Below, in pieces: positions 1-64,000 of a stretch of 64,000 bases of DNA. The position numbers and the translations under genes were made by a program. Within the stretch, counting starts at the first letter, position 1, and each line of letters starts with the position of its first letter. Source of the DNA: Podarcis muralis (lineage: Eukaryota); the NCBI RefSeq assembly GCF_964188315.1, contig NC_135661.1:74338001-74402000 (forward strand), given 5' to 3'. The notes beneath the pieces are model-generated. The model did not search any database, was not told the DNA's origin, and was given only the letters and a program-made list of their open reading frames with translations.

Positions 1-657
1 CTGGTAACTACGGGGCTTCAGTGTTTGGAAACCAAGTGGTATATCTGCCCTGAAACATCTGCAGCCACAATTTGTATTGGAAGTGGGGTCACGTATAATG
101 TCCCTGGTCCCACCATGATCACAGATCATCAAGAATTCACAAGAAAAAGGAGGCCAGAGATGGAAACCGAAAACCTCTGTAAAACGGTGGTGTCTAGGTG
201 AAAGCAGAAGTTCCTTACCGCCTTCCCCATTTTGATTCCTTTGGGCCTGGTCTTCTCTAAGGCCAACAAGACAGACCCGGGTGGGTCTCAAGTGTCTGAG
301 GCTGTTGCAGGTGCTCTGTGGCTCAGGGAGGGTAAACGGTGACCCCTCTTGGGTGTCCCCCTTTTATCAATTCCTCTGGGTGCCACCTTGTCCCTGGAAG
401 GAGAGGGGATGCCAAACCCTCTTGCGTGCTTTTTTGAAGTCACGCACCAGGAGGTGACAGCCTCGGAAGGGAGAAAACAAACACACAAGAGAGCAGGCTT
501 CACCTTGGACTCCCCTTTCCACCCATGGCAACTCCCTCTGGAGCAAACACATCCAGGCGTCGAAGGCAAAGACCTTGAAGGTGAGGGAGATGAAGGAACA
601 GGCCATATAAAAGGATGGAACTGGTGCCATTAAATACAAGGCTCTGGGGGGAAAGCC

Positions 658-790
658 ACGGCTGTGGCTCAGTGGTAGAACATCTACTTTGCATGCTGAA
701 AGGTCCCAGGTTCGATCCCTGCCATCTCCCTGTGTGGCTGGAAGAGACCTCTTGATTTCCCCCCAGTATTAGTGGCCATTGAGCATACTC
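658..790 (+). mobile_element. tRNA-Ala-like SINE (related copies about 5838-6020 minus, 18030-18215 plus)
   Basis: GGCTCAGTGGTAGAACATCTACTTTGCATGCTGAAAGGTCCCAGGTTCGATCCC head continuing into a non-tRNA body. Confidence 0.6.
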
Positions 791-935
791 AGTTCTCACC
801 AGGCTGTTTTTGGGTCCCCCCTCCCCAAAATTTGATTTATATTTCTGTTAATACCTCCTCCCCCTTGTGCCATTTTGGCCGGAACATGAGCACTTCACAC
901 TGCAACATTGTGTTATGATTAACGGATTTGATTTC

Positions 936-1181
936 AGAAGAAGAAGAGTTTGGATTGGATATCCCGCTTTATCAGTACCCGAAGGAGTCTCAAAGTGGCT
1001 AACATTCTCCTTTCCCTTCCTCCCCCACAACAAACACTCTGTGAGGTGAGTGGGGCTGAGAGACTTCAGAGAAGTGTGACTGGCCCAAGGTCACCCAGCA
1101 GCTGCATGTGGAGGAGCGGAGACACGAACCCGGTTCCCCAGATTACGAGACTACTGCTCTTAACCACTATACCACACTGGT
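936..1181 (-). mobile_element. tRNA-derived squamate SINE with (CTT)n tail (Squam3-like)
   Basis: CCAGTGTGGTATAGTGGTTAAGAGCAGTAG head with A/B boxes; near-identical to the copy at 58002-58292. The family name is recalled, not searched. Confidence 0.75.
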
Positions 1182-2718
1182 TGTGGGGTGCAGTTTATTA
1201 TTATTTCTACATGTAAGCACCCTTGATCGTTGCAACAGATACCCTCCCTGATTCCAAGAGGGGAGGCAGGAATAGTAAGGTCTGGTCGGTAGGCCACTAG
1301 TTATGAGCTGTGCAACTGAGCCATGGAAGGACCGTCAACAGCGACCCCCCCCCCAAAAAAATTCTCTTTATGATGCCACTGTGGCAATGACACATAAAAA
1401 GAAGGCGATGGAAGTATGGCAATTACAATATTTGTTAAGAGTGCTGAGAGTTGTTGGGAGACTCTGATTCCCCTCACAGAGCTGCAGTTCCCAGAGTTCC
1501 TCAGGAAGAGACAAAACGACTTTGGAAACTGTAGTTCTATAAGGGGACTAGCGGTTGCCTTATTTACTCTATCAGATTCATATAGCATCCTTCATCACAA
1601 GATCTCAAGGCGGTTCACAAGATAAAAATAAAAGGTAACTCTCAGCACCCTTAACAAGCATCAGCTCCCAGAATTCTTGGGGCGGGGGGGCGGGGAGGGG
1701 AGCTGCGGCTGTTTAAAGTGCTTTTAATAGATGTTTTGCGGCATGGTGTGAATGTGACCTAAATGGGAAATGACTCAAATTTCATCCCCCTTCCCTTCCT
1801 CTGGCACGAAGCTTTGCGAAAGAACCACAGCTGTGGTAGCCACATCAAGTGGAAACTGCTATAGCCTCGCAGCAAGCATCCTACGTGGTCAGCCTTTCTG
1901 TGGGATTTGGAGTTGAGCATGCCTCTCAACTTTGAGCTTTCAGTTTGTGGTTCTTGAGTGGGAGAACGGGAGAGGTTTGAGGGCAAGCGACTTCTGCTAG
2001 CATCTGAAGAGATTTCTCATTCCCCTCCCTTTGTTAAACACTTTGTTAAACACTTTATTTAACTGACAAACAAAAAAGCACAAAAAACCCAAAATAACCC
2101 CACAGTGCATCAGGTTACACTTCCCTATTTGAAAGAGAGGAAATTCCTTGGAGGCCAGATCTGCTGCCCCTATCGATCCTGTCACCCGAAGGCCATTGCC
2201 CCAATTTGCCTCATGGTTGGGCTGGGCCTTCACTTAGACCATTCTTGCATTGTACAACTCGCTTCATCCTTCCAGGGATTGTTTGTCTTGCAGCTACTAA
2301 TAAGCTACCAATGTTGATAAAAAACCTGTTAGTTGTGTTACAGGAATTTATGTAACGGTTGGGGGGGGGGGCATTGCCCCTCCAGCAGACATCATACACA
2401 CATACCCCGACTACCAAACTCAACACAATCACTCCTGCATATGTCCCCACAAAACATTTCATCACAGTTTTTCCCTATCTCTATTCAACAAAATAAAAAA
2501 AATTCCTTCCAGTAGCACCTTAGACACCAACTAAGTTTGTTATTGGTATGAGCTTTCGTGTGCATGCACAATACAACAATTCACTGATAAATGCATCAAT
2601 GTACTGGCTCACTGGGAAAACTTTAGAAAGTCATATAAAATTGCTCCAGTATGGATTTGCGCCATTCCAACTTGGTTCTGTTCAGGAAAGGAATGGCTAC
2701 CAAGAAGGGAGTCTGGGA

Positions 2719-3234
2719 TGTAGGCAGCCATAATTCCTGAAACCTGGGATCACATATACAGCAGCCTCTTGCACAAGAGATAATCACTGGCACCCTGGCA
2801 AATGGGTGCCAGACAGGCAGTCGTCTCATGGACAATGGCAAACCATCCAGGAATGGATTAGGTCCTGGGTCAGGACAAAGGAGTGTGATTACCTGATGGG
2901 GGAAAACCAGGAACTTGTAAATATCCCTATCGTATCACTTGATGGGTGCTGGGCAAGGGAGGTTGGGGGCAAACCTGACGAACTGCTTTCTACCAGAAAC
3001 CCCCTCCCTGTTTGTGACGTATGTATGATGTATCTGGGCTGTATGCCTGATGCTTCACCTGAGGTGTTTATGGGAAAAGGGGAAACTGATAAAAGAGGAA
3101 GCAGCCCTTTGTTTGGGGCTTCTCCCTGCTTCTTCTATGGGGTGGCTAGAAGTTCTCTTGCAACAGTCTTTTAAATAAAGACCAGGCCTACAGGCTGCTG
3201 TTTTGCTCCTATTTTCTTGGCTGGTGTCTTTGGG

Positions 3235-3235
<1 letters not shown>
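2719..3235 (+). mobile_element. LTR-like sequence interrupted by an L2 insertion
   Basis: Starts TGTAGG. GCAACAG...AATAAAGACCAGG...GCTGCT resembles the R/U5 region of the 18394 and 44473 LTR family. No TSD found. Confidence 0.55.
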
Positions 3236-3285
<50 letters not shown>

Positions 3286-3745
3286 TTATTTATACCCCGC
3301 CCATCTGGCTGAGTTTTTCCCCAGCCACTCTGGGCGGCTCCCAGTCAAATTTTAAAAACAGTACAGCATTAAATATTAAAAACTTTCCTGAACAGGGCTG
3401 CCTTCAGATGTCTTTTATAGATAGGATAGCTGCTTATTTCTTTCACATCTAATGGGAGGGCATTCCACAGGGTGGGCGCCACTACTGAGAAGGCCCTCTG
3501 TCTGGTTCCCTGTAACCTCACTTCTCGCAGTGAGGGAACCGCCAGAAGGCTCTTGGCGCTGGACCTCAGTATCCGGGCTGAACGATGGGGGTGGAGATGC
3601 TCCTTCAGGTATACAGGACCAAGGCCATTTAGGGCTTTAAAGGTCAGCACCAACACTTTGAATTGTGCTTGGAAACGTACTGGGAGCCAATGCAGATCTG
3701 TCAGGACCGGTGTTATGTGGTCCTGGCGGCCAGTCCCAGTCACCA
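3236..3745 (-). mobile_element. L2-clade LINE 3' fragment with (ATT)n tail
   Basis: ORF 3369-3743 HITPVLTDLHWLPVRF...RAFSVVAPTLWNALP. Confidence 0.88.
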
Positions 3746-5224
3746 GAATCCAAGTGAGCCTGGGAATTTTCCTTTTACAGTTGCTTTTTACGCAAAAAAA
3801 AAATAATCTCCAAGCAATTTAGAGCATATTTAAAAATAAGCAGAAGGCCCACACCACATCCTCTTTTTAGGATTTGCGCTCATTGCAGAGTTGGAAGGGA
3901 CCTCAAGGTGGTGGTGTGAATGTGGCTTTAATTTTGTTCATAGACAATAATGGAGGCTCCTCACGTCCCACTTTTCTCAGTACCTCTTAGTGGGCTGCCC
4001 TTTCCCTCCTGGTTCTTTGCTGCCGTTCCTTTCCCCCCTGAGGGACCTTGACAGGACCTTGTACTAAAATGCCCCAGCTTTGCGTCCAGAGCTGCCTCTG
4101 GCATGTTCACAGACCTTCGCCTTGTCCTGGAGCCAGAAATCTCTGGTGAACAGGGCCCTCCTCCCCAACCCCTGCTTATCAGCTGGTGACCTTACAAAGA
4201 GGAAGGAGAGATAGGAAAGCTGAAGGATTAACGTAGACAAACACAACTCGGGTATGTGAGATGTGAAAGCGTCAGTTTGCCTTCTCCGCTGTTACTCAGT
4301 GTGCCGCCTGCCCAATAGCATTCTATTCCAGGTCACGTGCTACAAACTTGTGTTAGAAGCCCTGCTGGGAGCCATGTAAGCATCTGCAAACCACCCCATG
4401 TACACATATATAACCCAGTTCTAAAATAGCTGCATTGACTTCCAGTTCATTTCTGGGCCCAGTTCAAGGTGCTCATGCCAGGACTTAAAGCCCTAAATGA
4501 TTTGGGTCCCACATAACAGAAAACCTGCCTCCTTCCCTCGGAAGTTCCGGGTGGTGGTGACTCAGGAGAGGACCTTCTCTCTTGGCAGCCCCTAAACTGT
4601 GAAATTCCTTCCCCAAAGACCCTCCAAATGCACCTGTTTTCCAGGGCAAGTCCCGGATTTACAGAAGCCGTCCTGGTTTTTTTATTTGATCCCAGAATGT
4701 CCCACTTTCCCTTAGGAAATCCCTATTTTCATTGGAGAAATGGTGGAGATTATGGAGTTATCCAACCTCATCTGAAGGCAGCCCTGTATAGAGAAGCTTT
4801 TTAAAAATGTTTAATTTTTTTATATATGTTGGGCTGGGGCAAACCAGTCAGATATATATATGTTATTGTTGGGTGCCTGGGGCAAACCAGTCAGATATAT
4901 ATATAAATTGGTATATTGGTGTAAATATTATTGGTATACAGTGGAACCTCGGGTTACAGACACTTCAGGTTACATATGCTTCAGGTTACAGACTCCGCTA
5001 ACCCAGAAATAGTACCTTGGGTTAAGAACTTTGCTTCAGGATGAGAACAGAAATCGCACGGCGGCAGCAGGAGGCCCGATTAGCTAAAGTGGTGCTTCAG
5101 GTTAAGAACAGTTTCAGCTTAAGAATGGACCTCCAGAACGAATTAAGTACTTAACCCAAGGTACCACTGTATTGGTATAAATATTATTGTTATTATTGAA
5201 TAGGACGTCCCTATTTTCATTGGA

Positions 5225-5594
5225 CGGGACGCGGGTGGCGCTGTGGGTAAAACCTCAGTGCCTAGGACTTGCCGATCGCATGGTCGGCGGTTCGAATCCC
5301 CGCGGCGGGGTGAGCTCCCGTCCTTCGGTCCCAGCTCCTGCCCACCTAGCAGTTCTAAAGCACCCCTAAGTGCAAGTAGATAAATAGGTATCGCTTTATA
5401 GCGGGAAGGTAAACGGTGTTTCCATGCACTGCGCTGGTGCTGGCTCACCAGCTGCAGCTTTGTCACGCTGGCCACGTGACCCGGAAGTGTCTCCGGACAG
5501 TGCTGGCTCCCGGCCTCTTAAGTGAGATGAGCGCACAACCCCAGAGTCGGACACGACTGGCCCATACGGGCAGGGGTACCTTTACCTTTACCTT
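5225..5594 (+). mobile_element. Sauria SINE, full length
   Basis: tRNA-like head GGGACGCGGGTGGCGCTGTGG, Bov-B-like tail CCAGAGTCGGACACGACT and (ACCTTT)n; 13-bp TSD TATTTTCATTGGA at 5212-5224 and 5595-5607. Confidence 0.9.
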
Positions 5595-6184
5595 TATTTT
5601 CATTGGAGAAATGGTGCTTCTTCACTCTATGGCTTCTTCACTTTACAGCTTTTGGTGAATGCTGAAGATACACCATTTTACCCTGGCGTTTGACACCTGA
5701 GATGTATGTTTTCTGGGCCTATCCTATTCCTGTGATTTGCTTTTCGCTGTTTTCAATTCTGAATTTCCAATCATCTACCACCCTCAGACCTGCTGAGGGC
5801 AGATAATTAATTCATTCACTCATTATAATAGATGGGAACACAGGAAGCTGCCTTGTAACTGAGTCAGGCACCTAGTCCATCAAGCTTCATACTATCTACA
5901 CTGCCTGGCAGCCACCCACCAGGATTTAGGGCAGGTTCTTTCCCTGCCCCAGATGGAGATGTTGTGGGTCAAACCTGAGGTCTTCTGCATGCAAAACAGA
6001 TGCTCAGCTGCTGAGTTATGGCCCTGCAGAATAAGTATGAACAGCACACGTTTGTGAGTTGTGAAATGTGTAACCAACGGTTTGAATAAGGGATGAAACT
6101 GCATTTCAAATTCCAGAAGCCTATGTAGAATGCCTAATTGGCGGTGGTGGAGGCAGCAGCGAGGGAAGTATTTCAGCCAGACCT

Positions 6185-7030
6185 ATCCTTCAAGGAGCTC
6201 AAGACAGCATACAGGGTTAACTGTCGGAGATGCAATAGGGATAATGCTTCTCTAAAACGTATGTTTTTTCATTGTCCTATACTGAAAGATTTTTGGCAGA
6301 AGGTAACTGGAGCCATCAACAGAACTGTATGGAACAACCATACATTTGCAGAGCAAAATATCCTCTTGAATTATATAGCCAGCACATGGAACCTTGGTAA
6401 AGGTAAAGGGACCCCTGACCATTAGGTCCAGTCGTGACTGACTCTGGGGTTGCGGTGCTCATCTCGCTTTATTGGCCGAGGGAGCCGGCGTACATCTTCC
6501 GGGTCATGTGGCCAGCATGACTAAGCCGCTTCTGGTGAACCAGAGCAGCGCATGGGTACGCCATTTACCTTCCTGCCAGAGCGGTACCTATTTATCTACT
6601 TGCACTTTGACGTGCTTTCAAACTGCTAGGTTGGCAGGAGCAGGGACCGAGCAACGGGAGCTCACCCCGTCGCGGGGGTTCGAACCGCAGACCTTCTGAT
6701 CAGCAAGTCCTAGGCTCTGTGGTTTAACCCACAACGCCACCCGCGTCCCTCACAAAGGGACAATATGAGTGGACTCTCTGTGACCTTACCACAGCAAAAA
6801 CGCAGACTTGCCCTGGACAAATTCAGTGGTATTTGGAATCCAATCTTACAAATACTGTAATAGGTTAAGATAATAACCTTGTATATAGTTTTGGGGTTTC
6901 CCCCCTCCCCACTTTGTCTTCTCTTCCTCGTGGGTTCTCTTTCTCTTTCTCTTTTTTGTTTGCGTCTCACCATGTTTAGTGCACAAATAATTATGTACTT
7001 TTTGAACTTTCAATAAATATGTTACCAAAA
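6185..7030 (+). mobile_element. L1-clade 3' fragment interrupted by a Sauria SINE
   Basis: CRRC...MFFHCPILKDFWQKV (ORF2 C-terminal Cys/His motif), and a 3' UTR ending in CAATAAA that is shared with 54005-54135 and 60660-60877. Confidence 0.75.
6396..6749 (-). mobile_element. Sauria SINE
   Basis: Same head and tail motifs in reverse complement. Confidence 0.88.
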
Positions 7031-7542
7031 AACCCACAAAACAGCATACAGGGTTTCCTCCCTCCCCATTTTATCTTTACAGCAACACCGGTTAGGCTGA
7101 GAGATGGTGACTGGCTCATGGTTGCCCACTAAACTTTGTTGCTGAGTGGGGATTTGAACCCTGATCTCCTGGATCCAGTCCACTGCATCACAAAGGCTTT
7201 TGATCCAGTTTCAAATCACTTCTCTGCCTTGAAGCTCACTCTGTTGTATCATGTGTCAACAGGAAGGCAGATATGAACACAGCCGTCAGTAGATTTCGAC
7301 TCTCCTATATTTCATAGGAGCCGCACCCTTCATAGGAGCTGCACCCTTGAGCCGAGCCAGTTAATACGCCATACATTGCTATCTTTCCTTCTGGAATTTT
7401 GGTTCCTGGCCTTGTGACTTTCCTTGCATTGTACATGGCCAAATTGTTCTCAAGGCGACGAGCTCAAGGCTGCTTATCGAGTCACTGCTTGCATCACTAC
7501 ACAAGGCCAGATCTTCAGTCTGAAGGGAGGACAAATCCACAG

Positions 7543-7890
7543 CGTGGGTGGTGCTGTGGTCTAAACCACTGAGCTTCTTGGGTTTGCTGCTCAGAAGTTC
7601 AGCAGTTCAAATCTGCTTGATGGAGTGAGCTCCCGTCCCAGCTTTTGTCAACCTAGCAGTTTGAAAGCACGCCAGTGCAAGTACATAAGTCTGTACCTTT
7701 GAGGTGGGAAGGTTAACGACGTTTCCGTATGCTCTGGTTTCCATCGCAGTGTCCCATTGTGCCAGAAGTGGTTTAGTCATGCTGGCCACATGACCTGGAA
7801 AGCTGTCTGTGGACAAACGCTGGCTCCCTCAGCCATAGTAGCCTTTGACTGCATTTAACTGTCCAGGGGTCATTTACCTATTTACCTTAC
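7543..7890 (+). mobile_element. Sauria SINE (diverged)
   Basis: GTGGTGCTGTGGTCTAAACC head and TTTACC tail. Confidence 0.8.
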
Positions 7891-8954
7891 CAAGCCACAT
7901 AACCCATGGGCTAAGCTGTCAAACCGGTGGTTCAAGTTGGGTTCATCAGCTGCAAGTCCCCATAGCTGCTCATTGTCCAGCATTCATTGGGCTTGCAAAA
8001 CCCCAAAGCCACTTGAGCTGATTTAAGGACCTTCTTCTGCGTTGTCCTTCAAAATGAGGACACAGCTCTGCCCAAACTTTGCATGTGTTATTTCTAAATG
8101 CAAATTGAGAAATACCATTTGATTTAAATAGAAATGCAATGCATCTCCTCATGGAATCATAGAGTTGTAAAGGACCCCAAGGGTCATCTAATCTAACCCT
8201 CTGCTATGCAGGATTCTCAGCCAAAACATAAATGGCAGGTGGTCATCAGAATGGAGAAGACTGTGATCTAATGACCTGGGAGCCTAGTCCAGGAGCTAAC
8301 TGTTGATTGGCACCTTCAAGGCCTCTGATCTCTCTCCTTAGGGTCCTTTGGCTGTGTATACACAATACATTTAAAGTACATTTAAAACAGGATCCTCCCT
8401 TCCAAGAATCCTGGGAACTGTACTTTATCATACACAGAGCTACAATTCCCAGCACCCATAACAAACTACAGTTCCCAGGGTTCTTTGGAGGGAGGGTTGT
8501 GCTTTAAGCATGCTTTAAATGTATGGTGTGCACACAGTTCTTTATCTTTAAAACCAGACTTGGACCTAGCAGCCCTTAAAATAATTCTACAAATAGAGGA
8601 TTACCCTCTGTAAAATAGGACACATGGCCAGCCTAATCCTGCTACAAATATAATGACTTGACATGCACGAAAGCAGAAGGTGTTTGCCAAGGTCAAGTTA
8701 GCTGTGAGTACAGTGGTAGCTGCGGACATGCCACTGAGATTGTCACTGCCAAAAACTTTAGGGAAATATGGAAGTGATTGTACTGAACGAAGAGCACAGC
8801 ACAGCATGGGTGCTAATCAGTCGCTTTCATATTCTCCAAGAAACTTGTGGAAGGCAGCAGTGCACGCTATTGGCAAAGACGGCTGCTATGTGTTCATTTC
8901 GCCTCTGCTGTGTGGATGACATGTAACAGGGATACCTGCTGACTGCAACAACAA

Positions 8955-9236
8955 GTTCTTATTCTTATTCTTAATACCCCACTTATCTGGCTAGGTTTCC
9001 CCAGCCACTCTGGTCAACTTCCAACAGAATTTTAAAAACACGATAAAACCTCAAATATTAAAAACTTCCCTAAACAGAGCTGCCTTCAGATGTCTTCTAA
9101 AAGTCAGGTAGTTGTTTATTTCCTTGACATCTGATGGGAGGGTGTTCCACAGGGCGGGCGCCACTACCGAGAAGGCCCTGTGCCTGGTTCCTTGCAACCT
9201 CACTTCTTGCAGTGAGGGAACCGCCAGAAGGACCTT
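8955..9236 (-). mobile_element. L2-clade LINE 3' fragment
   Basis: LLAVPSLQEVRLQGTRHRAFSVVAPALWNTLP; same 3' UTR as the other copies. Confidence 0.85.
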
Positions 9237-10447
9237 GCTACCATAGGCAAGCCCCTGTCTTTCCGCATAACCTGCCTCACAGGTCTGATGTGAGGCTAAA
9301 ATGGGGTAGTTCGGTTCCTTGGAGGACGTAGGAGTCTTAAAAGGGGCAGGTTTTTCAGGGAAAGATGCTGATATAATGCCAAGGTTGCAGGTTCGATCCC
9401 TGGAAGGGACAGATGCATATTCCTGCATTGCAGGGGGTTGGACTAGATAATTCTCAGGGTACCTTCCAACTCTATGAGTCAAGAGCCCTAGAAAGGAGCG
9501 TCCAGATGGGGAAGCCTACTAGTCAACAGTAAAACTTACATTGGTTGCCCCACACCCTTTTGCCCCAGGCACCTCCTGGAGGGGTGTCCAGAAGGGAATG
9601 TGACCTTAGGGCTGAAAAAGGTTCCCCTTCCTTTCCAGAAAGCAAAGAGGAACCAAGGTTCTTGTCTTTGTGGTATTTCCAGTCTTGCTGCAGCCCTTAC
9701 AGCCATGCCTGTGATGCAGACGCAGTGACTAAGTCTAAGAGACCAGAGTGCCTGGAGCTCTTGGCAGAGGTGAGATTCGAACCAGGTGCTCAGTCCCACA
9801 CTTGCTGAGGTAACAAAGGTGCAGGGGAGCAACACTCACCACATAGGAGAAGCGAGCAGCGCATAAGACCTATGCTGGTTTGCCAGTTTCCCTGAGCCTG
9901 CGGTTCCTCTCTCATTTAGGCTGCACACACCATGCATTTAAAGCCACTCCAAATCATGGAAGCTGTAGTTTGCTAAGGAAGCTGGAAAATGTAAGAAATG
10001 CAGTTCCCAGGGTTTTTGGTGAATGTGCTTGAAATATATGGTGTGTACAAAGTCGAAGATGTGTCTAGAGGGAGTAGGTTGTTGGGAAACTCTTAGCTTC
10101 ATCTCCTAGCAGTTGCGGAAAGCAGGAAATGTCAACATTTTAGTTTATCAGATACTGCTTATTGGGAAAGTCCCATCATCTTCCCATGTGCTAACCAGGC
10201 AGCGAATGGCATAATTGTAGCTTGCTCAAATTACTGTTACACCACGTGACTTGAACTGAGTTTGCTTTCAAGGCTGAGCTGTTTCTACACTCTGGATAAC
10301 TTGTCCCTTGATCCCTGCACAGGAAGGGGATTTCAGGTTGGGGATTTGTGAACTTAAAGTGGGCTGGACCCATCTATAATAACATTGCACTTGGAAACGA
10401 GCCAATCAATATGGACTTACAGGAGAGATAGATCTTAGGAACATAAA

Positions 10448-10809
10448 AAGGTAAATGTAAAGGACCCCTGACAGTTAAGTCCAGTCACAGAAAACTCTGG
10501 GGTTGCGGTGCTCATCTTGTTTTACAGGCCGAGGGAGCCAGCGTTTTGTCCACAGTTTTTCCCAGTCATGTGGCCAGCATGACTGAGCCACTTCTGGCGA
10601 AACCAGAGCAATGCACGGAAACACCGTTTACCTTCCTGCTGGAGCGGTACCTATTTATCTACTTGCATTTTTGGCGTGCTTTCGAACTGCTAGGTTGGCA
10701 GGAGCTGGGACTGAGGAACGGGAGCTCACCCCATCGCAGGGATTTGAACCACTGACCTTCTGATCGGCAAGCCCAAGAGGCTCAGTGGTTTAGACCACAG
10801 CACCACCCA
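10448..10809 (-). mobile_element. Sauria SINE
   Basis: Reverse-complement head and tail. A partial copy also lies at about 36103-36200. Confidence 0.85.
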
Positions 10810-11495
10810 TAGGGAACTGCTTTATGCCAAGTCTGACCATTGGCCCTGGTGAATATTGTATTAGCCTTTGGGAAGCGGGCAAAGTTCATGAATTTTTGCT
10901 ATATTTCTTTTGCCTTAAAAAGAGCCTGAGTGTTTAAAAATAAAATCCCCAAAGAGTGAGGAAGCTCTGGCCATGGGTGTAATCAGGCTGGACAGGCCTC
11001 CATCTTTGACATTCAAGGCTGTTTTAGCCAAGCTACTTCTGCTATGAAGTTGTAGAGGAAAAGACATGGCTGGGGCATTGGGGGCTTTCAGGCATTATCA
11101 ATCGGCTGATTGGCGCCCCCTGCCAAAAGCTTTGCTTCGCAAGGGCCAACAATCTGCTGATTGTCACTGGGACTTGCAACATCACCACCATTTCAAGTGT
11201 CTGTTTGGCAGCTCCCACCATATTTCTGATCAGAAATGCCCCTGGAATCTGAAGGCACTTTCCAGAGACAACCTGTTTAAATACTCATCCAGATTCGATA
11301 GACGACTTAAGATATTCACCCTCATTTGTCTGCCAGGAGGCTAGATGATGCTGCGTCAAAGCAAGTGGTATCCCACATGCTCTGCCGTATTTCCCCACCA
11401 TTTCCCTTATTGTAAAAGTCCCATATTTGGGGAAGCAGGTTTGTTGTGCAATGCCTCCCCCTTAGTTCTAATTGTGCAGTCTGAATTTGCCAGTA

Positions 11496-11726
11496 CAGTG
11501 GTACCTCGGGTTAAGAACTTAATTCATTCCAGAGGTCCGTTCTTAACCTGAAACTGTTCTTAACCTGAGATACCACTTTAGCTAATGGGGCCTCCCACTG
11601 CCGCCGTGCGATTTCTGTTCTCATCCTGAAGCAAAATTCTTAACCTGAGGTACTATTTCTGGGTTAGCGGAGTCTGTAACCTGAAGTGTCTGTAATCTGA
11701 AGCATCTGTAACCCGAGGTACCACTG
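11496..11726. mobile_element. Tc1/pogo(Tigger)-type MITE; family copies at 4939-5169, 42570-42811, 61452-61667
   Basis: TIR CAGTGGTACCTCGG...CCGAGGTACCACTG flanked by TA. Confidence 0.85.
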
Positions 11727-12416
11727 TATGTGTTTGAATCCCACTCAAAAATAAGTGCAAGAAGGCAGAATGCTATTGCACTCATGACTTGCTGCCCAGC
11801 TTCCTGTAGGCTAATCTGGTTTGCCTCTGTGAGAACAGGATGGTGGGATAAACAGACCTTTGGTTCGACCGAGCACAGTTCTTCTTCATGTTCCTGGTTT
11901 TTCCCTAGAACCCAAGATCTGCCTGTCGGAGCCTTGTTCACAGTAGTGTTTGCTGCCCTTTGGAACTGGTAGGCTGGAAAACAGGGAGGCCAACAGTAGA
12001 TGGCGCCAGAGCCAATGGTAGCAGAATGAACTAATTCCAGTTGGAGCCATAGCTAGGCAATCTTGTGCCCCTGGCAGAACCATCCAGATTGCGCCTTCTA
12101 GCCACTGACAAATTAGCTCTTCTTTCTGCCTCTCCTCCAACCCCCCCTCCACCCATTCAATTCATACTCTATTTAAAACCATTTCTTATGAGGCAATAAT
12201 TGATATTTATATTTATGGACATTTTTAAAGCCAATTTTGCACCTCTACCCATCGCCTGCGTCCACCTGGCGAGGGCCCACCTCACCACCCCCTAGCTACG
12301 GCCCTGATTCCAGTCTTGTCCTCTTCCTCCTTGATGGGAAGTTTTCCTTCTGCACATTCTTTTCTCACCCACCCTAGAATGTTCAGTTCACATTGAGTTC
12401 ATGAAACATCGTACCC

Positions 12417-12755
12417 TGACCTGTTCTTAATGCATGGTTGACCACATTCTACGGAATGTGCTAGTTATGCTCTTCTAAGTCTTGCTATATCAATCATTAG
12501 TAATTGTTATATCAATCATTAGTAATTGTTTAATAAGGAGGTTTTCATGCCTGTCTAATTCTGTGTTCCCTTTCCCAGCCTTTAATCTATTGATGATTAA
12601 TGTCTATATGCAACCCTTGTATTGTATTTGTGTTAACCAATCAGCAACAAGCACATATGTGGCAATGCTGTAATATTCAATAAAAGGGACTCCCCGAGAC
12701 ATGCTCGGTAGATGCCTCCCACATGACACTTGCCATTCGTCTGTCGTTTATTTCA
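12417..12755 (+). mobile_element. Putative solo LTR
   Basis: TG...TTTCA ends flanked by ACCC on both sides; CCAAT and AATAAA inside; internal 23-bp tandem duplication. Confidence 0.45.
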
Positions 12756-15701
12756 ACCCAACATCTCCTCTCTGCTGAGTTTCAAAGGTCAACACTGATA
12801 CCAAGGAGGAAGAAACTGACAGCCATTGCCCCCCTGCTGGTTGTAAGTATAAAGGCAGGAAGGTAGGGGCTCTCTGAAGGCAGAGTGAGGCTTGTGGGGC
12901 TTTGCCTTTACTTGCTGGTGCAAAAGACATGCACCTAGACATCCAAAACCCTGAGCTCAGGAATCTCCAGAAGTGAACATTGCTCACAGTTTCCACATGA
13001 AAATATGCCCCCTCCAAAGCTTTCTTCATTGCAGCAATATAATTTTGGGGTGATATATGTTGTTTTGTTAAACACTGGGAGTTGGAAATCCATGCTGATC
13101 TGTTTGAAATCATCCAGATATCTTCCTTTCAACTCCAATTTTACCTCCTGCTGCAGCTTTAAGCTGTGGCCCTAAGAGAGCTGCAGAAAGCTGCAACTAC
13201 AGCAACAGTTGGGGAACTATTTTCATTTTGAGGGCCGCATTCCCTTCTGGGCAACCTTCCAGGGTCCACATGCCAGTGGTGGGTGGGACCAGAGGTAAAA
13301 GTGGGCAGAGCAACCAATGTCCATTTCACCTTTGTGCAGTAGGCTAGTTTCTGCATGCACTCTCACACAACTTTCCACAATTTCATCTAGATCCCTGTTT
13401 CCCAAACCTGGGTCCCCAGCGGCTTTTGGACTACAACTCCCATCATCCCTAGCTAGCAGGAGCAGCGGTCAGGGGTGATGGGAACTGTAGTCCAAAAACA
13501 GCTGGAAAACTAAGTTTGGGAAACACTAATCTAGATAAACGAGAGGCATTGTCAGAGTTCAAAGACACATAGGAACCAAGCAAAAGTCTTTGTGGAGAGT
13601 GTGAAGGAGGACTTGTGAGTTGGGGTCCAGCTAGGAAGCTGGGTGAGGTGTGGGAAGAGTTCCCAAGGGCCACCTTGGGAGGATTAGAGGGCCGCATTTG
13701 GTCTGTAAGCCTGAGGTTCCTCAGCCCTGGGGCTACAAGATTAGGACAAGAATACCCCCTTCCTACTTACAAAATTCGTTTGATGTCACTCTGTGTTATT
13801 TTTCTGTACTTTTTATTTTTATTTTTTAACTTTTACAAAGCCTTAGGAACAAAGCTGAAGACATGGCCTTGGGAGAGTGGCAATGGTTTATCTCTCACAC
13901 TTTCAAGATTTATTTACATTGCCCACAGCAGCTCTCAAAGCAGCTTACAAAACATTCTCACAAGACAATTGCATCCAAGGAGAGGAGGATGAGCCGAGCT
14001 CACAAGTACAGACAATAAGGCACCTGATTATGTAGTGCACACGGCCTTCCATGTCACATGCTGGCGACGAGGCTGATCACGAATCTTTAAAGCAAATTTC
14101 TCCATCTAGCATATATTTTCACCAAAAGCACAACCAGCTTCTATGCATTGAAAACATGCTACAGCAGCCTTAGTGAACACCGGGTCCGACAAAATAAAGC
14201 AAGGGGCTGGTGCCCATTGGAGCTGATAGGGTGGGCGGCAGGGAGTTCAACAGCAGGGGGCACCAGAGGCAACGACAGGCAGAGCCACAGCTAATGCGAG
14301 GCAGAGCCAACTAATCTAGTTTTGCCTGCCCCATCCACCCCATACAAGAGCAATGCTGAGGTTAATAGGGGAGAGAGCCAATAACGAATCCAACTCCCTT
14401 GGTTGGATGTAAGTAGCAAGGCAGGCAGGTGGGTACTGGCCAAGGGCAGACTATGGTTAGGGGGGCACTGCTTCACTCACACCAATGGAGCAGCCGCCAC
14501 TGAAACAAAGTCCTGCGTAGCGGGGCAAGAGAGCATCAATTTGTGGTATGAGATTTCAGGCGACGGGCAGCTGCATGTCCCAGGTTTTGCCTGTGAAATA
14601 CTGGAGAGCCTGGGCGGGAGATCAACGGGGAGCTTTGGCAGAAGGAGAAGACGAGGAAGACTGGTAGTCCAAAGAAAGAAATCTGAAATGGGAAGGAAAT
14701 TGGGGTTGGGGGTGGGGAAGAGAGGGAGAGGGAATGTAGGCTGGAGAGGAGGAGATCTGAACCCAGTTCATGGTGTTATCACTGGCAACGGTAGATCATT
14801 GCAGTGGTTTTGCAGCATGTGTATTATGTGCTGGTGAGGACTTTAGCAGGGCAAGAGCGGAGGTTGCTCCACGCTCCACAGTGAGGGTCTGCTGTCGTGG
14901 ATCGTGGCACTGTTGCTGAGAGACAGGAGGTGGGTGGGTTTGCAGGATCCCCCCGTTTCCAAGTCTAGTTAGCACTGGTTTATTGGTTTATGTATTCATT
15001 TACTACTGTAAATGTATATCCAATATGATTCATTTTGAAGTTTTGCCATTTTATATTGATTCATTTCTGGTATTCATCAATTCACTTAATTTTTTTTATT
15101 TTGTGTGTGTGTGTATGTGTATATATATACACACACAGTGCTTTTTTCTAAAAAAATGTTTAGGGGTACTCTCATTTTGACTCAAGAATACCACAATTTT
15201 ATAGTTCAAATCGGGGGAAATAAACACAGTAAATGGACAAAAGTACGAAGATTCACAAAATGTTTAGGGGTATGCGTACCCCCAGAAAGTTTCCCCCCTC
15301 TCTCTGTATATATGTGTGTGCGTGTCTATAGATAGATAGATAGTGATAGGAAATGCTGCTCCCCTTTACTGATTCTTTGTTATTGTTGTGAGCTATCGTT
15401 GTTGGGAAAGTGGCATGCAACTGTAAAATCAAATCAAGATGACTATAGGCAATCTCCAGCCATCAGATGTTTCAGTGCATTTGATCCTCAGTGCTGATCA
15501 GTTTTCCTCTTCCTGTTTTGGTCTGGGATCTTTGTGTTATTGTGCAGCTGGATCACACACAGTACCCATCTCTTGATGTGCAAAGCCCCCCCCCCCAATC
15601 TACCAGAAAGAATATTCATATCACTTGATATCACTTCAAATGCAGTCCTATGCAGTTCACATCTTCTGTTGGTCCTTGAGTGAAGTGCATAGACATTTCA
15701 T

Positions 15702-15737
<36 letters not shown>

Positions 15738-15862
15738 ACATCTCTTTTTTCCTTTGGACTGATTCTAAAGGGTATGGCATCAGAGGAGAATTTCTCTGTG
15801 CGTCAGGGTAGGATGGAGAGAAGGGGAGATCTTTTAAGATATGAACGCCGTGTCACACATCT

Positions 15863-16033
15863 TCAAGGGTTTTGTAGCTCATAACTTCTTGCCTTAAACA
15901 TAATCACAGTTAAGATGATATACAGACATATGAATGTGAGCCCCGCCCCGACTGCCAGGTGGGACAAGAGCTGCGCTGTCCGGGAATGCTGCCGAGCGAC
16001 TGTTCCGTTTCCAGCAAGGTTGGCATCGCGAGT
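15863..16033 (-). CDS. D1 coding exon 2 (56 aa + stop; CD225 loop and TM helix)
   Basis: Pyrimidine tract and acceptor tctctcttcttccccag|ACT; TRDANLAGNGTVARQHSRTAQLLSHLAVGAGLTFICLYIILTVIMFKARSYELQNP*, TGA at 15865-15863. It is not called in the ORF track and was found by manual translation. It is colinear with exon 2 of D2-D5. Confidence 0.9.
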   Translation of the reverse strand, partial: TRDANLAGNGTVARQHSRTAQLLSHLAVGAGLTFICLYIILTVIMFKARSYELQNP

Positions 16034-17098
16034 CTGGGGAAGAAGAGAGAAAATCCATGAAAAAAATGCAACTAGAGACCTTGTCCAGAATGCAGGAATG
16101 GCTGGTAGCTAGCAAACAATCCTTTTGTCTCAGGCTGTGAGGCACTAACCAATAGCCAACAAATTATCTTTGTGATTATATGAACTTGCTGTTCCAAAAC
16201 ATATCTTTTGTAATGTTTCCATAAACCTGTAGGCTGGTTTATCGGGTTCCCATATTTCAAAAAGTAAAAACCAGGATAACCCCCCAAATTGTTGAGCCTT
16301 TTAAAGGAAATAAATGTGACTGACTTGCCTAAGGAGAAAGCTCTGTATATCGGAAATCCGCACCCCACCCCACGGGACATCAATTCTGCCTTTGAAATCC
16401 TGGTAATGTCCAAACAACTGGCAGCCCTAGTTTATATGTATTCTTTTAGAATTAGTTAGCTTAATCATAGTTACTGTCTCGATCCATTCAGATTGCAGTA
16501 GCAGATCTGCTTCCCTCACAGTTTTTAGCTGTTATAATCTTAGTAGCAGTTATAAGGTGGAACACTATTTCTTGATCGTTTCCCAGAATAGCATCATTTA
16601 GATAACCAAGCGGGGATGTTTTAGGTTCCAAGGGCATATGATATCCTAACATATCAGAGATGGATATGGACATGCATGGATTTCCAGAATATTTCTATCT
16701 GAGAGCAATTCCAAAAGATATGTATGTGATCTCCTTCATTTAAACTGTTCTCAACATTGTGCTTTCATTGTTGCAATGCATTCCAAGACCTTAGGGTGAA
16801 GGGCACATAATAAAATAAATTATAGTTGTAGACAGTGCTGGATTTACATATAAGCTAAACAAGCTATAGCTTAGGGCCTCACTCTCTTGCCCCCCCCCCC
16901 AAAAAAAATTAAAGAAAACAATAACCTGGATGTACATTTCCAAAATATAAGATAAAAAATAAAAAAATAAAACCTGCATACAGCAACAGTGTTTTGTTTT
17001 GTGTAGACTCCTATGCCTGGCGTGCTCTGGTCCATGGGGTCACGAAGAGTCGGACACGACTAAACGACTAAACAAACAACAAAATGGGCCCCACCTGC

Positions 17099-17708
17099 CA
17101 TAGCTGTCAATTTACAGATTTGAAAATAAGGGACCAGCAGCCTTGAAAATAAGGGACCAGCAGCCAAAATAAGGGACCTGCAGCCTCACCTGTTCCAGGC
17201 ACTCCAGTTTTCCTGTCCTCCTGCAGTCTGGTCAAACTCATGCTGGTAGCTTCGAGAACACTGTCCAACCAACTTTGTAACCAGCGGTTCAACTGAATAG
17301 AATCTGAATCACATGTACCACAAGGCCTATGCAGCCTCAACTTAAGATGGCTCCCCGGCCTGGCCTGGCTTTGCACTGCAAAGTTTGCAGCAGCACATGC
17401 AACAAAATGGCGTCCAGCATTAAAAAAACCCCTCAGCTTGCATTAACTAGCCACACACAAGGCATGCAAGCTCTACCCCCAGTTGTTCTTAGACTTCTTA
17501 TTGGGTGAGCAACACAGCCATCCAACACAGTTGGAGCCTCCCTCCTCCCTGGCCGGCAGGGAGGGAGGGAGAGGAGCTGCTTCCTTTGAAATTTAAGGGA
17601 CATCATTTAAGGGACATTTAAGGGACACCCATCAATAAGGGACAGCAGCGGGACATGGTGCTGGAATAAGGGACTGTCCCTTCAAATAAGGGACACTTGA
17701 CAGCTATG
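17099..17708. mobile_element. Non-autonomous hAT-type element in the D1 intron
   Basis: TIR CATAGCTGTCAA...TTGACAGCTATG; 8-bp TSD CCACCTGC/CCGCCTGC; subterminal AATAAGGGAC repeats. Confidence 0.75.
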
Positions 17709-18393
17709 CCGCCTGCTAGCCTGCTCCCTAAAATATCACTGGTTTGCTCATTTCTATATGTAGGGTGCCTACATTCTGCATGGATTGGTTGCATGGCAAC
17801 ATGTGCAAATGGCTTTAGATACCTATTAGGTCCATAAATTACCATATAGCCTATATTCAATGCAAAAAACAGCAACAATTTGTTGTTGACAAAGGACAGC
17901 TGGACATATAAAGGGCCCCATTACCTTCAGTAGCTTAGGGCCTCATCAAATCTCAATCCGGCCCTGGTAGTAGTAGTAATCACAATCACAATTAATAATA
18001 ATTTGCACCCACCAATAATTTAGGTGAAGAGTCATTGCTCCGTGGCAGTGCATCTGCTTGGCATGCGGAAGGTCCCAGCTCCATTCCCCGGCATTTCCAG
18101 GTAGGGCTGTGATAGAGCTGAAACCCTGGAGAGCCTCTGGCAGTCACTATTGGGAATACTGAGCTGGATAAATGAATGGCCTGACTTGGGACAAGGCAGT
18201 TTCCTGTGTTCCTAACCAGATGTTTTAAGACTGGAACCTAGCAGAGCACAACAAGACTCAGAGCTTGGGCTGTGTGCTCTGACTGAGTCTCAGAACTGGA
18301 CACTCCTTTGGGTTTCTGCAAACACAGTCTGCACACTGATGAGATCTATTCATCAGCAATTTGGACATTATTGACTTATTCAGAGTAACGATG

Positions 18394-18989
18394 TGTTGTA
18401 AACAAAATCTGCCCTTCTTCCCTTATGGGGTATCCAAGAGCTTGTATAGAGTCCTTAAGTGAGTTCCCTATCGGTAGGAGAAAATAACAGAGGCCAACCA
18501 GAGAATATTGAGAAGCAAAGCAGCTAGTAAACCTGATCTTTATTAAAGCTGTTGCAACAGGGTGCTCCCCTCACACGCAGGAGGACCCAGAACAAAGGTG
18601 TGCCTGCTCTTATATATGTATTTTAAATTCCCAGCCCTGGAGCTCAAGACCACCCCTCCATACATCATACCTATATCACAGAAAAGGCGTCTATAACAGG
18701 AATTTGAATGTTGTTTTTTTTCCTGTCTGCCAGGTTATCTGATTGCCTTTCCTGGTAGTCTGCCCATTCCTTTGAGATGGTGATTACCCAATTCCTGAGA
18801 TAATGGAGAGGCTCCCTCACCCCCTCCCTCCTTGCAGAGAAAACATTTGGTCAGTTTGGGAGTCAAAATGGTTTCAGGGCGGTCTTCCTGTTCTGCTCCA
18901 GACATGTGGTCCACATATCTATGTACGTGCTTGGTTGGTACATTCATGAACATTTATTATATATATAAGACCTTAAATTTTTTATTACA
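18394..18989 (-). mobile_element. Solo ERV-type LTR in the D1 intron
   Basis: TG...CA ends; perfect 5-bp TSD CGATG (18389-18393 and 18990-18994); minus-strand AATAAA near 18540; same family as 44473-45104. Confidence 0.88.
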
Positions 18990-20990
18990 CGATGTATGGA
19001 TTATCTAATTAATTAATTCTCCCCCGAGTCTGCTGTGCCTTTTACTCTCCAAGTATGATATCAACCCACTATTCCAGTTGTAAATGGGGTTACTGAGGTT
19101 TGCCAGTTATATAAAAAAAGCTCCTGACTTTGCTTGGCAGGATAATCTGAAGAAGCAACTCCTCCCCCTCCCCCAAGTCACATCAGTTTGAACCGGCTGA
19201 GATTTATGCTGCCACAAACTTGGTTGCACCATCAGCCACAAGCTTATCTGGATTGCCACAATGATCAAACATACCCATCAGTTGTGCAACAGTGCTACTG
19301 CTAGTAATATCAGTCAAGGCGCTATGCTTCTACAACCAGTGTTGATTTACCAGTTCAAACAGGCCATCTGCTATCTGTTTCCAAGGACTATCAAGGTAAG
19401 GGTCTTGCGATTAAAAGTTCCTTCCATTGTGTCGATCTATTTGCTCTGCAGCGCAGCATAGGTTAAGATTTTGTTCTTCCTACCAGTTGCAATACCCAGC
19501 CACTATTCCTTTGAACCCCAGTAGGGCAACACAGACACCCACATATTAAGTGATAATGTTCCACAGTCTGCATTAGGTTATTTGGTGGTGGCAGTAGTAG
19601 TAGTAGTAGCAGCAGCAGCAGCAGTAGTAATACCACACCCATCTAGCTGGGCTGCCCCAGCCTGTTGAATGGTTTCTTTAAATGTAAAGGTTCATCATTG
19701 TTCCACTCGATGTGTATGTCTTTAAGGGGCCAGAGCAAGGGCCAGAGCAAGATAACGAGACCCAGCTTTACAGCTGTGAAACATAGCAGGTGCTGCTGAG
19801 TTGTATTTGATTAAGGTGTGTCAGCATTTGGGTGTAGTATATAAGGAGCAGCCCCTAGCTCTCCCATTACCCTGGGGGTTGGGTTGGTGGTTGGGTCTGG
19901 TTTGTTGTTGATGTATTTAGTGTAAATGGAGTTTTTGTTTTTCTTATTACAACCTTGTTTAAGTTATTTTTGAGTCCCTTTTTAATGCATGGTCTCCCCA
20001 GCAAGCTCTCTGCAGCGCTACTATACTGCAACAGCCAACACAGCCAACACATATAAAAACATAATAAATCACCAAACATTAAAAACCTGCTGATACAAGA
20101 CTCCTTTCAGATGTCTTACAAATCACCTATAACATGATGCTAAGCGGAGAACCAACCAGCCGCTGCTGCAAAGATGGAAGGAAGGGGTGCAATTCTTGTA
20201 ACTGCTTTGAAAGGATGTTCAGGTTGTGCAATGCACAGCAGCTGCAATCCACCACCACTTGGGAAAATGGGCATCTGATTCGGTCAGCTGATTCCCAGCT
20301 GCAGTAAACGATTCCATCCATATCGGCAAAACTCAGGCAAAGCTACCACCCAAAAGAACGCTTAGATGTTAGAATTTAGTGGTGGCCCAGCTTAAACTTG
20401 GAATGAGGCTCTAGTTCATTGCTCTTCAACCTTAGGTGCCCCTATATTGGTGGATTACAGTTCCCATCATCCTTGACCATTGACTAAGCTGGCTGTGGTT
20501 GATGGGAGTTGTAGTCCAACGACATCTGGGGACCCAAGGTTGAAGACTACTGCAGTCTAGTCCACGAAAATGGATGCCACCAACCCATACCCACCTGTTC
20601 ATCTTTAAGTTGCCAGGAGACTCTCTTTCTGATTTCCTGCCTCTCCAGAAGCTACTCTGGAAGAGTAAACATGCACCTTTGCAAGCCTGCTCTGTCTGCA
20701 AACACCACCCACTCTGTGCCTTATAGTGCTTTCGCCTTCATTGACTCCCCAGCCTATAGCACATCACAACAGTCCTTGACATTGTGGGGAAAGGGCTCAT
20801 AGTGAAAGCCACAAGCTTCGACTCTTCCACCCAGAGCGCCAGTTTTGGCCCAACCAGTGCAAGCCCTGAAGTCTCCTAATACACAGTTCTCAAGAGGTAA
20901 AAGTTAAGTGGGGCATGCCATCTCTGCCCCCTTGTATTCTAGCACTGCATAATGCCCTCCCACGCTCACTTTCCCTCTCTTGTTTCTCAC

Positions 20991-21341
20991 CTTTATAGAG
21001 AAAATCAAGGCAGCGATGCCCAGAGGTAGGCAGCAGCACAGCGTGGTGAAGATAGAGTAGCCCAGGTGATCGGGTTCATTGGTAGGCTGAGGAGGCACAA
21101 TGAAGATGGCCTGCGGGGTTTGATCCGAACCTTGGTAGCCTCCTGAATCTGGTGGGCCATAATAAGCTTGGTAAAGAGGTGGCATAGAGGGAGCTGACCC
21201 ATAGCCCGGGGCGGGTGGAGGCTGACCAGGAGGTGCCAGCGGATCAGCCTCTGACTCAAAGGGCTGGTTTTCAGAGAAGGGTGGTGGAGCCTGAGGGTCA
21301 GGCCAGTTGCTGGACTTCTTCTCATAGTTTGGGTCACTCAT
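20991..21341 (-). CDS. D1 CD225/dispanin-family membrane protein, coding exon 1 (117 aa; splices to 16033)
   Basis: ATG at 21341; MSDPNYEKK...EPDHLGYSIFTTLCCCLPLGIAALIFSIK ends at a phase-0 donor AAG|GTGAGA (GT at 20990-20989). The CC(C)xPLGIAA core is the CD225 signature. Confidence 0.93.
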
Positions 21342-21570
21342 TTTGCCAGTCTACTGCCCTCTTTCCCCTCCAGCTCTTCCCAGTTCTCCAAGTACAGTTT
21401 CTCTGCCTTTCTCAGTTCTTCACGTTCCTCCTTGCTGGCCACCCTGACTTGCTGCTGGGTATCTTCTTTTCTTCTCCTCACCTCCTCCAATCCTCTCTGT
21501 GCCTTTTGCCTTCCTCCTCTCGTGGCACCCAACCAATCCCTCTGAATCTTCTCTATGGCTGGACGCTTGC

Positions 21571-21577
21571 CTTATAA
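21571..21577 (-). promoter_or_regulatory. Candidate TATA box of D1
   Basis: TTATAAG on the minus strand about 230 nt upstream of the D1 ATG, followed by a purine-rich leader. The TSS is not verifiable from sequence. Confidence 0.4.
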
Positions 21578-22465
21578 CACTGGTTGGTCTGCCCGTCTGC
21601 TTAATGAACGATTTACTGATTGCCCTGGCTCTCGGACAGGATGACTTCATGGTGTCTCGGAGCCTAGGCGGACGTGTGGGTGGAATAAGGCAGAGAACAA
21701 GCAACCCAGACAGACAGAGAGACAGACTCACGTACTGTGATATGGGTGAAGACTTATTGAAGTAGGGCACTGTGAACGGATGGGCTCCTTCATACATAGA
21801 TACAAACACACTCTTCCCCATTTTACAGCTGAAAATAAGAACAGGAATCTATTCCTTGAGCTCCTTCAGCTGTTTATTGAGCATTCATCCTGATTGGGTT
21901 ATGCAGAGGTTAGTCTATGAGTATTTGTCTTGATTTGTTTGCGGGAAGATTAGACAGCAGTGTGCAGTGATGGTGATTTGCTTGCACAGTGGTTATGCAT
22001 CTCCCCGTTGATCATTTATTCCCTGGGGAAAACCACTCTTTAGGGCTGAAGGAGAGCACACAGCAAATTCAGGTTTTCTTGCATTGACGTTTGCTCTGAT
22101 TTAGCAACTAAGAGGGGGGTTTTGTCTGAAAAGGACGGTGGCAAGGGGGAAGACTGCTCAGAGCTTGCTTTCTAGGCACAGGACAAGTGGAAGCATGGAC
22201 CAACCCCATAGCTAACAGCCAGAGCCAGTCCTGCTAAGTAGCATCACCACCATCTGAAAGAGGGAATTGTGTGGCCACATTGACAACTGAAGATCCATCT
22301 AGGAAGAGGGTGGTGGCGGCTTTCCCCCACCTCAACTGGCTGGAAGTCACATCATCCTAGGAAGAACAATATACTGGTGTTGGGGGCAGGGGCAGATGAA
22401 GGCGGGTGCAGTGGGGGTGGTCTGCACCGGGTGCCTTCACTAAGGGGAGTGCCATTTGGCGCGCT

Positions 22466-22818
22466 TTGTTGTTGTTTAGTCATTTAGTTGTGTTCGACTC
22501 TTTGTGACCCATGGACCAGAGTACGCCAGGTACTCCTGTCTTCCACTGCCTCCCGCAGTTTGGTCAAACTCATGTTCGTAGCTTCGAGAACACTGTCCAA
22601 CCATCTCATCCTCTGTCGTCCCCTTCTCCTTGTGCCCTCCATCTTTCCCAACATCAGGGTCTTTTCCAGGGAGTCTTCTCTTCTCATGAGGTGGCCAAAG
22701 TATTGGAGCCTCAGCTTCAGGATCTGTCCTTCCAGTGAGCACTCAGGGCTGATTTCCTCCAGAATAGATAGGTTTGATCTTCTTGCAGTCCATGGGACTC
22801 TCAAGAGTCTCCTCCAGC
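22466..22818 (-). mobile_element. 5'-truncated Bov-B 3' fragment
   Basis: Translates to WRRLLRVPWTARRS...LEATNMSLTKLREAVEDR, matching the Bov-B C-terminus, with an (AAC)n tail. Shorter Bov-B scraps lie at about 17010-17085 (+) and 17210-17280 (-). Confidence 0.9.
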
Positions 22819-25278
22819 TGTCTGCCCGCATTTCCCAAGCCTACCTTGAGCCGTTGGAGGTGGGGGGTGGGGGAGCTGTGCTGCTTTGCCGGCGGCATTT
22901 TCGCCTTCCTCCTTCGTTTGGGAGTTGCGGGTGGGTGGCGCGCTGAATGTTCACCATTGGCGGCTCGCTCTGCCCCCGGCTGCAGGGTGCGCACGCCACT
23001 CCATGCATCCGAGCGGCTCTCCTGCCCCTGGGAGGGCACCCTCTGCCCCCAGCACCCCTCGGGAGTGCGCCCACCCTAGGCAGTGTGGGCATATGCTCTG
23101 CCGCTGGTTGGGGGTTAGTTTCAGGAGTGAGTTGGGCTGATGCTGGGAACTGAAAGCAGACACAGAGGTGCTTGGCCTTGTCTGTAGGCTGAATCCTAAA
23201 GTGGTAGCCTGGGGTGCGGGGTTCCATGGAAAGTGAATGGGGTGGCAAGGCCCATTGGAGTATTAATGCTGTGAGCCCTACACACACACACACGACTCAA
23301 TAAAACCATATATCCTAAAGACACCACAGTCTCCACTGACTGTCATTCCAAGGAAACCAAACCCGGGGGAAAGTGCTTGGAATTCCTGGAATCTCTCACC
23401 ACTTGGAGACTGGGGTGCATGCAACATCCCTGACAGTCTGAGGAGGCCACCAGGTCCCCTTTCAGAGCCTCTGTTTATTCCTGATCATTAGATGTTTCTT
23501 AAACCTCTCCAGCATTTCCTGTATTACCGTAATTGACTCTGCAATAGAAAACACCGAGAGGACAATCCTTTGGATTAAGCATCTAATGGGATTCAGATTT
23601 CAAACGTATGCCTAAGGCAGCCAAATACAGGTTGTGGCCAAACAGAAGAACATAGCATAATAATATACGTAAGAATTATACATAAGATTAAAAATCTTGC
23701 CCTATGCAATACATAAAACAAGCCTGGAAGGGGAATCAAGGCAACAAATATGATCAGCGTTCTCTGTTGTGCTTGCAAACGGCAAATAATATGTAATTGA
23801 TTACGTTTCCCCCACCCCTCCATTTTCATGGTGTTTTCTTTTGAAACAAATGGGGTGGAATCCAGCCAAAAACCACATTAACCTTCCAAGCCGCATTGCG
23901 CTGCTGACTCATGGGCATTTAATTTTTTTCTTGATACCTAAATGCATTGGTCTCTGATGAATTTCATTTTAGTTTCTGCCCAGTTTCCCACTCCATCTAG
24001 GCCATTTGGGATATTATTCCTGTCTTGCTAGCTAGCCCTCCCAGGTATGTCTCACCTGTGCATTTGACACAAAGTACCTCCATCCCTTCATTTAAACCAG
24101 GGCTAGGGGAGCTGTGGTTCTCCAGATGCTGCTCCCATCAGACCCATGGAATTGACAAATTCAGATCTGGGCCACAATACTGGGGAAGGGAAGGGAAGGG
24201 GGGGATTAACCCTTTGTTCCCTGCACCATTGTCCTGATCTGAGTTTTCCTCCTTGAGCTGCAGAGCAGATGGTTCAATGTGAACCCACCACTGCTATAGT
24301 GTCAGACACATATTGCAAAATATACTCACAAACCCCAGCACCACTACTAGTCTGGAGGGGTTCCCTGAGTTGTTAGAACTGGGTTAGCATATGGTAGAGG
24401 CAAGTCTTCCCTTGTTGGCAGTGAAAAATAACAGCATCAACAAAATGAAAGCAAAGCAAAGAGAGTCGAGCTGTTCAGCTGGTGCAGAATTGGAAATTTA
24501 CTGGAGCAAATAAAAATGCATTGCACATCTCAGTATGCATCTTGGAGCCAAACTAGACATTTCTTTAATTGAATGGTTTGCAGTCATGTCTGGTTTTTTA
24601 AAAAAATTAAAAATAATAATACAGGGCCTGGGGACAATATCAAGGGTGACAGCAGCATGTAGGCAGGAATGGAAGAGGTTGAGCTCTTCCCTTCCCAGGT
24701 GTGACCCTGGTGATATTTTGCATTAGGAGAGAGAAAAAAGAAACTTCTAGCTTTAATTTCACTCTCTCTTGACATTTCATGGTGATGAGACTGCGGACAG
24801 TGATTGGCTGAAGCTTCTCCAATGATCACAAAGGGTCAGGGCACACCTGGAGAAGAGGATAGCCATCTTCAAGTGTCTGAAGGACTGTCATATGGAAAAC
24901 ACAGCAAGATTGTTTTCTGCTCCTCCAGAGGATTCAAATTGCAAGAAAGGATTGAAGTTATAAGAAAGGAGATTCTGACTAAACATTAGGAAGACCTTTC
25001 TGACAGTAAGAGCTGTTTGACAGTGGACTATCTTGGAAGGTGGTGGATTCTCCTTCATTGGAGGTTTTCAGACAGAGGTTAGGTCAGGATCGTTTAACTG
25101 TGGTTCCTGACCTTTGGTCAGCTTTACAATTCTGTTTCCCCTAAAGTTGCCTCAAAGACTGTTTTGAAGTTCTCACATTCTACTGCTGTTCATCAAACCT
25201 CAGGGTTCCATCCTCCCCTCATGCTTTTTAACATCCACATGCAGCCGCTGGGAGAGATCATCAGGGGGTTTGGGCTGG

Positions 25279-26092
25279 GTGTCCATCAATATGCAGATTG
25301 AGTGAAGGCGGTGAAGGTCCTGTGTGAGTGTCTGGAGGTGGTTGGAGGATGGATGGCAGCTAACAGATTGAGGTTGAATCCTGACAAGACAGAAGTACTG
25401 TTTTTGGGGGACAGGGGGTGGGTGCAGGTGCAGGACTCCCTGGTCCTGAATGGGGTAAATGTGCCCCTGAAGGACCAGGTGTGCAGCTTGGGAGTCACTT
25501 TGGACTCACAACTGTCCATGGAGGCGCAGGTCAATTCTGTGTCCAGGGCAGCTGTCTATCCCCTCCATCCAGTACGCAGGCTGAGACCCTACCTGCCCGC
25601 AGACTGTCTCGCCAGAGTGGTGCATGCTCTAGTTATCTCCCGCTTGGACTACTGCAATGTGCTCTACGTGGGGCTACCTTTGAAGGTGACCCGGAAACTA
25701 CAATTAATCCAGAATGTGGCAGCTAGACTAGTGACTGGGAGCGGTTGCCAAGATCACTTAACACCAGTCTTGAAAGACCTACATTGGCTCCCAGTACGTT
25801 TCTGAGCACAATTCAAAGCCCAATATACCTGAAGGAGTGTTTCACCCCCATCGTTCAGCCTGGATAATGTCCAGCTCTGAAGGCCTTCTGGCGGTTCCCT
25901 CACTACAAGAAGCCAAGTTACAGGGAACCAGGCAGAGGGCCTTCCCAGTAGTGGTGCCTGCCCCGTGGAACGCCCTCCCACCAGATGTCAAAGAGAAAAA
26001 CAACTACCAGACTTTTAGAAGACACCTGAAGGCAGCCCTGTTTAGGGAAGTTTTAAATGACTGATGTTTTAATGTATTTTTAATGTCTTGTT
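25279..26092 (+). mobile_element. L2-clade LINE 3' fragment, split by Bov-B (resumes 29308-29375)
   Basis: LDYCNVLYVGLP...QNVAARL...LHWLP and RAFPVVVPAPWNALP motifs. The 3' end CAGGGTGGCTGGGGAAACTCAGCCAGATGGGCGG lies after the Bov-B. Confidence 0.88.
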
Positions 26093-29000
26093 CATGGATC
26101 ACTGCCTTGCCGTGGCGAAGGGGCTTGAATAACTCAGAGAAGCTATGAGCTATGCCGTGCAGGGCCACCCAAGATGGACAGGTCATAGTGGAGAGTTTTG
26201 ACCAAACGTGATCCACCTGGAGCAGGAACTGGCAAGCCACTCCAGTATCCCTGCCAAGAAAACTCCATGGACAAAGACAACAGGCATATAAAAGTTATGA
26301 CGCTGGAAGATGAGCCCCTCAGGTCGGAAGGTGTCCAACATGCTACTGGGGAAGAGCGGAGGACAAGTACAAGTAGATCCAGAGCTGATGAAGCGGCTGG
26401 GCCAAAGCCGAAAGGACGCTCAGTTGCGGATATGCATGGAAGCGAAAGGAAAGTCCAATGCTGTAAAGAAAAATATTGCATAGGAACCTGGAATGTAAGA
26501 ACCATGAACCTGGGTAAGTTGGATGTGGTCAAAAATGAGATGGCAAGAATAAATATTGACATCTTGGGCATCAGTGAACTAAAATGGACGGGAATGGGCG
26601 AATTCAGTTCGGATGACTATCATATCTACTACTGTGGACAAGAAACCCGTAAAAGAAATGGAGTGGCCCTCATAGTCAACAAAAGAGTGGCAAAAGCTGT
26701 ACTGGGATGCAATCTCAAAAATGATAGAATGATCTCGATACGAATCCAAGGCAGACCTTTTAACATCACAGTAATCCAAGTTTATGCACCAACTACTGGT
26801 GCTGAAGAAACTGAAATTGACCAATTCTATGAAGACTTACAACACCTTATAGAAGTGACACCAAAGAAGGATGTTCTTCTCATTATAGGGGATTGGAATG
26901 CTAAAGTAGGGAGTCAAGAGATAAAAGGAACAACTGGCAAGTTTGGCCTTGGAGTTCAAAACGAAGCAGGGCAAAGGCTAATAGAGTTCTGTCAAGAGAA
27001 CAAGCTGGTCATCACAAACACACTTTTCCAACAACACAAGAGACGACTCTACACATGGACATCACCAGATGGGCAGCATCGAAATCAGATTGATTATATT
27101 CTCTGCAGCCAAAGATGGAGAAGCTCTATACAGTCAGCAAAAACAAGACCTGGAGCTGACTGTGGCTCAGATCATCAGTTTCTTATAGCAAAATTCAAGC
27201 TTAAACTGAAGAAAGTAGGAAAAACCACTGGCCCGGTAAGATACAATCTAAGTCAAATCCCTTATGAATACACAGTGGAAGTGAGGAACAGGTTTAAGGA
27301 TTTAGATTTGGTGGACAGAGTGCCTGAAGAACTATGGATGGAGGCTCGTAACATTATACAAGAGGCAGCAACTAAAACCATCCCAATGAAAAGGAAATGC
27401 AAGAAAGCAAAGTGGCTGTCCAACGAGGCCTTACAAATAGCGGGGGAGAGAAGGCAAGCAAAATGCGAGGGAGATAGTGAAAGATACAGGAAATTGAATG
27501 CAGATTTCCAAAAAATAGCAAGGAGAGACAAGAAGGCCTTCTTAAACGAGCAATGCAAAGAAATAGAGGAAAACAATAGAATGGGAAAAACCAGAGATCT
27601 GTTCAAGAAAATTGGAGATATGAAAGGAACATTTTGTACAAAGATTTCCATAATAAAAGACAAAAGTGGAAAGGACCTAACAGAAGCAGAAGACATCAAG
27701 AAGAGGTGGCAAGAATACACAGAGGAACTATACCAGAAAGAAATTGATGTCTCATATATCCCAGGTAGTGTGGTTGCTGACCTTGAGCCAGACATCCTGG
27801 AAAGTGAAGTCAAATGGGCCTTAGAAAGCATCGCTAATAACAAGGCCAGTGGAAGTGATGATATTCCAGCTGAATTATTTAAAATTTTAAAAGATGATGC
27901 TGTTAAGGTGCTACACTCAATATGCCAGCAAATTTGGAAAACTCAGCAGTGGCCAGAAGATTGGAGAAGATCAGTCTACATCCCAATCCCAAAGAAGGGA
28001 AGTGCCAAAGAATGCTCCAACTACCGCACAATTGTACTCATTTCACATGCTAGCAAGGTTATGCTTAAAATTCTACAAGGCAGGCTTAAGCAGTATGTGG
28101 ACCGAGAACTCCCAGAAGTGCAAGCTGGATTTAGAAGAGGCAGAGGAACCAGAGACCAAATTGCAAACATGCGCTGGATTATGGAGAAAGCTAGAGAGTT
28201 CCAGAAAGACATCTACTTCTGCTTCATTGACTATGCAAAAGCCTTTGACTGTGTCGACCACAGCAAACTATGGCAAGTTCTTAAAGAAATGGGAGTGCCT
28301 GATCACCTCATCTGTCTCCTGAGAAATCTCTATGTGGGACAAGAAGCTACAGTTAGAACTGGATATGGAACAACTGATTGGTTCAAAATTGGGAAAGGAG
28401 TACGACAAGGCTGTATATTGTCCCCCTGCTTATTTAACTTATATGCAGAATTCATCATGCGAAAGGCTGGGCTGGATGAATCCCAAGACGGAATTAAGAT
28501 TGCCGGAAGAAATATCAACAACCTCAGATATGCAGATGACACAACCTTGATGGCAGAAAGTGAGGAGGAATTAAAGAACCTTTTAATGAGGGTGAAAGAG
28601 GAGAGCGCAAAATATGGTCTGAAGCTCAACATCAAAAAAACGAAGATCATGGCCACTGGTCCCATCACCTCCTGGCAAATAGAAGGGGAAGAAATGGAGG
28701 CAGTGAGAGATTTTATTTTCTTGGGCTCCATGATCACTGCAGATGGTGACAGCAGTCACGAAATTAAAAGACGCCTGCTTCTTGGGAGAAAGGCGATGGC
28801 AAATCTAGACAACATCTTAAAAAGTAGAGACATCACCTTACCAACAAAGGTTCGTATAGTTAAAGCCATGGTTTTCCCAGTAGTGATGTATGGAAGTGAG
28901 AGCTGGACCATAAAGAAGGCTGATCGCCGAAGAATTGATGCTTTTGAATTATGGTGCTGGAGGAGACTCTTGAGAGTCCCATGGACTGCAAGAAGATCAA

Positions 29001-29307
29001 ACGCATCCATTCTTAAGGAAATCAGCTCTGAGTGCTCACTGGAAGGACAGATCGTGAAGTTGAGGCTCCAATACTTTGGCCACCTCATGAGAAGAGAAGA
29101 CTCCCTGGAAAAGACCCTAATGTTGGGAAAGATGGAGGGCACAAGGAGAAGGGGACGACAGAGGATGAGATGGTTGGATAGTGTTCTCGAAGCTACAAAC
29201 ATGAGCCTGACCAAACTGCGGGAGGCGGTGGAAGACAGGAGTGCCTGGCGTGCTCTGGTCCATGGGGTCACGAAGAGTCGGACACGACTAAACGACTAAA
29301 CAACAAC
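26093..29307 (+). mobile_element. Full-length Bov-B (RTE-clade) LINE, about 3.2 kb
   Basis: Single uninterrupted ORF with an APE endonuclease (GTWNVRT, GDWNAKVG, SDH) and RT (GVRQGCILSP, YADD); 3' end GAGTCGGACACGACTAAACGACTAAACAACAAC; 11-bp TSD AATGTCTTGTT at 26082-26092 and 29308-29318. Confidence 0.95.
26267..29299 (+). CDS. Bov-B endonuclease/reverse transcriptase ORF (first in-frame ATG at 26267)
   Basis: The ORF track shows 26198-29299 with no stops or frameshifts; EN and RT motifs are intact. Confidence 0.9.
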   Translation: MDKDNRHIKVMTLEDEPLRSEGVQHATGEERRTSTSRSRADEAAGPKPKGRSVADMHGSERKVQCCKEKYCIGTWNVRTMNLGKLDVVKNEMARINIDILGISELKWTGMGEFSSDDYHIYYCGQETRKRNGVALIVNKRVAKAVLGCNLKNDRMISIRIQGRPFNITVIQVYAPTTGAEETEIDQFYEDLQHLIEVTPKKDVLLIIGDWNAKVGSQEIKGTTGKFGLGVQNEAGQRLIEFCQENKLVITNTLFQQHKRRLYTWTSPDGQHRNQIDYILCSQRWRSSIQSAKTRPGADCGSDHQFLIAKFKLKLKKVGKTTGPVRYNLSQIPYEYTVEVRNRFKDLDLVDRVPEELWMEARNIIQEAATKTIPMKRKCKKAKWLSNEALQIAGERRQAKCEGDSERYRKLNADFQKIARRDKKAFLNEQCKEIEENNRMGKTRDLFKKIGDMKGTFCTKISIIKDKSGKDLTEAEDIKKRWQEYTEELYQKEIDVSYIPGSVVADLEPDILESEVKWALESIANNKASGSDDIPAELFKILKDDAVKVLHSICQQIWKTQQWPEDWRRSVYIPIPKKGSAKECSNYRTIVLISHASKVMLKILQGRLKQYVDRELPEVQAGFRRGRGTRDQIANMRWIMEKAREFQKDIYFCFIDYAKAFDCVDHSKLWQVLKEMGVPDHLICLLRNLYVGQEATVRTGYGTTDWFKIGKGVRQGCILSPCLFNLYAEFIMRKAGLDESQDGIKIAGRNINNLRYADDTTLMAESEEELKNLLMRVKEESAKYGLKLNIKKTKIMATGPITSWQIEGEEMEAVRDFIFLGSMITADGDSSHEIKRRLLLGRKAMANLDNILKSRDITLPTKVRIVKAMVFPVVMYGSESWTIKKADRRRIDAFELWCWRRLLRVPWTARRSNASILKEISSECSLEGQIVKLRLQYFGHLMRREDSLEKTLMLGKMEGTRRRGRQRMRWLDSVLEATNMSLTKLREAVEDRSAWRALVHGVTKSRTRLND

Positions 29308-29564
29308 AATGTCTTGTTGGAAGCAGCCCAGGGTGGCTGGGGAAACTCAGCCAGATGGGCGGTCTATAAATTAATTGATCATGATGATGATGATAATGAT
29401 GATGATGATGATGATGATACAGAAATCATGGGGTGAGCATGCAATGTGTACCAGCCTGTACCAACAGAAGGATTCAAAAGGCATGGCATCAAACCAGGAT
29501 AACTTGTCCATCTTTTCAGATATTAATGCTGTGCAGTGCATCTTCAGGAAATGTCAGCCACTGA

Positions 29565-29708
29565 TCAAAGATCAAAGGGGAAGAGCAAGGAAAGCTACAA
29601 AGTTAGGAGTCCAATCCCTACCATGAGAGCTGTTTCAGCCAAGAGGGGTGTCAACTGAGAGCTTTATTGAGCAGCCAAGCTGTTTCCAGTGATATTTGCT
29701 TCGCGTGT
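29565..29708 (-). pseudogene. Orphan dispanin exon 2 with two nonsense codons
   Basis: Intact acceptor ctctttttctgcacag|ACA; TREANITGNSLAAQ*SSQLTPLLAETALMVGIGLLTL*LSLL aligns without gaps to D2 exon 2, with stops at R15 and Y38. The adjacent intron (29710-29840) resembles the D2/D3 intron. Confidence 0.8.
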
Positions 29709-31084
29709 CTGTGCAGAAAAAGAGAGAAGCAACGGATTAGTGGAAAAATGCAAAACATTGCGTGCATGCAGAAGTGGGTGGTCCTCTTGAGAAGTTGAGA
29801 AACAGTCGCCTCTGTGTTGGCCAACAAAGATTCCTGTTGGATGCCAAAGCCCCATGACCCAGTCACTAGCTATGTGATGAAATAAGCAGGCAAGACAGCA
29901 GAAGAAAGGGGATTTTGGGGGCTGAAATAGGCCACAACTATTTGATACAGTTGTGAAAGTTTTGGCAAAGTTATTGGGTAAAGCCATTTAATTATTTCCA
30001 GCCCATCTGCTGGGAGTGTATCTAAGGGGTAATCACAACATGGGGGAGGCCTATGACCTACATAAAATAGGGGAACACCACTCCCCCCCAAGGGGTCCCC
30101 CTGGAGGAGTTCTATGGCCCTGGCCTCTGTCTAGGAGTCGGACAGAAGCAACTCCTCATGGATTCCTTTAATGAGATACCCATAAGCAAGGAGGGGTAGA
30201 CAGAAGCTATGAACTCCTCCAGCAGGGAATCATTATCATTATCATCAGTGGCATTTGGGATAATGTTGCAGTAGTGGAGACAGCATGCTGTGGCTGCTGG
30301 CTGGTCGTCTGCTAGCATGGATCCAGCCTGCGGTGGGGAATATTTGGTCCTCCAGCTGCTGCTGAACTCCAATTCCCATCATCCCCAGCCAGCAGAGCCA
30401 GTGGCCAGGAATGATGGGATCTGTAGTCCAGCAACAACTGAGTAGCCACAAGTTGCGCACTCCTGATAGAGATAGATGGCTTTCATTCACTCCGACTGCA
30501 ATGTTTAAAAAATGAAAGAGGGGACACTTGGGTATAACATTGTCCTGACTCCCGCTTGGACTACCATGACAGAGGCAAGAGTAAGGAAGAGATATTTATT
30601 GACATAGAGGTTCCGGCTCAGCAATGGTGGTGAGTCTAGGCAGCCTTTACGCTCAGGCTAGGTGACAGGAAAGGTGAGTTTAGCCAGGTTAGAAGCTGTG
30701 ATTTCAGCTTACAGAGCCCAAGATCAGGGCAAGGAGTTCACAACTGTGCAGAAGCAATGGAATAATCCCAATGGGTTGACACACCCACCTGCCAAGCTTT
30801 TGAAGACAGGACAAGGCGAGCCTACTTGTGTGACTCTTGTGCCTTGCAAGACAGATGAGTCATTGCATTGGTGCACCAATGGGTCCTGGGCGACTAGGCT
30901 GTGCCCCTCCTCTTCTGACTGTGGTTCTTCCAGCCCTAGTGAGATTGTGTGTAGACAGTGAGATCAGGAGGAAATTAAATGCATACTGTACTGATTGGCA
31001 GTTGCGTCCTTAATGCTGGCAGTTCACTAGTATTGGTTTCAAGGGGCTCTGCTCTTCCTTTTCAGATGCTGTTCTGTGTCTTAA

Positions 31085-31379
31085 TGTTATGTACTGAGTT
31101 GAATAGGAGCCAAAATGCAGCAGTCTGATTGGTCCTAGAACAATAGGATCCAGAATGCAGCAGTCTGATTGGTCCGCAGGAGCCACCCAATCCAACTCCA
31201 GGTAGAAGTGAATCCGCAACCTGATTGGCCTACAGGAGAATCCCAGAATTAGCCAATCACGTGGGGCCCATTGTGTAAATAATGTATATAAAGCAGACAT
31301 TTCGGGGGAACTTCCATTCCTCACTACTATGAGCTGAATAAAGAGCATGAAATCCACACTTGACTCCGAGTATATTTCA
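31085..31379 (+). mobile_element. Solo LTR (Gypsy-like), 295 bp
   Basis: TGTTATG...TATTTCA; 5-bp TSD CTTAA on both sides; repeated CCAAT boxes, TATATAAA and AATAAA. It may be nested in an older LTR-like block at about 30541-31599. Confidence 0.85.
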
Positions 31380-33137
31380 CTTAATGTGTCATGTTTAATG
31401 ACATCACTAGGGTCCACCTCTGTGACATCTCCAGGGCCCGCCCTCCAGGTCTCAGCTTTGGGCTGTGAAATCTCAGAGTCTGGAACGTCCCTGGCTTGGC
31501 AACCCCACAGCGCTGGTCCCAGGTCATCCTCCTGTTCCCGCTCCTCATTCTTCTGAGCTTGCCACTCCATTCCTGAGCCTGGCGATGTCTCGGGACTCAT
31601 GGAAAACGTTGTAGTGGTGGTGGGGGAATCTGCCCATTAGTGTTGATGGTAGTGGCCTGTTCCCCACTAACAGGGAAAATTTGGGGGTGGGGAACAAATA
31701 TGCTGTGCAAAGACAAATGTGTTGTCCCTCCCCAGGTCTCTGCAATATGTAGACTCGCCCCACTGATCACAATAGCAGACAGTTTGCTCGGTTGAAGTAA
31801 ATACAATATCATCTGGAGGCAGGAGGTATTTCAAATATTTTTAATGAAACTGATAGCTTCTCTTCACTAACACTGAAAATCATCTTCTTTCCTGGATTAA
31901 GCAATATTATATGATATACACAATTAGTTAACTGCACAAAACGTGGTCTGGGGCTACGGGGGGACCACCTTATGCCGTGGTTTAAAGAGCAGTTTGTGCC
32001 AACTGATTATTCCTTATTTTTTTTCATTTCACAAAATTTATATCCTGCCGGAGCACATAGCAAACAGACAACCCTCAAAGCGGTGTAAAAAAGAGAAAAG
32101 AATAAGAAGTGAGCCCCCTGTTAACAGCTATTTAAAACATTAAAAAATAATTGAATCAACGATAAGCTTGAAAGCTGATTAAAACACAACCCAACCTTCT
32201 ACATGTCTATATAGGCTTGCCTAAATAAAAATGTTTTTAGTGGGCACCAAAAAAGAATACAGGGAAGGCACCTGCCTGGTGTCAATAGGTCGGGAGTTCC
32301 AAAGTGTGAGCATTGCCACACTAAAATATTGATTCCTTACAGAAGCAAAGGGAACATTATGTAGCCCTTGTAACAGTGCCAGTTCCACAGATCAAAATGG
32401 TTGAGTTGGCATATATGGGATAAAGCAACCCCACAAGTAAACATAGATTATTAGCTTGTTCATTCATAAAAGACAATTTTGAACCGAATACAAACACAGG
32501 CAGGGATAAAAGAAAGGCATTCAACAGTGCACTGAAAAGTTAACAAAGACCTCTCAAAGGCAGATATATAATGGATGGGTGTTTCAAATGTCACTACACT
32601 AAAGGCCCAGGGAAGAAACCTGGACCAGAGGTGTCAGATGGAGGAGAGGTACATCTGGCCTCTGGACGGGATATGGTCTAAACAGGTAATTCTACTTTAA
32701 CATTGGCAAGAGCAAGGCAATTGACGCGGGGATTTCCCAAGCCATCAGGCAGGACACTGTTTCAGATCCTCAGCGCCCAAATCCATTTGCCTGTCCCTCT
32801 TCTGTTGTTTCTGTTTGGGATGCTTGCGTGTTGTAGAGCTGGAGCAAGACAATGCTTCTCATTTAAAGTGTTTGGGCTGCGGCAGAGCTCTTGCTAGGTG
32901 GAACTTTCAGGTCAGGTGATGCTGGCTCAAATGCAGTGCTCTGCAGCCCTGTGCCCCATTGAAGGTGACCAAGTTGACTTTATGGAAGTCAGGTGACGCG
33001 AGGGCACACACACATGCCATCTAGCCAGTGGCGTATCCTGTTATGGAAGACGATTGTCAAAGGGGGACTTCTCTTGCCTGTCTGCTGGGGTGGGGTGGGG
33101 AAGGTCTTTTGGGATCTGAAGGCTGCAGAGGGCATCA

Positions 33138-33311
33138 TCAGGGCTTCTGCGGTGGAAGGTAGGCTGCTGTGGTAGAAACAACCACTACGATGATGATATA
33201 TATGACAAGGCACCCCAGCCCAATCCCCAGAGCGATGTGACCGAAGAGGCGTGCCATTCGGGAATTTCTCTTGGCGGACGCGGCATTTCCAGCAAAGTTG
33301 GCTTCTCTTGT
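33138..33311 (-). CDS. D2 coding exon 2 (57 aa + stop)
   Basis: Acceptor ctctctttctcttcag|ACA; TREANFAGNAASAKRNSRMARLFGHIALGIGLGCLVIYIIIVVVVSTTAAYLPPQKP*. Confidence 0.9.
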   Translation of the reverse strand, partial: TREANFAGNAASAKRNSRMARLFGHIALGIGLGCLVIYIIIVVVVSTTAAYLPPQKP

Positions 33312-33507
33312 CTGAAGAGAAAGAGAGAGAAGCGAGTGAGAAACCATGCAGCTGGAGAACACCTCCAGCATGCAGAAGTGGCAAGCTGAGAAACAGCTGC
33401 CTTGGTGTTAGCCAACGAAGAATCTTGTTGCTTGAGGCTATCAGTCACTTACCAGTAACCTTGTGGTTTTAGACTGGAACCTAGCAGAGCAGAGCAAGAC
33501 TGTAAGA

Positions 33508-33643
33508 CAGGCATAGGCAAACGTGGCCCTCCAGATGTTTTGGGACTACAAGTCCCATCATCCCTAGCAAATAGGAGCAGTGGTCAGGGATGATGGGAAT
33601 TGTAGTCTCAAAACATCTGGAGGGCCAGGTTTGCCTATGCCTG
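33508..33643. mobile_element. Palindromic hAT-type MITE (paralogous copy about 45421-45545; related about 13400-13530, 20420-20550, 30330-30460)
   Basis: TIR CAGGCATAGGCAAAC; 8-bp TSD CTGTAAGA/CTGTAAGC. Confidence 0.75.
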
Positions 33644-35021
33644 CTGTAAGCTCACATTGAGGCTCAAGACACCAGTTTGGATGGTCCTCTGAGTTTTCAC
33701 CAGCACAGATCTGACCAGCGGTGAGGTTTCTCCACGAGCAATTTGCAAATCAGGCTCTTGCAACCGCCAGCAGGCAGGCTGGGACCTGCCCTTAAAGTAT
33801 CTCATGATTAAAGACCCTCTCTCCTCATCCCTTGTCGCAGTTGGTCCAGGCCTGTTGAAACACCCACCCCACAAAAATCCTGGGAGCTGTAGTTTGTTAA
33901 GAGTGGCTGGGAACTGTAGCCCTGTTGGAGGGGAAAGCTACTGTTCCCAGGATTCTTCATGGAGAAATGGGCTTTAAACGGGCTTTTAAAAATGTATGGT
34001 GCATATGCAGCCAGAGGTTCTATGGTAATAGCAGGGGCATGTCTAGCCCAGTATCCTGTGCTCACAGTGTCTGACCAGATGCCTGTGGGAAGCCTGCAAA
34101 TTGGACAAGAATGCAACAGCAGCTGTCTGTCTACCTGCAATTCTCAGCAACTGGTATTCAGAGGCATAATTCTTCTGACAGTCAAGGTAGAACATCAGCC
34201 ATTGTGGCTAGTAATCGCTGACAGCCTTCTCTATGAATGTGTTTAATGTGCTTTAAAAGCCGCCCAAATGTTTTGTGAAAAGGGAATTGCATAACAAGGC
34301 AGATCAGGAGATTTTTCTGGATCTTTGAGGGGCTAGTAAAACTTGAACAGAATGCTAGGGCTAAAGAAGATAATCTAATTAGTATTATTAATTAGAATGC
34401 TGCAAACGCATAAAGGCATGATGGATAAGTTGCATTGGAGGAAATATTATTTAGAATTATGATGAATGGTTTATATGGACTTTAAGCATGAATTAATGCT
34501 TGAATGTCTATTGAGTCAACACACACACACTATTAACCAACAGGAACTGTACGTTGTAATCCTTGGACTTGACTATCCTTGGACTTTACGACAATAAAAA
34601 CATATAGAAGATTAAAAGTAATATGATATGTTATTGCCATCAGGAACAGTGCTTTGCAATTTTTTGATATGATATGATATAAGTATATTACAGTTTCATT
34701 ATATATAATGTTATGTTACTTTACAGCCAGTTACGTGTGTGTTGTGGTATTCTGAATGTCTACTGGGTGCATGTACAGATATTTCTGTTGAGAAATACGG
34801 AGAGCTCACTTACAATGAGCAGTTGCACAACACATTGCTCAGAGGTGAGTTACAAAGAGGGGGAACGGACACTGAGCCATATCCTGGACCGCATCCTGTT
34901 CTAAGATGGGTCACATCAGTGGCTTTCTGCCATTCTCTCTCTCTCTCTTTCTCTCCCTGCCTTTCAGTCATTTCATTTTGCATTGTTTTAAAAGGAAAAA
35001 GAGAAGAGGAGAAGGGAGGAG

Positions 35022-35052
<31 letters not shown>

Positions 35053-35865
35053 GGAACTAGAAGGGTAGAAGGAGAGAATTAAGAAAGAAAGTGAATGTGG
35101 GTTAGAGAAAGGTAAATGAAATATACCCTAGAGAAAGATCAGATGAAGGTAGCCTATTCTTTGGTGGTGGAGAGGAGATTATGAGCCTCTGCTCCCCACT
35201 CCTTGGCGTTGGGGTATCCCGATAAAGAGATCCACAAGGAGGCGCTTCTGTCCATACATCCAGGCTAAGAGCCACAGCACTCCCCAATGCCGCAATTCTT
35301 TGCGGGTTGCATTTATTTGATGTATGTCATGGGTCGACCCCAAATCAGGGTTGGTCCCCAGAATCCCTCCAGCAGGCTGACTGGAGGAGATGGCGGCTGC
35401 TCATTGCCAAGCCAAAACGCAGTTACACTTGTAACCAACAAAGTTGTGGCCTAATTGAACCTCACTGAATGTTTCCTGTAGTTCTTGTTTTACTGATATG
35501 GCCCGATGGGGAGGGGTTCACGGTCCCTGGGCACACAGTTATGGAGAACTTGCTTATGATGAGCATTTGCATAACTCCTTCCTCGGGGGCAATGTACAAA
35601 GAAGGGAAATGCGCCCATTGACGTGAGCCGTATCCTTGATCACATCCTCATTTAAGCTGGGTCACACCAGTGGCTTTCTGCCATACTCTTTAACTCTCTC
35701 TGGTAATTTCGTGCACATTGTTTTAAAAGATAGGAGGAGGAGGAGGAGGAGGAGGAGGAGGAGGAGGAGGAGGAGGAGTGGGGAACTAGAAGGAAAAGGA
35801 GGAGGAGGAGAGAATAAGGAAGAAAGAGAAAGGAAAATCAAACATGCCCCAAGAGAAAGATCAGA

Positions 35866-36015
35866 TGGCTAGCTCAGTCTGCTAGAGCATAGTGCTGATA
35901 ACGCCAAGATTGCAGGTTCGACCTTGTATGGGAGAGCTGCATATCTCTGTATTGCAGGGGTTTGGACTAGATGATCCTCAGGGTCCCTTCTGACTCTACA
36001 ATTCTACGATTCTTT
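35866..36015 (+). mobile_element. tRNA-Ile-derived SINE with CR1-like tail (paralogous copy 46616-46765; partial copy about 9365-9480)
   Basis: TAGCTCAGT...GCTGATAACGCCAAG...GTTCGA followed by GGACTAGATGATCCTCAGGGTCCC. Confidence 0.7.
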
Positions 36016-37274
36016 CAATGCATGCAGTAAAAGAGGAAGGAAGGAAGATAAAGGTGGATCCCAGTTCTTGAAACACAGAGCACTGAGATTGGATCCAGCA
36101 TTAAAAGGCAAAGGGACCCCTGACCATTAGGTCCAGTCGTGGCCGACTCTGGGGTTGCGGCACTCATCTCGCTTTACTGGCACTCATCTCGCTTTACTGG
36201 TTTTCCATCCACAATCTTTGTTGCATTAAAATAAAAAAGTTTGATACCACATCACACCCTTAACCATGCCTAGAGTCTGAAGCTAAGTGGTGGCATGTTA
36301 TTTTTGTTTCTGGTGCACCAAAACAGATGCTGCAACAATTTGTTCCCTTTAAGGTGCTATGAGGCTCTCCCTTGCTCACACCGCAACAGACTAGCATGGC
36401 TAGTCTCCTCCAGATGTTGCAGTGTAACATGCAGCTAAGTAAACACGTAGTTTAGCAATGTGTGCCTGTTTCTCCTTTATTTACCTAATTCCTTGTAACT
36501 GTGTAGGAGGGCTGTGGGATGGGCCCCTCTGTCAGTTTTGGTTTCTCTCCGTTTTTCATTTTCCCAATCTTAAGTTCGCTCCTACACTTTTCTGCACCAC
36601 ACTGTCATTTTCTTTTAAAGACCCCATGAAGACCTATCAGCTCATTTGCCCAGATACACATGTTTGCAAAGCAATTTTCCCTAATACGATGCAATCCTTT
36701 CTTAGGTGTTGCTTTTACCTGTATATGCATTTTACGCGTGCTTTGCCCTACTGTATGCATTTTGGTACACACACACTCAGCTGGAGAACTGCGTTGCAAA
36801 ATTCAGAAAAGTGTGAATTTTGGGAGGAGGGCTGTTTTTTGGTTTGTGTATCGTTTCAGAAAGAGCAATTAGGTGGGTTTATCTTCAGTTCAAACTGCAT
36901 CAAATTTCTCTCCTCACTCCCCTCCCACTCCCATCGTGCCAGTGCTTGAACTTCATAGGGAAATATTTTCAATGAAATACAGAAGCCCCACTCCCAATTA
37001 TAGCCAAATTATAGCCAAATTATAGCTTGTGATGCCACCTTCCAAAAACAACACTTAACCCAATGCTACTCCTACTCAGAGCAGACCCACTGAATTCAAT
37101 GCCCATTACAAATTTGGACCCGTTACCTGCTATGGGTCTTCTCTGAGTAGAACTAGGTTGGGTGCAACCCCTTGTTACTAAGGGGGGGGGCATGCCTTTT
37201 TGCCTCCTTTGTTTTCTAGCAAAGCCTCACCCCCCACCCCCATTTGTTTGCCTCTCCCTTTCACACACACTTAC

Positions 37275-37631
37275 CTGTATAGAGTAGACCAAGGCAGCAA
37301 TACCAAGGGGTAAGCAGCAGCAGAGCATGGTGAAGATGGAGTAGATCAGGTAATCGGGTTCATTGGTGGGCTGTACAGGTGTGACGTAGACCGCCTGTGG
37401 AGGTTGAAGGACTGGGCCTAGGTTAGATCCTGCACCAGGTGGGCCATAGTAAGGCATTGCCCCATAGCCTGCTTGGGGTGCTGGCACAGCCCCATAGCCT
37501 GCTTGGGGTGCTGGCCCAGGAGGCTGTTTCAGTGGGTCAGGCTCTGCATAGGCCTCTTTTTCAGAGTAGGCAGGGGGGTTCTGAGCGGCAAGTGCCTTCT
37601 CACCCAGCTGTTCATAGTTTGGTTTGCTCAT
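37275..37631 (-). CDS. D2 CD225/dispanin-family protein, coding exon 1 (119 aa; splices to 33311)
   Basis: caccaccATG at 37631; MSKPNYEQL...PPAY...EPDYLIYSIFTMLCCCLPLGIAALVYSIQ; donor CAG|GTAAGT, phase 0. Confidence 0.93.
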
Positions 37632-38612
37632 GGTGGTGCTTCCTTCTTCCTTCGTCTTCTCAGTTCTGCAACCTCTGCTTAGTTCTTGGCGTTCCTCCTC
37701 CTGCCCCGGTTAGCTGCTAGAAGTCCTGCTTTCTCTCTCTCTTTCTCTGTTCTCCTACCCTTTCCTCACCTTCTGCCTTCCCTCTGCCTTTAGCGCCCTC
37801 TTCCTGTGGTCTAAGGTTCGTGTGTTGCCTCTGCAATGCTGGCCAGGCTTTGGGTCCTTCCTTTGGAGACTCCTAGATACGCAGCTTCTTAGACAGGACA
37901 GATTTGCTGTGTCTAGCTTTCCAGAAGAAGAGCGTGTGGAATGAGGGGCAAGCAACGAGCAAGAGACAGTTTTGTCCTGGGTGTTGCAACATAGGTCCAG
38001 GAAGCGAAGGATATTTCCTAGCCATGTAGTGCTGTAGTGTTTCTTTCGTCATCCTTGCTGTGGAAATGGACACACACAGCAGAGAGATTTTGCAATTCTC
38101 AAGTATCTGAGATGTCATCGGGTCTGCACAGGTTCATAAATTTGGGGAGACTTGTAGTCTCTCCCAGGCCAGATATACAGCTCCCACGTAGGAGAATCTG
38201 AGATGTTTCCTAATAAGGCATCCCTCTCTCTTTCATTATAAACTTTTAGGAAGAATTCAAAAACATTGCTGCTCCCTTAGGCATTTGTTGGGTGAAAATT
38301 TTTCTTGGCAGCCCTGAAATTATTTGCTGTGGGAGTAGAGGCTTCTTTTTTTAGAAGGTTTTTAACTGTTTTAAACTGGAGGGTTGTTTTAAACTTTTTT
38401 TGTAAGACTAAATCGCTTTATTACTGATGTGGTTGCTAATCTTCAGGAGGAAGGATGGGATGTAAGTTTAATAAAATGAATGAATGAATGAATGAATGAA
38501 TGAATGAATGAATGTAGTCTAGTCTATGTTGAATCCTAAATTTGGGTAGAAAGATACTGATCCTTTCATGCCACAAAAGACAGCTGCTGATCACCCTGGG
38601 ATGGAAAACATA

Positions 38613-38808
38613 NNNNNNNNNNNNNNNNNNNNNNNNNNNNNNNNNNNNNNNNNNNNNNNNNNNNNNNNNNNNNNNNNNNNNNNNNNNNNNNNNNNNNNNN
38701 NNNNNNNNNNNNNNNNNNNNNNNNNNNNNNNNNNNNNNNNNNNNNNNNNNNNNNNNNNNNNNNNNNNNNNNNNNNNNNNNNNNNNNNNNNNNNNNNNNNN
38801 NNNNNNNN
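38613..38808. other. Assembly gap (others at 49359-49591 and 52876-53121)
   Basis: Runs of N. Confidence 1.
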
Positions 38809-40314
38809 TGAACACCACAGCAATATGCAGATAATGGTTTTCTACAAATGCTCATATGACTCTCCTTTTGCTGTATTTCTCCTTTTGTGCAAACGGCAGC
38901 TAGAAACAGTGATTCCTGGCATTACATCCACCACGGGGGGGGGGGGGGGATTGTGGCTCATTTCACTCCAAACAAACCACAATCTGAAATCATTGCCTTT
39001 AGCAGTCATGGTTTGTTTGAGTGCCACAAACCCCCACCCTCGGTTTGGATGTGGTGCTAATCCAGGGGTCATGGTTTTATTGCTCCCACATCAATAATAA
39101 ACCATTAGCCTTTGTCATAATTTATCACCCACCCTTCCTCCTCAAAGCAGCACAGGGCAGCAAACACCCCCCCAAGTCAAAACATATACTGTTTTAGCCC
39201 GAATATAAGCCACACCTGAATATAAGCCGTACCTTTAAAATTAGAGGGGGAAAGTGGGGGGGGGACACCCCAAAACCCAAATATAAGCCATTCCATTCCT
39301 CGCTGCTCCAGGCTGCATACTAGGGGGGCCGGGGGGAGCCACGCTGCATTGCCGACGGCCTTTCCCCTTCCTTGCTCTCTCCCTTCCTGGCCTTGGGGGA
39401 GAGGATGGGGGAGTATGCACAGGGCGGCCACCGCTTTTCCAAGCTCCTGGTGCTGTTTGCCCCATGCTCCTGGCTGCATACTGTAAGGTCGTGAATATAA
39501 GCTGCACTTTAACTTTTCACGGATGGAATTTGGGAAAAAAGTGAGGCTTATTTCCAGGCCAATACAGTATTTGCCAAGTGCCCCATTTTCAGTGGGATGG
39601 ACCGCCTTTCCTTGAGGGTGCCCTGCCTTTGTCCCACAACGCTCTGGTTTTGTCATGGTGTGGAGAAGGGAGTCATGGGTGGCAGTGAGGGGTAGTGGGC
39701 GATGTGGTGCTCCGGTGTAAATCAGCTGGGTCGTGCCACAACACTGGAATGTATTTTGGTCTTGCGAGATCAAAGAATGCGTGTTTTGTTTCTGTGCTCT
39801 CACGCATGCAAGAAAGCTTGGAACAAAAAATGGAGCTTTCTAATTTTTGTGGGTAAAATGTCAGACGGTATGAAAACATTCTAAAAACCACGACAGTTTA
39901 AAAAAAAAAGTTCTAAAAGCAGTGAAAAATATTATCTCATCCAGTGATCTCTTATCTCATCCAGTGATCTCATGGTTGTCAAGGATATTGTCTTTCAGCC
40001 ACCAAACGCCTGGGTCAAATTCCTCCTGAAAAGTCAACAATGACTTTAAAAAGGTGGTGTACACTGAGCCACTCTTTCTGCTGTAAGAAAGCGGAGCACA
40101 ACTGTTTTGTAAATTTGCCCTTCCCCATGGATTTCTTACGAATGGGTTCACCATCTGAATTGCAGTTGGTTAATTACACAGACAGGTAAGCTTGCATAAC
40201 ATGTTGTGTGAATTAATCAGTATTTCTGAAGAGTGAAAAAAGAGTTCCTTTGTCTTTAAGATGCAAGTGTGGTATCAAACATCTTAGAACAACATGTCCA
40301 TCTGGTCTCAGATG

Positions 40315-40315
<1 letters not shown>

Positions 40316-40366
<51 letters not shown>

Positions 40367-40449
40367 TGTTGCACCAGGAACCATCTTAGAAGAGATACGA
40401 GAAGGAACTCTTCTAAAATGGCACCTACTGTTTACATTTTTGTAAGTGT

Positions 40450-40492
<43 letters not shown>
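40316..40492. repeat. (CA)n microsatellites (others: (TG)n 15703-15733, (GAT)n 29377-29418, (GAG)n 35733-35777, (GAAT)n 38477-38512 and 49218-49260)
   Basis: Direct inspection. Confidence 0.9.
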
Positions 40493-40496
<4 letters not shown>

Positions 40497-43400
40497 TTGG
40501 GAGCACAGGGTGAGTTAATCAATCTGCCTGACTGATTAAATACTGCTGTCCTTATTCAAATCTACAGAATGAAGGATCTAAGCTGATAGTTCTAGGAATG
40601 TGAAATGTGTTCCTGGAATGCGAATTGTGCAAACCCATGTAAACTAGTTCTGAGTAGGCGAGCTCCAAAGTGAAATTACAGGAACTGAGACAAAGACATC
40701 TGCCTGTAGTTTGCAAGTCCTTTGTTTAAGGAACCAAAAATAGAGTGTGGTATGCTTTTAGGCAGACAAATCCTCACTGCGGTCAGGAACAGGGCCTTTC
40801 AGATTTATTCATTTTATTTTAATAGTATTCATCCCATAAAGCATGTAGCCATGGGACTGCTGGGCCGGGAGGCAGTAAGTGGAGCCAGAGCCAATCACAG
40901 GCAGAACTGCCCCCTGTCTGGCTGTAAGTAAGAAGGCAGGCAGGTGGGGGCTGCCTGAGGTTTGGTGGGCCACTGTCCCATTTGCCCTCATGGACCAGTC
41001 TCCACTGAAAACACCTCCATCATATAATGTTGTTGGCACCCGCCTGTCTCAAGAGAATGAGGTGAAGTCAAACAGCTGTGCTAGCAGCACCAAAGTCACC
41101 TCCCTGGGGTGCAAGCCTGGGCAGTGTGTAAAGTGGTCCTGGTCTGTTCAGATGACAAGACTCTTGGAAAGCAGAGCAATACATTTAGCACCAGCTTGGC
41201 TGCAGGAGTTTCTGGAAGGAGGTGTAAAAGGCGCCACCCAACCGTCTTGGGGACTGAACTCCAGATTTGTGAAGGGGTTACTCCTTAGCTTTTCCTTCTC
41301 CTGAAGATATCCCGCAAAGCAGCGAAGGTTTAGGATCAGAGTTTTCCTTCTTCTAGGTAGAGTACCTTACAGGTTGACCAGCACCACCTGCCCCTCACTT
41401 GCCTCTACAGCACTTGCGGATACCACGTGTTGGACCCACTACAGTGGTACCTTGGTTCTCAAACACCTTGGTACTCAAACAACTTGGAATGCAAACACCG
41501 CAAGTAAGTGTTCCAGTTTGTGAACTTTTTTTGGAAGTTGAACATGCTCCGTCTTGAGTGTTACACTGAGGTCCATCTGTTTTTGCTATTTAATTTTGCC
41601 TTTTTGTTTTTGCGGCTCTTTTTGTTTTGTTTTTGTGACTGTTTGGAACCCAGTTCGGCTACTGAATGATTGATTGTGTGACTGTAGTACATTGTTTATT
41701 GCTCTCATTTTATGGATCAATGGTCTTGTTAGATTGTAAAATTCATATTAAATTGTTCTTTTAGGAGTTGTTTTTAAAAGCCTGGAATGGATTAATCCAT
41801 TTTGCATTACTTTCTATGGGAAAGCGTGCCTTACATTTGGAACACTTTGGTTTTGGAACGGACTTCGGGAAAGGATTAAGTTTGAGAACCCCAAGGTACC
41901 ACTGTATTGGTCTGAGACCCATCAGCTACCCTCCCTTGGTTTAGCCAGCCAATTGAAACCACTCTCAGGGTGTGGCCATTATCACGTGCTGACATCTTCT
42001 AGGAGCCACAGATGAGAGCTGAGTGCAAGGCAGGGGCACCAGCTCCTGGGAGCCGACCCCATTTGGCCCCCCTCAATATTTTTGGGAGAGTCTGGGGCCT
42101 TCATGTCCAAAAAGCATGGAGGTGAAGTGTGGAGCTGAGAGTGGCACAGCTCCAGTGGCTGACTCCTTCTCCTCCACCTCCTGCCATGGAATGGAAGGAG
42201 GGTCGAAGCAGCTTCCTGCTGGTGGCTGTTCCAGGAGGAGGTGGAGTCCAAGCCACCGGCCATTGAAGCCACCCGGCCTCCATGTTTATATACCTGAGAC
42301 CTTAAATTCTTATAACAATGCCCTCTCTGTAGCTATAATTTTTACTAAAAAAAATTATAATAACCTGGTAGCCACCTTATGATATATTGTAAATGGATGC
42401 TTTTGTGTAAATCTGAAGAGACTTGCATGTCAGGCTTCTTAAGAATATTCACAAGTGTGGCAGTGCAGATAGCTGGACATAGGATGTCACGTAAAAATAA
42501 CACAAGTTGCATTCTCTTACTAAATTACCTGTGGCATTCTAGCACTTTGGGAGAAACATTTTCTCAATACAGTGGTACCTCGGGTTGAAGGCGCTTCAAG
42601 TTACAGACGCTTCAGGTTACAGACTCCGCTAACCCAGAAATAGTACCTCTGGTTAAGAACTTTGCTTCAGGATCAGAACAGAAATCGTGCTCCGGCAGTG
42701 TGGCAGCAGCAGCAGGCCCCATTAGCTAAAGTGGTACCTCAGGTTAAGAACAGTTTCAGGTTAAGAACGGACCTCCGGAACGAATTAAGTTATTAACCCG
42801 AGGTACCACTGTGTTCTATGCTTTTCACTCAGCAGGAAGGTCCAAAAATGATTGAAACAGTTTGTTTCGTTTCTGCCTTTTTTGTGTTCTCAGGAGCCAA
42901 AGTTAGCTCTCCTCTAGTCTTTCACCTTCATCATACCACAGCAACAACAAACCCTGGTCTTAGGGGTTTCATGGAGCATGTCACATTGTACCCGCCACAA
43001 GTTTGGACATGTCATGAGAGAGATGTCTTTGCCTTGAACTTTCTATGGGCTTTTATTATCATAGGCTCTGGTCTTGCACTCTACGGAAGTTGCTCACTTG
43101 CTCTTAAGGACAAAAACAAAACAAAACAAAACATTTGCAGCCTGGATACACTTGCCCAATTCAAACTGAGTCCAATTAGAATTTATATAGCCCCATGGTT
43201 CTCAACTTTTGAAACCAATCTGTTAAAAACCATTCTTAAAAAAGGGCAGTTGTCCTAGTCTCGTGGGACAGAGCATTCCACCAGGTCGGAGCCCTCACTG
43301 AAAAAGCCCTGGCCCTAGTGGAGGATAGTCCTATAGCTTTCTAAGTTCTTTTTCTTCTTAGGTTGTGGTCAGAAAAGAGAAAATGCCCTTAATAATTCAA

Positions 43401-44451
43401 CTATTCAACACCCCTCCCCCACTGCCCTCAAGTCCTTTATGGATAGAAATTGCTGTGGCCACGCTGATGTCCTTTTGGCAGGGAATACTCTTGAAGCAAT
43501 GCAGGCTGGTTTCACCATTCAGTTTCCAATAACACATCCTTTGAAGAGACAGGCCTGCAGAGGGTTGGGGTCTGAAGACACAATCAGTTAAAAGAAAAAG
43601 GGAGTAAGAAAATAAATAGCCAAGGAAGGGGAGAATATCCTTCAAATTTCTTCTTAAGAAGCTGTAAACAATACAAAATTTTAGAGTTAAGCATTTTATT
43701 CATTTAATTATTATTATCACCTTTCCATATAATTACTACTGTTATTTTCTGCTCCGTCTGTTTACTTTCCTTCACTTAGTTTTTGGGTGTTGTGGGAGAA
43801 AAGAAGGGAAAAAACCTACATTTTTACACAAAGCACACAAAGGGGTATTTCTCACTGCAATTCCCTCCATGGTTCCCAATTTTACATTAAGAAATTTGAA
43901 TAAAGTTTCATGTGCAGGGCATAGCTTTGTCACCTCTTGTTTTAAACCTTCTTTTTATTTTCTTTCTAAGCTAACATAGCCTCTGTACATGTACAGAGTT
44001 CATGATTCAGCAAATCTATTATATCATTTAAAGTGTTGCATCTCCTGACTAAATTACTATTTGAATAAAGCCATGATTGGCTTTTCTTACCAGGGACTCG
44101 TGGAAGGGAAGGGGTAGATTTAAAAAATCTGTAAACAAAGAGCAGAAAAAGGATTGATAGAGGGAGAGTTTTTTTAGTTGCTGGGGTTGGAGAGTCCTGC
44201 CCACCTTCTTCCCCATGCACAGTCCCTTATACTCACTTCTGCAAGCGCTGCTCCTGGCGATCCTGGGATCTTTTACAAAATTATTTATGGCTGGCCTGAT
44301 CAAGTGTTGCTTCCTCTGGTTAGCCCCACTGGAACTCCAGTTATTTCCAGACCCTGGGATCGCTGGTGGACTGGTGGCTCCTCCTGGCAAATGGCCCGGT
44401 GCGCATTGGATCACCAGTCCTTCCTCACCCCCAGAATCTGGACAGCCAAAG

Positions 44452-44469
44452 CTCCTGCCTAGCTCACCA
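44452..44469 (-). promoter_or_regulatory. Retroviral primer-binding site, tRNA-Arg-like
   Basis: TGGTGAGCTAGGCAGGAG matches 15 of 18 nt of TGGCGAGCCAGCCAGGAG, the complement of the vertebrate tRNA-Arg(ACG) 3' end as I recall it. Confidence 0.7.
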
Positions 44470-44472
44470 TAT

Positions 44473-45104
44473 TGACGTAAACAAAATCTGCTCCTTTCTC
44501 CTTATGGGCTATCCAAGGACTCGTATAGAGTCCTTAAGCGAGTTCCTTATCAGTAGGAGAAAATAACAGGCCAACCAGAGAATACTGAGGAGCAAAGCAG
44601 CTACTGAGCTTGATCTTTATTAAACTGTTGCAACTGGGTCCTCACTCACCACAAGCAGAAGAGAGGAGGAACCCAGAACAATGGTGTGCAAGCCCTTATG
44701 TAGACTTTTGAAACTGCCCACCCTGTATCTCAAACATCATACACACATCACAGAAGGAGGCGGTCTACAACAGAAATCCTGTCTGCCAGGATACCTGACA
44801 ATGGCCAGTGATTGCTTACTTGGGGAGCCTGGCCATTATTTTGTGATAGTAAATACTTTAATTCCTGAATCCAGGTCACAAGCTCACCCTATTCATACAG
44901 AAAGATGCCCTAAAGACAGGTAAGCAAAAGACAATGGAGAGTCTTCCCCATTTCCTTCCTCCTTGCAGAGAAACATTTGAGGTCAATTTGGGAGATCCAA
45001 AATGGTTGTTCTCCTGTACTATTTCAGACACGTGGTTTACATACTCATGTATATGTTTGCCTTGTAAATTTATGAACATTTTTTATCTAAAATTTCTTGT
45101 AACA
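44473..45104 (-). mobile_element. ERV-type 5' LTR inserted in D3 exon 2
   Basis: TG...CA ends (minus strand TGTTACAAG...GTTTACGTCA); AATAAA at 44621-44616; homologous to the solo LTR at 18394-18989. It is followed after 3 nt by a PBS-like 18-mer. Confidence 0.85.
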
Positions 45105-45226
45105 ATGATGATATATAAAATAAGGAGCCCCAGCCCAATCCCGAAAGCGAGGTGAGAGAAGAGGCGTGCCATTCGGGAGTTTCTCTCGGCGGACGCGGCA
45201 TTTCCAGCGAAGTTGGCTTCTCTTGT
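45083..45226 (-). CDS. D3 coding exon 2 (47 aa + stop; final codons from an LTR)
   Basis: Acceptor ctctttctctgcag|ACA; TREANFAGNAASAERNSRMARLFSHLAFGIGLGLLILYIIIVTRNFR*. Similarity to D2 stops at 45105, and 45104 downward is LTR sequence. Confidence 0.88.
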   Translation of the reverse strand, partial: TREANFAGNAASAERNSRMARLFSHLAFGIGLGLLILYIIIVTRNFR

Positions 45227-47923
45227 CTGCAGAGAAAGAGAGAGAAGCGAGTGAGAAACCACACCGCCAGGGAACACCTCCAGCATGCAGAAGTGGCAAG
45301 CTGAGAAACAGCTGCCTGGTGTTAGCCAACGAAGAATCTTGTTGCTTGAGGCTATCAGTCACTTACCAGTAACCTTGTGGTTTTAGTCTGGAACCTAGCA
45401 GAGCAGAGCAAGACTGTAAGCCAGGCATAGGCAAACCCGGCCCTCCAGATGTTTTGGGACTACAAATCCCATCACCCCTAGCTAACAGGACCAGTGGTCA
45501 GGGATGATGGGAATTGTAGTCTCAAAACATCTGGAGGGCCGGGTTCATATCGTATGTTTAAAACACCCACCCCACAAAAATCCTGGGAGCTGTAGTTTGT
45601 TAAGAGTGGCTGGGAACTGAGAAATGTGCTTTAAATGGACTTTTTGAAATGTGTGGTGCATATGTAGCCACAAGTTCTATGGCAAGGCGCACTGCATAAG
45701 AGCATGGCAACCCTGATCAGGCCAGTAGCCTGTCTAGCCAAGCATCATGTTCTCACATTATGCAATGTTTTAAAGTGAGAAAGAGAAGAGAAGGAGGGAG
45801 GAGGGAGCCGCAGCAGCAGCAGCAGCAGCAGCAGCGAACTAGAAGGGTAGAAAGAGAGAATAAGAAAGTGAATGTGGGTTAGAGAAAGGTAAATGAAATA
45901 TACCCTAGAGAAAGATTAGATGAAGGTAGCCTATTCTTTGGTGGTGGAGAGGAGATTATGAGCCTCTGCTCCCCACTCCTTGGCGTTGGGGTATCCCGAT
46001 TAAGAGATCCACAAGGAGGCGCTTCTGTCCATACATCCAGGCTAAGAGCCACAGCACTCCCCAATGCCGCAAGTCTGTGCAGGTTGCATTTATTTAATGT
46101 ATGTCATGGGTCGACCCCAAATCAGGGTTGGTCCCCAGAATCCCTCCAGCAGGCTGACTGGAGAAGATGGTGGCTGCTCATTGCCAAGCCAAAACTCAGT
46201 TACACTTGTAATCAACAAAGTTGTGGCCTAATTGAACCTCACGGAATGTTTCCTGTAGTCCTTGTTTTACTGATATGGCCCGATGGGGAGGGGTTCACGG
46301 TCCCTGGGCACACAGTTATGGAGAACTCGCTTACAATGAGCATTTGCACAACTCCTTGCTCGGGGGCGATGCACAAAGAAGGGAAATGAGCCCATTGACG
46401 CGAGCCGTATCCTGGATCACATCCACATTTAAGCTGGGTCACACCAGTGGCTTTCTGCCATACTCTCTCTCTCTCTCTCTCTGCTAATTTCATGCACATT
46501 GTTTTAAAGGGAGGAAGAGAGGAGGAGGTGCAGGGGAGAGGAGGAGGAGGAGGAGGAGAGAATAAGGAAGAAAGAGAAAGGAAAATCAAACATGCCCCAA
46601 GAGAAAGATCAGATGGGTAGCTCAGTCTGCTAGAGCATAGTGCTGATAACGCCAAGGTTGCAGGTTCGACCCTCCAATGGGAGAGCTGCATATTTCTGTA
46701 TTGCAGGGGGTTGGACTAGATGATCCTCAGGGGCCTCCTGACTCTACAATTATACAATTCTGTGAATGCATGCAGTAAAAGAGGAAGGAAGGAAGACAAA
46801 GGTGGATCCCAGTTCTCGAAACACAGAGCACTGAGCCTGGATCCAGCATTAGCTGTGCCATAATCAGGTTGGTATTGGGGAGGCATAGAGAGCTCTTTGC
46901 CCCACAGCTGATCATCTGCAGCATCATGCCCAGTGAAGAATTGGCCCTTGATCTAAGGATATGAGGAACAATCTCCTAGCTGTGTGGCAAGATATTCCAG
47001 GTGACCATCTCACCAAGTTGCAAACAGATCCATGGTTAGTTAGCTCTTGCCAAAGAGTCGGTTTTCCAACCACAGTCCTCATTGCATTAAAATAAAAAAG
47101 TTTGATTCCACATCACACCTTTAACCATGCCTGGATTCTGAAGCTAAGTGGTGGCATGATATTCATTTTGTTATTATTTATTAAATGCACATACTGCCCT
47201 TTATCTGAGGATCACATGGTGGGTACCTACCTATCAAGGTTAAGTCGGTGCAACAATTTGTTCCCTTTAAGGTGCTATGAGACTCTCCCTTGCTCACACC
47301 GCAACAGACTAGCAGATAGACACCTTTGCAAAGCAATTTCCCATAATACGATGCAATCCTTTCTTAGATGTTGCTTTTATGAGTGTATGCATTTTACGCA
47401 CGTTTTGCCCTAGCGTTTGCGTTTTGGTACACACATACTTGGCTGGAGAACTGTGTTGCAAAATACAGAGAAGTTTACATTTTGGGAGGAGGACTGTTTT
47501 TCGGTTTGTGTATCATTTCGGAAAGAGCAAATTAGGTAGGTTTGCCTTTCAATTCAAACTGCATCAAGTTTCTCTCCTCACTCCCCTCCCATCGTGCCAA
47601 TGCTTGGACTGCAAAGGGAAATATCTTTCAATGAAATCCAGAAGTCCCACTCCCAATTACAGCCAAATTATAGCTTGCGATGTCACCTTCCAAAAACAGC
47701 ACTTAAGCCAATGCTAGTCCTACTCAGAGCAGACCCACTGAAATCAATGACCATTACAAACTTGGACCCATTATTTGCAATGGGTCTTCTCTGAGTAGAA
47801 CTCAGTTGGGTGCAACCCCTTGTTACTAAGGGGGGGGGGAAATGCCTTTTTGCCTCCTTTGTTTTCTAGCAAAGCCTCACCCCCACCCCCATTTGTTTGC
47901 CTCTCCCTTTCACACACACCTAC

Positions 47924-48370
47924 CTGTACAGAGTAGACCAAGGCGACAATACCAAGAGGTAAGCAGCAGCAGAGCATGGTGAAGATGGAGTAGATCAAGT
48001 AATCGGGTTCATTGGTGGGCTCTACAGGTGTGACGTAGACCGCCTGTGGAGGTTGAAGGACTGGGCGTAGGTGAGATCCCGCAACGGGTGGGCCATAGTA
48101 AGGCATTGCCCCATAGCCTGCTTGAGGTGCTGGCATAGCCCCATAGCCTGCTTGGGGTGCTGGCATTGGCCCATAGCCTGCTTGGGGTGCTGGCATTGCC
48201 CCATAGCCTGCATGAGGTGCTGGCATTAACCCATAGCCTGCTTGGGGTGCTGGCCCAGGAGGCTGTTTCAGTGGGTCAGGCTCTGTATAGGCATCTATTT
48301 CAGAGTAGGCAGGGGGGTTCTGAGCGGCAAGTGCCTTCTCACCCAGCTTTTCATGCTTTGGGTTGCTCAT
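47924..48370 (-). CDS. D3 CD225/dispanin-family protein, coding exon 1 (149 aa from the homologous ATG; splices to 45226)
   Basis: ATG at 48370 is homologous to the D2 start (an in-frame upstream ATG lies at 48442). Contains five PAPQAGYGAM-type repeats and EPDYLIYSIFTMLCCCLPLGIVALVYSVQ; donor CAG|GTAGGT, phase 0. Confidence 0.92.
48103..48252 (-). repeat. Coding minisatellite, 5 x 30 bp (PAPQAGYGAM) in D3; 2 copies in D2 at 37454-37513
   Basis: Exact 30-nt periodicity of GCATTGCCCCATAGCCTGCTTGGGGTGCTG (plus strand). Confidence 0.95.
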
Positions 48371-49591
48371 TGTGGTGCTTTCTTCTTCTTCCTTTGTCTT
48401 CTCAGTTCTGGAACCTCTGCTCAGTTCTTGGTGTTCCTCCATTGTGGCTGCCCTGGTTAGCTGCTGGGTGTCCTGCTCTCTCTCTCTCTCCCCCCCCCCC
48501 CCCCCGTTCTCCTACCCTCTGCCTTAAAACCCTCTTCCTGTGGTCTGGGTCTTCTTTAAGGTGTGTGTGTTGCCTCTGCAATGCTGGCCAGGCTTTGGGT
48601 CCTTCCTTTGGAGACTCCTAGATACGCAGCTTCTTAGACAGGACAGATTTGCTGTGTCTAGCTTTCCAGATGAAGAGCGTGTGGAATGAGGGGCAAGCAA
48701 TGAGCAAGAGACAGTTTTGTCCTGGGTATTGCAACACAGGTCCAGGAAGTGGAGGATATTTCCTGGCCATGTAGTGCTGTAGTTCTTTTCCGTCATCCTT
48801 GCTGTGGACATGGACACACACGGCAGAGAGATTTTGCAATTCTCAAGTATCTGAGATGTCATCGGGTCTGCGCAGGTTCATAAATTTGGGGAGGCTAGTA
48901 GTTTCTCCCAGGCCAGATATACAGCTCCCACGTAGGAGAATCTGAGATGTGCCCTAATAAGGCATCCCTCTCTCTTTCATTATAAACTTTTAGGAAGAAT
49001 TCAAAAACATTGCTGCTCCCTTAGGCATTTGTTGGCTGAAAGATCTGTTCTTGGCAACCCTGAAATTATTTGCTGTGGGAGTAGAGGCCTTTTTAAAAGA
49101 TGTTTTTAACTCTTAAACTGGAGAGTTGTTTTAAACTGTTTTTGTAAGATTAAATTGCTTCATTATTGATGTGGTTGCTACTCCTTAGGAGGAAGGGCAG
49201 GATGTAAGTTTAATAAAATGAATGAATGAATGAATAAATGAATGAATGAATGAATGAATGTAGTCTAGTCTATGTTGAATCCTAAATTTGGGTAGAAATC
49301 CAAAGATACTGATCCTTTCATGCTAGAGAAGACAGCTGCTGAATGCCATGGGATGGAANNNNNNNNNNNNNNNNNNNNNNNNNNNNNNNNNNNNNNNNNN
49401 NNNNNNNNNNNNNNNNNNNNNNNNNNNNNNNNNNNNNNNNNNNNNNNNNNNNNNNNNNNNNNNNNNNNNNNNNNNNNNNNNNNNNNNNNNNNNNNNNNNN
49501 NNNNNNNNNNNNNNNNNNNNNNNNNNNNNNNNNNNNNNNNNNNNNNNNNNNNNNNNNNNNNNNNNNNNNNNNNNNNNNNNNNNNNNNNNNN

Positions 49592-51065
49592 GGGTGTCTT
49601 CCCGTGTAAAAGTTGGGGTGTCTAGGCGACGTTTCGACGAGGTCTCACTCGTCATCTTCAGGCTGGTGCTTTCGGCTTCTTGTTACTGGAACAGAGCAGG
49701 ATCTCAGTGTTTGAGTTCCTATAAATACTGTTGAGGAGGTGTGGCCTCTAATGTTCTTGGGCAGAGAGGAAGTTCCCAGGCTAGTGTGCCTTTTCTTCTT
49801 TTGTTTCTTAATTACTTGAGGGATATCTTGAGTGATTTCTTGAGTTGTATCCTGAGTACCACTTAGGTGGGTCATTAGGTGTGGATTAGTTGCTAAAGCC
49901 TTTGTGTCTTGACCTCTTGAACTTTGTGAAGAGTTTTTCTGGGAAGATGGTTGTACTGCATTTTGTTGTGCTCTGGCTTGGCTTCGTGTATAGGGGCGAG
50001 CTGTGGTTTTGTGGTCTGTGCCAGCCAGATCTGTGTAGGGATTGCAGGGGGGTGCAGCATCCGGAGGTGCCACCATGGTTTGGCTACTGGATGGTATCTG
50101 TAATTCATCTGTGGAGAGGGTCTGGGTTTGGGTCTGGTGTGGTTGATTGGTGATGGCGTTCTGTGTGCCTCTGGCTCTGGTGTCAGTTTTTGTGGGGAGG
50201 GCTAATTTCCAGATGTCTGGCAAGCGGGATGTGTCGTCACGCTTGTTCATGTTGTGAGGGTGTTTCTCTATCTCGATGGCTTCCATGATTATTCTCTTGT
50301 GGTGATGTTCCATGTTAAAGAGCAATTTGGAATCTGCAAAATTAATTTCGTGTCCTGTTTCTTTCATGTGTTGGAAAAGAGAGGAAGTTTTTTCTTCTTT
50401 TTTGACGGCATTCTTGTGTTCTGCGATACGTGCATTTATTCGTCTGTTAGTTTGTCCAATGTACGTGGCTGGGCAGACTTTGCAGGGTATTTCATAGACC
50501 CCTTGGTTTTCCAACTGGATTTTATCCTTGGGGTTTCTGAGGATATTGGCTATTTTTTGGTTGGTGCAAAAGGCTGTTTTGATATTGTGTTTATGGAGGA
50601 TTTTGCTAATTTTATCTGTAGTGCCCTTGATATAAGGAAGGAGGGCCATGCCATTGTTTTCTTCTGTGTCTTGGTTTTTTGGGGGTGTTTCTTTTTGGAT
50701 TAGCTTCGTAACCCTGTTTTGCTGGTATCCATTGGCAATTAACACATTTGAGAGATTCTGTAACTCAGTTGTCAAGTGGTTTTTGTCAGCCAGGCGTTTG
50801 GTTCTGGAGATGAGAGTCTTGGCTACGGAGTTTATTTGTGCAGGGTGGTGGTGTGATTGTGCATGTAAGTAGCGGTTGGTGTGTGTTTTTTTCCGGTAGA
50901 TAGTGTGTCCTAGGGAGCCATCAGGTTTTTTGTAGATTAGGACGTCAAGGAAGGGAAGTTGGTTGTTGGCTTCTATTTCCATAGTGAATTGTATTTTGGG
51001 GTGTAGGCTGTTGAGATGTGTGAGGAAGCTATCCAGTTTTTCCTTCCCGTGTGGCCAAATTACAA
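49592..51065 (-). mobile_element. Inverted copy of the Penelope-like 3' 1474 bp
   Basis: Reverse complement of 51369-52842. Mirror coordinates sum to 102434 throughout, and the two 445-aa translations are identical. Confidence 0.9.
49622..49669 (-). ncRNA. Mirror copy of the hammerhead motif
   Basis: Exact reverse complement of 52765-52812, within the inverted arm. Confidence 0.7.
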
Positions 51066-52875
51066 GTCGAAGCTAGCCTAACCAAAATCAACCCAGATGA
51101 AGCCAATAAAATCAGACTTGAAGTCACCAACATCCTCTGCTCCAGCAAACCACCCAGAAGCAATTTACACAAAGAAGAACAGAAAGCACTCACCGACCTG
51201 AGGAAAGACAACAACATAATCATTCTCCCAGCAGACAAAGGTAATGCCACTGTTGTGATGAACACATCGGACTACCAAGCAAAACTATCAAATCTACTCC
51301 AAGACCCTACCTACCAACCTATAAAAACAGATCCCACCACCTTTGGCTCAGATATGTTGACGACACCTTTGTAATTTGGCCACACGGGAAGGAAAAACTG
51401 GATAGCTTCCTCACACATCTCAACAGCCTACACCCCAAAATACAATTCACTATGGAAATAGAAGCCAACAACCAACTTCCCTTCCTTGACGTCCTAATCT
51501 ACAAAAAACCTGATGGCTCCCTAGGACACACTATCTACCGGAAAAAAACACACACCAACCGCTACTTACATGCACAATCACACCACCACCCTGCACAAAT
51601 AAACTCCGTAGCCAAGACTCTCATCTCCAGAACCAAACGCCTGGCTGACAAAAACCACTTGACAACTGAGTTACAGAATCTCTCAAATGTGTTAATTGCC
51701 AATGGATACCAGCAAAACAGGGTTACGAAGCTAATCCAAAAAGAAACACCCCCAAAAAACCAAGACACAGAAGAAAACAATGGCATGGCCCTCCTTCCTT
51801 ATATCAAGGGCACTACAGATAAAATTAGCAAAATCCTCCATAAACACAATATCAAAACAGCCTTTTGCACCAACCAAAAAATAGCCAATATCCTCAGAAA
51901 CCCCAAGGATAAAATCCAGTTGGAAAACCAAGGGGTCTATGAAATACCCTGCAAAGTCTGCCCAGCCACGTACATTGGACAAACTAACAGACGAATAAAT
52001 GCACGTATCGCAGAACACAAGAATGCCGTCAAAAAAGAAGAAAAAACTTCCTCTCTTTTCCAACACATGAAAGAAACAGGACACGAAATTAATTTTGCAG
52101 ATTCCAAATTGCTCTTTAACATGGAACATCACCACAAGAGAATAATCATGGAAGCCATCGAGATAGAGAAACACCCTCACAACATGAACAAGCGTGACGA
52201 CACATCCCGCTTGCCAGACATCTGGAAATTAGCCCTCCCCACAAAAACTGACACCAGAGCCAGAGGCACACAGAACGCCATCACCAATCAACCACACCAG
52301 ACCCAAACCCAGACCCTCTCCACAGATGAATTACAGATACCATCCAGTAGCCAAACCATGGTGGCACCTCCGGATGCTGCACCCCCCTGCAATCCCTACA
52401 CAGATCTGGCTGGCACAGACCACAAAACCACAGCTCGCCCCTATACACGAAGCCAAGCCAGAGCACAACAAAATGCAGTACAACCATCTTCCCAGAAAAA
52501 CTCTTCACAAAGTTCAAGAGGTCAAGACACAAAGGCTTTAGCAACTAATCCACACCTAATGACCCACCTAAGTGGTACTCAGGATACAACTCAAGAAATC
52601 ACTCAAGATATCCCTCAAGTAATTAAGAAACAAAAGAAGAAAAGGCACACTAGCCTGGGAACTTCCTCTCTGCCCAAGAACATTAGAGGCCACACCTCCT
52701 CAACAGTATTTATAGGAACTCAAACACTGAGATCCTGCTCTGTTCCAGTAACAAGAAGCCGAAAGCACCAGCCTGAAGATGACGAGTGAGACCTCGTCGA
52801 AACGTCGCCTAGACACCCCAACTTTTACACGGGAAGACACCCGAGGACACCAAAACCTGCATTCCTGTACCCGTG
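51051..52875 (+). mobile_element. Penelope-like element (RT + GIY-YIG endonuclease), internally deleted
   Basis: ILPADKGNATVVM (RT N-terminus) is joined out of frame at about 51342 to WLRYVDDTF, then ORF 51452-52789 with GVYEIPCKVCPATYIGQT (GIY-YIG). A gap follows. Confidence 0.92.
52765..52812 (+). ncRNA. Minimal type I hammerhead ribozyme motif in the Penelope 3' end
   Basis: CTGAAGA (52773-52779), T, stem II GACGAG-tgagac-CTCGTC, GAAA (52799-52802), then CGTC (palindromic ACGT, GUC cleavage triplet). Stem I pairing is weak. Confidence 0.7.
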
Positions 52876-54725
52876 NNNNNNNNNNNNNNNNNNNNNNNNN
52901 NNNNNNNNNNNNNNNNNNNNNNNNNNNNNNNNNNNNNNNNNNNNNNNNNNNNNNNNNNNNNNNNNNNNNNNNNNNNNNNNNNNNNNNNNNNNNNNNNNNN
53001 NNNNNNNNNNNNNNNNNNNNNNNNNNNNNNNNNNNNNNNNNNNNNNNNNNNNNNNNNNNNNNNNNNNNNNNNNNNNNNNNNNNNNNNNNNNNNNNNNNNN
53101 NNNNNNNNNNNNNNNNNNNNNTTGAACACCACAGCAATATGCACATAAGGGCTTTCTACAAATGCTCTTATGACTCTGCTGTATTTCTCCTTTTGTGCAA
53201 ACGGCAGCAAGAAACAGTGATTCCTGGCATTTCATCCATGGGGGGGGGGGGCGCGACTCCTTCTTCTCCACTTCCTGCCATGGAGTGGAAAGAGGGTCGA
53301 AGCAGCTTCCTGCTCCAGGAGAAGGTGGAGTCTGAACCCCAGCCATTGAATCCACCTGGCCGCCATGTTTGGCTGGATGTTCCCCTGGCTCTTCCAGATG
53401 TCATGAAGTCACATGTGTGGCGTCATGCGTGGCATTGCCCCCCCTTCCATCGCCCTCCCAAGCTGGTGCAGGGTGGGGACCAAAGGTGGGCAAACTACCC
53501 CAGAAGGAGCACGGCATGTCCCCCGCCAGAGGTACTGCCCCCTACCCTAACGCTGCATAAAACCCCAATCATATAATATGTATATTACATCACATCATTT
53601 TTATTTTTATCACTCCGAGAGGCTTCCAAAGCACCATACATGCGCATTATTTGCCTTTAAAACACCAGACTGGATGAATACAAGAGGTGGCATTTAATTC
53701 ACGTTCAAGACACATCTTCCTCTTTTATGTTAAGGGAGGGGGACTGAAGCAGTTCAGGACTGGGGGCCAAATGTGCTGCTGTAAGCCTCACTATTTGACC
53801 CTCGGCCACACCTTCACTGCCCCTCTTCCGCAGAGCTTGGGCTGAAATTTTTGCGATGAGAATACGGGTATTCGAAGCACAGAATGCAACTTAATATTTC
53901 CTATTTGGAACTGTATCGTTTGTGTATCAGAAAGGAATCACCCATGATGTCCATCACTTGCTATGTGTAGAGCATAGGGATACTTTGATTACTTTCCCTC
54001 GGTAGAATAGAGTTTTGGGTCGTCCCCCCTTTATTTTCCCTTCTACACGGGTTCTGTTTCTCTTTCTCTCTTTTATTTATGTCTCACAATGTTTAGTGCA
54101 CATAAAATTATGTACTTTTTGAACTTTCAATAAAGATGTCAAGAAAAGAAGAAGTGTAGAGCATTTGAATATTTTAATTACTTTGCTTTGGTAGAATTGG
54201 GTTCACATTTTTCTGCCTTGACTTGTTTAGCCATTACACCTATGTTATAAACAGTTTGAGTCATTACCTTCAACATATTCACATACCCATGGCTTATTCT
54301 GGCTCCCGGCTTTATTTTATGTCTGCAGTTGTTCATCTCTGATCAATAATGATAAGTGGAGTCGGCATCCTGTCATCAGATCCTGTTTGATAACATTGCA
54401 TTTTTCAGAATCTCTTATAATCCCCCCACACCCCCTTTTCAAAAATTATATATATACTTAGGAACAGATTTCCAATGTGTATTGGAATATATGACAGGAT
54501 GTATTACAGAATATATTACAAATTTGCTCCTAGGCATTGCCTCTAAAGTGACTACATTAAGTGCTCTGAAAGTTCATGCACCCCATTGCTCGTCATTGCG
54601 TAAATTCAATAGAAATCATGTGATGTGCATGCATGTGTCAAAATGCACAGCATCCAACCAGGCCTTCTCTGATTATTGCAGTGGTGGGGAGGTTTTTCAG
54701 GGGGTGGAGAATGTGCGGCAAAACC

Positions 54726-54896
54726 TTAGTTGTGTGGATGCTGATTTTTTGCATTTGTATACACAATTGCCATTATTATGATATACACAACAATTAAGAC
54801 GCATCCCACCCCGAGGGCTGTGTTGGCCAAAATGCGCGCCATCTTGGAGTTTCTCTTGGCAGCTATGACATCTCCATTAAGGTTGGCTTCTCGGGT
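54726..54896 (-). CDS. D4 coding exon 2 (56 aa + stop)
   Basis: Acceptor tctctctttctccgcag|ACC; TREANLNGDVIAAKRNSKMARILANTALGVGCVLIVVYIIIMAIVYTNAKNQHPHN*. Confidence 0.9.
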   Translation of the reverse strand, partial: TREANLNGDVIAAKRNSKMARILANTALGVGCVLIVVYIIIMAIVYTNAKNQHPHN

Positions 54897-56999
54897 CTGC
54901 GGAGAAAGAGAGAGAGAGAGAACTGACGGCAGATGTAAAGGAGAAGCACAGCTGTGCGTCATTGGCCTATCACTGACAACTGTGCTCCAGAACTCCAGAT
55001 AACCCCACTCAGTGGTTTCATGTAGATGTTAAACAGCAGGGGGGATAAAATCATACCCCAGGGGAATCCCACATTTCTGAGAAAGTTCATGTCTGTGTTT
55101 GGGTGAAGGAGGACTAACAGGAAGCAGGAAAGATAAACAAAAGAGAAAGTGACCTTGCTAGAAGAGGTCATAAAGTGAGGAACAGAGGCGACACAGTGTG
55201 GTGGGGAAAATAACTACAGGGGAATTTGTGTTTTTAATTCAGCCTTTAATATAGCCTATACTCAAGAGTATGCAGGAAGATGAAAAGAAATGAAAAGAAC
55301 CACAGAAACACGGGGAAGGGAGTCAAAGTTTGAAATGCTAAAATTATGATGGAATAATTGTTGTAATATATCTAAATGAAAATTATAAAAAAATTAAAAG
55401 ATAAATAAATAAAGGATTCAGAGTTTTGTCTTCCCCAATGGCCAGAGGCTGTGGCAATGTCATCTTTGGAGTTGGAAGACCCAATGCAAGCAGAGACTCC
55501 TTTGCTCCACCGTAACACAGAGGGCTGGGCCCATTTAAGCAAAACAACAACTCACACTGCTGGTAGAGGCAGCTGTGCTGATACTATATAGGGCGGAGGC
55601 TGCCTTTATTTCCTGCTGAAGCGTAGGAGATTCAGAGTTGCAGATCTTAGCTTGAACCCTCCAGCCAGCTGGAACCCTCTTGAACACAGACTTGATTCAG
55701 TCCCCTCTCTGAACCTCACCCTGCCTGAGTTTTGCCTTGACTGAGCAAAAGCAACATCTGAGCGATCCCCTTATCCTGCTCTCTTTGAGACCACCACCCA
55801 CTTTGTGCTATGCCATTTCTCCTGTAGCACGACACCATGGCTTAAATGATGGGTGTTGTAGGAATTCTAAGGTCTCAAATATAGAATAAATGTTGATAAT
55901 TGCACACATGCATAAGTCTATATCCCACAATAGTGCAGGAGAGCAATTGAAAAGCCAGCTTGGGTCTCCTAAAGACTCTAAATATTTCCTCTGCTTCCTT
56001 AATCCCTCTTGCCTGAGACCACATGGGCAGGTAGCAATGAGGGGAAGTTCCTGAAGGGATTCCTCTCCTATATCTATTGAACCTCCTTTTTATTAAGTGT
56101 CACTGTTTGCCCAGATGAGGGATGACTGACAGGCATCCTGATTGTCTTATCCAGGGGTCCGCAAGGTTTACCTTGCCTGGGTTGGTTCACTCCAGCAGAA
56201 ATCCCTCTGTGGGCCAGATCGTGCGGGCGCCCGTGATTTCCGGCATCTGCGCAGACGCAATTTCTGGTGCTGCGAAAGCGAGTCCCTGTACCAGTTTAGC
56301 ACAGCAAGCGGGGACTCGCTGAGCAGGCGGCTCAGTTTGGGGGTGGCTCATGGGAGGGTTATACGATCCACGCGGTCCACTTGTGACCCAAGGGCCTTAG
56401 GTTGCTGACCCCTGGTCTTATCAAATGCCTTTTCTGCAAAACTGTGTCTGGAACTATGTAAATCTTGCCAAATCCTCAGGAATATGAAACCTTGGCCTAC
56501 CTGAGCCACAGTTACCCCACATTATGTGTGATGTAATTTCTGACTGTAAAGGGGATGTCCTTCTTCTCCATGCCAAAATGAAAACCCTTAAAAGAAATGT
56601 TTTTTCTTGGTTCTGGGTCTCTCTACGCTCCTTGCTAGGTGGGGAGGGAACTCTGCTGCAACAGAAAAATAAAGATCTGCCTTGCTTTCACTGCTTCCTG
56701 CCTCCATCCATTTATCTCTGACTGATCATAGACTAAGGGGACTCGGTCCCTTAAGAAGTTGGGCAGCAAAAGTCAACCACCCCTATTTTTCTTTATCAGT
56801 TGGGGTGAGGAAAGAGTCCCCAAAGCCTGAATCCAAAATCCCTAGGCTCCCCTGCTCCCTGAATTTCAGCCACACCACAAGTCGCCTTCTACAGACTGTT
56901 GCTAAAAGGAAATCAGAAAAGGTCATGGGGCCTTTTGGACTGCCTGTTATTATAGCACTACATCTCCCCCAGCCCAAAGAAAAAGAGGGAGGAGCTCAC

Positions 57000-57344
57000 C
57001 TGCATAGAGTAAATTAAGGCAGCAATGCCCAGGGGGAGGCAGCAGCAAAGCATGGTACAGATAGAGTAGGCCAGGTAATCAGGTTCATTGGCAGGTGGAC
57101 CACGAATGATGACGGTGGCCTGCGGAGGTTGAAGGATCGGAACCTGGTAGGATCCTGCACCAGCTGCACCATAGTGTTGGTACTGGGATGGCACAGGGTT
57201 AGAGGGCCAGCCCATGTGGCGGGGTTCTGGTCCAATAAGAGGTTTTGTTGGCTCAGGGTCTTCATGGGAGTCTTTGTCAGCGTAAGGAGGTGGATCCTGA
57301 GTGGTGGTGGTGGAATCCTCTTTCAGCCTCTCATAGTTGCTCAT
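57000..57344 (-). CDS. D4 CD225/dispanin-family protein, coding exon 1 (115 aa; splices to 54896)
   Basis: ccgccATG at 57344; MSNYERL...PPPY...EPDYLAYSICTMLCCCLPLGIAALIYSMQ; donor CAG|GTGAGC, phase 0. Confidence 0.93.
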
Positions 57345-58001
57345 GGCGGACGGCCTCCTCTCCTTTTCCTCCCCTTTGCTCCCCGAAGCTGGCAGTCTGT
57401 GATTAGCTGCTGGGTGCTCTGCTCTTCCTCTCCTCAGCTGCACCTCTAACTCTTCTCCCCGCCTCCTGCTGCCTCCCTCCCTTCCTCTTTCTCTTTCGGT
57501 GAACTTTGGTCTTCTTTTGCCTAGGCGTTGGCTTTACATTGCTGGCTGTGCTGCTCAGGTGGCCGCTAGTCCGTGCTCTGTCTCTGGAATGGAACAGCAG
57601 CTCCACTGAGTCTTTCACCCCGGACGTGCGAGTGGCTGGGAACGAGGAAATTGGTAATGACTCCTCCCCTAAAACTGCATACACCCCAGTCATAAAATAC
57701 GTACAATCGTACCTTGGTTTTCGAACAGCTTAGTTCCCGAACATTTTGGCTCCCGAATGTCGCAAACCTGTAAGTGACTGTTCCAGTTTGTGAACTGTTT
57801 TTGGAAGCCAAACATTCTAAGGGGCTTTCACGGCTTCTGACTGGCTGGAGCTTCCTGCAGCCAATCAGAAGCCACAATTTGGTTTTCAAACGTTTTGGCA
57901 GTTGAACTGACGACCGGAATGGATTCCATTTGACTTCCACGCTGCAACTGTATATTATATCATATCACATATTTATTTATATCACTCTGAGGCTCCCAAA
58001 G

Positions 58002-58292
58002 CAGAAGAAGAAGAAGAAGAAGAAGAAGAAGAAGAAGAAGAAGGAGAGGAGGAGGAGGAGTTTGGATTTGATATCCCGCTTTATCACTACCCTAAGGAGT
58101 CGCAAAGTGGCTAACATTCTCCTTTCCCTTCCTCCCCCACAACAAACACTCTGTGAGGTGAGTGAGGCTGAAAGACTTCAGAGAAGAGTGACTAGCCCAA
58201 GGTCACCCAGCAGATGCATGTGGAGGAGCGGAGACGCGAACCCGGTTTCCCAGATTACGAGACTACTGCTCTTAACCACTACACCACACTGG
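58002..58292 (-). mobile_element. tRNA-derived squamate SINE (Squam3-like), second copy
   Basis: Matches 936-1181. It is absent from the paralogous segment at about 53600-53640. Confidence 0.75.
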
Positions 58293-58736
58293 TATACAAT
58301 TGCAGTATAGCCACACTGGCATATAATTGCAGTATTTGCCTTTGAAACACAAGACTGCACAAATAGAATAGATGGCATTTACTAATTAACGTTCAAAGCA
58401 CATCTTTTTCTTTAGATTTAAGGCAGGGATGGGGCGCTTCAGGACTGGGTGCCCAATGTCCTGCTCTAGGCCTCACTGTTTGGCCCCAGGCCACACCTTC
58501 CCTGCCTGTGTTCTGCAGGGCTTGGGCTGGAATTTGTAGGGTGAGAAGACGGGTATGATAGGCATGTATTCCTGTTGGTGAAGTGTTGGGAGAATTTAGG
58601 CACCAGGCCCAGCAGTGCTGAGCAGACGTGGCAGGAGGGTTGGAAAAGGGAGTTAATCGCCCGATAACAAGAGGAAGGGAACAAAACTAGAGGATGGAGT
58701 CTTATATAGGAAGGTAAAACTGGGCAGGATGGTGGG

Positions 58737-58786
<50 letters not shown>

Positions 58787-59565
58787 TTATTTATACCCCG
58801 CCCATCTGGCTGGGTTTGCCCAGTCACTCTGGGTGGCTTCCAACATAATATTAAAATACAATAGTCCATCAAACATTAAAAGCTTCCCTAAACAGGGCTG
58901 CCTTCAGATGTCTTCTAAAAGTCTGGTAGTTGTTTTTCTCTTTGACATCTGGTGGGAGGGCGTTCCACAGGGCGGGTGCCACTACCGAGAAGGCCCTCTG
59001 CCTGGCTCCCTGTAACTTGGCTTCTCACAGCAAGGGAACCGCCAGAAGGCCCTCGGTGCTGGACCTCAGTGTCCGGGTAGAACGATGGGGGTGGAGACGC
59101 TCCTTCAGGTATACTGGACCGAGGCCGTTTAGGGCTTTAAAGGTCAGCACCAACACTTTGCATTGTGCTCAGAAGCATACTGGGAGCCAGTGTAGGTCTT
59201 TCAAGACTGGTTTTATGTGGTCTCGGCTACTCCCAGTCACCAGTCTAGCTGCCACATTCTGGATTAGTTGTAGTTTCCAGGTCACCTTCAAAAGTAGCCC
59301 CACGTAGAGCACATTGCAGTAGTCCAAGTGAGCAATAACTAGAGCATGCACCACTCTGGGGAGACAGTCTGCGGGCAGGTAGGGTCTCAGCCTGCGTACC
59401 AGATGGAGCTGATAAACAGCTGCCATGGACACAGAATTGACCTGCACCTCCATAGACAGCTGTGAGTTCAGAATGACTCCCGGGCTGCACACCTGGTCCT
59501 TCAGGGGCACAATTACCCCATTCAGGACCAGGGACTCCTCCACACCTGCCCGCCTCCTGTCCTCC
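58737..59565 (-). mobile_element. L2-clade LINE 3' fragment with (ATT)n tail
   Basis: ORF 59169-59543 LDYCNVLYVG...LHWLP; same family as 25279-26092. Confidence 0.88.
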
Positions 59566-60057
59566 AGTGAGGAGAGTTGCAGCTGGGAGCCAGAAGGTTA
59601 AGCCCATATCATGATTTTAAGGCAGGGGCAGACTTTGGTCTTTCAGATTTCAGAGACTCCCTGCCCAAGGCCAACATTTGGTGCCTCCCACCTCTCACTT
59701 TCCATTCTGCTCAATTCACCATGCCATAGTTGTGGTGCCCAGTGCAGCAGAAGCAGTCACACTGCCCTAAATCCAACTTTGTTTTAAGGGCATGGATCAT
59801 TATATTTTATTGTTGCCAATTCTGGGGCAACTAACATGGCCATTGTCCATGGGACTCTGCGTGGTATCCAACTGAATTCTACTCAGGGTAGCCCCACTGA
59901 ACAGAATGGACCCAAGTCAGTCATATCCATTAATTTCAATGGGTATACTTTGAGTAGAGGAAGCACTGGATACAACCTAATCATTCCTACTTGGAATGTT
60001 TGTGTATCAGAAAGGAATCACCCGTGATGTCCTCCACTTGCTAAGTGTAGAACATTT

Positions 60058-61021
60058 GTCCATGGCAAGTCTGTGTCTGTAATGCAAGTTGTTCATATGT
60101 TGCGAGTTTGTATAAGTCTTCAATCCAATCATAGAAGGGAGCTGCATTTTTATTTTTCCAATTCATCAGGATCAGTCTTTTTGCTGTGGTAAGGGAGAGT
60201 CCACTCGTATTGTCCTTTTGTAAGGTTCCATGTGCTGGCTATATAATTCAAGAGGATATTTTGCTCTGTAAATTTAAGGTTGCTTTGTAAAGTTCTATTG
60301 ATAGTTTGTTACCTTCTGCCAAAAATCTTTCAATATAGGACAGTGAAAAAACATACAGTATGTTTTAGAAAAGCATTATCCTATTGCATCTCCAACAGTT
60401 AGATACATTAGATAGCCCTTTTTAAAACAAATGTAATGGGGTCCAGTATATTCTAAATATTATTTTTTGTTGTACGAGTCTCAATCTAAGGTCCATTGAC
60501 ACCCTTGTTATAGCACTTAAAACAGTTTCCCACTGTGTGGTTGAAATGGAGATCTTTGATTCTTCCAATCCTCCCTCAGTACCTGTATATCAAATTGGTT
60601 TGCTAATAACAAAGATTCATATATGTTGATGGCTGGGTTTTTTTTGTTGCGTAAGATTTAATCAATGATATTTGGAATCCATTCTTACAAATACTGTAAT
60701 AGGTTAAGATCTGCTGAAGTACAATAACAACCTTGTAAAGCATAGAGTTTGGGGTCCCCCCCCTTTATTTCCCCTTCTACATGGGTTTTGTTTCTCTTTT
60801 TATTTTTCTCTCTTTTATTTATGTCTCTCAATGTTTAGTGCACATAAAATTATGTACTTTTTGAACTTTCAATAAAGATGCAATAGTAATTTATTATTTG
60901 TACCCCGCCCATCTGGCTGGGTTTCCCCAGCCACTCTGGACAGCTTCCAACAAAGATTAAAAATACATTAAAATGTCACACATTTAAAAACTTCCCTGAA
61001 CATGTCAAAAGAAGAAGAAGT
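60058..61021. mobile_element. 5'-inverted (twin-primed) L1-clade insertion with a nested short L2 piece (about 60884-61000)
   Basis: About 60058-60655 is the reverse complement of the colinear L1 at 6185-7030, while about 60658-60877 is the sense 3' end. 14-bp TSD AGTGTAGA(A/G)CATTT at 60044-60057 and 61022-61035. Confidence 0.75.
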
Positions 61022-61825
61022 AGTGTAGAGCATTTGAATATTTTAATTACTTTGCTTTGGTAGATTAGGGTTCATGTTTTGTAACCTTGCCTTGTTTAAC
61101 CATTACGCCTACGTAATAAACAGTTCTAGCCACTCACTTCCACACATTCACATACAGAATGTTTATTTTGTCTTTATATTATGTCTGTATTTGTCCATCT
61201 CTGATCTATAATTGTAAATGGAGTATGCATATTGTCACCAGATCCTGCTTAATAACATTGTGTTTTTCAGAATATCTTATAAACCCCATCCCCGTTTTTA
61301 AAAATTATAATGTGTATAGGAATATATGGCAGAGTATAGGATATTACATTCCCCACCCCCCCCCAGGTAGAACTTCCAAGAGCACTTGATGACACCTTTG
61401 GGACAATGCTTTGAACTTCACACATCCCATTGTTGGCCATCAAGTAAAATACAGTGGTACCTCGGGTTAAGAACTTAATTTGTTCCGGAGGTCCGTTCTT
61501 AACCTGAAACTGTTCTTAACCTGAAGCACCACTTAAGTTAATGGGGCCTCCCGCTGCCGGAGCACAATTTCTGTTCTCATCCTGAAGCAAAGTTCTTAAC
61601 CCGAGGTAATATTTCTGGGTTAGCGGAGTCTGTAACCTGAAGCATATTGTAACCCGAGGTACCACTGTAAACAGAAATCATGCAATGAGCCTGTACGTGT
61701 GACTCAGTCCTTTAGCACTTCCTGCTGTGGAATGATTCATAAAGCACAGCGTCCAGCCAGGCCTTCTTCTCAGTAGCGCAACGGTGGGGAGGTCTTTCGA
61801 AATGTGGAGGCTCTGCAGTGAATCC

Positions 61826-61996
61826 TCAGTCCAGTGGGTGCTGGTTTTGCAGTTGCCAATACAAAGTTGCCATTATGATGATATACATAATGAAGCAGAA
61901 GCAGCCCACTCCGAGGGCTGTGTGGTTCAAGATGCGAGCCATCCTGGAGTTTCGCTTGGCAGCTATCACATCTCCATTAAAGTTGCCTTCTTGGGT
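61826..61996 (-). CDS. D5 coding exon 2 (56 aa + stop)
   Basis: Acceptor tctctctttctccacag|ACC; TQEGNFNGDVIAAKRNSRMARILNHTALGVGCFCFIMYIIIMATLYWQLQNQHPLD*. Confidence 0.9.
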   Translation of the reverse strand, partial: TQEGNFNGDVIAAKRNSRMARILNHTALGVGCFCFIMYIIIMATLYWQLQNQHPLD

Positions 61997-62068
61997 CTGT
62001 GGAGAAAGAGAGAGAGAACTGGTGGCAAATGTAAAGGAGAAGTAGACCTGTGCATCACCAGCAAGGTA

Positions 62069-62319
62069 CAGTGATACCTTGGTTGTCGAACTGCTTGGCT
62101 CCTGAACAAATCGGCTCCCGAACGCCTCAAACCTGGAAGTAAGTGTTCTGGTTTGTGAACGTTTTTTGGAAGGCGAACTACTGACGTGGCTTCTGTGGCT
62201 TCCAATTGAGTGCAGGAAGCTCTTGCAGCCAATTGGAAGCTGCACCTTGGTTTCTGAATGGTTCTGGGAGTCAAAGGGACTCCCGGAATGGATTAAGTTC
62301 GACAACCAAGGGACCACTG
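62069..62319. mobile_element. Tigger-type MITE in the D5 intron; related elements at 41442-41904 and about 57704-57950
   Basis: TA-CAGTGATACCTTGG...CCAAGGGACCACTG-TA; absent from the paralogous D4 intron. Confidence 0.8.
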
Positions 62320-63445
62320 TACTCCAAAACTCCAGATAACCCCACTCAGTGGTTTTATGTCGCTGTTAAACAGCAGAGGGGATAAAATCAAACCCAGAGG
62401 AACCCCACACTGAAGGGTCCAGGGGGTCGAAGAGCACTCCCTGAGCATCACCTTCTAGAAATGACCATCCAAGTAGGACCTGGGCCACCATGAAACAGGC
62501 CACCCACCCCTAACTCAGAAAGCTGCCCAGCAGCTCAGACAAAGCCTCGTTTGTGAAAACAAATGCCCCAAAGAATCCATGCAACTTTAAAGTGGTCATC
62601 AGAGACTCTTTCCTGTTTCGCTGCAACAGGCTAACCCAGCTGTCTCTCTGGATGTTGGCTGCCTGAGAGCCATCCTGCGCCCGCAGGGGAACAGGAGTAA
62701 AGTCCTCTTTAGGTGGTGAGGTGCAGGACTCCGAAACGAAAGGAGGAAGGCTACGCAGGAGACACCCCAGAAAGATTGCTACCCAAAGTGCCTGTGGGGC
62801 CAGTGTCTGACTCCTCATTGGTCAGAGGCTGTGACAATGTCACACTTAGACTTGGAGGACCCACTACAAGCAGGGAATCCTCGGCTCCACCATAGCAACA
62901 AGAGACCAATGCAGAGGACTGGGCCCCTTTAAGCAAAGCAAAAACTTTCAGCGCTGGCGGAGGCAGCTGTGCTGAGGCTCATTTTATTTCCTGCTGAAGC
63001 GTAGGAGATTCAGAGTTGCAGATCTTAGCTTGAGCCCCTCCAGCCAGCTGGAACCCTCCTGCACACAGACGTGATTCAGTCCCCTCTCTAGACCTCACCC
63101 TGCCTGAGTTTTGCCTTGACTGAGCAAAAGCAACATCTGAGCGATCCCCTTATCCTGTTCTCTTTGAAACCACCACCCACTTTGTGCTCTGCCATTTCTC
63201 CCTGTCCCTGTGGACAACACGGTGGCTTGAATTATTGGGGTGGGGAAAGGGCCCCCAAACCTTGAAATCCAGAACCCTTAGGCTCACCTGCCCCCCCGAA
63301 TTTCAGCTACAAAACAAGCCACCCTGTAGCCTTCTACAGGCCTCTGCTACTGGGGCCACCAGAAAAGGTCATGGGGCCTATTGGACTGCCTGTTATTATA
63401 GCACTACATCTCCCCCAGCCCAAAGAAAAAGAGGGAGGAGCTCAC

Positions 63446-63784
63446 CTTTATAGAGTAAACTAAGGCAGCAATGCCCAGGGGGAGGCAGCAGCAAAGCATG
63501 GTACAGATAGAGTAGGCCAGGTAATCAGGCTCCTTGGCAGGTGGACCACAAATGATGACGGTGGCCTGCGGAGGTTGAAGAATCGGAAACTGGTGGGATC
63601 CAGCACCAGCTGCAACATAATGTTGGTACTGGGATGGCACAGGGTTAGAGGGCCAGCCCATGCGACGGGGTTCTGATCCAGAAAGAGATTTAGCTGGCTC
63701 AGGGTCTTCATGGGAGTCTTTTTCAGAGTAAGGAGGTGGATCCTGAGCGATGGGTTCCTCTTTCAGCCTCTCGTAGTTGCTCAT
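63446..63784 (-). CDS. D5 CD225/dispanin-family protein, coding exon 1 (113 aa; splices to 61996)
   Basis: ttcaccATG at 63784; MSNYERL...PPPY...EPDYLAYSICTMLCCCLPLGIAALVYSIK; donor AAG|GTGAGC, phase 0. Confidence 0.93.
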
Positions 63785-64000
63785 GGTGAACGGCCTGCTC
63801 TCCTTTTCCTTTTTGGTGTTCCCTGAACGCAGCCTCTAAAGTCTTTCGCTCTGCTCCTCCTCAGCTGTCTGTGATTAGCTGCTGGTGCTTTACGCTTCCT
63901 CCCCTCGGCCGCCCCCTCCAGCCCTTCTCCCCCTCCCCTCTTCCTCTTTCTGCAAACTTCAGTCTTTTTTTTTGTCTGGGAGCTGGCTTTACATTGCCGG

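What the first reader, a model, noticed from the sequence alone, without database searches (positions are those of the whole stretch)
15863..63784. Tandem array of five intact, proline-rich CD225/dispanin genes: a candidate squamate IFITM-like family expansion
Seen: five same-strand two-exon genes with intact ORFs, canonical splice sites, a shared phase-0 intron after YS(I/V/M)(K/Q), a triple-Cys LCCCLPLG core and a C-terminal TM helix. They are arranged as D1 + (D2,D3) + (D4,D5) by nested tandem duplication. Established: CD225 proteins include the antiviral IFITMs, which split at the equivalent position (AYSVK|SRD), are S-palmitoylated on vicinal Cys, and expand by tandem duplication, whereas mammalian neuronal dispanins (PRRT1, SYNDIG1, TMEM91) are typically single-copy. 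These proteins are not classical IFITMs: the N-terminus is long and Pro/Tyr-rich, and the loop reads TREAN..G rather than SRDRKM.G. Inference: a separate dispanin lineage has been amplified in an IFITM-like birth-and-death mode, possibly as membrane-fusion or virus-entry restriction factors. Function is not shown by the sequence.
Basis: partly seen in the sequence, partly recalled or inferred. Interest (0 to 1): 0.85.

Follow-up and report, generated by a model that had tools for sequence, protein, structure and literature searches.

The report
Tandem PRRT1-like CD225 genes in wall lizard
The window holds five real, intact, tandemly duplicated small membrane-protein genes of the CD225/dispanin family. 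They belong to an old, little-studied "PRRT1-like" branch shared with fishes and amphibians, and nothing in the sequence shows that they are interferon-driven antiviral genes.

Summary
All have GT-AG splice sites and a phase-0 intron, and no assembly gap falls inside any of them.

The window is Podarcis muralis, and the gene models match existing RefSeq proteins. The array is larger than reported. There is a dead orphan exon 2 at about 29.6-29.7 kb, and in two relatives a further paralogue sits just upstream of the last gene, beyond the window end.

The lineage is not special to squamates. It is the clade that one preprint calls prrt1l in fish. I found it in teleosts, bichir, caecilians, salamanders and squamates, often in tandem.

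The two close pairs arose in the lacertid stem. Orthologues evolve at dN/dS of about 0.4-0.5.

The features offered as IFITM-like do not discriminate. The intron position is shared by all dispanins. No ISRE occurs anywhere in the window. The strict GxxxG motif is absent. The closest solved relative is PRRT1.

The most likely role is a PPxY/YxxΦ-regulated membrane-trafficking or fusion regulator. An antiviral role remains untested.

Verdict: a new member (a lineage-specific expansion) of a known kind, of modest interest.

The parts
63446..63784 (-). g63 exon 1. ATG at 63784. Pro-rich N-terminus with YERL and PPPY, and the first hydrophobic helix with LCCCLPLG. Ends ...YSIK followed by GT.
   Evidence: Pfam CD225 7.6e-11
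61826..61996 (-). g63 exon 2: loop TQEGN..., second TM helix and stop codon.
   Evidence: Pfam CD225 1e-06
57000..57344 (-). g57 exon 1 (ATG at 57344).
   Evidence: near-identical to P0017
54726..54896 (-). g57 exon 2 with stop codon.
47924..48370 (-). g48 exon 1 (ATG at 48370). An in-frame upstream ATG at 48442 is the start used by database protein P0115. Contains five 10-aa PAPQAGYGAM repeats.
45083..45226 (-). g48 exon 2 with stop codon. Short C-terminus: homology to g37 ends at 45102, so the last codons come from the duplication junction.
37275..37631 (-). g37 exon 1 (ATG at 37631).
   Evidence: spliced product identical to P0001
33138..33311 (-). g37 exon 2 with stop codon.
20991..21341 (-). 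g21 exon 1 (ATG at 21341). The most divergent copy: it ends ...FSIK, and PPPF replaces PPxY.
15863..16033 (-). g21 exon 2 with stop codon (loop TRDAN...).
29610..29726 (-). Orphan pseudo-exon 2 (TREANITGNSLAAQ*...) with in-frame stops and no matching exon 1. Relic of a lost copy, next to a LINE insertion.
33187..38946 (.). Duplication unit carrying g37. It is 89-95% identical to the g48 unit and runs across gap 1 (38613-38808).
45102..53251 (.). Duplication unit carrying g48. It equals the g37 unit plus an inverted pair of Penelope-like copies (49592-52842) bounded by gaps 2 and 3.
53644..57545 (.). Duplication unit carrying g57, in patches 73-81% identical to the g63 unit.
58329..64000 (.). 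Duplication unit carrying g63. It is cut off by the window end.

Best explanation
**What it is.** The locus is part of a tandem array of paralogous prrt1l-type (PRRT1-like) CD225/dispanin genes in Podarcis muralis.

**The proteins.** Each gene encodes a protein of about 170-200 aa with three parts:
- A disordered, proline-rich N-terminus. It carries a PPxY motif (a ligand type for WW-domain E3 ligases such as NEDD4) and YxxΦ motifs (a signal type for AP-2 sorting).
- A hydrophobic helix with a three-cysteine cluster that could be S-acylated, followed by a short basic loop.
- A C-terminal transmembrane helix.

**Likely function (inferred, not shown).** Like other CD225 proteins (PRRT2, TRARG1/TUSC5, IFITM3, PRRT1), they most likely act as small non-enzymatic regulators of vesicle trafficking or membrane fusion. 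Their own localisation and turnover would be set by the N-terminal motifs.

**History.** The array grew by repeated single-gene tandem duplication. The g37/g48 and g57/g63 pairs arose in the lacertid stem. There are signs of gene conversion in the 5' half, and at least one copy was lost. The surviving copies are under moderate purifying selection.

**Basis of each step.** Gene identity, structure and history are shown by the sequence. The trafficking role, acylation, and NEDD4 or AP-2 binding are inferred from family knowledge.
For: - Gene models and splice sites. They are identical or near-identical to RefSeq proteins.
- CD225 domain in both halves of all five genes.
- AlphaFold2 model: residues 1-93 disordered, helices 94-126 and 129-170 with pLDDT 72-90. 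Hydropathy gives two hydrophobic segments per protein.
- PP.Y is nearly invariant across the fish-to-lizard alignment: P19 is invariant, and P20 and Y22 are at least 90% conserved.
- YE[RQ]L occurs at the N-terminus of three copies, and YGAM/YGAV occurs in the repeats.
- Clade membership: zebrafish NP_001373279.1 (P0330) shares a 90% cluster with P0120, which scores 6.7e-54 against the family profile.
- Zebrafish has the same two coding exons, the same junction and a second copy 4.5 kb downstream.
- Tree: g63 + Lacerta (98), + g57 (99), + Rhineura (99); g48 + Zootoca (94), + g37 (100), + Rhineura (95).
- Podarcis-Lacerta orthologues have dN/dS of 0.40-0.47. For exon 2 alone the values are 0.20-0.34.
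- Every coding indel between paralogues is a multiple of 3. In the flanking non-coding DNA, 29 of 36 indels are not.
- Short RNA-derived contigs from relatives carry the uninterrupted ORF joined at the predicted junction.
- SNARE, AP-2 and NEDD4 links of CD225 proteins come from PMC11730294, PMC7665892 and PMC9716219.
Against: - No expression, localisation or interaction data exist for these lizard genes.
- Paralogue-pair dN/dS is 0.67-0.74 and its bootstrap interval includes 1. One member of a pair could therefore be only weakly constrained.
- g21 has lost the Tyr of PPxY, and g48 and g21 lack the N-terminal YxxL.
- The positional match to IFITM3 and PRRT2 residues (central Arg, GxxxG) rests on counting from the conserved splice junction, not on a tool alignment.
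- The only functional report for the clade is one fish preprint on a neural/circadian phenotype. It does not establish a molecular mechanism.
Confidence: 0.6

Rival explanations
1. One reading: the array is an IFITM-like family of interferon-induced restriction factors. They would block virus-cell membrane fusion and would have been amplified by an arms race.
For: - Tandem expansion with gene death, and copy sets that differ between lineages.
- Fairly fast protein evolution: dN/dS of 0.4-0.7.
- A cysteine cluster next to the membrane, PPxY and an N-terminal YE[RQ]L. From memory, these resemble the PPNY/YEML region of IFITM3.
- CD225 expansion is grouped with immune gene families in blue catfish (PMC9270728).
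Against: - The 64 kb window has no strict ISRE. The single loose core, 143 bp upstream of the g57 ATG, is not conserved in the Lacerta orthologue. There is none in the 600 bp upstream of six related genes in other lacertids.
- GAS-like sites occur at about the chance rate (my estimate).
- The second Gly of GxxxG, needed for IFITM3 oligomerisation and entry restriction (PMC7665892), is S, A or V.
- The intron position is shared by all dispanins (PMC3282796).
- The closest solved relative is PRRT1, not an IFITM.
- Lizards keep classical IFITM genes (PMC3499546).
- No comparison gave dN/dS above 1 for a whole gene.
Confidence: 0.15
2. The copies are neuron-specific PRRT1/SynDIG-like proteins, for example glutamate-receptor or synaptic-vesicle accessory proteins. 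The duplicates would be largely redundant.
For: - The best PDB match is PRRT1/SynDIG4: E = 2.8e-12 over residues 62-168.
- Fish prrt1l is expressed in the hypothalamus and SCN. F0 knock-out shortens the free-running period by about 30 minutes (preprint 10.64898/2026.03.31.715739).
Against: - There are two coding exons rather than the three of PRRT1 and subfamily C (PMC3282796).
- Multi-copy arrays and dN/dS of 0.4-0.7 are unusual for conserved synaptic proteins.
- Coral-snake members come from UniProt entries that I believe are venom-gland transcriptome records (from memory, not checked here). If so, expression is not restricted to brain.
Confidence: 0.15
3. Some of the five copies are young duplicates drifting towards pseudogenes. 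Their ORFs would be intact only because too little time has passed.
For: - Paralogue dN/dS is 0.67-0.74, and 13-20% of bootstraps are at or above 1.
- N-terminal dN/dS for g37/g48 is 1.36.
- A dead exon 2 shows that copies do die here.
Against: - Both g57 and g63 have intact orthologues in Lacerta agilis with dN/dS of 0.40-0.47.
- The g48-type short C-terminus is kept in Zootoca (P0003).
- There are no frameshifting indels in coding DNA, whereas 29 of 36 indels in adjacent non-coding DNA are not multiples of 3.
Confidence: 0.08
4. The close pairs are assembly artefacts, that is, haplotypes or collapsed and expanded repeats placed in tandem around the gaps.
For: - Three gaps lie between the units.
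- A 100% identical inverted pair of Penelope-like copies sits between gaps 2 and 3.
Against: - The pairs differ by 5-20% in DNA and 16-22% in protein, far more than alleles would.
- Each member has its own orthologue in another genus.
- The gap flanks are collinear with the paralogous unit.
Confidence: 0.02

Closest known systems
Fish prrt1l (zebrafish NP_001373279.1, tiger puffer XP_003965976.1; preprint 10.64898/2026.03.31.715739)
   Same: - Same clade. The profile hit is 6.7e-54, with 44% identity over 95% of g37.
- The core ...DYL.YSIFTMLCCCLPLGIAAL.YSI.TR.AN..G is almost invariant.
- Zebrafish has the same two coding exons and the same junction.
- Tandem copies are also present.
   Different: - Lizards have at least six or seven paralogues against one to a few in most fish.
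- Squamate copies have their own N-terminal MS..NYE.L motif.
- The fish phenotype (circadian period) has not been examined in reptiles.
PRRT1 / SynDIG4 (dispanin D1), PDB 9zks chain M
   Same: - The only solved structure with sequence similarity (E = 2.8e-12, CD225 region).
- Proline-rich N-terminus with a two-helix CD225 domain.
   Different: - PRRT1 is 306 aa, has an extra N-terminal coding exon (PMC3282796) and reads CCFWPTG where these genes read CCCLPLG.
- At 49.7 bits it scores below all 150 listed representatives (57.5 bits or more), which include invertebrate proteins.
- The two searches used slightly different queries, so this comparison is approximate.
IFITM1-3 (dispanin subfamily A)
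   Same: - CD225 domain, two coding exons and tandem clusters.
- Membrane-proximal cysteines.
- PPxY and YxxΦ-type motifs in the N-terminus.
   Different: - No ISRE here.
- A much longer Pro-rich N-terminus (85-120 aa before the domain).
- The strict GxxxG is absent.
- Different core sequence, and a different clade.
PRRT1B (dispanin D2)
   Same: - Two-exon subfamily-D gene (PMC3282796).
- NCBI names several fish, salamander and Pogona members PRRT1B or PRRT1B-like.
   Different: - Orthology could not be tested here.
- The one search restricted to long proteins found no mammalian protein.
- NCBI names for this clade also include PMIS2, TMEM91-like, TRARG1-like, SYNDIG1-like, IFITM-like and CYSTM1-like, so the names are not evidence.
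PRRT2 and TRARG1/TUSC5 (dispanin subfamily B), SNARE-binding CD225 proteins
   Same: - Same domain.
- An Arg at the position of the R-SNARE-like central Arg in four of five copies (counted from the junction).
- Long Pro-rich N-terminus.
   Different: - Subfamily B has a C-F-C motif (PMC3282796) and an intact GxxxG (PMC7665892).
- Those genes are single-copy.

Membership tests
CD225/dispanin superfamily (Pfam PF04505) | CD225 domain scoring above Pfam's cut-off | tested here: met
   Exon-1 pieces score 40.2-46.0 bits and four exon-2 pieces score 27.6-29.2 bits, against a cut-off of 27.1. The g21 exon 2 alone scores 24.0. The two halves cover profile positions 3-30 and 31/33-68.
CD225/dispanin superfamily (Pfam PF04505) | Two hydrophobic helices separated by a short basic loop, with a long N-terminus and a very short C-terminus | tested here: met
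   Hydropathy segments and AlphaFold2 helices 94-126 and 129-170.
CD225/dispanin superfamily (Pfam PF04505) | Conserved splice site in the loop between the two helices (PMC3282796) | tested here: met
   Phase-0 GT-AG intron after [YF]S[IVM][KQ] in all five genes. The same junction appears in zebrafish and in cDNA contigs from relatives.
CD225/dispanin superfamily (Pfam PF04505) | Conserved residues: Asp before helix 1, double Cys in helix 1, and G-D/N plus A-x6-A in the loop (PMC3282796) | tested here: met
   D93, C104, C105, G127 and A132 are invariant and A139 is nearly invariant in the 20-sequence alignment.
Interferon-inducible IFITM (dispanin subfamily A) | ISRE (and GAS) in the 5' flank (PMC9716219) | tested here: not met
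   - No strict ISRE occurs in 64 kb.
- One loose, non-conserved core lies near g57.
- None occurs in the 600 bp upstream of six genes in related lacertids.
- GAS-like TTCNNNGAA sites occur at about the chance rate.
- Limits: transcription start sites are unknown, only 216 bp lies upstream of g63, and gaps sit about 1 kb upstream of g37 and g48.
Interferon-inducible IFITM (dispanin subfamily A) | Closest relatives are IFITMs | tested here: not met
   The closest solved relative is PRRT1. The genes group with fish prrt1l. No full tree with bona fide IFITMs could be built.
Interferon-inducible IFITM (dispanin subfamily A) | GxxxG in the loop, with the second Gly needed for oligomerisation and entry restriction (PMC7665892) | tested here: not met
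   Counting from the splice junction, the motif reads GNAAS (g37, g48), GDVIA (g57, g63) and GNGTV (g21). Small-xxx-small is kept in four of five. The alignment is positional and by hand.
Interferon-inducible IFITM (dispanin subfamily A) | Interferon induction, S-palmitoylation and restriction of virus entry | not testable with these tools
   These need expression data and cell assays.
PRRT1/SynDIG4 (dispanin D1) | Additional N-terminal coding exon and a protein of about 300 aa (PMC3282796) | tested here: not met
   The whole ORF lies in two exons and gives 169-196 aa.
PRRT1/SynDIG4 (dispanin D1) | Association with AMPA receptors | not testable with these tools
   This is a biochemical property.
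prrt1l clade (PRRT1-like, non-mammalian vertebrates) | Groups with zebrafish NP_001373279.1 and shares the near-invariant core | tested here: met
   The squamate and caecilian rows group together against the six fish rows; the tree was rooted on the fish.
prrt1l clade (PRRT1-like, non-mammalian vertebrates) | Two coding exons with the junction after ...YSI[x] | T[RQ] | tested here: met
PRRT1B (dispanin D2, described as mammal-specific) | Orthology by tree and synteny | not tested
   No mammalian PRRT1B sequence could be obtained through the tools. Only NCBI names point to it.

The most novel reading that the evidence does not exclude
The prrt1l clade would be a second CD225 family, independent of the IFITMs, that evolves by birth and death in squamates, salamanders and fishes. 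I did not see it in mammals or birds. Its expanded copies would act as pathogen-facing fusion or entry regulators, under regulation other than a classical ISRE.
Probability: 0.12. Interest if true: 0.7.

Novelty: new member of a known kind. Interest (0 to 1): 0.35.

Why it matters
CD225 proteins control membrane fusion in antiviral defence, neurotransmission and glucose transport. Almost everything known about them comes from the mammalian members.

This locus documents a well-preserved branch of the family. I found it only in fishes, amphibians and squamates. It duplicates repeatedly in tandem and has essentially no literature. Current database names for it contradict one another.

If some copies turn out to be immune effectors, that would widen the known set of vertebrate fusion-restriction factors. 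If they are neural trafficking regulators like fish prrt1l, the squamate expansion would be a case of paralogue diversification worth expression profiling.

As it stands, the finding is a sound gene-family annotation, not a new kind of system.

Tried and rejected
- **Structure search.** Foldseek of the AlphaFold2 model against the PDB gave nothing at E <= 0.001. A two-helix hairpin is too generic.
- **RNA families.** An Rfam scan of the whole window found nothing.
- **Flanking genes.** ORFs of at least 70 aa in bases 1-15800 show only repeat-derived reading frames and no recognisable neighbouring gene, so the window itself gives no synteny anchor.
- **Synteny in other species.** Flanks of ±10 kb in Zootoca, Lacerta, P. 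lilfordi, zebrafish and Phrynosoma showed only further CD225 genes or nothing.
- **Reaching named mammalian dispanins.**
  - The profile search lists only its best 120 hits, and all were from this clade.
  - The exhaustive representative search returned 150 proteins of 57.5 bits or more. All 27 of these that carried a name (30 were looked up) were squamate, amphibian, fish or invertebrate.
  - A search restricted to long proteins found nine hits, none mammalian.
  - A full A-D subfamily tree could therefore not be built.
- **Positive selection.** No whole-gene or exon-level dN/dS exceeded 1, apart from a noisy 1.36 for the g37/g48 N-terminus. The faster divergence of g57/g63 exon 2 (dS 0.43 against 0.095 in exon 1) is better explained by gene conversion of the 5' half.
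- **Promoter footprinting.** Alignment of g57 and g63 with their orthologues found conserved blocks but no ISRE.

Full report
**1. Observation**

The motif LCCCLPLG occurs five times in the window, always in minus-strand frames. Each occurrence lies in an ORF that starts with ATG and runs into a GT right after [YF]S[IVM][KQ]. Downstream of each, on the same strand, is a second ORF piece. It is preceded by a polypyrimidine tract and AG, and it begins T[RQ][ED][AG]N.

Joining the pieces gives proteins of 169, 171, 196, 176 and 173 aa, here called g63, g57, g48, g37 and g21.

Both halves of every gene match Pfam CD225. Exon 1 matches profile positions 3-30, and exon 2 matches positions 31 or 33 to 68.

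[quoted passage not shown] The g57, g63 and g21 models differ by only a few residues from 171-, 169- and 173-aa cluster representatives of Podarcis proteins. So the window is Podarcis muralis, and the splice models agree with the public annotation.

In relatives, short RNA-derived contigs carry the uninterrupted ORF with the two exons joined at the predicted point.

**2. Assembly gaps**

All three N runs are intergenic.
- Gap 1 (38613-38808) lies 982 bp upstream of the g37 ATG.
- Gap 2 (49359-49591) lies 989 bp upstream of the g48 ATG.
- Gap 3 (52876-53121) lies 1.6 kb beyond the g57 stop.

No reading frame or intron crosses a gap.

The flanks fit the duplication structure. The 929 bp before gap 1 match the sequence before gap 2 at 88.8%. 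The 138 bp after gap 1 match the sequence after gap 3 at 88.4%. The g48 unit is therefore the g37 unit plus an insertion bounded by gaps 2 and 3. I did not try to fill any gap.

**3. Structure of the array**

Protein identity is 84% for g37/g48, 78% for g57/g63 and 40-53% for all other pairs. At the DNA level, 33187-38606 matches 45102-49358 at 89-93%. Patches of 53644-57545 match 58329-64000 at 73-81%.

These are two separate single-gene duplications, not a nested block duplication. Homology between the g37 and g48 units ends inside the 3' end of exon 2, at 33187/45102. This explains the short, different C-terminus of g48.

A sixth exon-2-like piece at about 29610-29726 has in-frame stops and no partner exon 1. 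It lies next to an intact LINE ORF.

In Podarcis lilfordi and Lacerta agilis, a further intact paralogue (162 aa, P0130 type) lies 5-8 kb upstream of the g63 orthologue. The array therefore very probably continues beyond base 64000. Zootoca has yet another type, P0022.

**4. Which family**

The first search found more than 100 relatives. Squamates have several per chromosome. The rest were teleosts and a caecilian. NCBI names them inconsistently: PRRT1-like, PRRT1B, SYNDIG1-like, TRARG1-like, TMEM91-like, PMIS2 and CYSTM1-like.

An alignment of 20 squamate, caecilian and fish members shows a nearly invariant core...PDYLGYSIFTMLCCCLPLGIAALVYSI.TR.AN..G..., and a conserved PPPY near the N-terminus.

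A profile search gave 925 hits. The 120 listed were all squamate or fish.

An exhaustive search of 1.84 billion representatives with the g37 CD225 domain returned 150 proteins of 57.5 bits or more. I looked up 30 of them and 27 carried a name. Those were squamates, caecilians, salamanders (Lissotriton, Pleurodeles, Ambystoma, several per chromosome), Polypterus, a teleost and invertebrates. None was a mammal, bird, turtle, crocodilian or frog. This is not proof of absence.

The only solved structure with sequence similarity is PRRT1 (9zks chain M, E = 2.8e-12, 49.7 bits).

Zebrafish NP_001373279.1 sits in the same 90% cluster as P0120, a strong member of the clade. Preprint 10.64898/2026.03.31.715739 calls that accession zebrafish prrt1l. 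[quoted passage not shown] It also reports SCN/hypothalamic expression, and a period about 30 minutes shorter in puffer F0 knock-outs.

Zebrafish prrt1l has the same two coding exons and junction, plus a second copy 4.5 kb downstream. Phrynosoma has three copies in 22 kb.

**5. History and selection**

The tree is a quick IQ-TREE run of 80 rows with SH-aLRT support.
- g63 pairs with its Lacerta orthologue (98). g57 then joins (99), then Rhineura P0015 (99).
- g48 pairs with Zootoca P0003 (94). g37 then joins (100), then Rhineura P0004 (95).
- Both duplications therefore fall in the lacertid stem, after the split from amphisbaenians.
- Geckos, iguanians and snakes have their own clusters, so copies are not 1:1 across squamates. 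Deep nodes are poorly resolved.

| Comparison | dN/dS |
|---|---|
| Paralogue pairs, whole gene | 0.67-0.74 (bootstrap intervals include 1) |
| Podarcis-Lacerta orthologues, whole gene | 0.40-0.47 (upper 95% limits 0.93-1.08) |
| Podarcis-Lacerta orthologues, exon 2 only | 0.20-0.34 |

For g57/g63, exon 2 has dS of 0.43 against 0.095 in exon 1. That fits gene conversion of the 5' half better than positive selection.

Coding indels between paralogues are all multiples of 3. In the neighbouring non-coding DNA, 29 of 36 are not. The copies are therefore maintained genes that evolve fairly fast.

**6. The IFITM-like interpretation**

The Dispanin paper shows that the splice site between the two helices is shared by essentially all eukaryotic dispanins. 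It also shows that two-exon structure occurs in subfamilies A, B and D2 (PMC3282796). These features therefore do not point to IFITMs.

IFN-responsive IFITM1-3 typically carry an ISRE and a GAS site in the 5' flank, whereas IFITM5 and IFITM10 do not (PMC9716219). Here the strict ISRE pattern has no match in 64 kb. The single loose core (GAAAGAGAAAG, 143 bp upstream of g57) reads GATAGAGAAAG in Lacerta. The six related lacertid promoters have none.

Counting from the conserved junction gives two positional comparisons. This is a hand alignment that uses IFITM3 numbering from the papers and from memory.
- The Arg matching IFITM3 R85 is present in four copies (Q in g63).
- The second Gly of 91-GxxxG-95, which is needed for IFITM3 oligomerisation and entry restriction (PMC7665892), is S, A or V.

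Anole lizards have classical IFITM genes (PMC3499546, PMC3424830). This array therefore does not replace them.

None of this excludes an antiviral role, but nothing in the sequence supports one.

**7. Likely mechanism**

The AlphaFold2 model (mean pLDDT 64; 72-90 in the domain) shows a disordered residue 1-93 segment and a helical hairpin at 94-126 and 129-170.

The N-terminus carries PPxY in four copies (PPPF in g21). YE[RQ]L occurs at residues 4-9 in three copies. g37 and g48 also carry two and five YG.[MV] repeats respectively. The CCC cluster sits in the first hydrophobic helix.

Known CD225 proteins show three relevant behaviours: SNARE binding by PRRT2, TUSC5 and IFITM3 (PMC11730294), AP-2 sorting through YEML, and NEDD4 ubiquitination of IFITM3 (PMC9716219). 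By analogy, I infer small trafficking or fusion regulators whose localisation and turnover are set by these motifs. This step is inference.

**8. Verdict**

This is a lineage-specific tandem expansion of a known but barely studied CD225 clade that is already annotated in public databases under inconsistent names. Interest is modest.

Noticed in passing
window 29610-29726 (-): Orphan CD225 exon-2 relic (TREANITGNSLAAQ*...) with in-frame stops and a plausible acceptor. No exon-1 relic was found between it and g37. It could also act as a truncating alternative 3' exon of g37, but that is speculation.
   Followed up: partly
window 26198-29299 (+); fragment at 22466-22818: Intact 1033-aa LINE ORF with endonuclease and reverse-transcriptase domains, lying between g21 and the relic exon. 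A 94% identical inverted fragment of its 3' end lies at 22466-22818.
   Followed up: partly
window 49592-51065 and 51369-52842: Two 100% identical copies in inverted orientation. Each has a 445-aa ORF with a weak GIY-YIG match (Penelope-like), and the pair is bounded on both sides by assembly gaps. This is either the head-to-head arrangement such elements can have or an assembly artefact.
   Followed up: partly
window 48102-48254 (-), g48 exon 1: A 30-bp tandem repeat with 5.1 copies encodes PAPQAGYG(A/L/P)M. Database protein P0115 for the same gene has six units and starts at the upstream ATG (48442). g37 has two units and its isoform P0002 has one. Repeat number therefore varies between copies, and apparently between assemblies or alleles.
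   Followed up: partly
L003:10001-12544 (Podarcis lilfordi) and L002:4546-6512 (Lacerta agilis): A further intact 162-aa paralogue (P0130 type) lies 5-8 kb upstream of the g63 orthologue. The P. muralis array therefore probably extends beyond the window end at 64000.
   Followed up: yes
about 195-215 bp upstream of the ATGs of g57 (near 57540-57560) and g63 (near 63980-64000): A block CC[AG]GCAAT[GA]TAAAGCCA is conserved between both paralogues and their Lacerta and P. lilfordi orthologues. A second block, CCAGCAGCTAATCACAGAC, lies nearer the ATG. These are candidate core-promoter elements (a TATA-like box in Lacerta g57). No ISRE is present.
   Followed up: partly
g63 residues 3-10 and g57 residues 3-9 (window 63755-63778 and 57318-57338, minus strand): The N-terminal NYERLKEE/NYERLKE resembles the NYEMLKEE stretch of human IFITM3 that holds its AP-2 sorting signal. 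That IFITM3 sequence is recalled from memory and was not checked with a tool. The motif is present in squamate copies but not in the fish members aligned.
   Followed up: no
g57/g63: exon 1 (57000-57344 / 63446-63784) against exon 2 (54726-54896 / 61826-61996): Mosaic divergence: dS is 0.095 in exon 1 and 0.43 in exon 2, with introns about 13% diverged. This suggests gene conversion of the 5' half after an older duplication.
   Followed up: partly
window 34974-35145 and 45756-45880 (introns of g37 and g48); 40256-40522: Trinucleotide repeats that read as poly-Cys or poly-Arg in some frames lie in the introns of both g37 and g48. Long (TG/CA)n microsatellites lie between g37 and g48.
   Followed up: no

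Follow-up and report, generated by a model that had tools for sequence, protein, structure and literature searches.

The analysed window is a stretch of 64,000 nucleotides of the Podarcis muralis genome (NC_135661.1, positions 74,338,001 to 74,402,000). It contains genes of the CD225 family, among them the paralogs D2 and D3, and the last coding exon of D3 runs into the long terminal repeat (LTR) of a transposable element. The gene features are listed below.

47924..48442, minus strand: coding part of D3 exon 1, 173 codons from the upstream ATG, with Pro-rich repeats and the first half of the CD225 domain (RefSeq XP_028598401.1)
45227..47923, minus strand: D3 intron, GT-AG; the joint 45226/47924 is seen in runs X24, X16 and X17
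45105..45226, minus strand: host portion of D3 exon 2, the loop and the transmembrane (TM) helix as far as YIII
45083..45104, minus strand: LTR-derived coding end of D3 by translation (third base of an Ile codon, V-T-R-N-F-R, TAA), spanned by contigs of X15, X16 and X17 with 0 differences
37275..37631, minus strand: coding part of D2 exon 1
33141..33311, minus strand: coding part of D2 exon 2, whose uninterrupted tail serves as the empty-site comparator

The host/LTR switch in D3 exon 2

Exon 2 of D3 starts at 45226, and its alignable homology to D2 exon 2 stops at 45105-45102, in agreement with the switch to LTR sequence that a preliminary description had placed at 45104. This first LTR base is the third base of the last Ile codon of D3. 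The in-frame translation of 45226-45083 reads TREAN...LILYIIIVTRNFR and then a stop; it ends in YIIIVTRNFR with the stop codon at 45085-45083, so that the proposed reading of V-T-R-N-F-R-TAA through the LTR holds. A longer tail past the YIII position is present in all five other exon-2 paralogs found in the genome (six matches). The Podarcis muralis RefSeq protein XP_028598401.1 is the counterpart of D3 with an identical end (230 aa vs 220 aa here). The LTR-derived tail is already part of gene models, and its origin is not remarked in the records examined. An assembly artefact or a chance likeness was ruled out, as both junctions at D3 are bridged by contigs of other runs and the protein records of four species are in agreement.

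Several features of the 5' part of the gene were observed in addition. In the coding part of exon 1 (47924-48442), the N-terminus of D3 is extended by 24 residues, and a Pro-rich repeat of 10 residues varies in copy number within and between species. Runs X16 and X17 share a joint at 48440-48557, where 116 bases near the 5' end of exon 1 give way to other sequence, probably the 5' UTR of D2. A perfect 1474-bp inverted repeat (49592-52842) with GIY-YIG frames below the cut-off lies upstream of D3, some 1.2 kb from its start codon; it is presumably Penelope-like, and its 100% identity suggests a young insertion.

Structure of the LTR element

The switch at 45104 is the outer edge of an element with the following parts; a related solo LTR is given for comparison.

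44473..45104, minus strand: 5' LTR in sense orientation to D3, delimited by family alignment, with TG...CA ends and without TATAA
44616..44621, minus strand: intact AATAAA of the LTR, likely read through
44452..44469, minus strand: primer-binding site (PBS), tRNA-Arg(ACG), 16 of 18 bases
44223..44451, minus strand: leader, collinear with other 5' LTR copies; candidate splice-donor-like GT at 44236
43695..43700, minus strand: best candidate for the polyA signal of most D3 mRNA
42484..44123, minus strand: non-coding, internally deleted interior, piecewise collinear with two-LTR relatives of 6-7 kb
42570-42812: 240-bp high-copy repeat nested within the interior
42321..42328, minus strand: polypurine tract
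42285..42317, minus strand: 33-bp stub of the 3' LTR, whose last three A are common to the start of D2-upstream DNA
18389..18994, minus strand: related solo LTR (18989-18394) with its 5-bp target-site duplication (TSD), in the D1 intron

The segment 45104-44473 belongs to a genome-wide LTR family with 80-88% identity among the best 40 of 4533 candidates scored. It has TG...CA ends and aligns with the solo LTR at 18989-18394, which is flanked by a perfect 5-bp TSD; the kinship proposed earlier for the two copies is thereby confirmed. TATAA occurs in 16 of the 19 best family copies and is missing from the D3 LTR, while AATAAA is intact in 17 of the 19 and also in D3, at 44621 and in the described sense orientation. 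The PBS (44469-44452) agrees with the host tRNA-Arg(ACG) at TGG and then at 13 of 15 bases, as its description as tRNA-Arg-like had implied. With a PBS, a leader, a polypurine tract and a 3' LTR stub behind it, the D3 copy is supported as a 5' LTR rather than a solo LTR. The earlier statement that there is no 3' LTR was wrong, since the polypurine tract and the first 33 bp of this LTR are found at 42328-42285. The stub differs by 1-5 bases from the LTR starts of nine of the ten family copies with a start called; it is too short for dating the insertion.

Altogether, the D3 element is a 2.8-kb two-LTR unit. Four interior pieces (44068-43961, 43785-43660, 43255-42811 and 42569-42484) match two-LTR relatives of 6-7 kb in the same order, as they do for 13 of 14 further loci. 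Family members have perfect TSDs of 4 bp (loci L048 and L008) or 5 bp (the solo copy in the window), or partial ones (six others); the right flank of the D3 copy is lost.

No coding link to retroviruses was found in the material searched. The element gave no blastn or tblastx match to 30 of 150 Gag_p30 loci, and 12 of 40 long frames scanned, from 14 relatives of which four have no 150-aa frame at all, revealed no gag, pol or env inside the element. A further 12 frames were of copia or LINE type, or matchless. Long ORFs beside related copies were rejected as genes of the element itself, being copia, LINE or zinc-finger neighbours. Of the retrovirus named in the preliminary description, the ERV-type cis features stand, and gag, pol and env were not found in the element or in the relatives tested. 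We therefore infer an ERV-like non-autonomous LTR element whose putative retroviral descent is read from cis features only. It resembles what we take to be its class, the non-autonomous ERV-type LTR elements, in TG...CA LTRs, a tRNA PBS, a polypurine tract, TSDs of 4-5 bp and a non-coding interior; it differs in that its relatives mostly carry another PBS.

Other copies were noted in the course of this comparison. A sister family (L048-L051, L106-L118) consists of 6-7 kb non-coding two-LTR elements with a different PBS, and has moved recently, because the LTRs of one copy are 99.7% identical. In locus L105 (230-2292 and 4394-6385), a long C2H2 zinc-finger frame has a related LTR with its leader next to it in antisense orientation. 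Another fragment of the LTR family of D3 is located within the gene cluster, between the exon-1 matches of D6 and D7 (L040:3903-4105).

Transcription and splicing of D3

Runs X15-X17 and X20, which we presume to be RNA, were available as contigs, which are unable to show transcript ends; X15 and X16 come from one study. In X17, a single 281-nt contig (record 13) joins D3-type exon-1 alleles, exon 2 and 94 nt of the LTR. The GT-AG joint 47924/45226 is covered in X24 by 8 reads with 7 starts on one strand, D2 and D3 being mixed, and is present in X16 and X17 too. The exon/LTR edge is bridged in X15 (depth 319) and X16 (260) with 0 differences, against 0.5-18 in the intron, and exon 2 with the first 94 LTR bases has 0 differences in three runs. 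Successive contigs of X15 from exon 2 to 43294 have depths of 319, 325, 278, 282, 239 and 127 (intron bin, 0.53). The depths in X16 are 287 for exon 1, 260 for exon 2/LTR and 3-18 for the intron, and a single 1058-nt contig covers 45035-43969 at depth 301. In X24, exon 2 and the interior are covered by reads from the strand of the gene, and sense reads reach about 43750. The single-cell runs X22 and X23 (depth at most about 0.35 at exon 2) are too low for use.

These data support the conclusion that D3 is expressed and spliced into its LTR-derived coding end. The absence of D3 transcripts, which had been named as the outcome that would overturn the earlier account, is removed by spliced RNA running through exon 2 into the LTR, and the claim that the LTR supplies a C-terminus without breaking the ORF is borne out. 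Some D3 exon 1 may splice to exon 2 of D2, outside the stretch examined.

The 3' end of the D3 mRNA

The preliminary description took the AATAAA of the LTR as the likely end of the mRNA. This is not supported, as read depth continues past 44621 at a similar level in four runs of the species (X15, X16, X17 and X24); in X15 it is 325 before the signal, and 282 and 239 after it. Depth is lower in the last contigs, 127 in X15 and 187 in X16. One possible fit places a step at about 43680, just past the AATAAA at 43700, which would leave about 30% of the RNA continuing in both runs. X24 fades near 43750, and one X20 contig ends at 43686. The 43700 hexamer is present in three of five related loci aligned. 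No poly(A)-tailed read or pile-up of ends is among those listed for two RNA alignments, whose tables are swamped by repeats and hold 249 and 402 further loose ends. Most D3 mRNA likely does not end at the first polyA signal of the LTR; its 3' end is probably at least about 0.9 kb past 44621, with the AATAAA at 43700 as the best candidate.

If instead, as first described, D3 mRNA were cleaved at the 5' LTR signal, the downstream RNA would have to be a separate LTR-started transcript. The signal is intact, as it is in 17 of 19 copies; a low X17 contig (depth 2.2) covers 44445-44651; and in X20, from organism B (95-98% identical here), RNA of the element interior has a depth of 9-12 and D3 exons are missing, a pattern that an LTR-started transcript and 3' bias explain equally well. 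Against this, the depth downstream follows that of the D3 exons across a 50-fold range in X15, X16, X17 and X24, a full-depth contig spans the site, and the D3 LTR lacks the TATAA of its family. We consider cleavage at 44621 improbable. Retroviruses repress polyadenylation within the 5' LTR, in the foamy virus case described in PMC3694450 via U1 at the major splice donor. By analogy, read-through in D3 could reflect similar suppression of the 5' signal, perhaps through the donor-like site at 44236.

The 3' junction and the order of events

The last three A of the 3' LTR stub form a 3-bp microhomology with the upstream DNA of D2, and the homology of D2-upstream to D3-upstream DNA begins exactly at this junction (42287 matches 53370). 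An X15 contig (42200-42559) bridges the junction with 1 difference. A trace of the D2 tail or 3' UTR downstream of D3 was sought and not found (score 32 vs 27-36 in 20 shuffles), nor does one occur among 40 matches of a second comparison, and no TSD remains at the D3 element; both absences had been described before. The suggestion that a duplication breakpoint coincides with the 5' LTR edge misplaced it, for the breakpoint lies 33 bp into the 3' LTR.

Two histories could account for this arrangement. A deletion joined at the microhomology, from 33 bp into the 3' LTR to the D2 upstream region, may have removed the remainder of the 3' LTR and the old tail; we give it about an even chance. A one-step origin, to which we assign somewhat less weight, would be a recombination between two alleles, in which the one with the element was joined, at the AAA microhomology of its 3' LTR, to the upstream region of the one without it, making D3 and D2 in tandem at once with no later deletion. 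Such a single event would account for the truncated 3' LTR, the absence of a TSD and of the tail, and the start of D2-unit homology exactly at the junction, although a later deletion predicts the same junction, and the exchange requires homologs to recombine while the insertion was polymorphic. The timing is compatible with it: substitutions between D2 and D3 amount to 5-9% in the main blocks, not above the 7.6-12% between the LTR and its 19 nearest copies, and because of these distances insertion and duplication look close in time. The D2/D3 value has, however, perhaps been lowered by gene conversion, as it ranges from 4 to 16% by segment, and species-specific residues shared by the paralogs in Zootoca and in L. 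agilis fit such conversion.

Divergence between D2 and D3 reaches 16% in the 61 bases beside the LTR (45105-45165 vs 33190-33250), against 4-5% just upstream, and exon 2 differs in 7 replacement and 2 silent codons. The rise beside the LTR fits a barrier to conversion. The excess of change in the last 61 nt of exon 2 has p 0.002 against nearby sequence and p 0.12 against the 5' intron; as the latter is not significant, positive selection on the exon end is not claimed.

Orthologs and survival of the reading frame

Orthologs of D3 end in VTRTFR (P. raffonei), VTRNYR (P. lilfordi) and LTRRA (Zootoca vivipara), and D3 orthologs form one clade in a 21-row tree (support 100/97). The grouping of Zootoca with D3 persists when exon 2 is compared without its tail (3-4 differences vs 7-9). 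The chance of T-R at both tail places is about 0.003, and T-R is not readable from the tail of D2 in any frame. The Zootoca link is drawn from protein sequence only, with an LTR origin presumed for its tail. On this evidence the insertion probably predates the Podarcis-Zootoca split, which two studies that borrow one calibration put near 37 Mya (PMC7279592; bioRxiv 10.1101/2025.06.04.657811). The LTR-derived end of D3 is thus likely tens of millions of years old. Younger estimates of the split exist.

In the register of D3, the LTR start runs into a stop after four codons in nine of ten copies and in the stub (V-I-R-I type). An insertion of such an LTR end would have given a short tail at once, which may explain how the ORF survived. 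The present tail has changed since insertion, because the first 30 bases of the 5' LTR carry a substitution and indels relative to the family.

In Lacerta agilis, the N-terminus of an annotated isoform (P0126, XP_033014067.1) is of D3 type, and all that follows is identical to D2; this may result from splicing that skips the LTR exon, from fusion of the genes, from conversion or from a model artefact.

Consequences for the protein

The preliminary description left most of the TM helix intact, which is true only in part. Each of the four D3 orthologs has an uncharged run of 18 residues in this second helix, vs 27 in D2, and the best 19-residue hydropathy is 2.31 vs 3.0. Runs of at most 18 residues occur in 7 of 45 proteins scored (47 examined, two without the motif), four of them D3; since 3 of 41 non-D3 relatives also have them, a helix this short is not special to D3. 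A single-sequence AlphaFold model places a helix at 193-229 with low confidence (mean pLDDT 58). D3 has lost the helix Cys and gained a basic end.

D3 is probably still a single-pass CD225 accessory protein of membrane trafficking. In the cited reports, CD225 C-termini face the lumen or the exterior (PMC7665892), shorter helices are associated with internal membranes, the Golgi among them (PMC4772119), and the location of IFITM1 is under the control of its tail (PMC4349745). On the strength of the latter two, we tentatively suggest, at rather less than even confidence, that the shorter helix and basic tail would move D3 toward internal membranes relative to D2.

D3 could also be a redundant duplicate under relaxed selection, its LTR tail merely tolerated and its protein doing the job of D2 or nothing, a view that falls only a little short of an even chance. 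D3 changes about twice as fast as D2 (20 vs 10 differences per 140 residues between Podarcis and Zootoca), which fits relaxed selection; its tail varies among species, its RNA is about a quarter of that of D2 in X16 (287 vs about 1070), and the L. agilis records found join a D3-type start to the D2 remainder, with no LTR-type tail among them. On the other hand, the ORF, the CCC motif and the loop are intact in four species, T-R and the basic end of the tail are kept, and exon 2 with the adjoining LTR bases is free of differences in the three runs.

The CD225 cluster and its genomic position

D3 matches Pfam PF04505 (CD225) with 86.6 bits (cut-off 27.1). Seven CD225 exon-1 matches lie on C7 at 74.36-74.42 Mb, and a second CD225 cluster occupies C1 at 78.79-78.84 Mb, with motifs that we take to be of IFITM type. 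The C7 cluster is about 20 kb from an ATP4A exon (C7:74.332 Mb), found by PF00690 and missed by PF00689; this exon scores 114 bits to the gastric H,K-ATPase and at most 73 to others. A DUF2053 gene at 74.30 Mb, presumably TMEM147, adjoins the cluster, and HAUS5 is 0.2 Mb off at 74.12-74.14 Mb. PDB searches with D2 exon 1 and with a frame of L058 gave no match. Neither did a profile search with PF03632, presumably an IFITM neighbour. The antiviral-family gene of the preliminary description is therefore a CD225 gene and likely not an antiviral IFITM, the IFITM-type cluster being elsewhere, on C1, and D3 beside ATP4A on C7.

D3 shares the CD225 domain and, presumably, the topology with IFITM1-3, where the C-terminal tail can set location and activity (PMC4349745); it differs from them in locus. 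Its best solved relative is PRRT1/SynDIG4 (PDB 9zks_M, E 2e-7 across the Pro-rich arm and the CD225 domain), with about 35% identity by eye in the domain; an AMPA-receptor role is not implied for D3.

The block TMEM147-ATP4A-HAUS5 is that of PMIS2 in PMC11011635, which argues that PMIS2 arose de novo in placental mammals and whose main text contains none of the words CD225, dispanin, IFITM, reptile and lizard. The lizard cluster has the same position, beside ATP4A in this block: over C7:74.12-74.42 Mb (window 15881-64000 and flanks), seven CD225 genes fill the slot of PMIS2. PMIS2/SMA20 (PMC11011635, PMC3395656) is like the lizard genes in two exons, a Pro/Ala-rich N-terminus and two hydrophobic segments, and lies beside ATP4A with HAUS5 nearby. 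NCBI names one lizard relative (P0008) PMIS2. The lizard cluster differs in its seven copies and in having HAUS5 on the other side, the two being compared by position and not by sequence. On this synteny, a CD225 cluster in the PMIS2 slot conflicts with the de novo origin that PMC11011635 proposes.

Discussion

On balance we favour the following account of D3. Its last exon houses a defective element with two LTRs; the spliced mRNA continues into the 5' LTR and likely finishes within the element, and the old tail was likely lost by deletion together with all of the 3' LTR beyond the stub. The structure, the in-frame stop, the splicing and the transcription across and beyond the LTR are direct observations. 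The 5' LTR supplies the last six codons and the stop, the element supplies much of the 3' UTR, and the mRNA likely runs through the polyA signal of the LTR to end within the element.

Transposable elements (TE) that form C-termini are known. In the cases given in PMC13709765 (sPD-L1 from an L2a in CD274, IL18R1-Short, IFNAR2-S, IL13RA1-LOR1a), as in D3, a TE gives the terminal residues, the stop and the 3' end of a transcript for a membrane protein. Those are alternative isoforms from intronic elements that mostly lose the TM or cytoplasmic domain, whereas in D3 the element lies within a coding exon, the genome no longer has the old tail, the end is constitutive in one paralog and a shortened helix is kept. 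D3 is thus a real, well-supported and probably ancient case of a known process, differing from the cases of PMC13709765 in being constitutive and intra-exonic. A literature search of titles and abstract beginnings, with subscription journals and supplements outside its scope, found nothing on the D3 locus.

All the stronger possibilities taken together make a reading that we hold to be unlikely as a whole. Before wall and common lizards diverged, the LTR and the duplication would together have given their ancestor a new CD225 paralog. Its LTR end would be a selected C-terminal determinant (short helix, T-R, basic tail) that sets a membrane address different from that of D2, kept for up to about 37 million years; the element would be the whole 3' UTR and shield the helix from gene conversion, and the cluster would be the reptile counterpart of PMIS2. 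If true, such a counterpart would overturn the de novo origin published for this sperm gene, and the synteny of the lizard cluster bears on this claimed birth.

The locus also cautions against assuming that a 5' LTR in sense orientation uses its AATAAA whenever the hexamer is intact. If D2 and D3 do not differ in function, D3 is an ordinary tolerated insertion in a redundant duplicate. The two genes are a clean natural experiment: almost identical paralogs and each expressed, they are set apart chiefly by the end of the membrane helix that derives from the LTR, with the empty state kept 12 kb away and D3 orthologs in four species. The pair could show whether a TE-made C-terminus alters trafficking, in a family whose tails set location.
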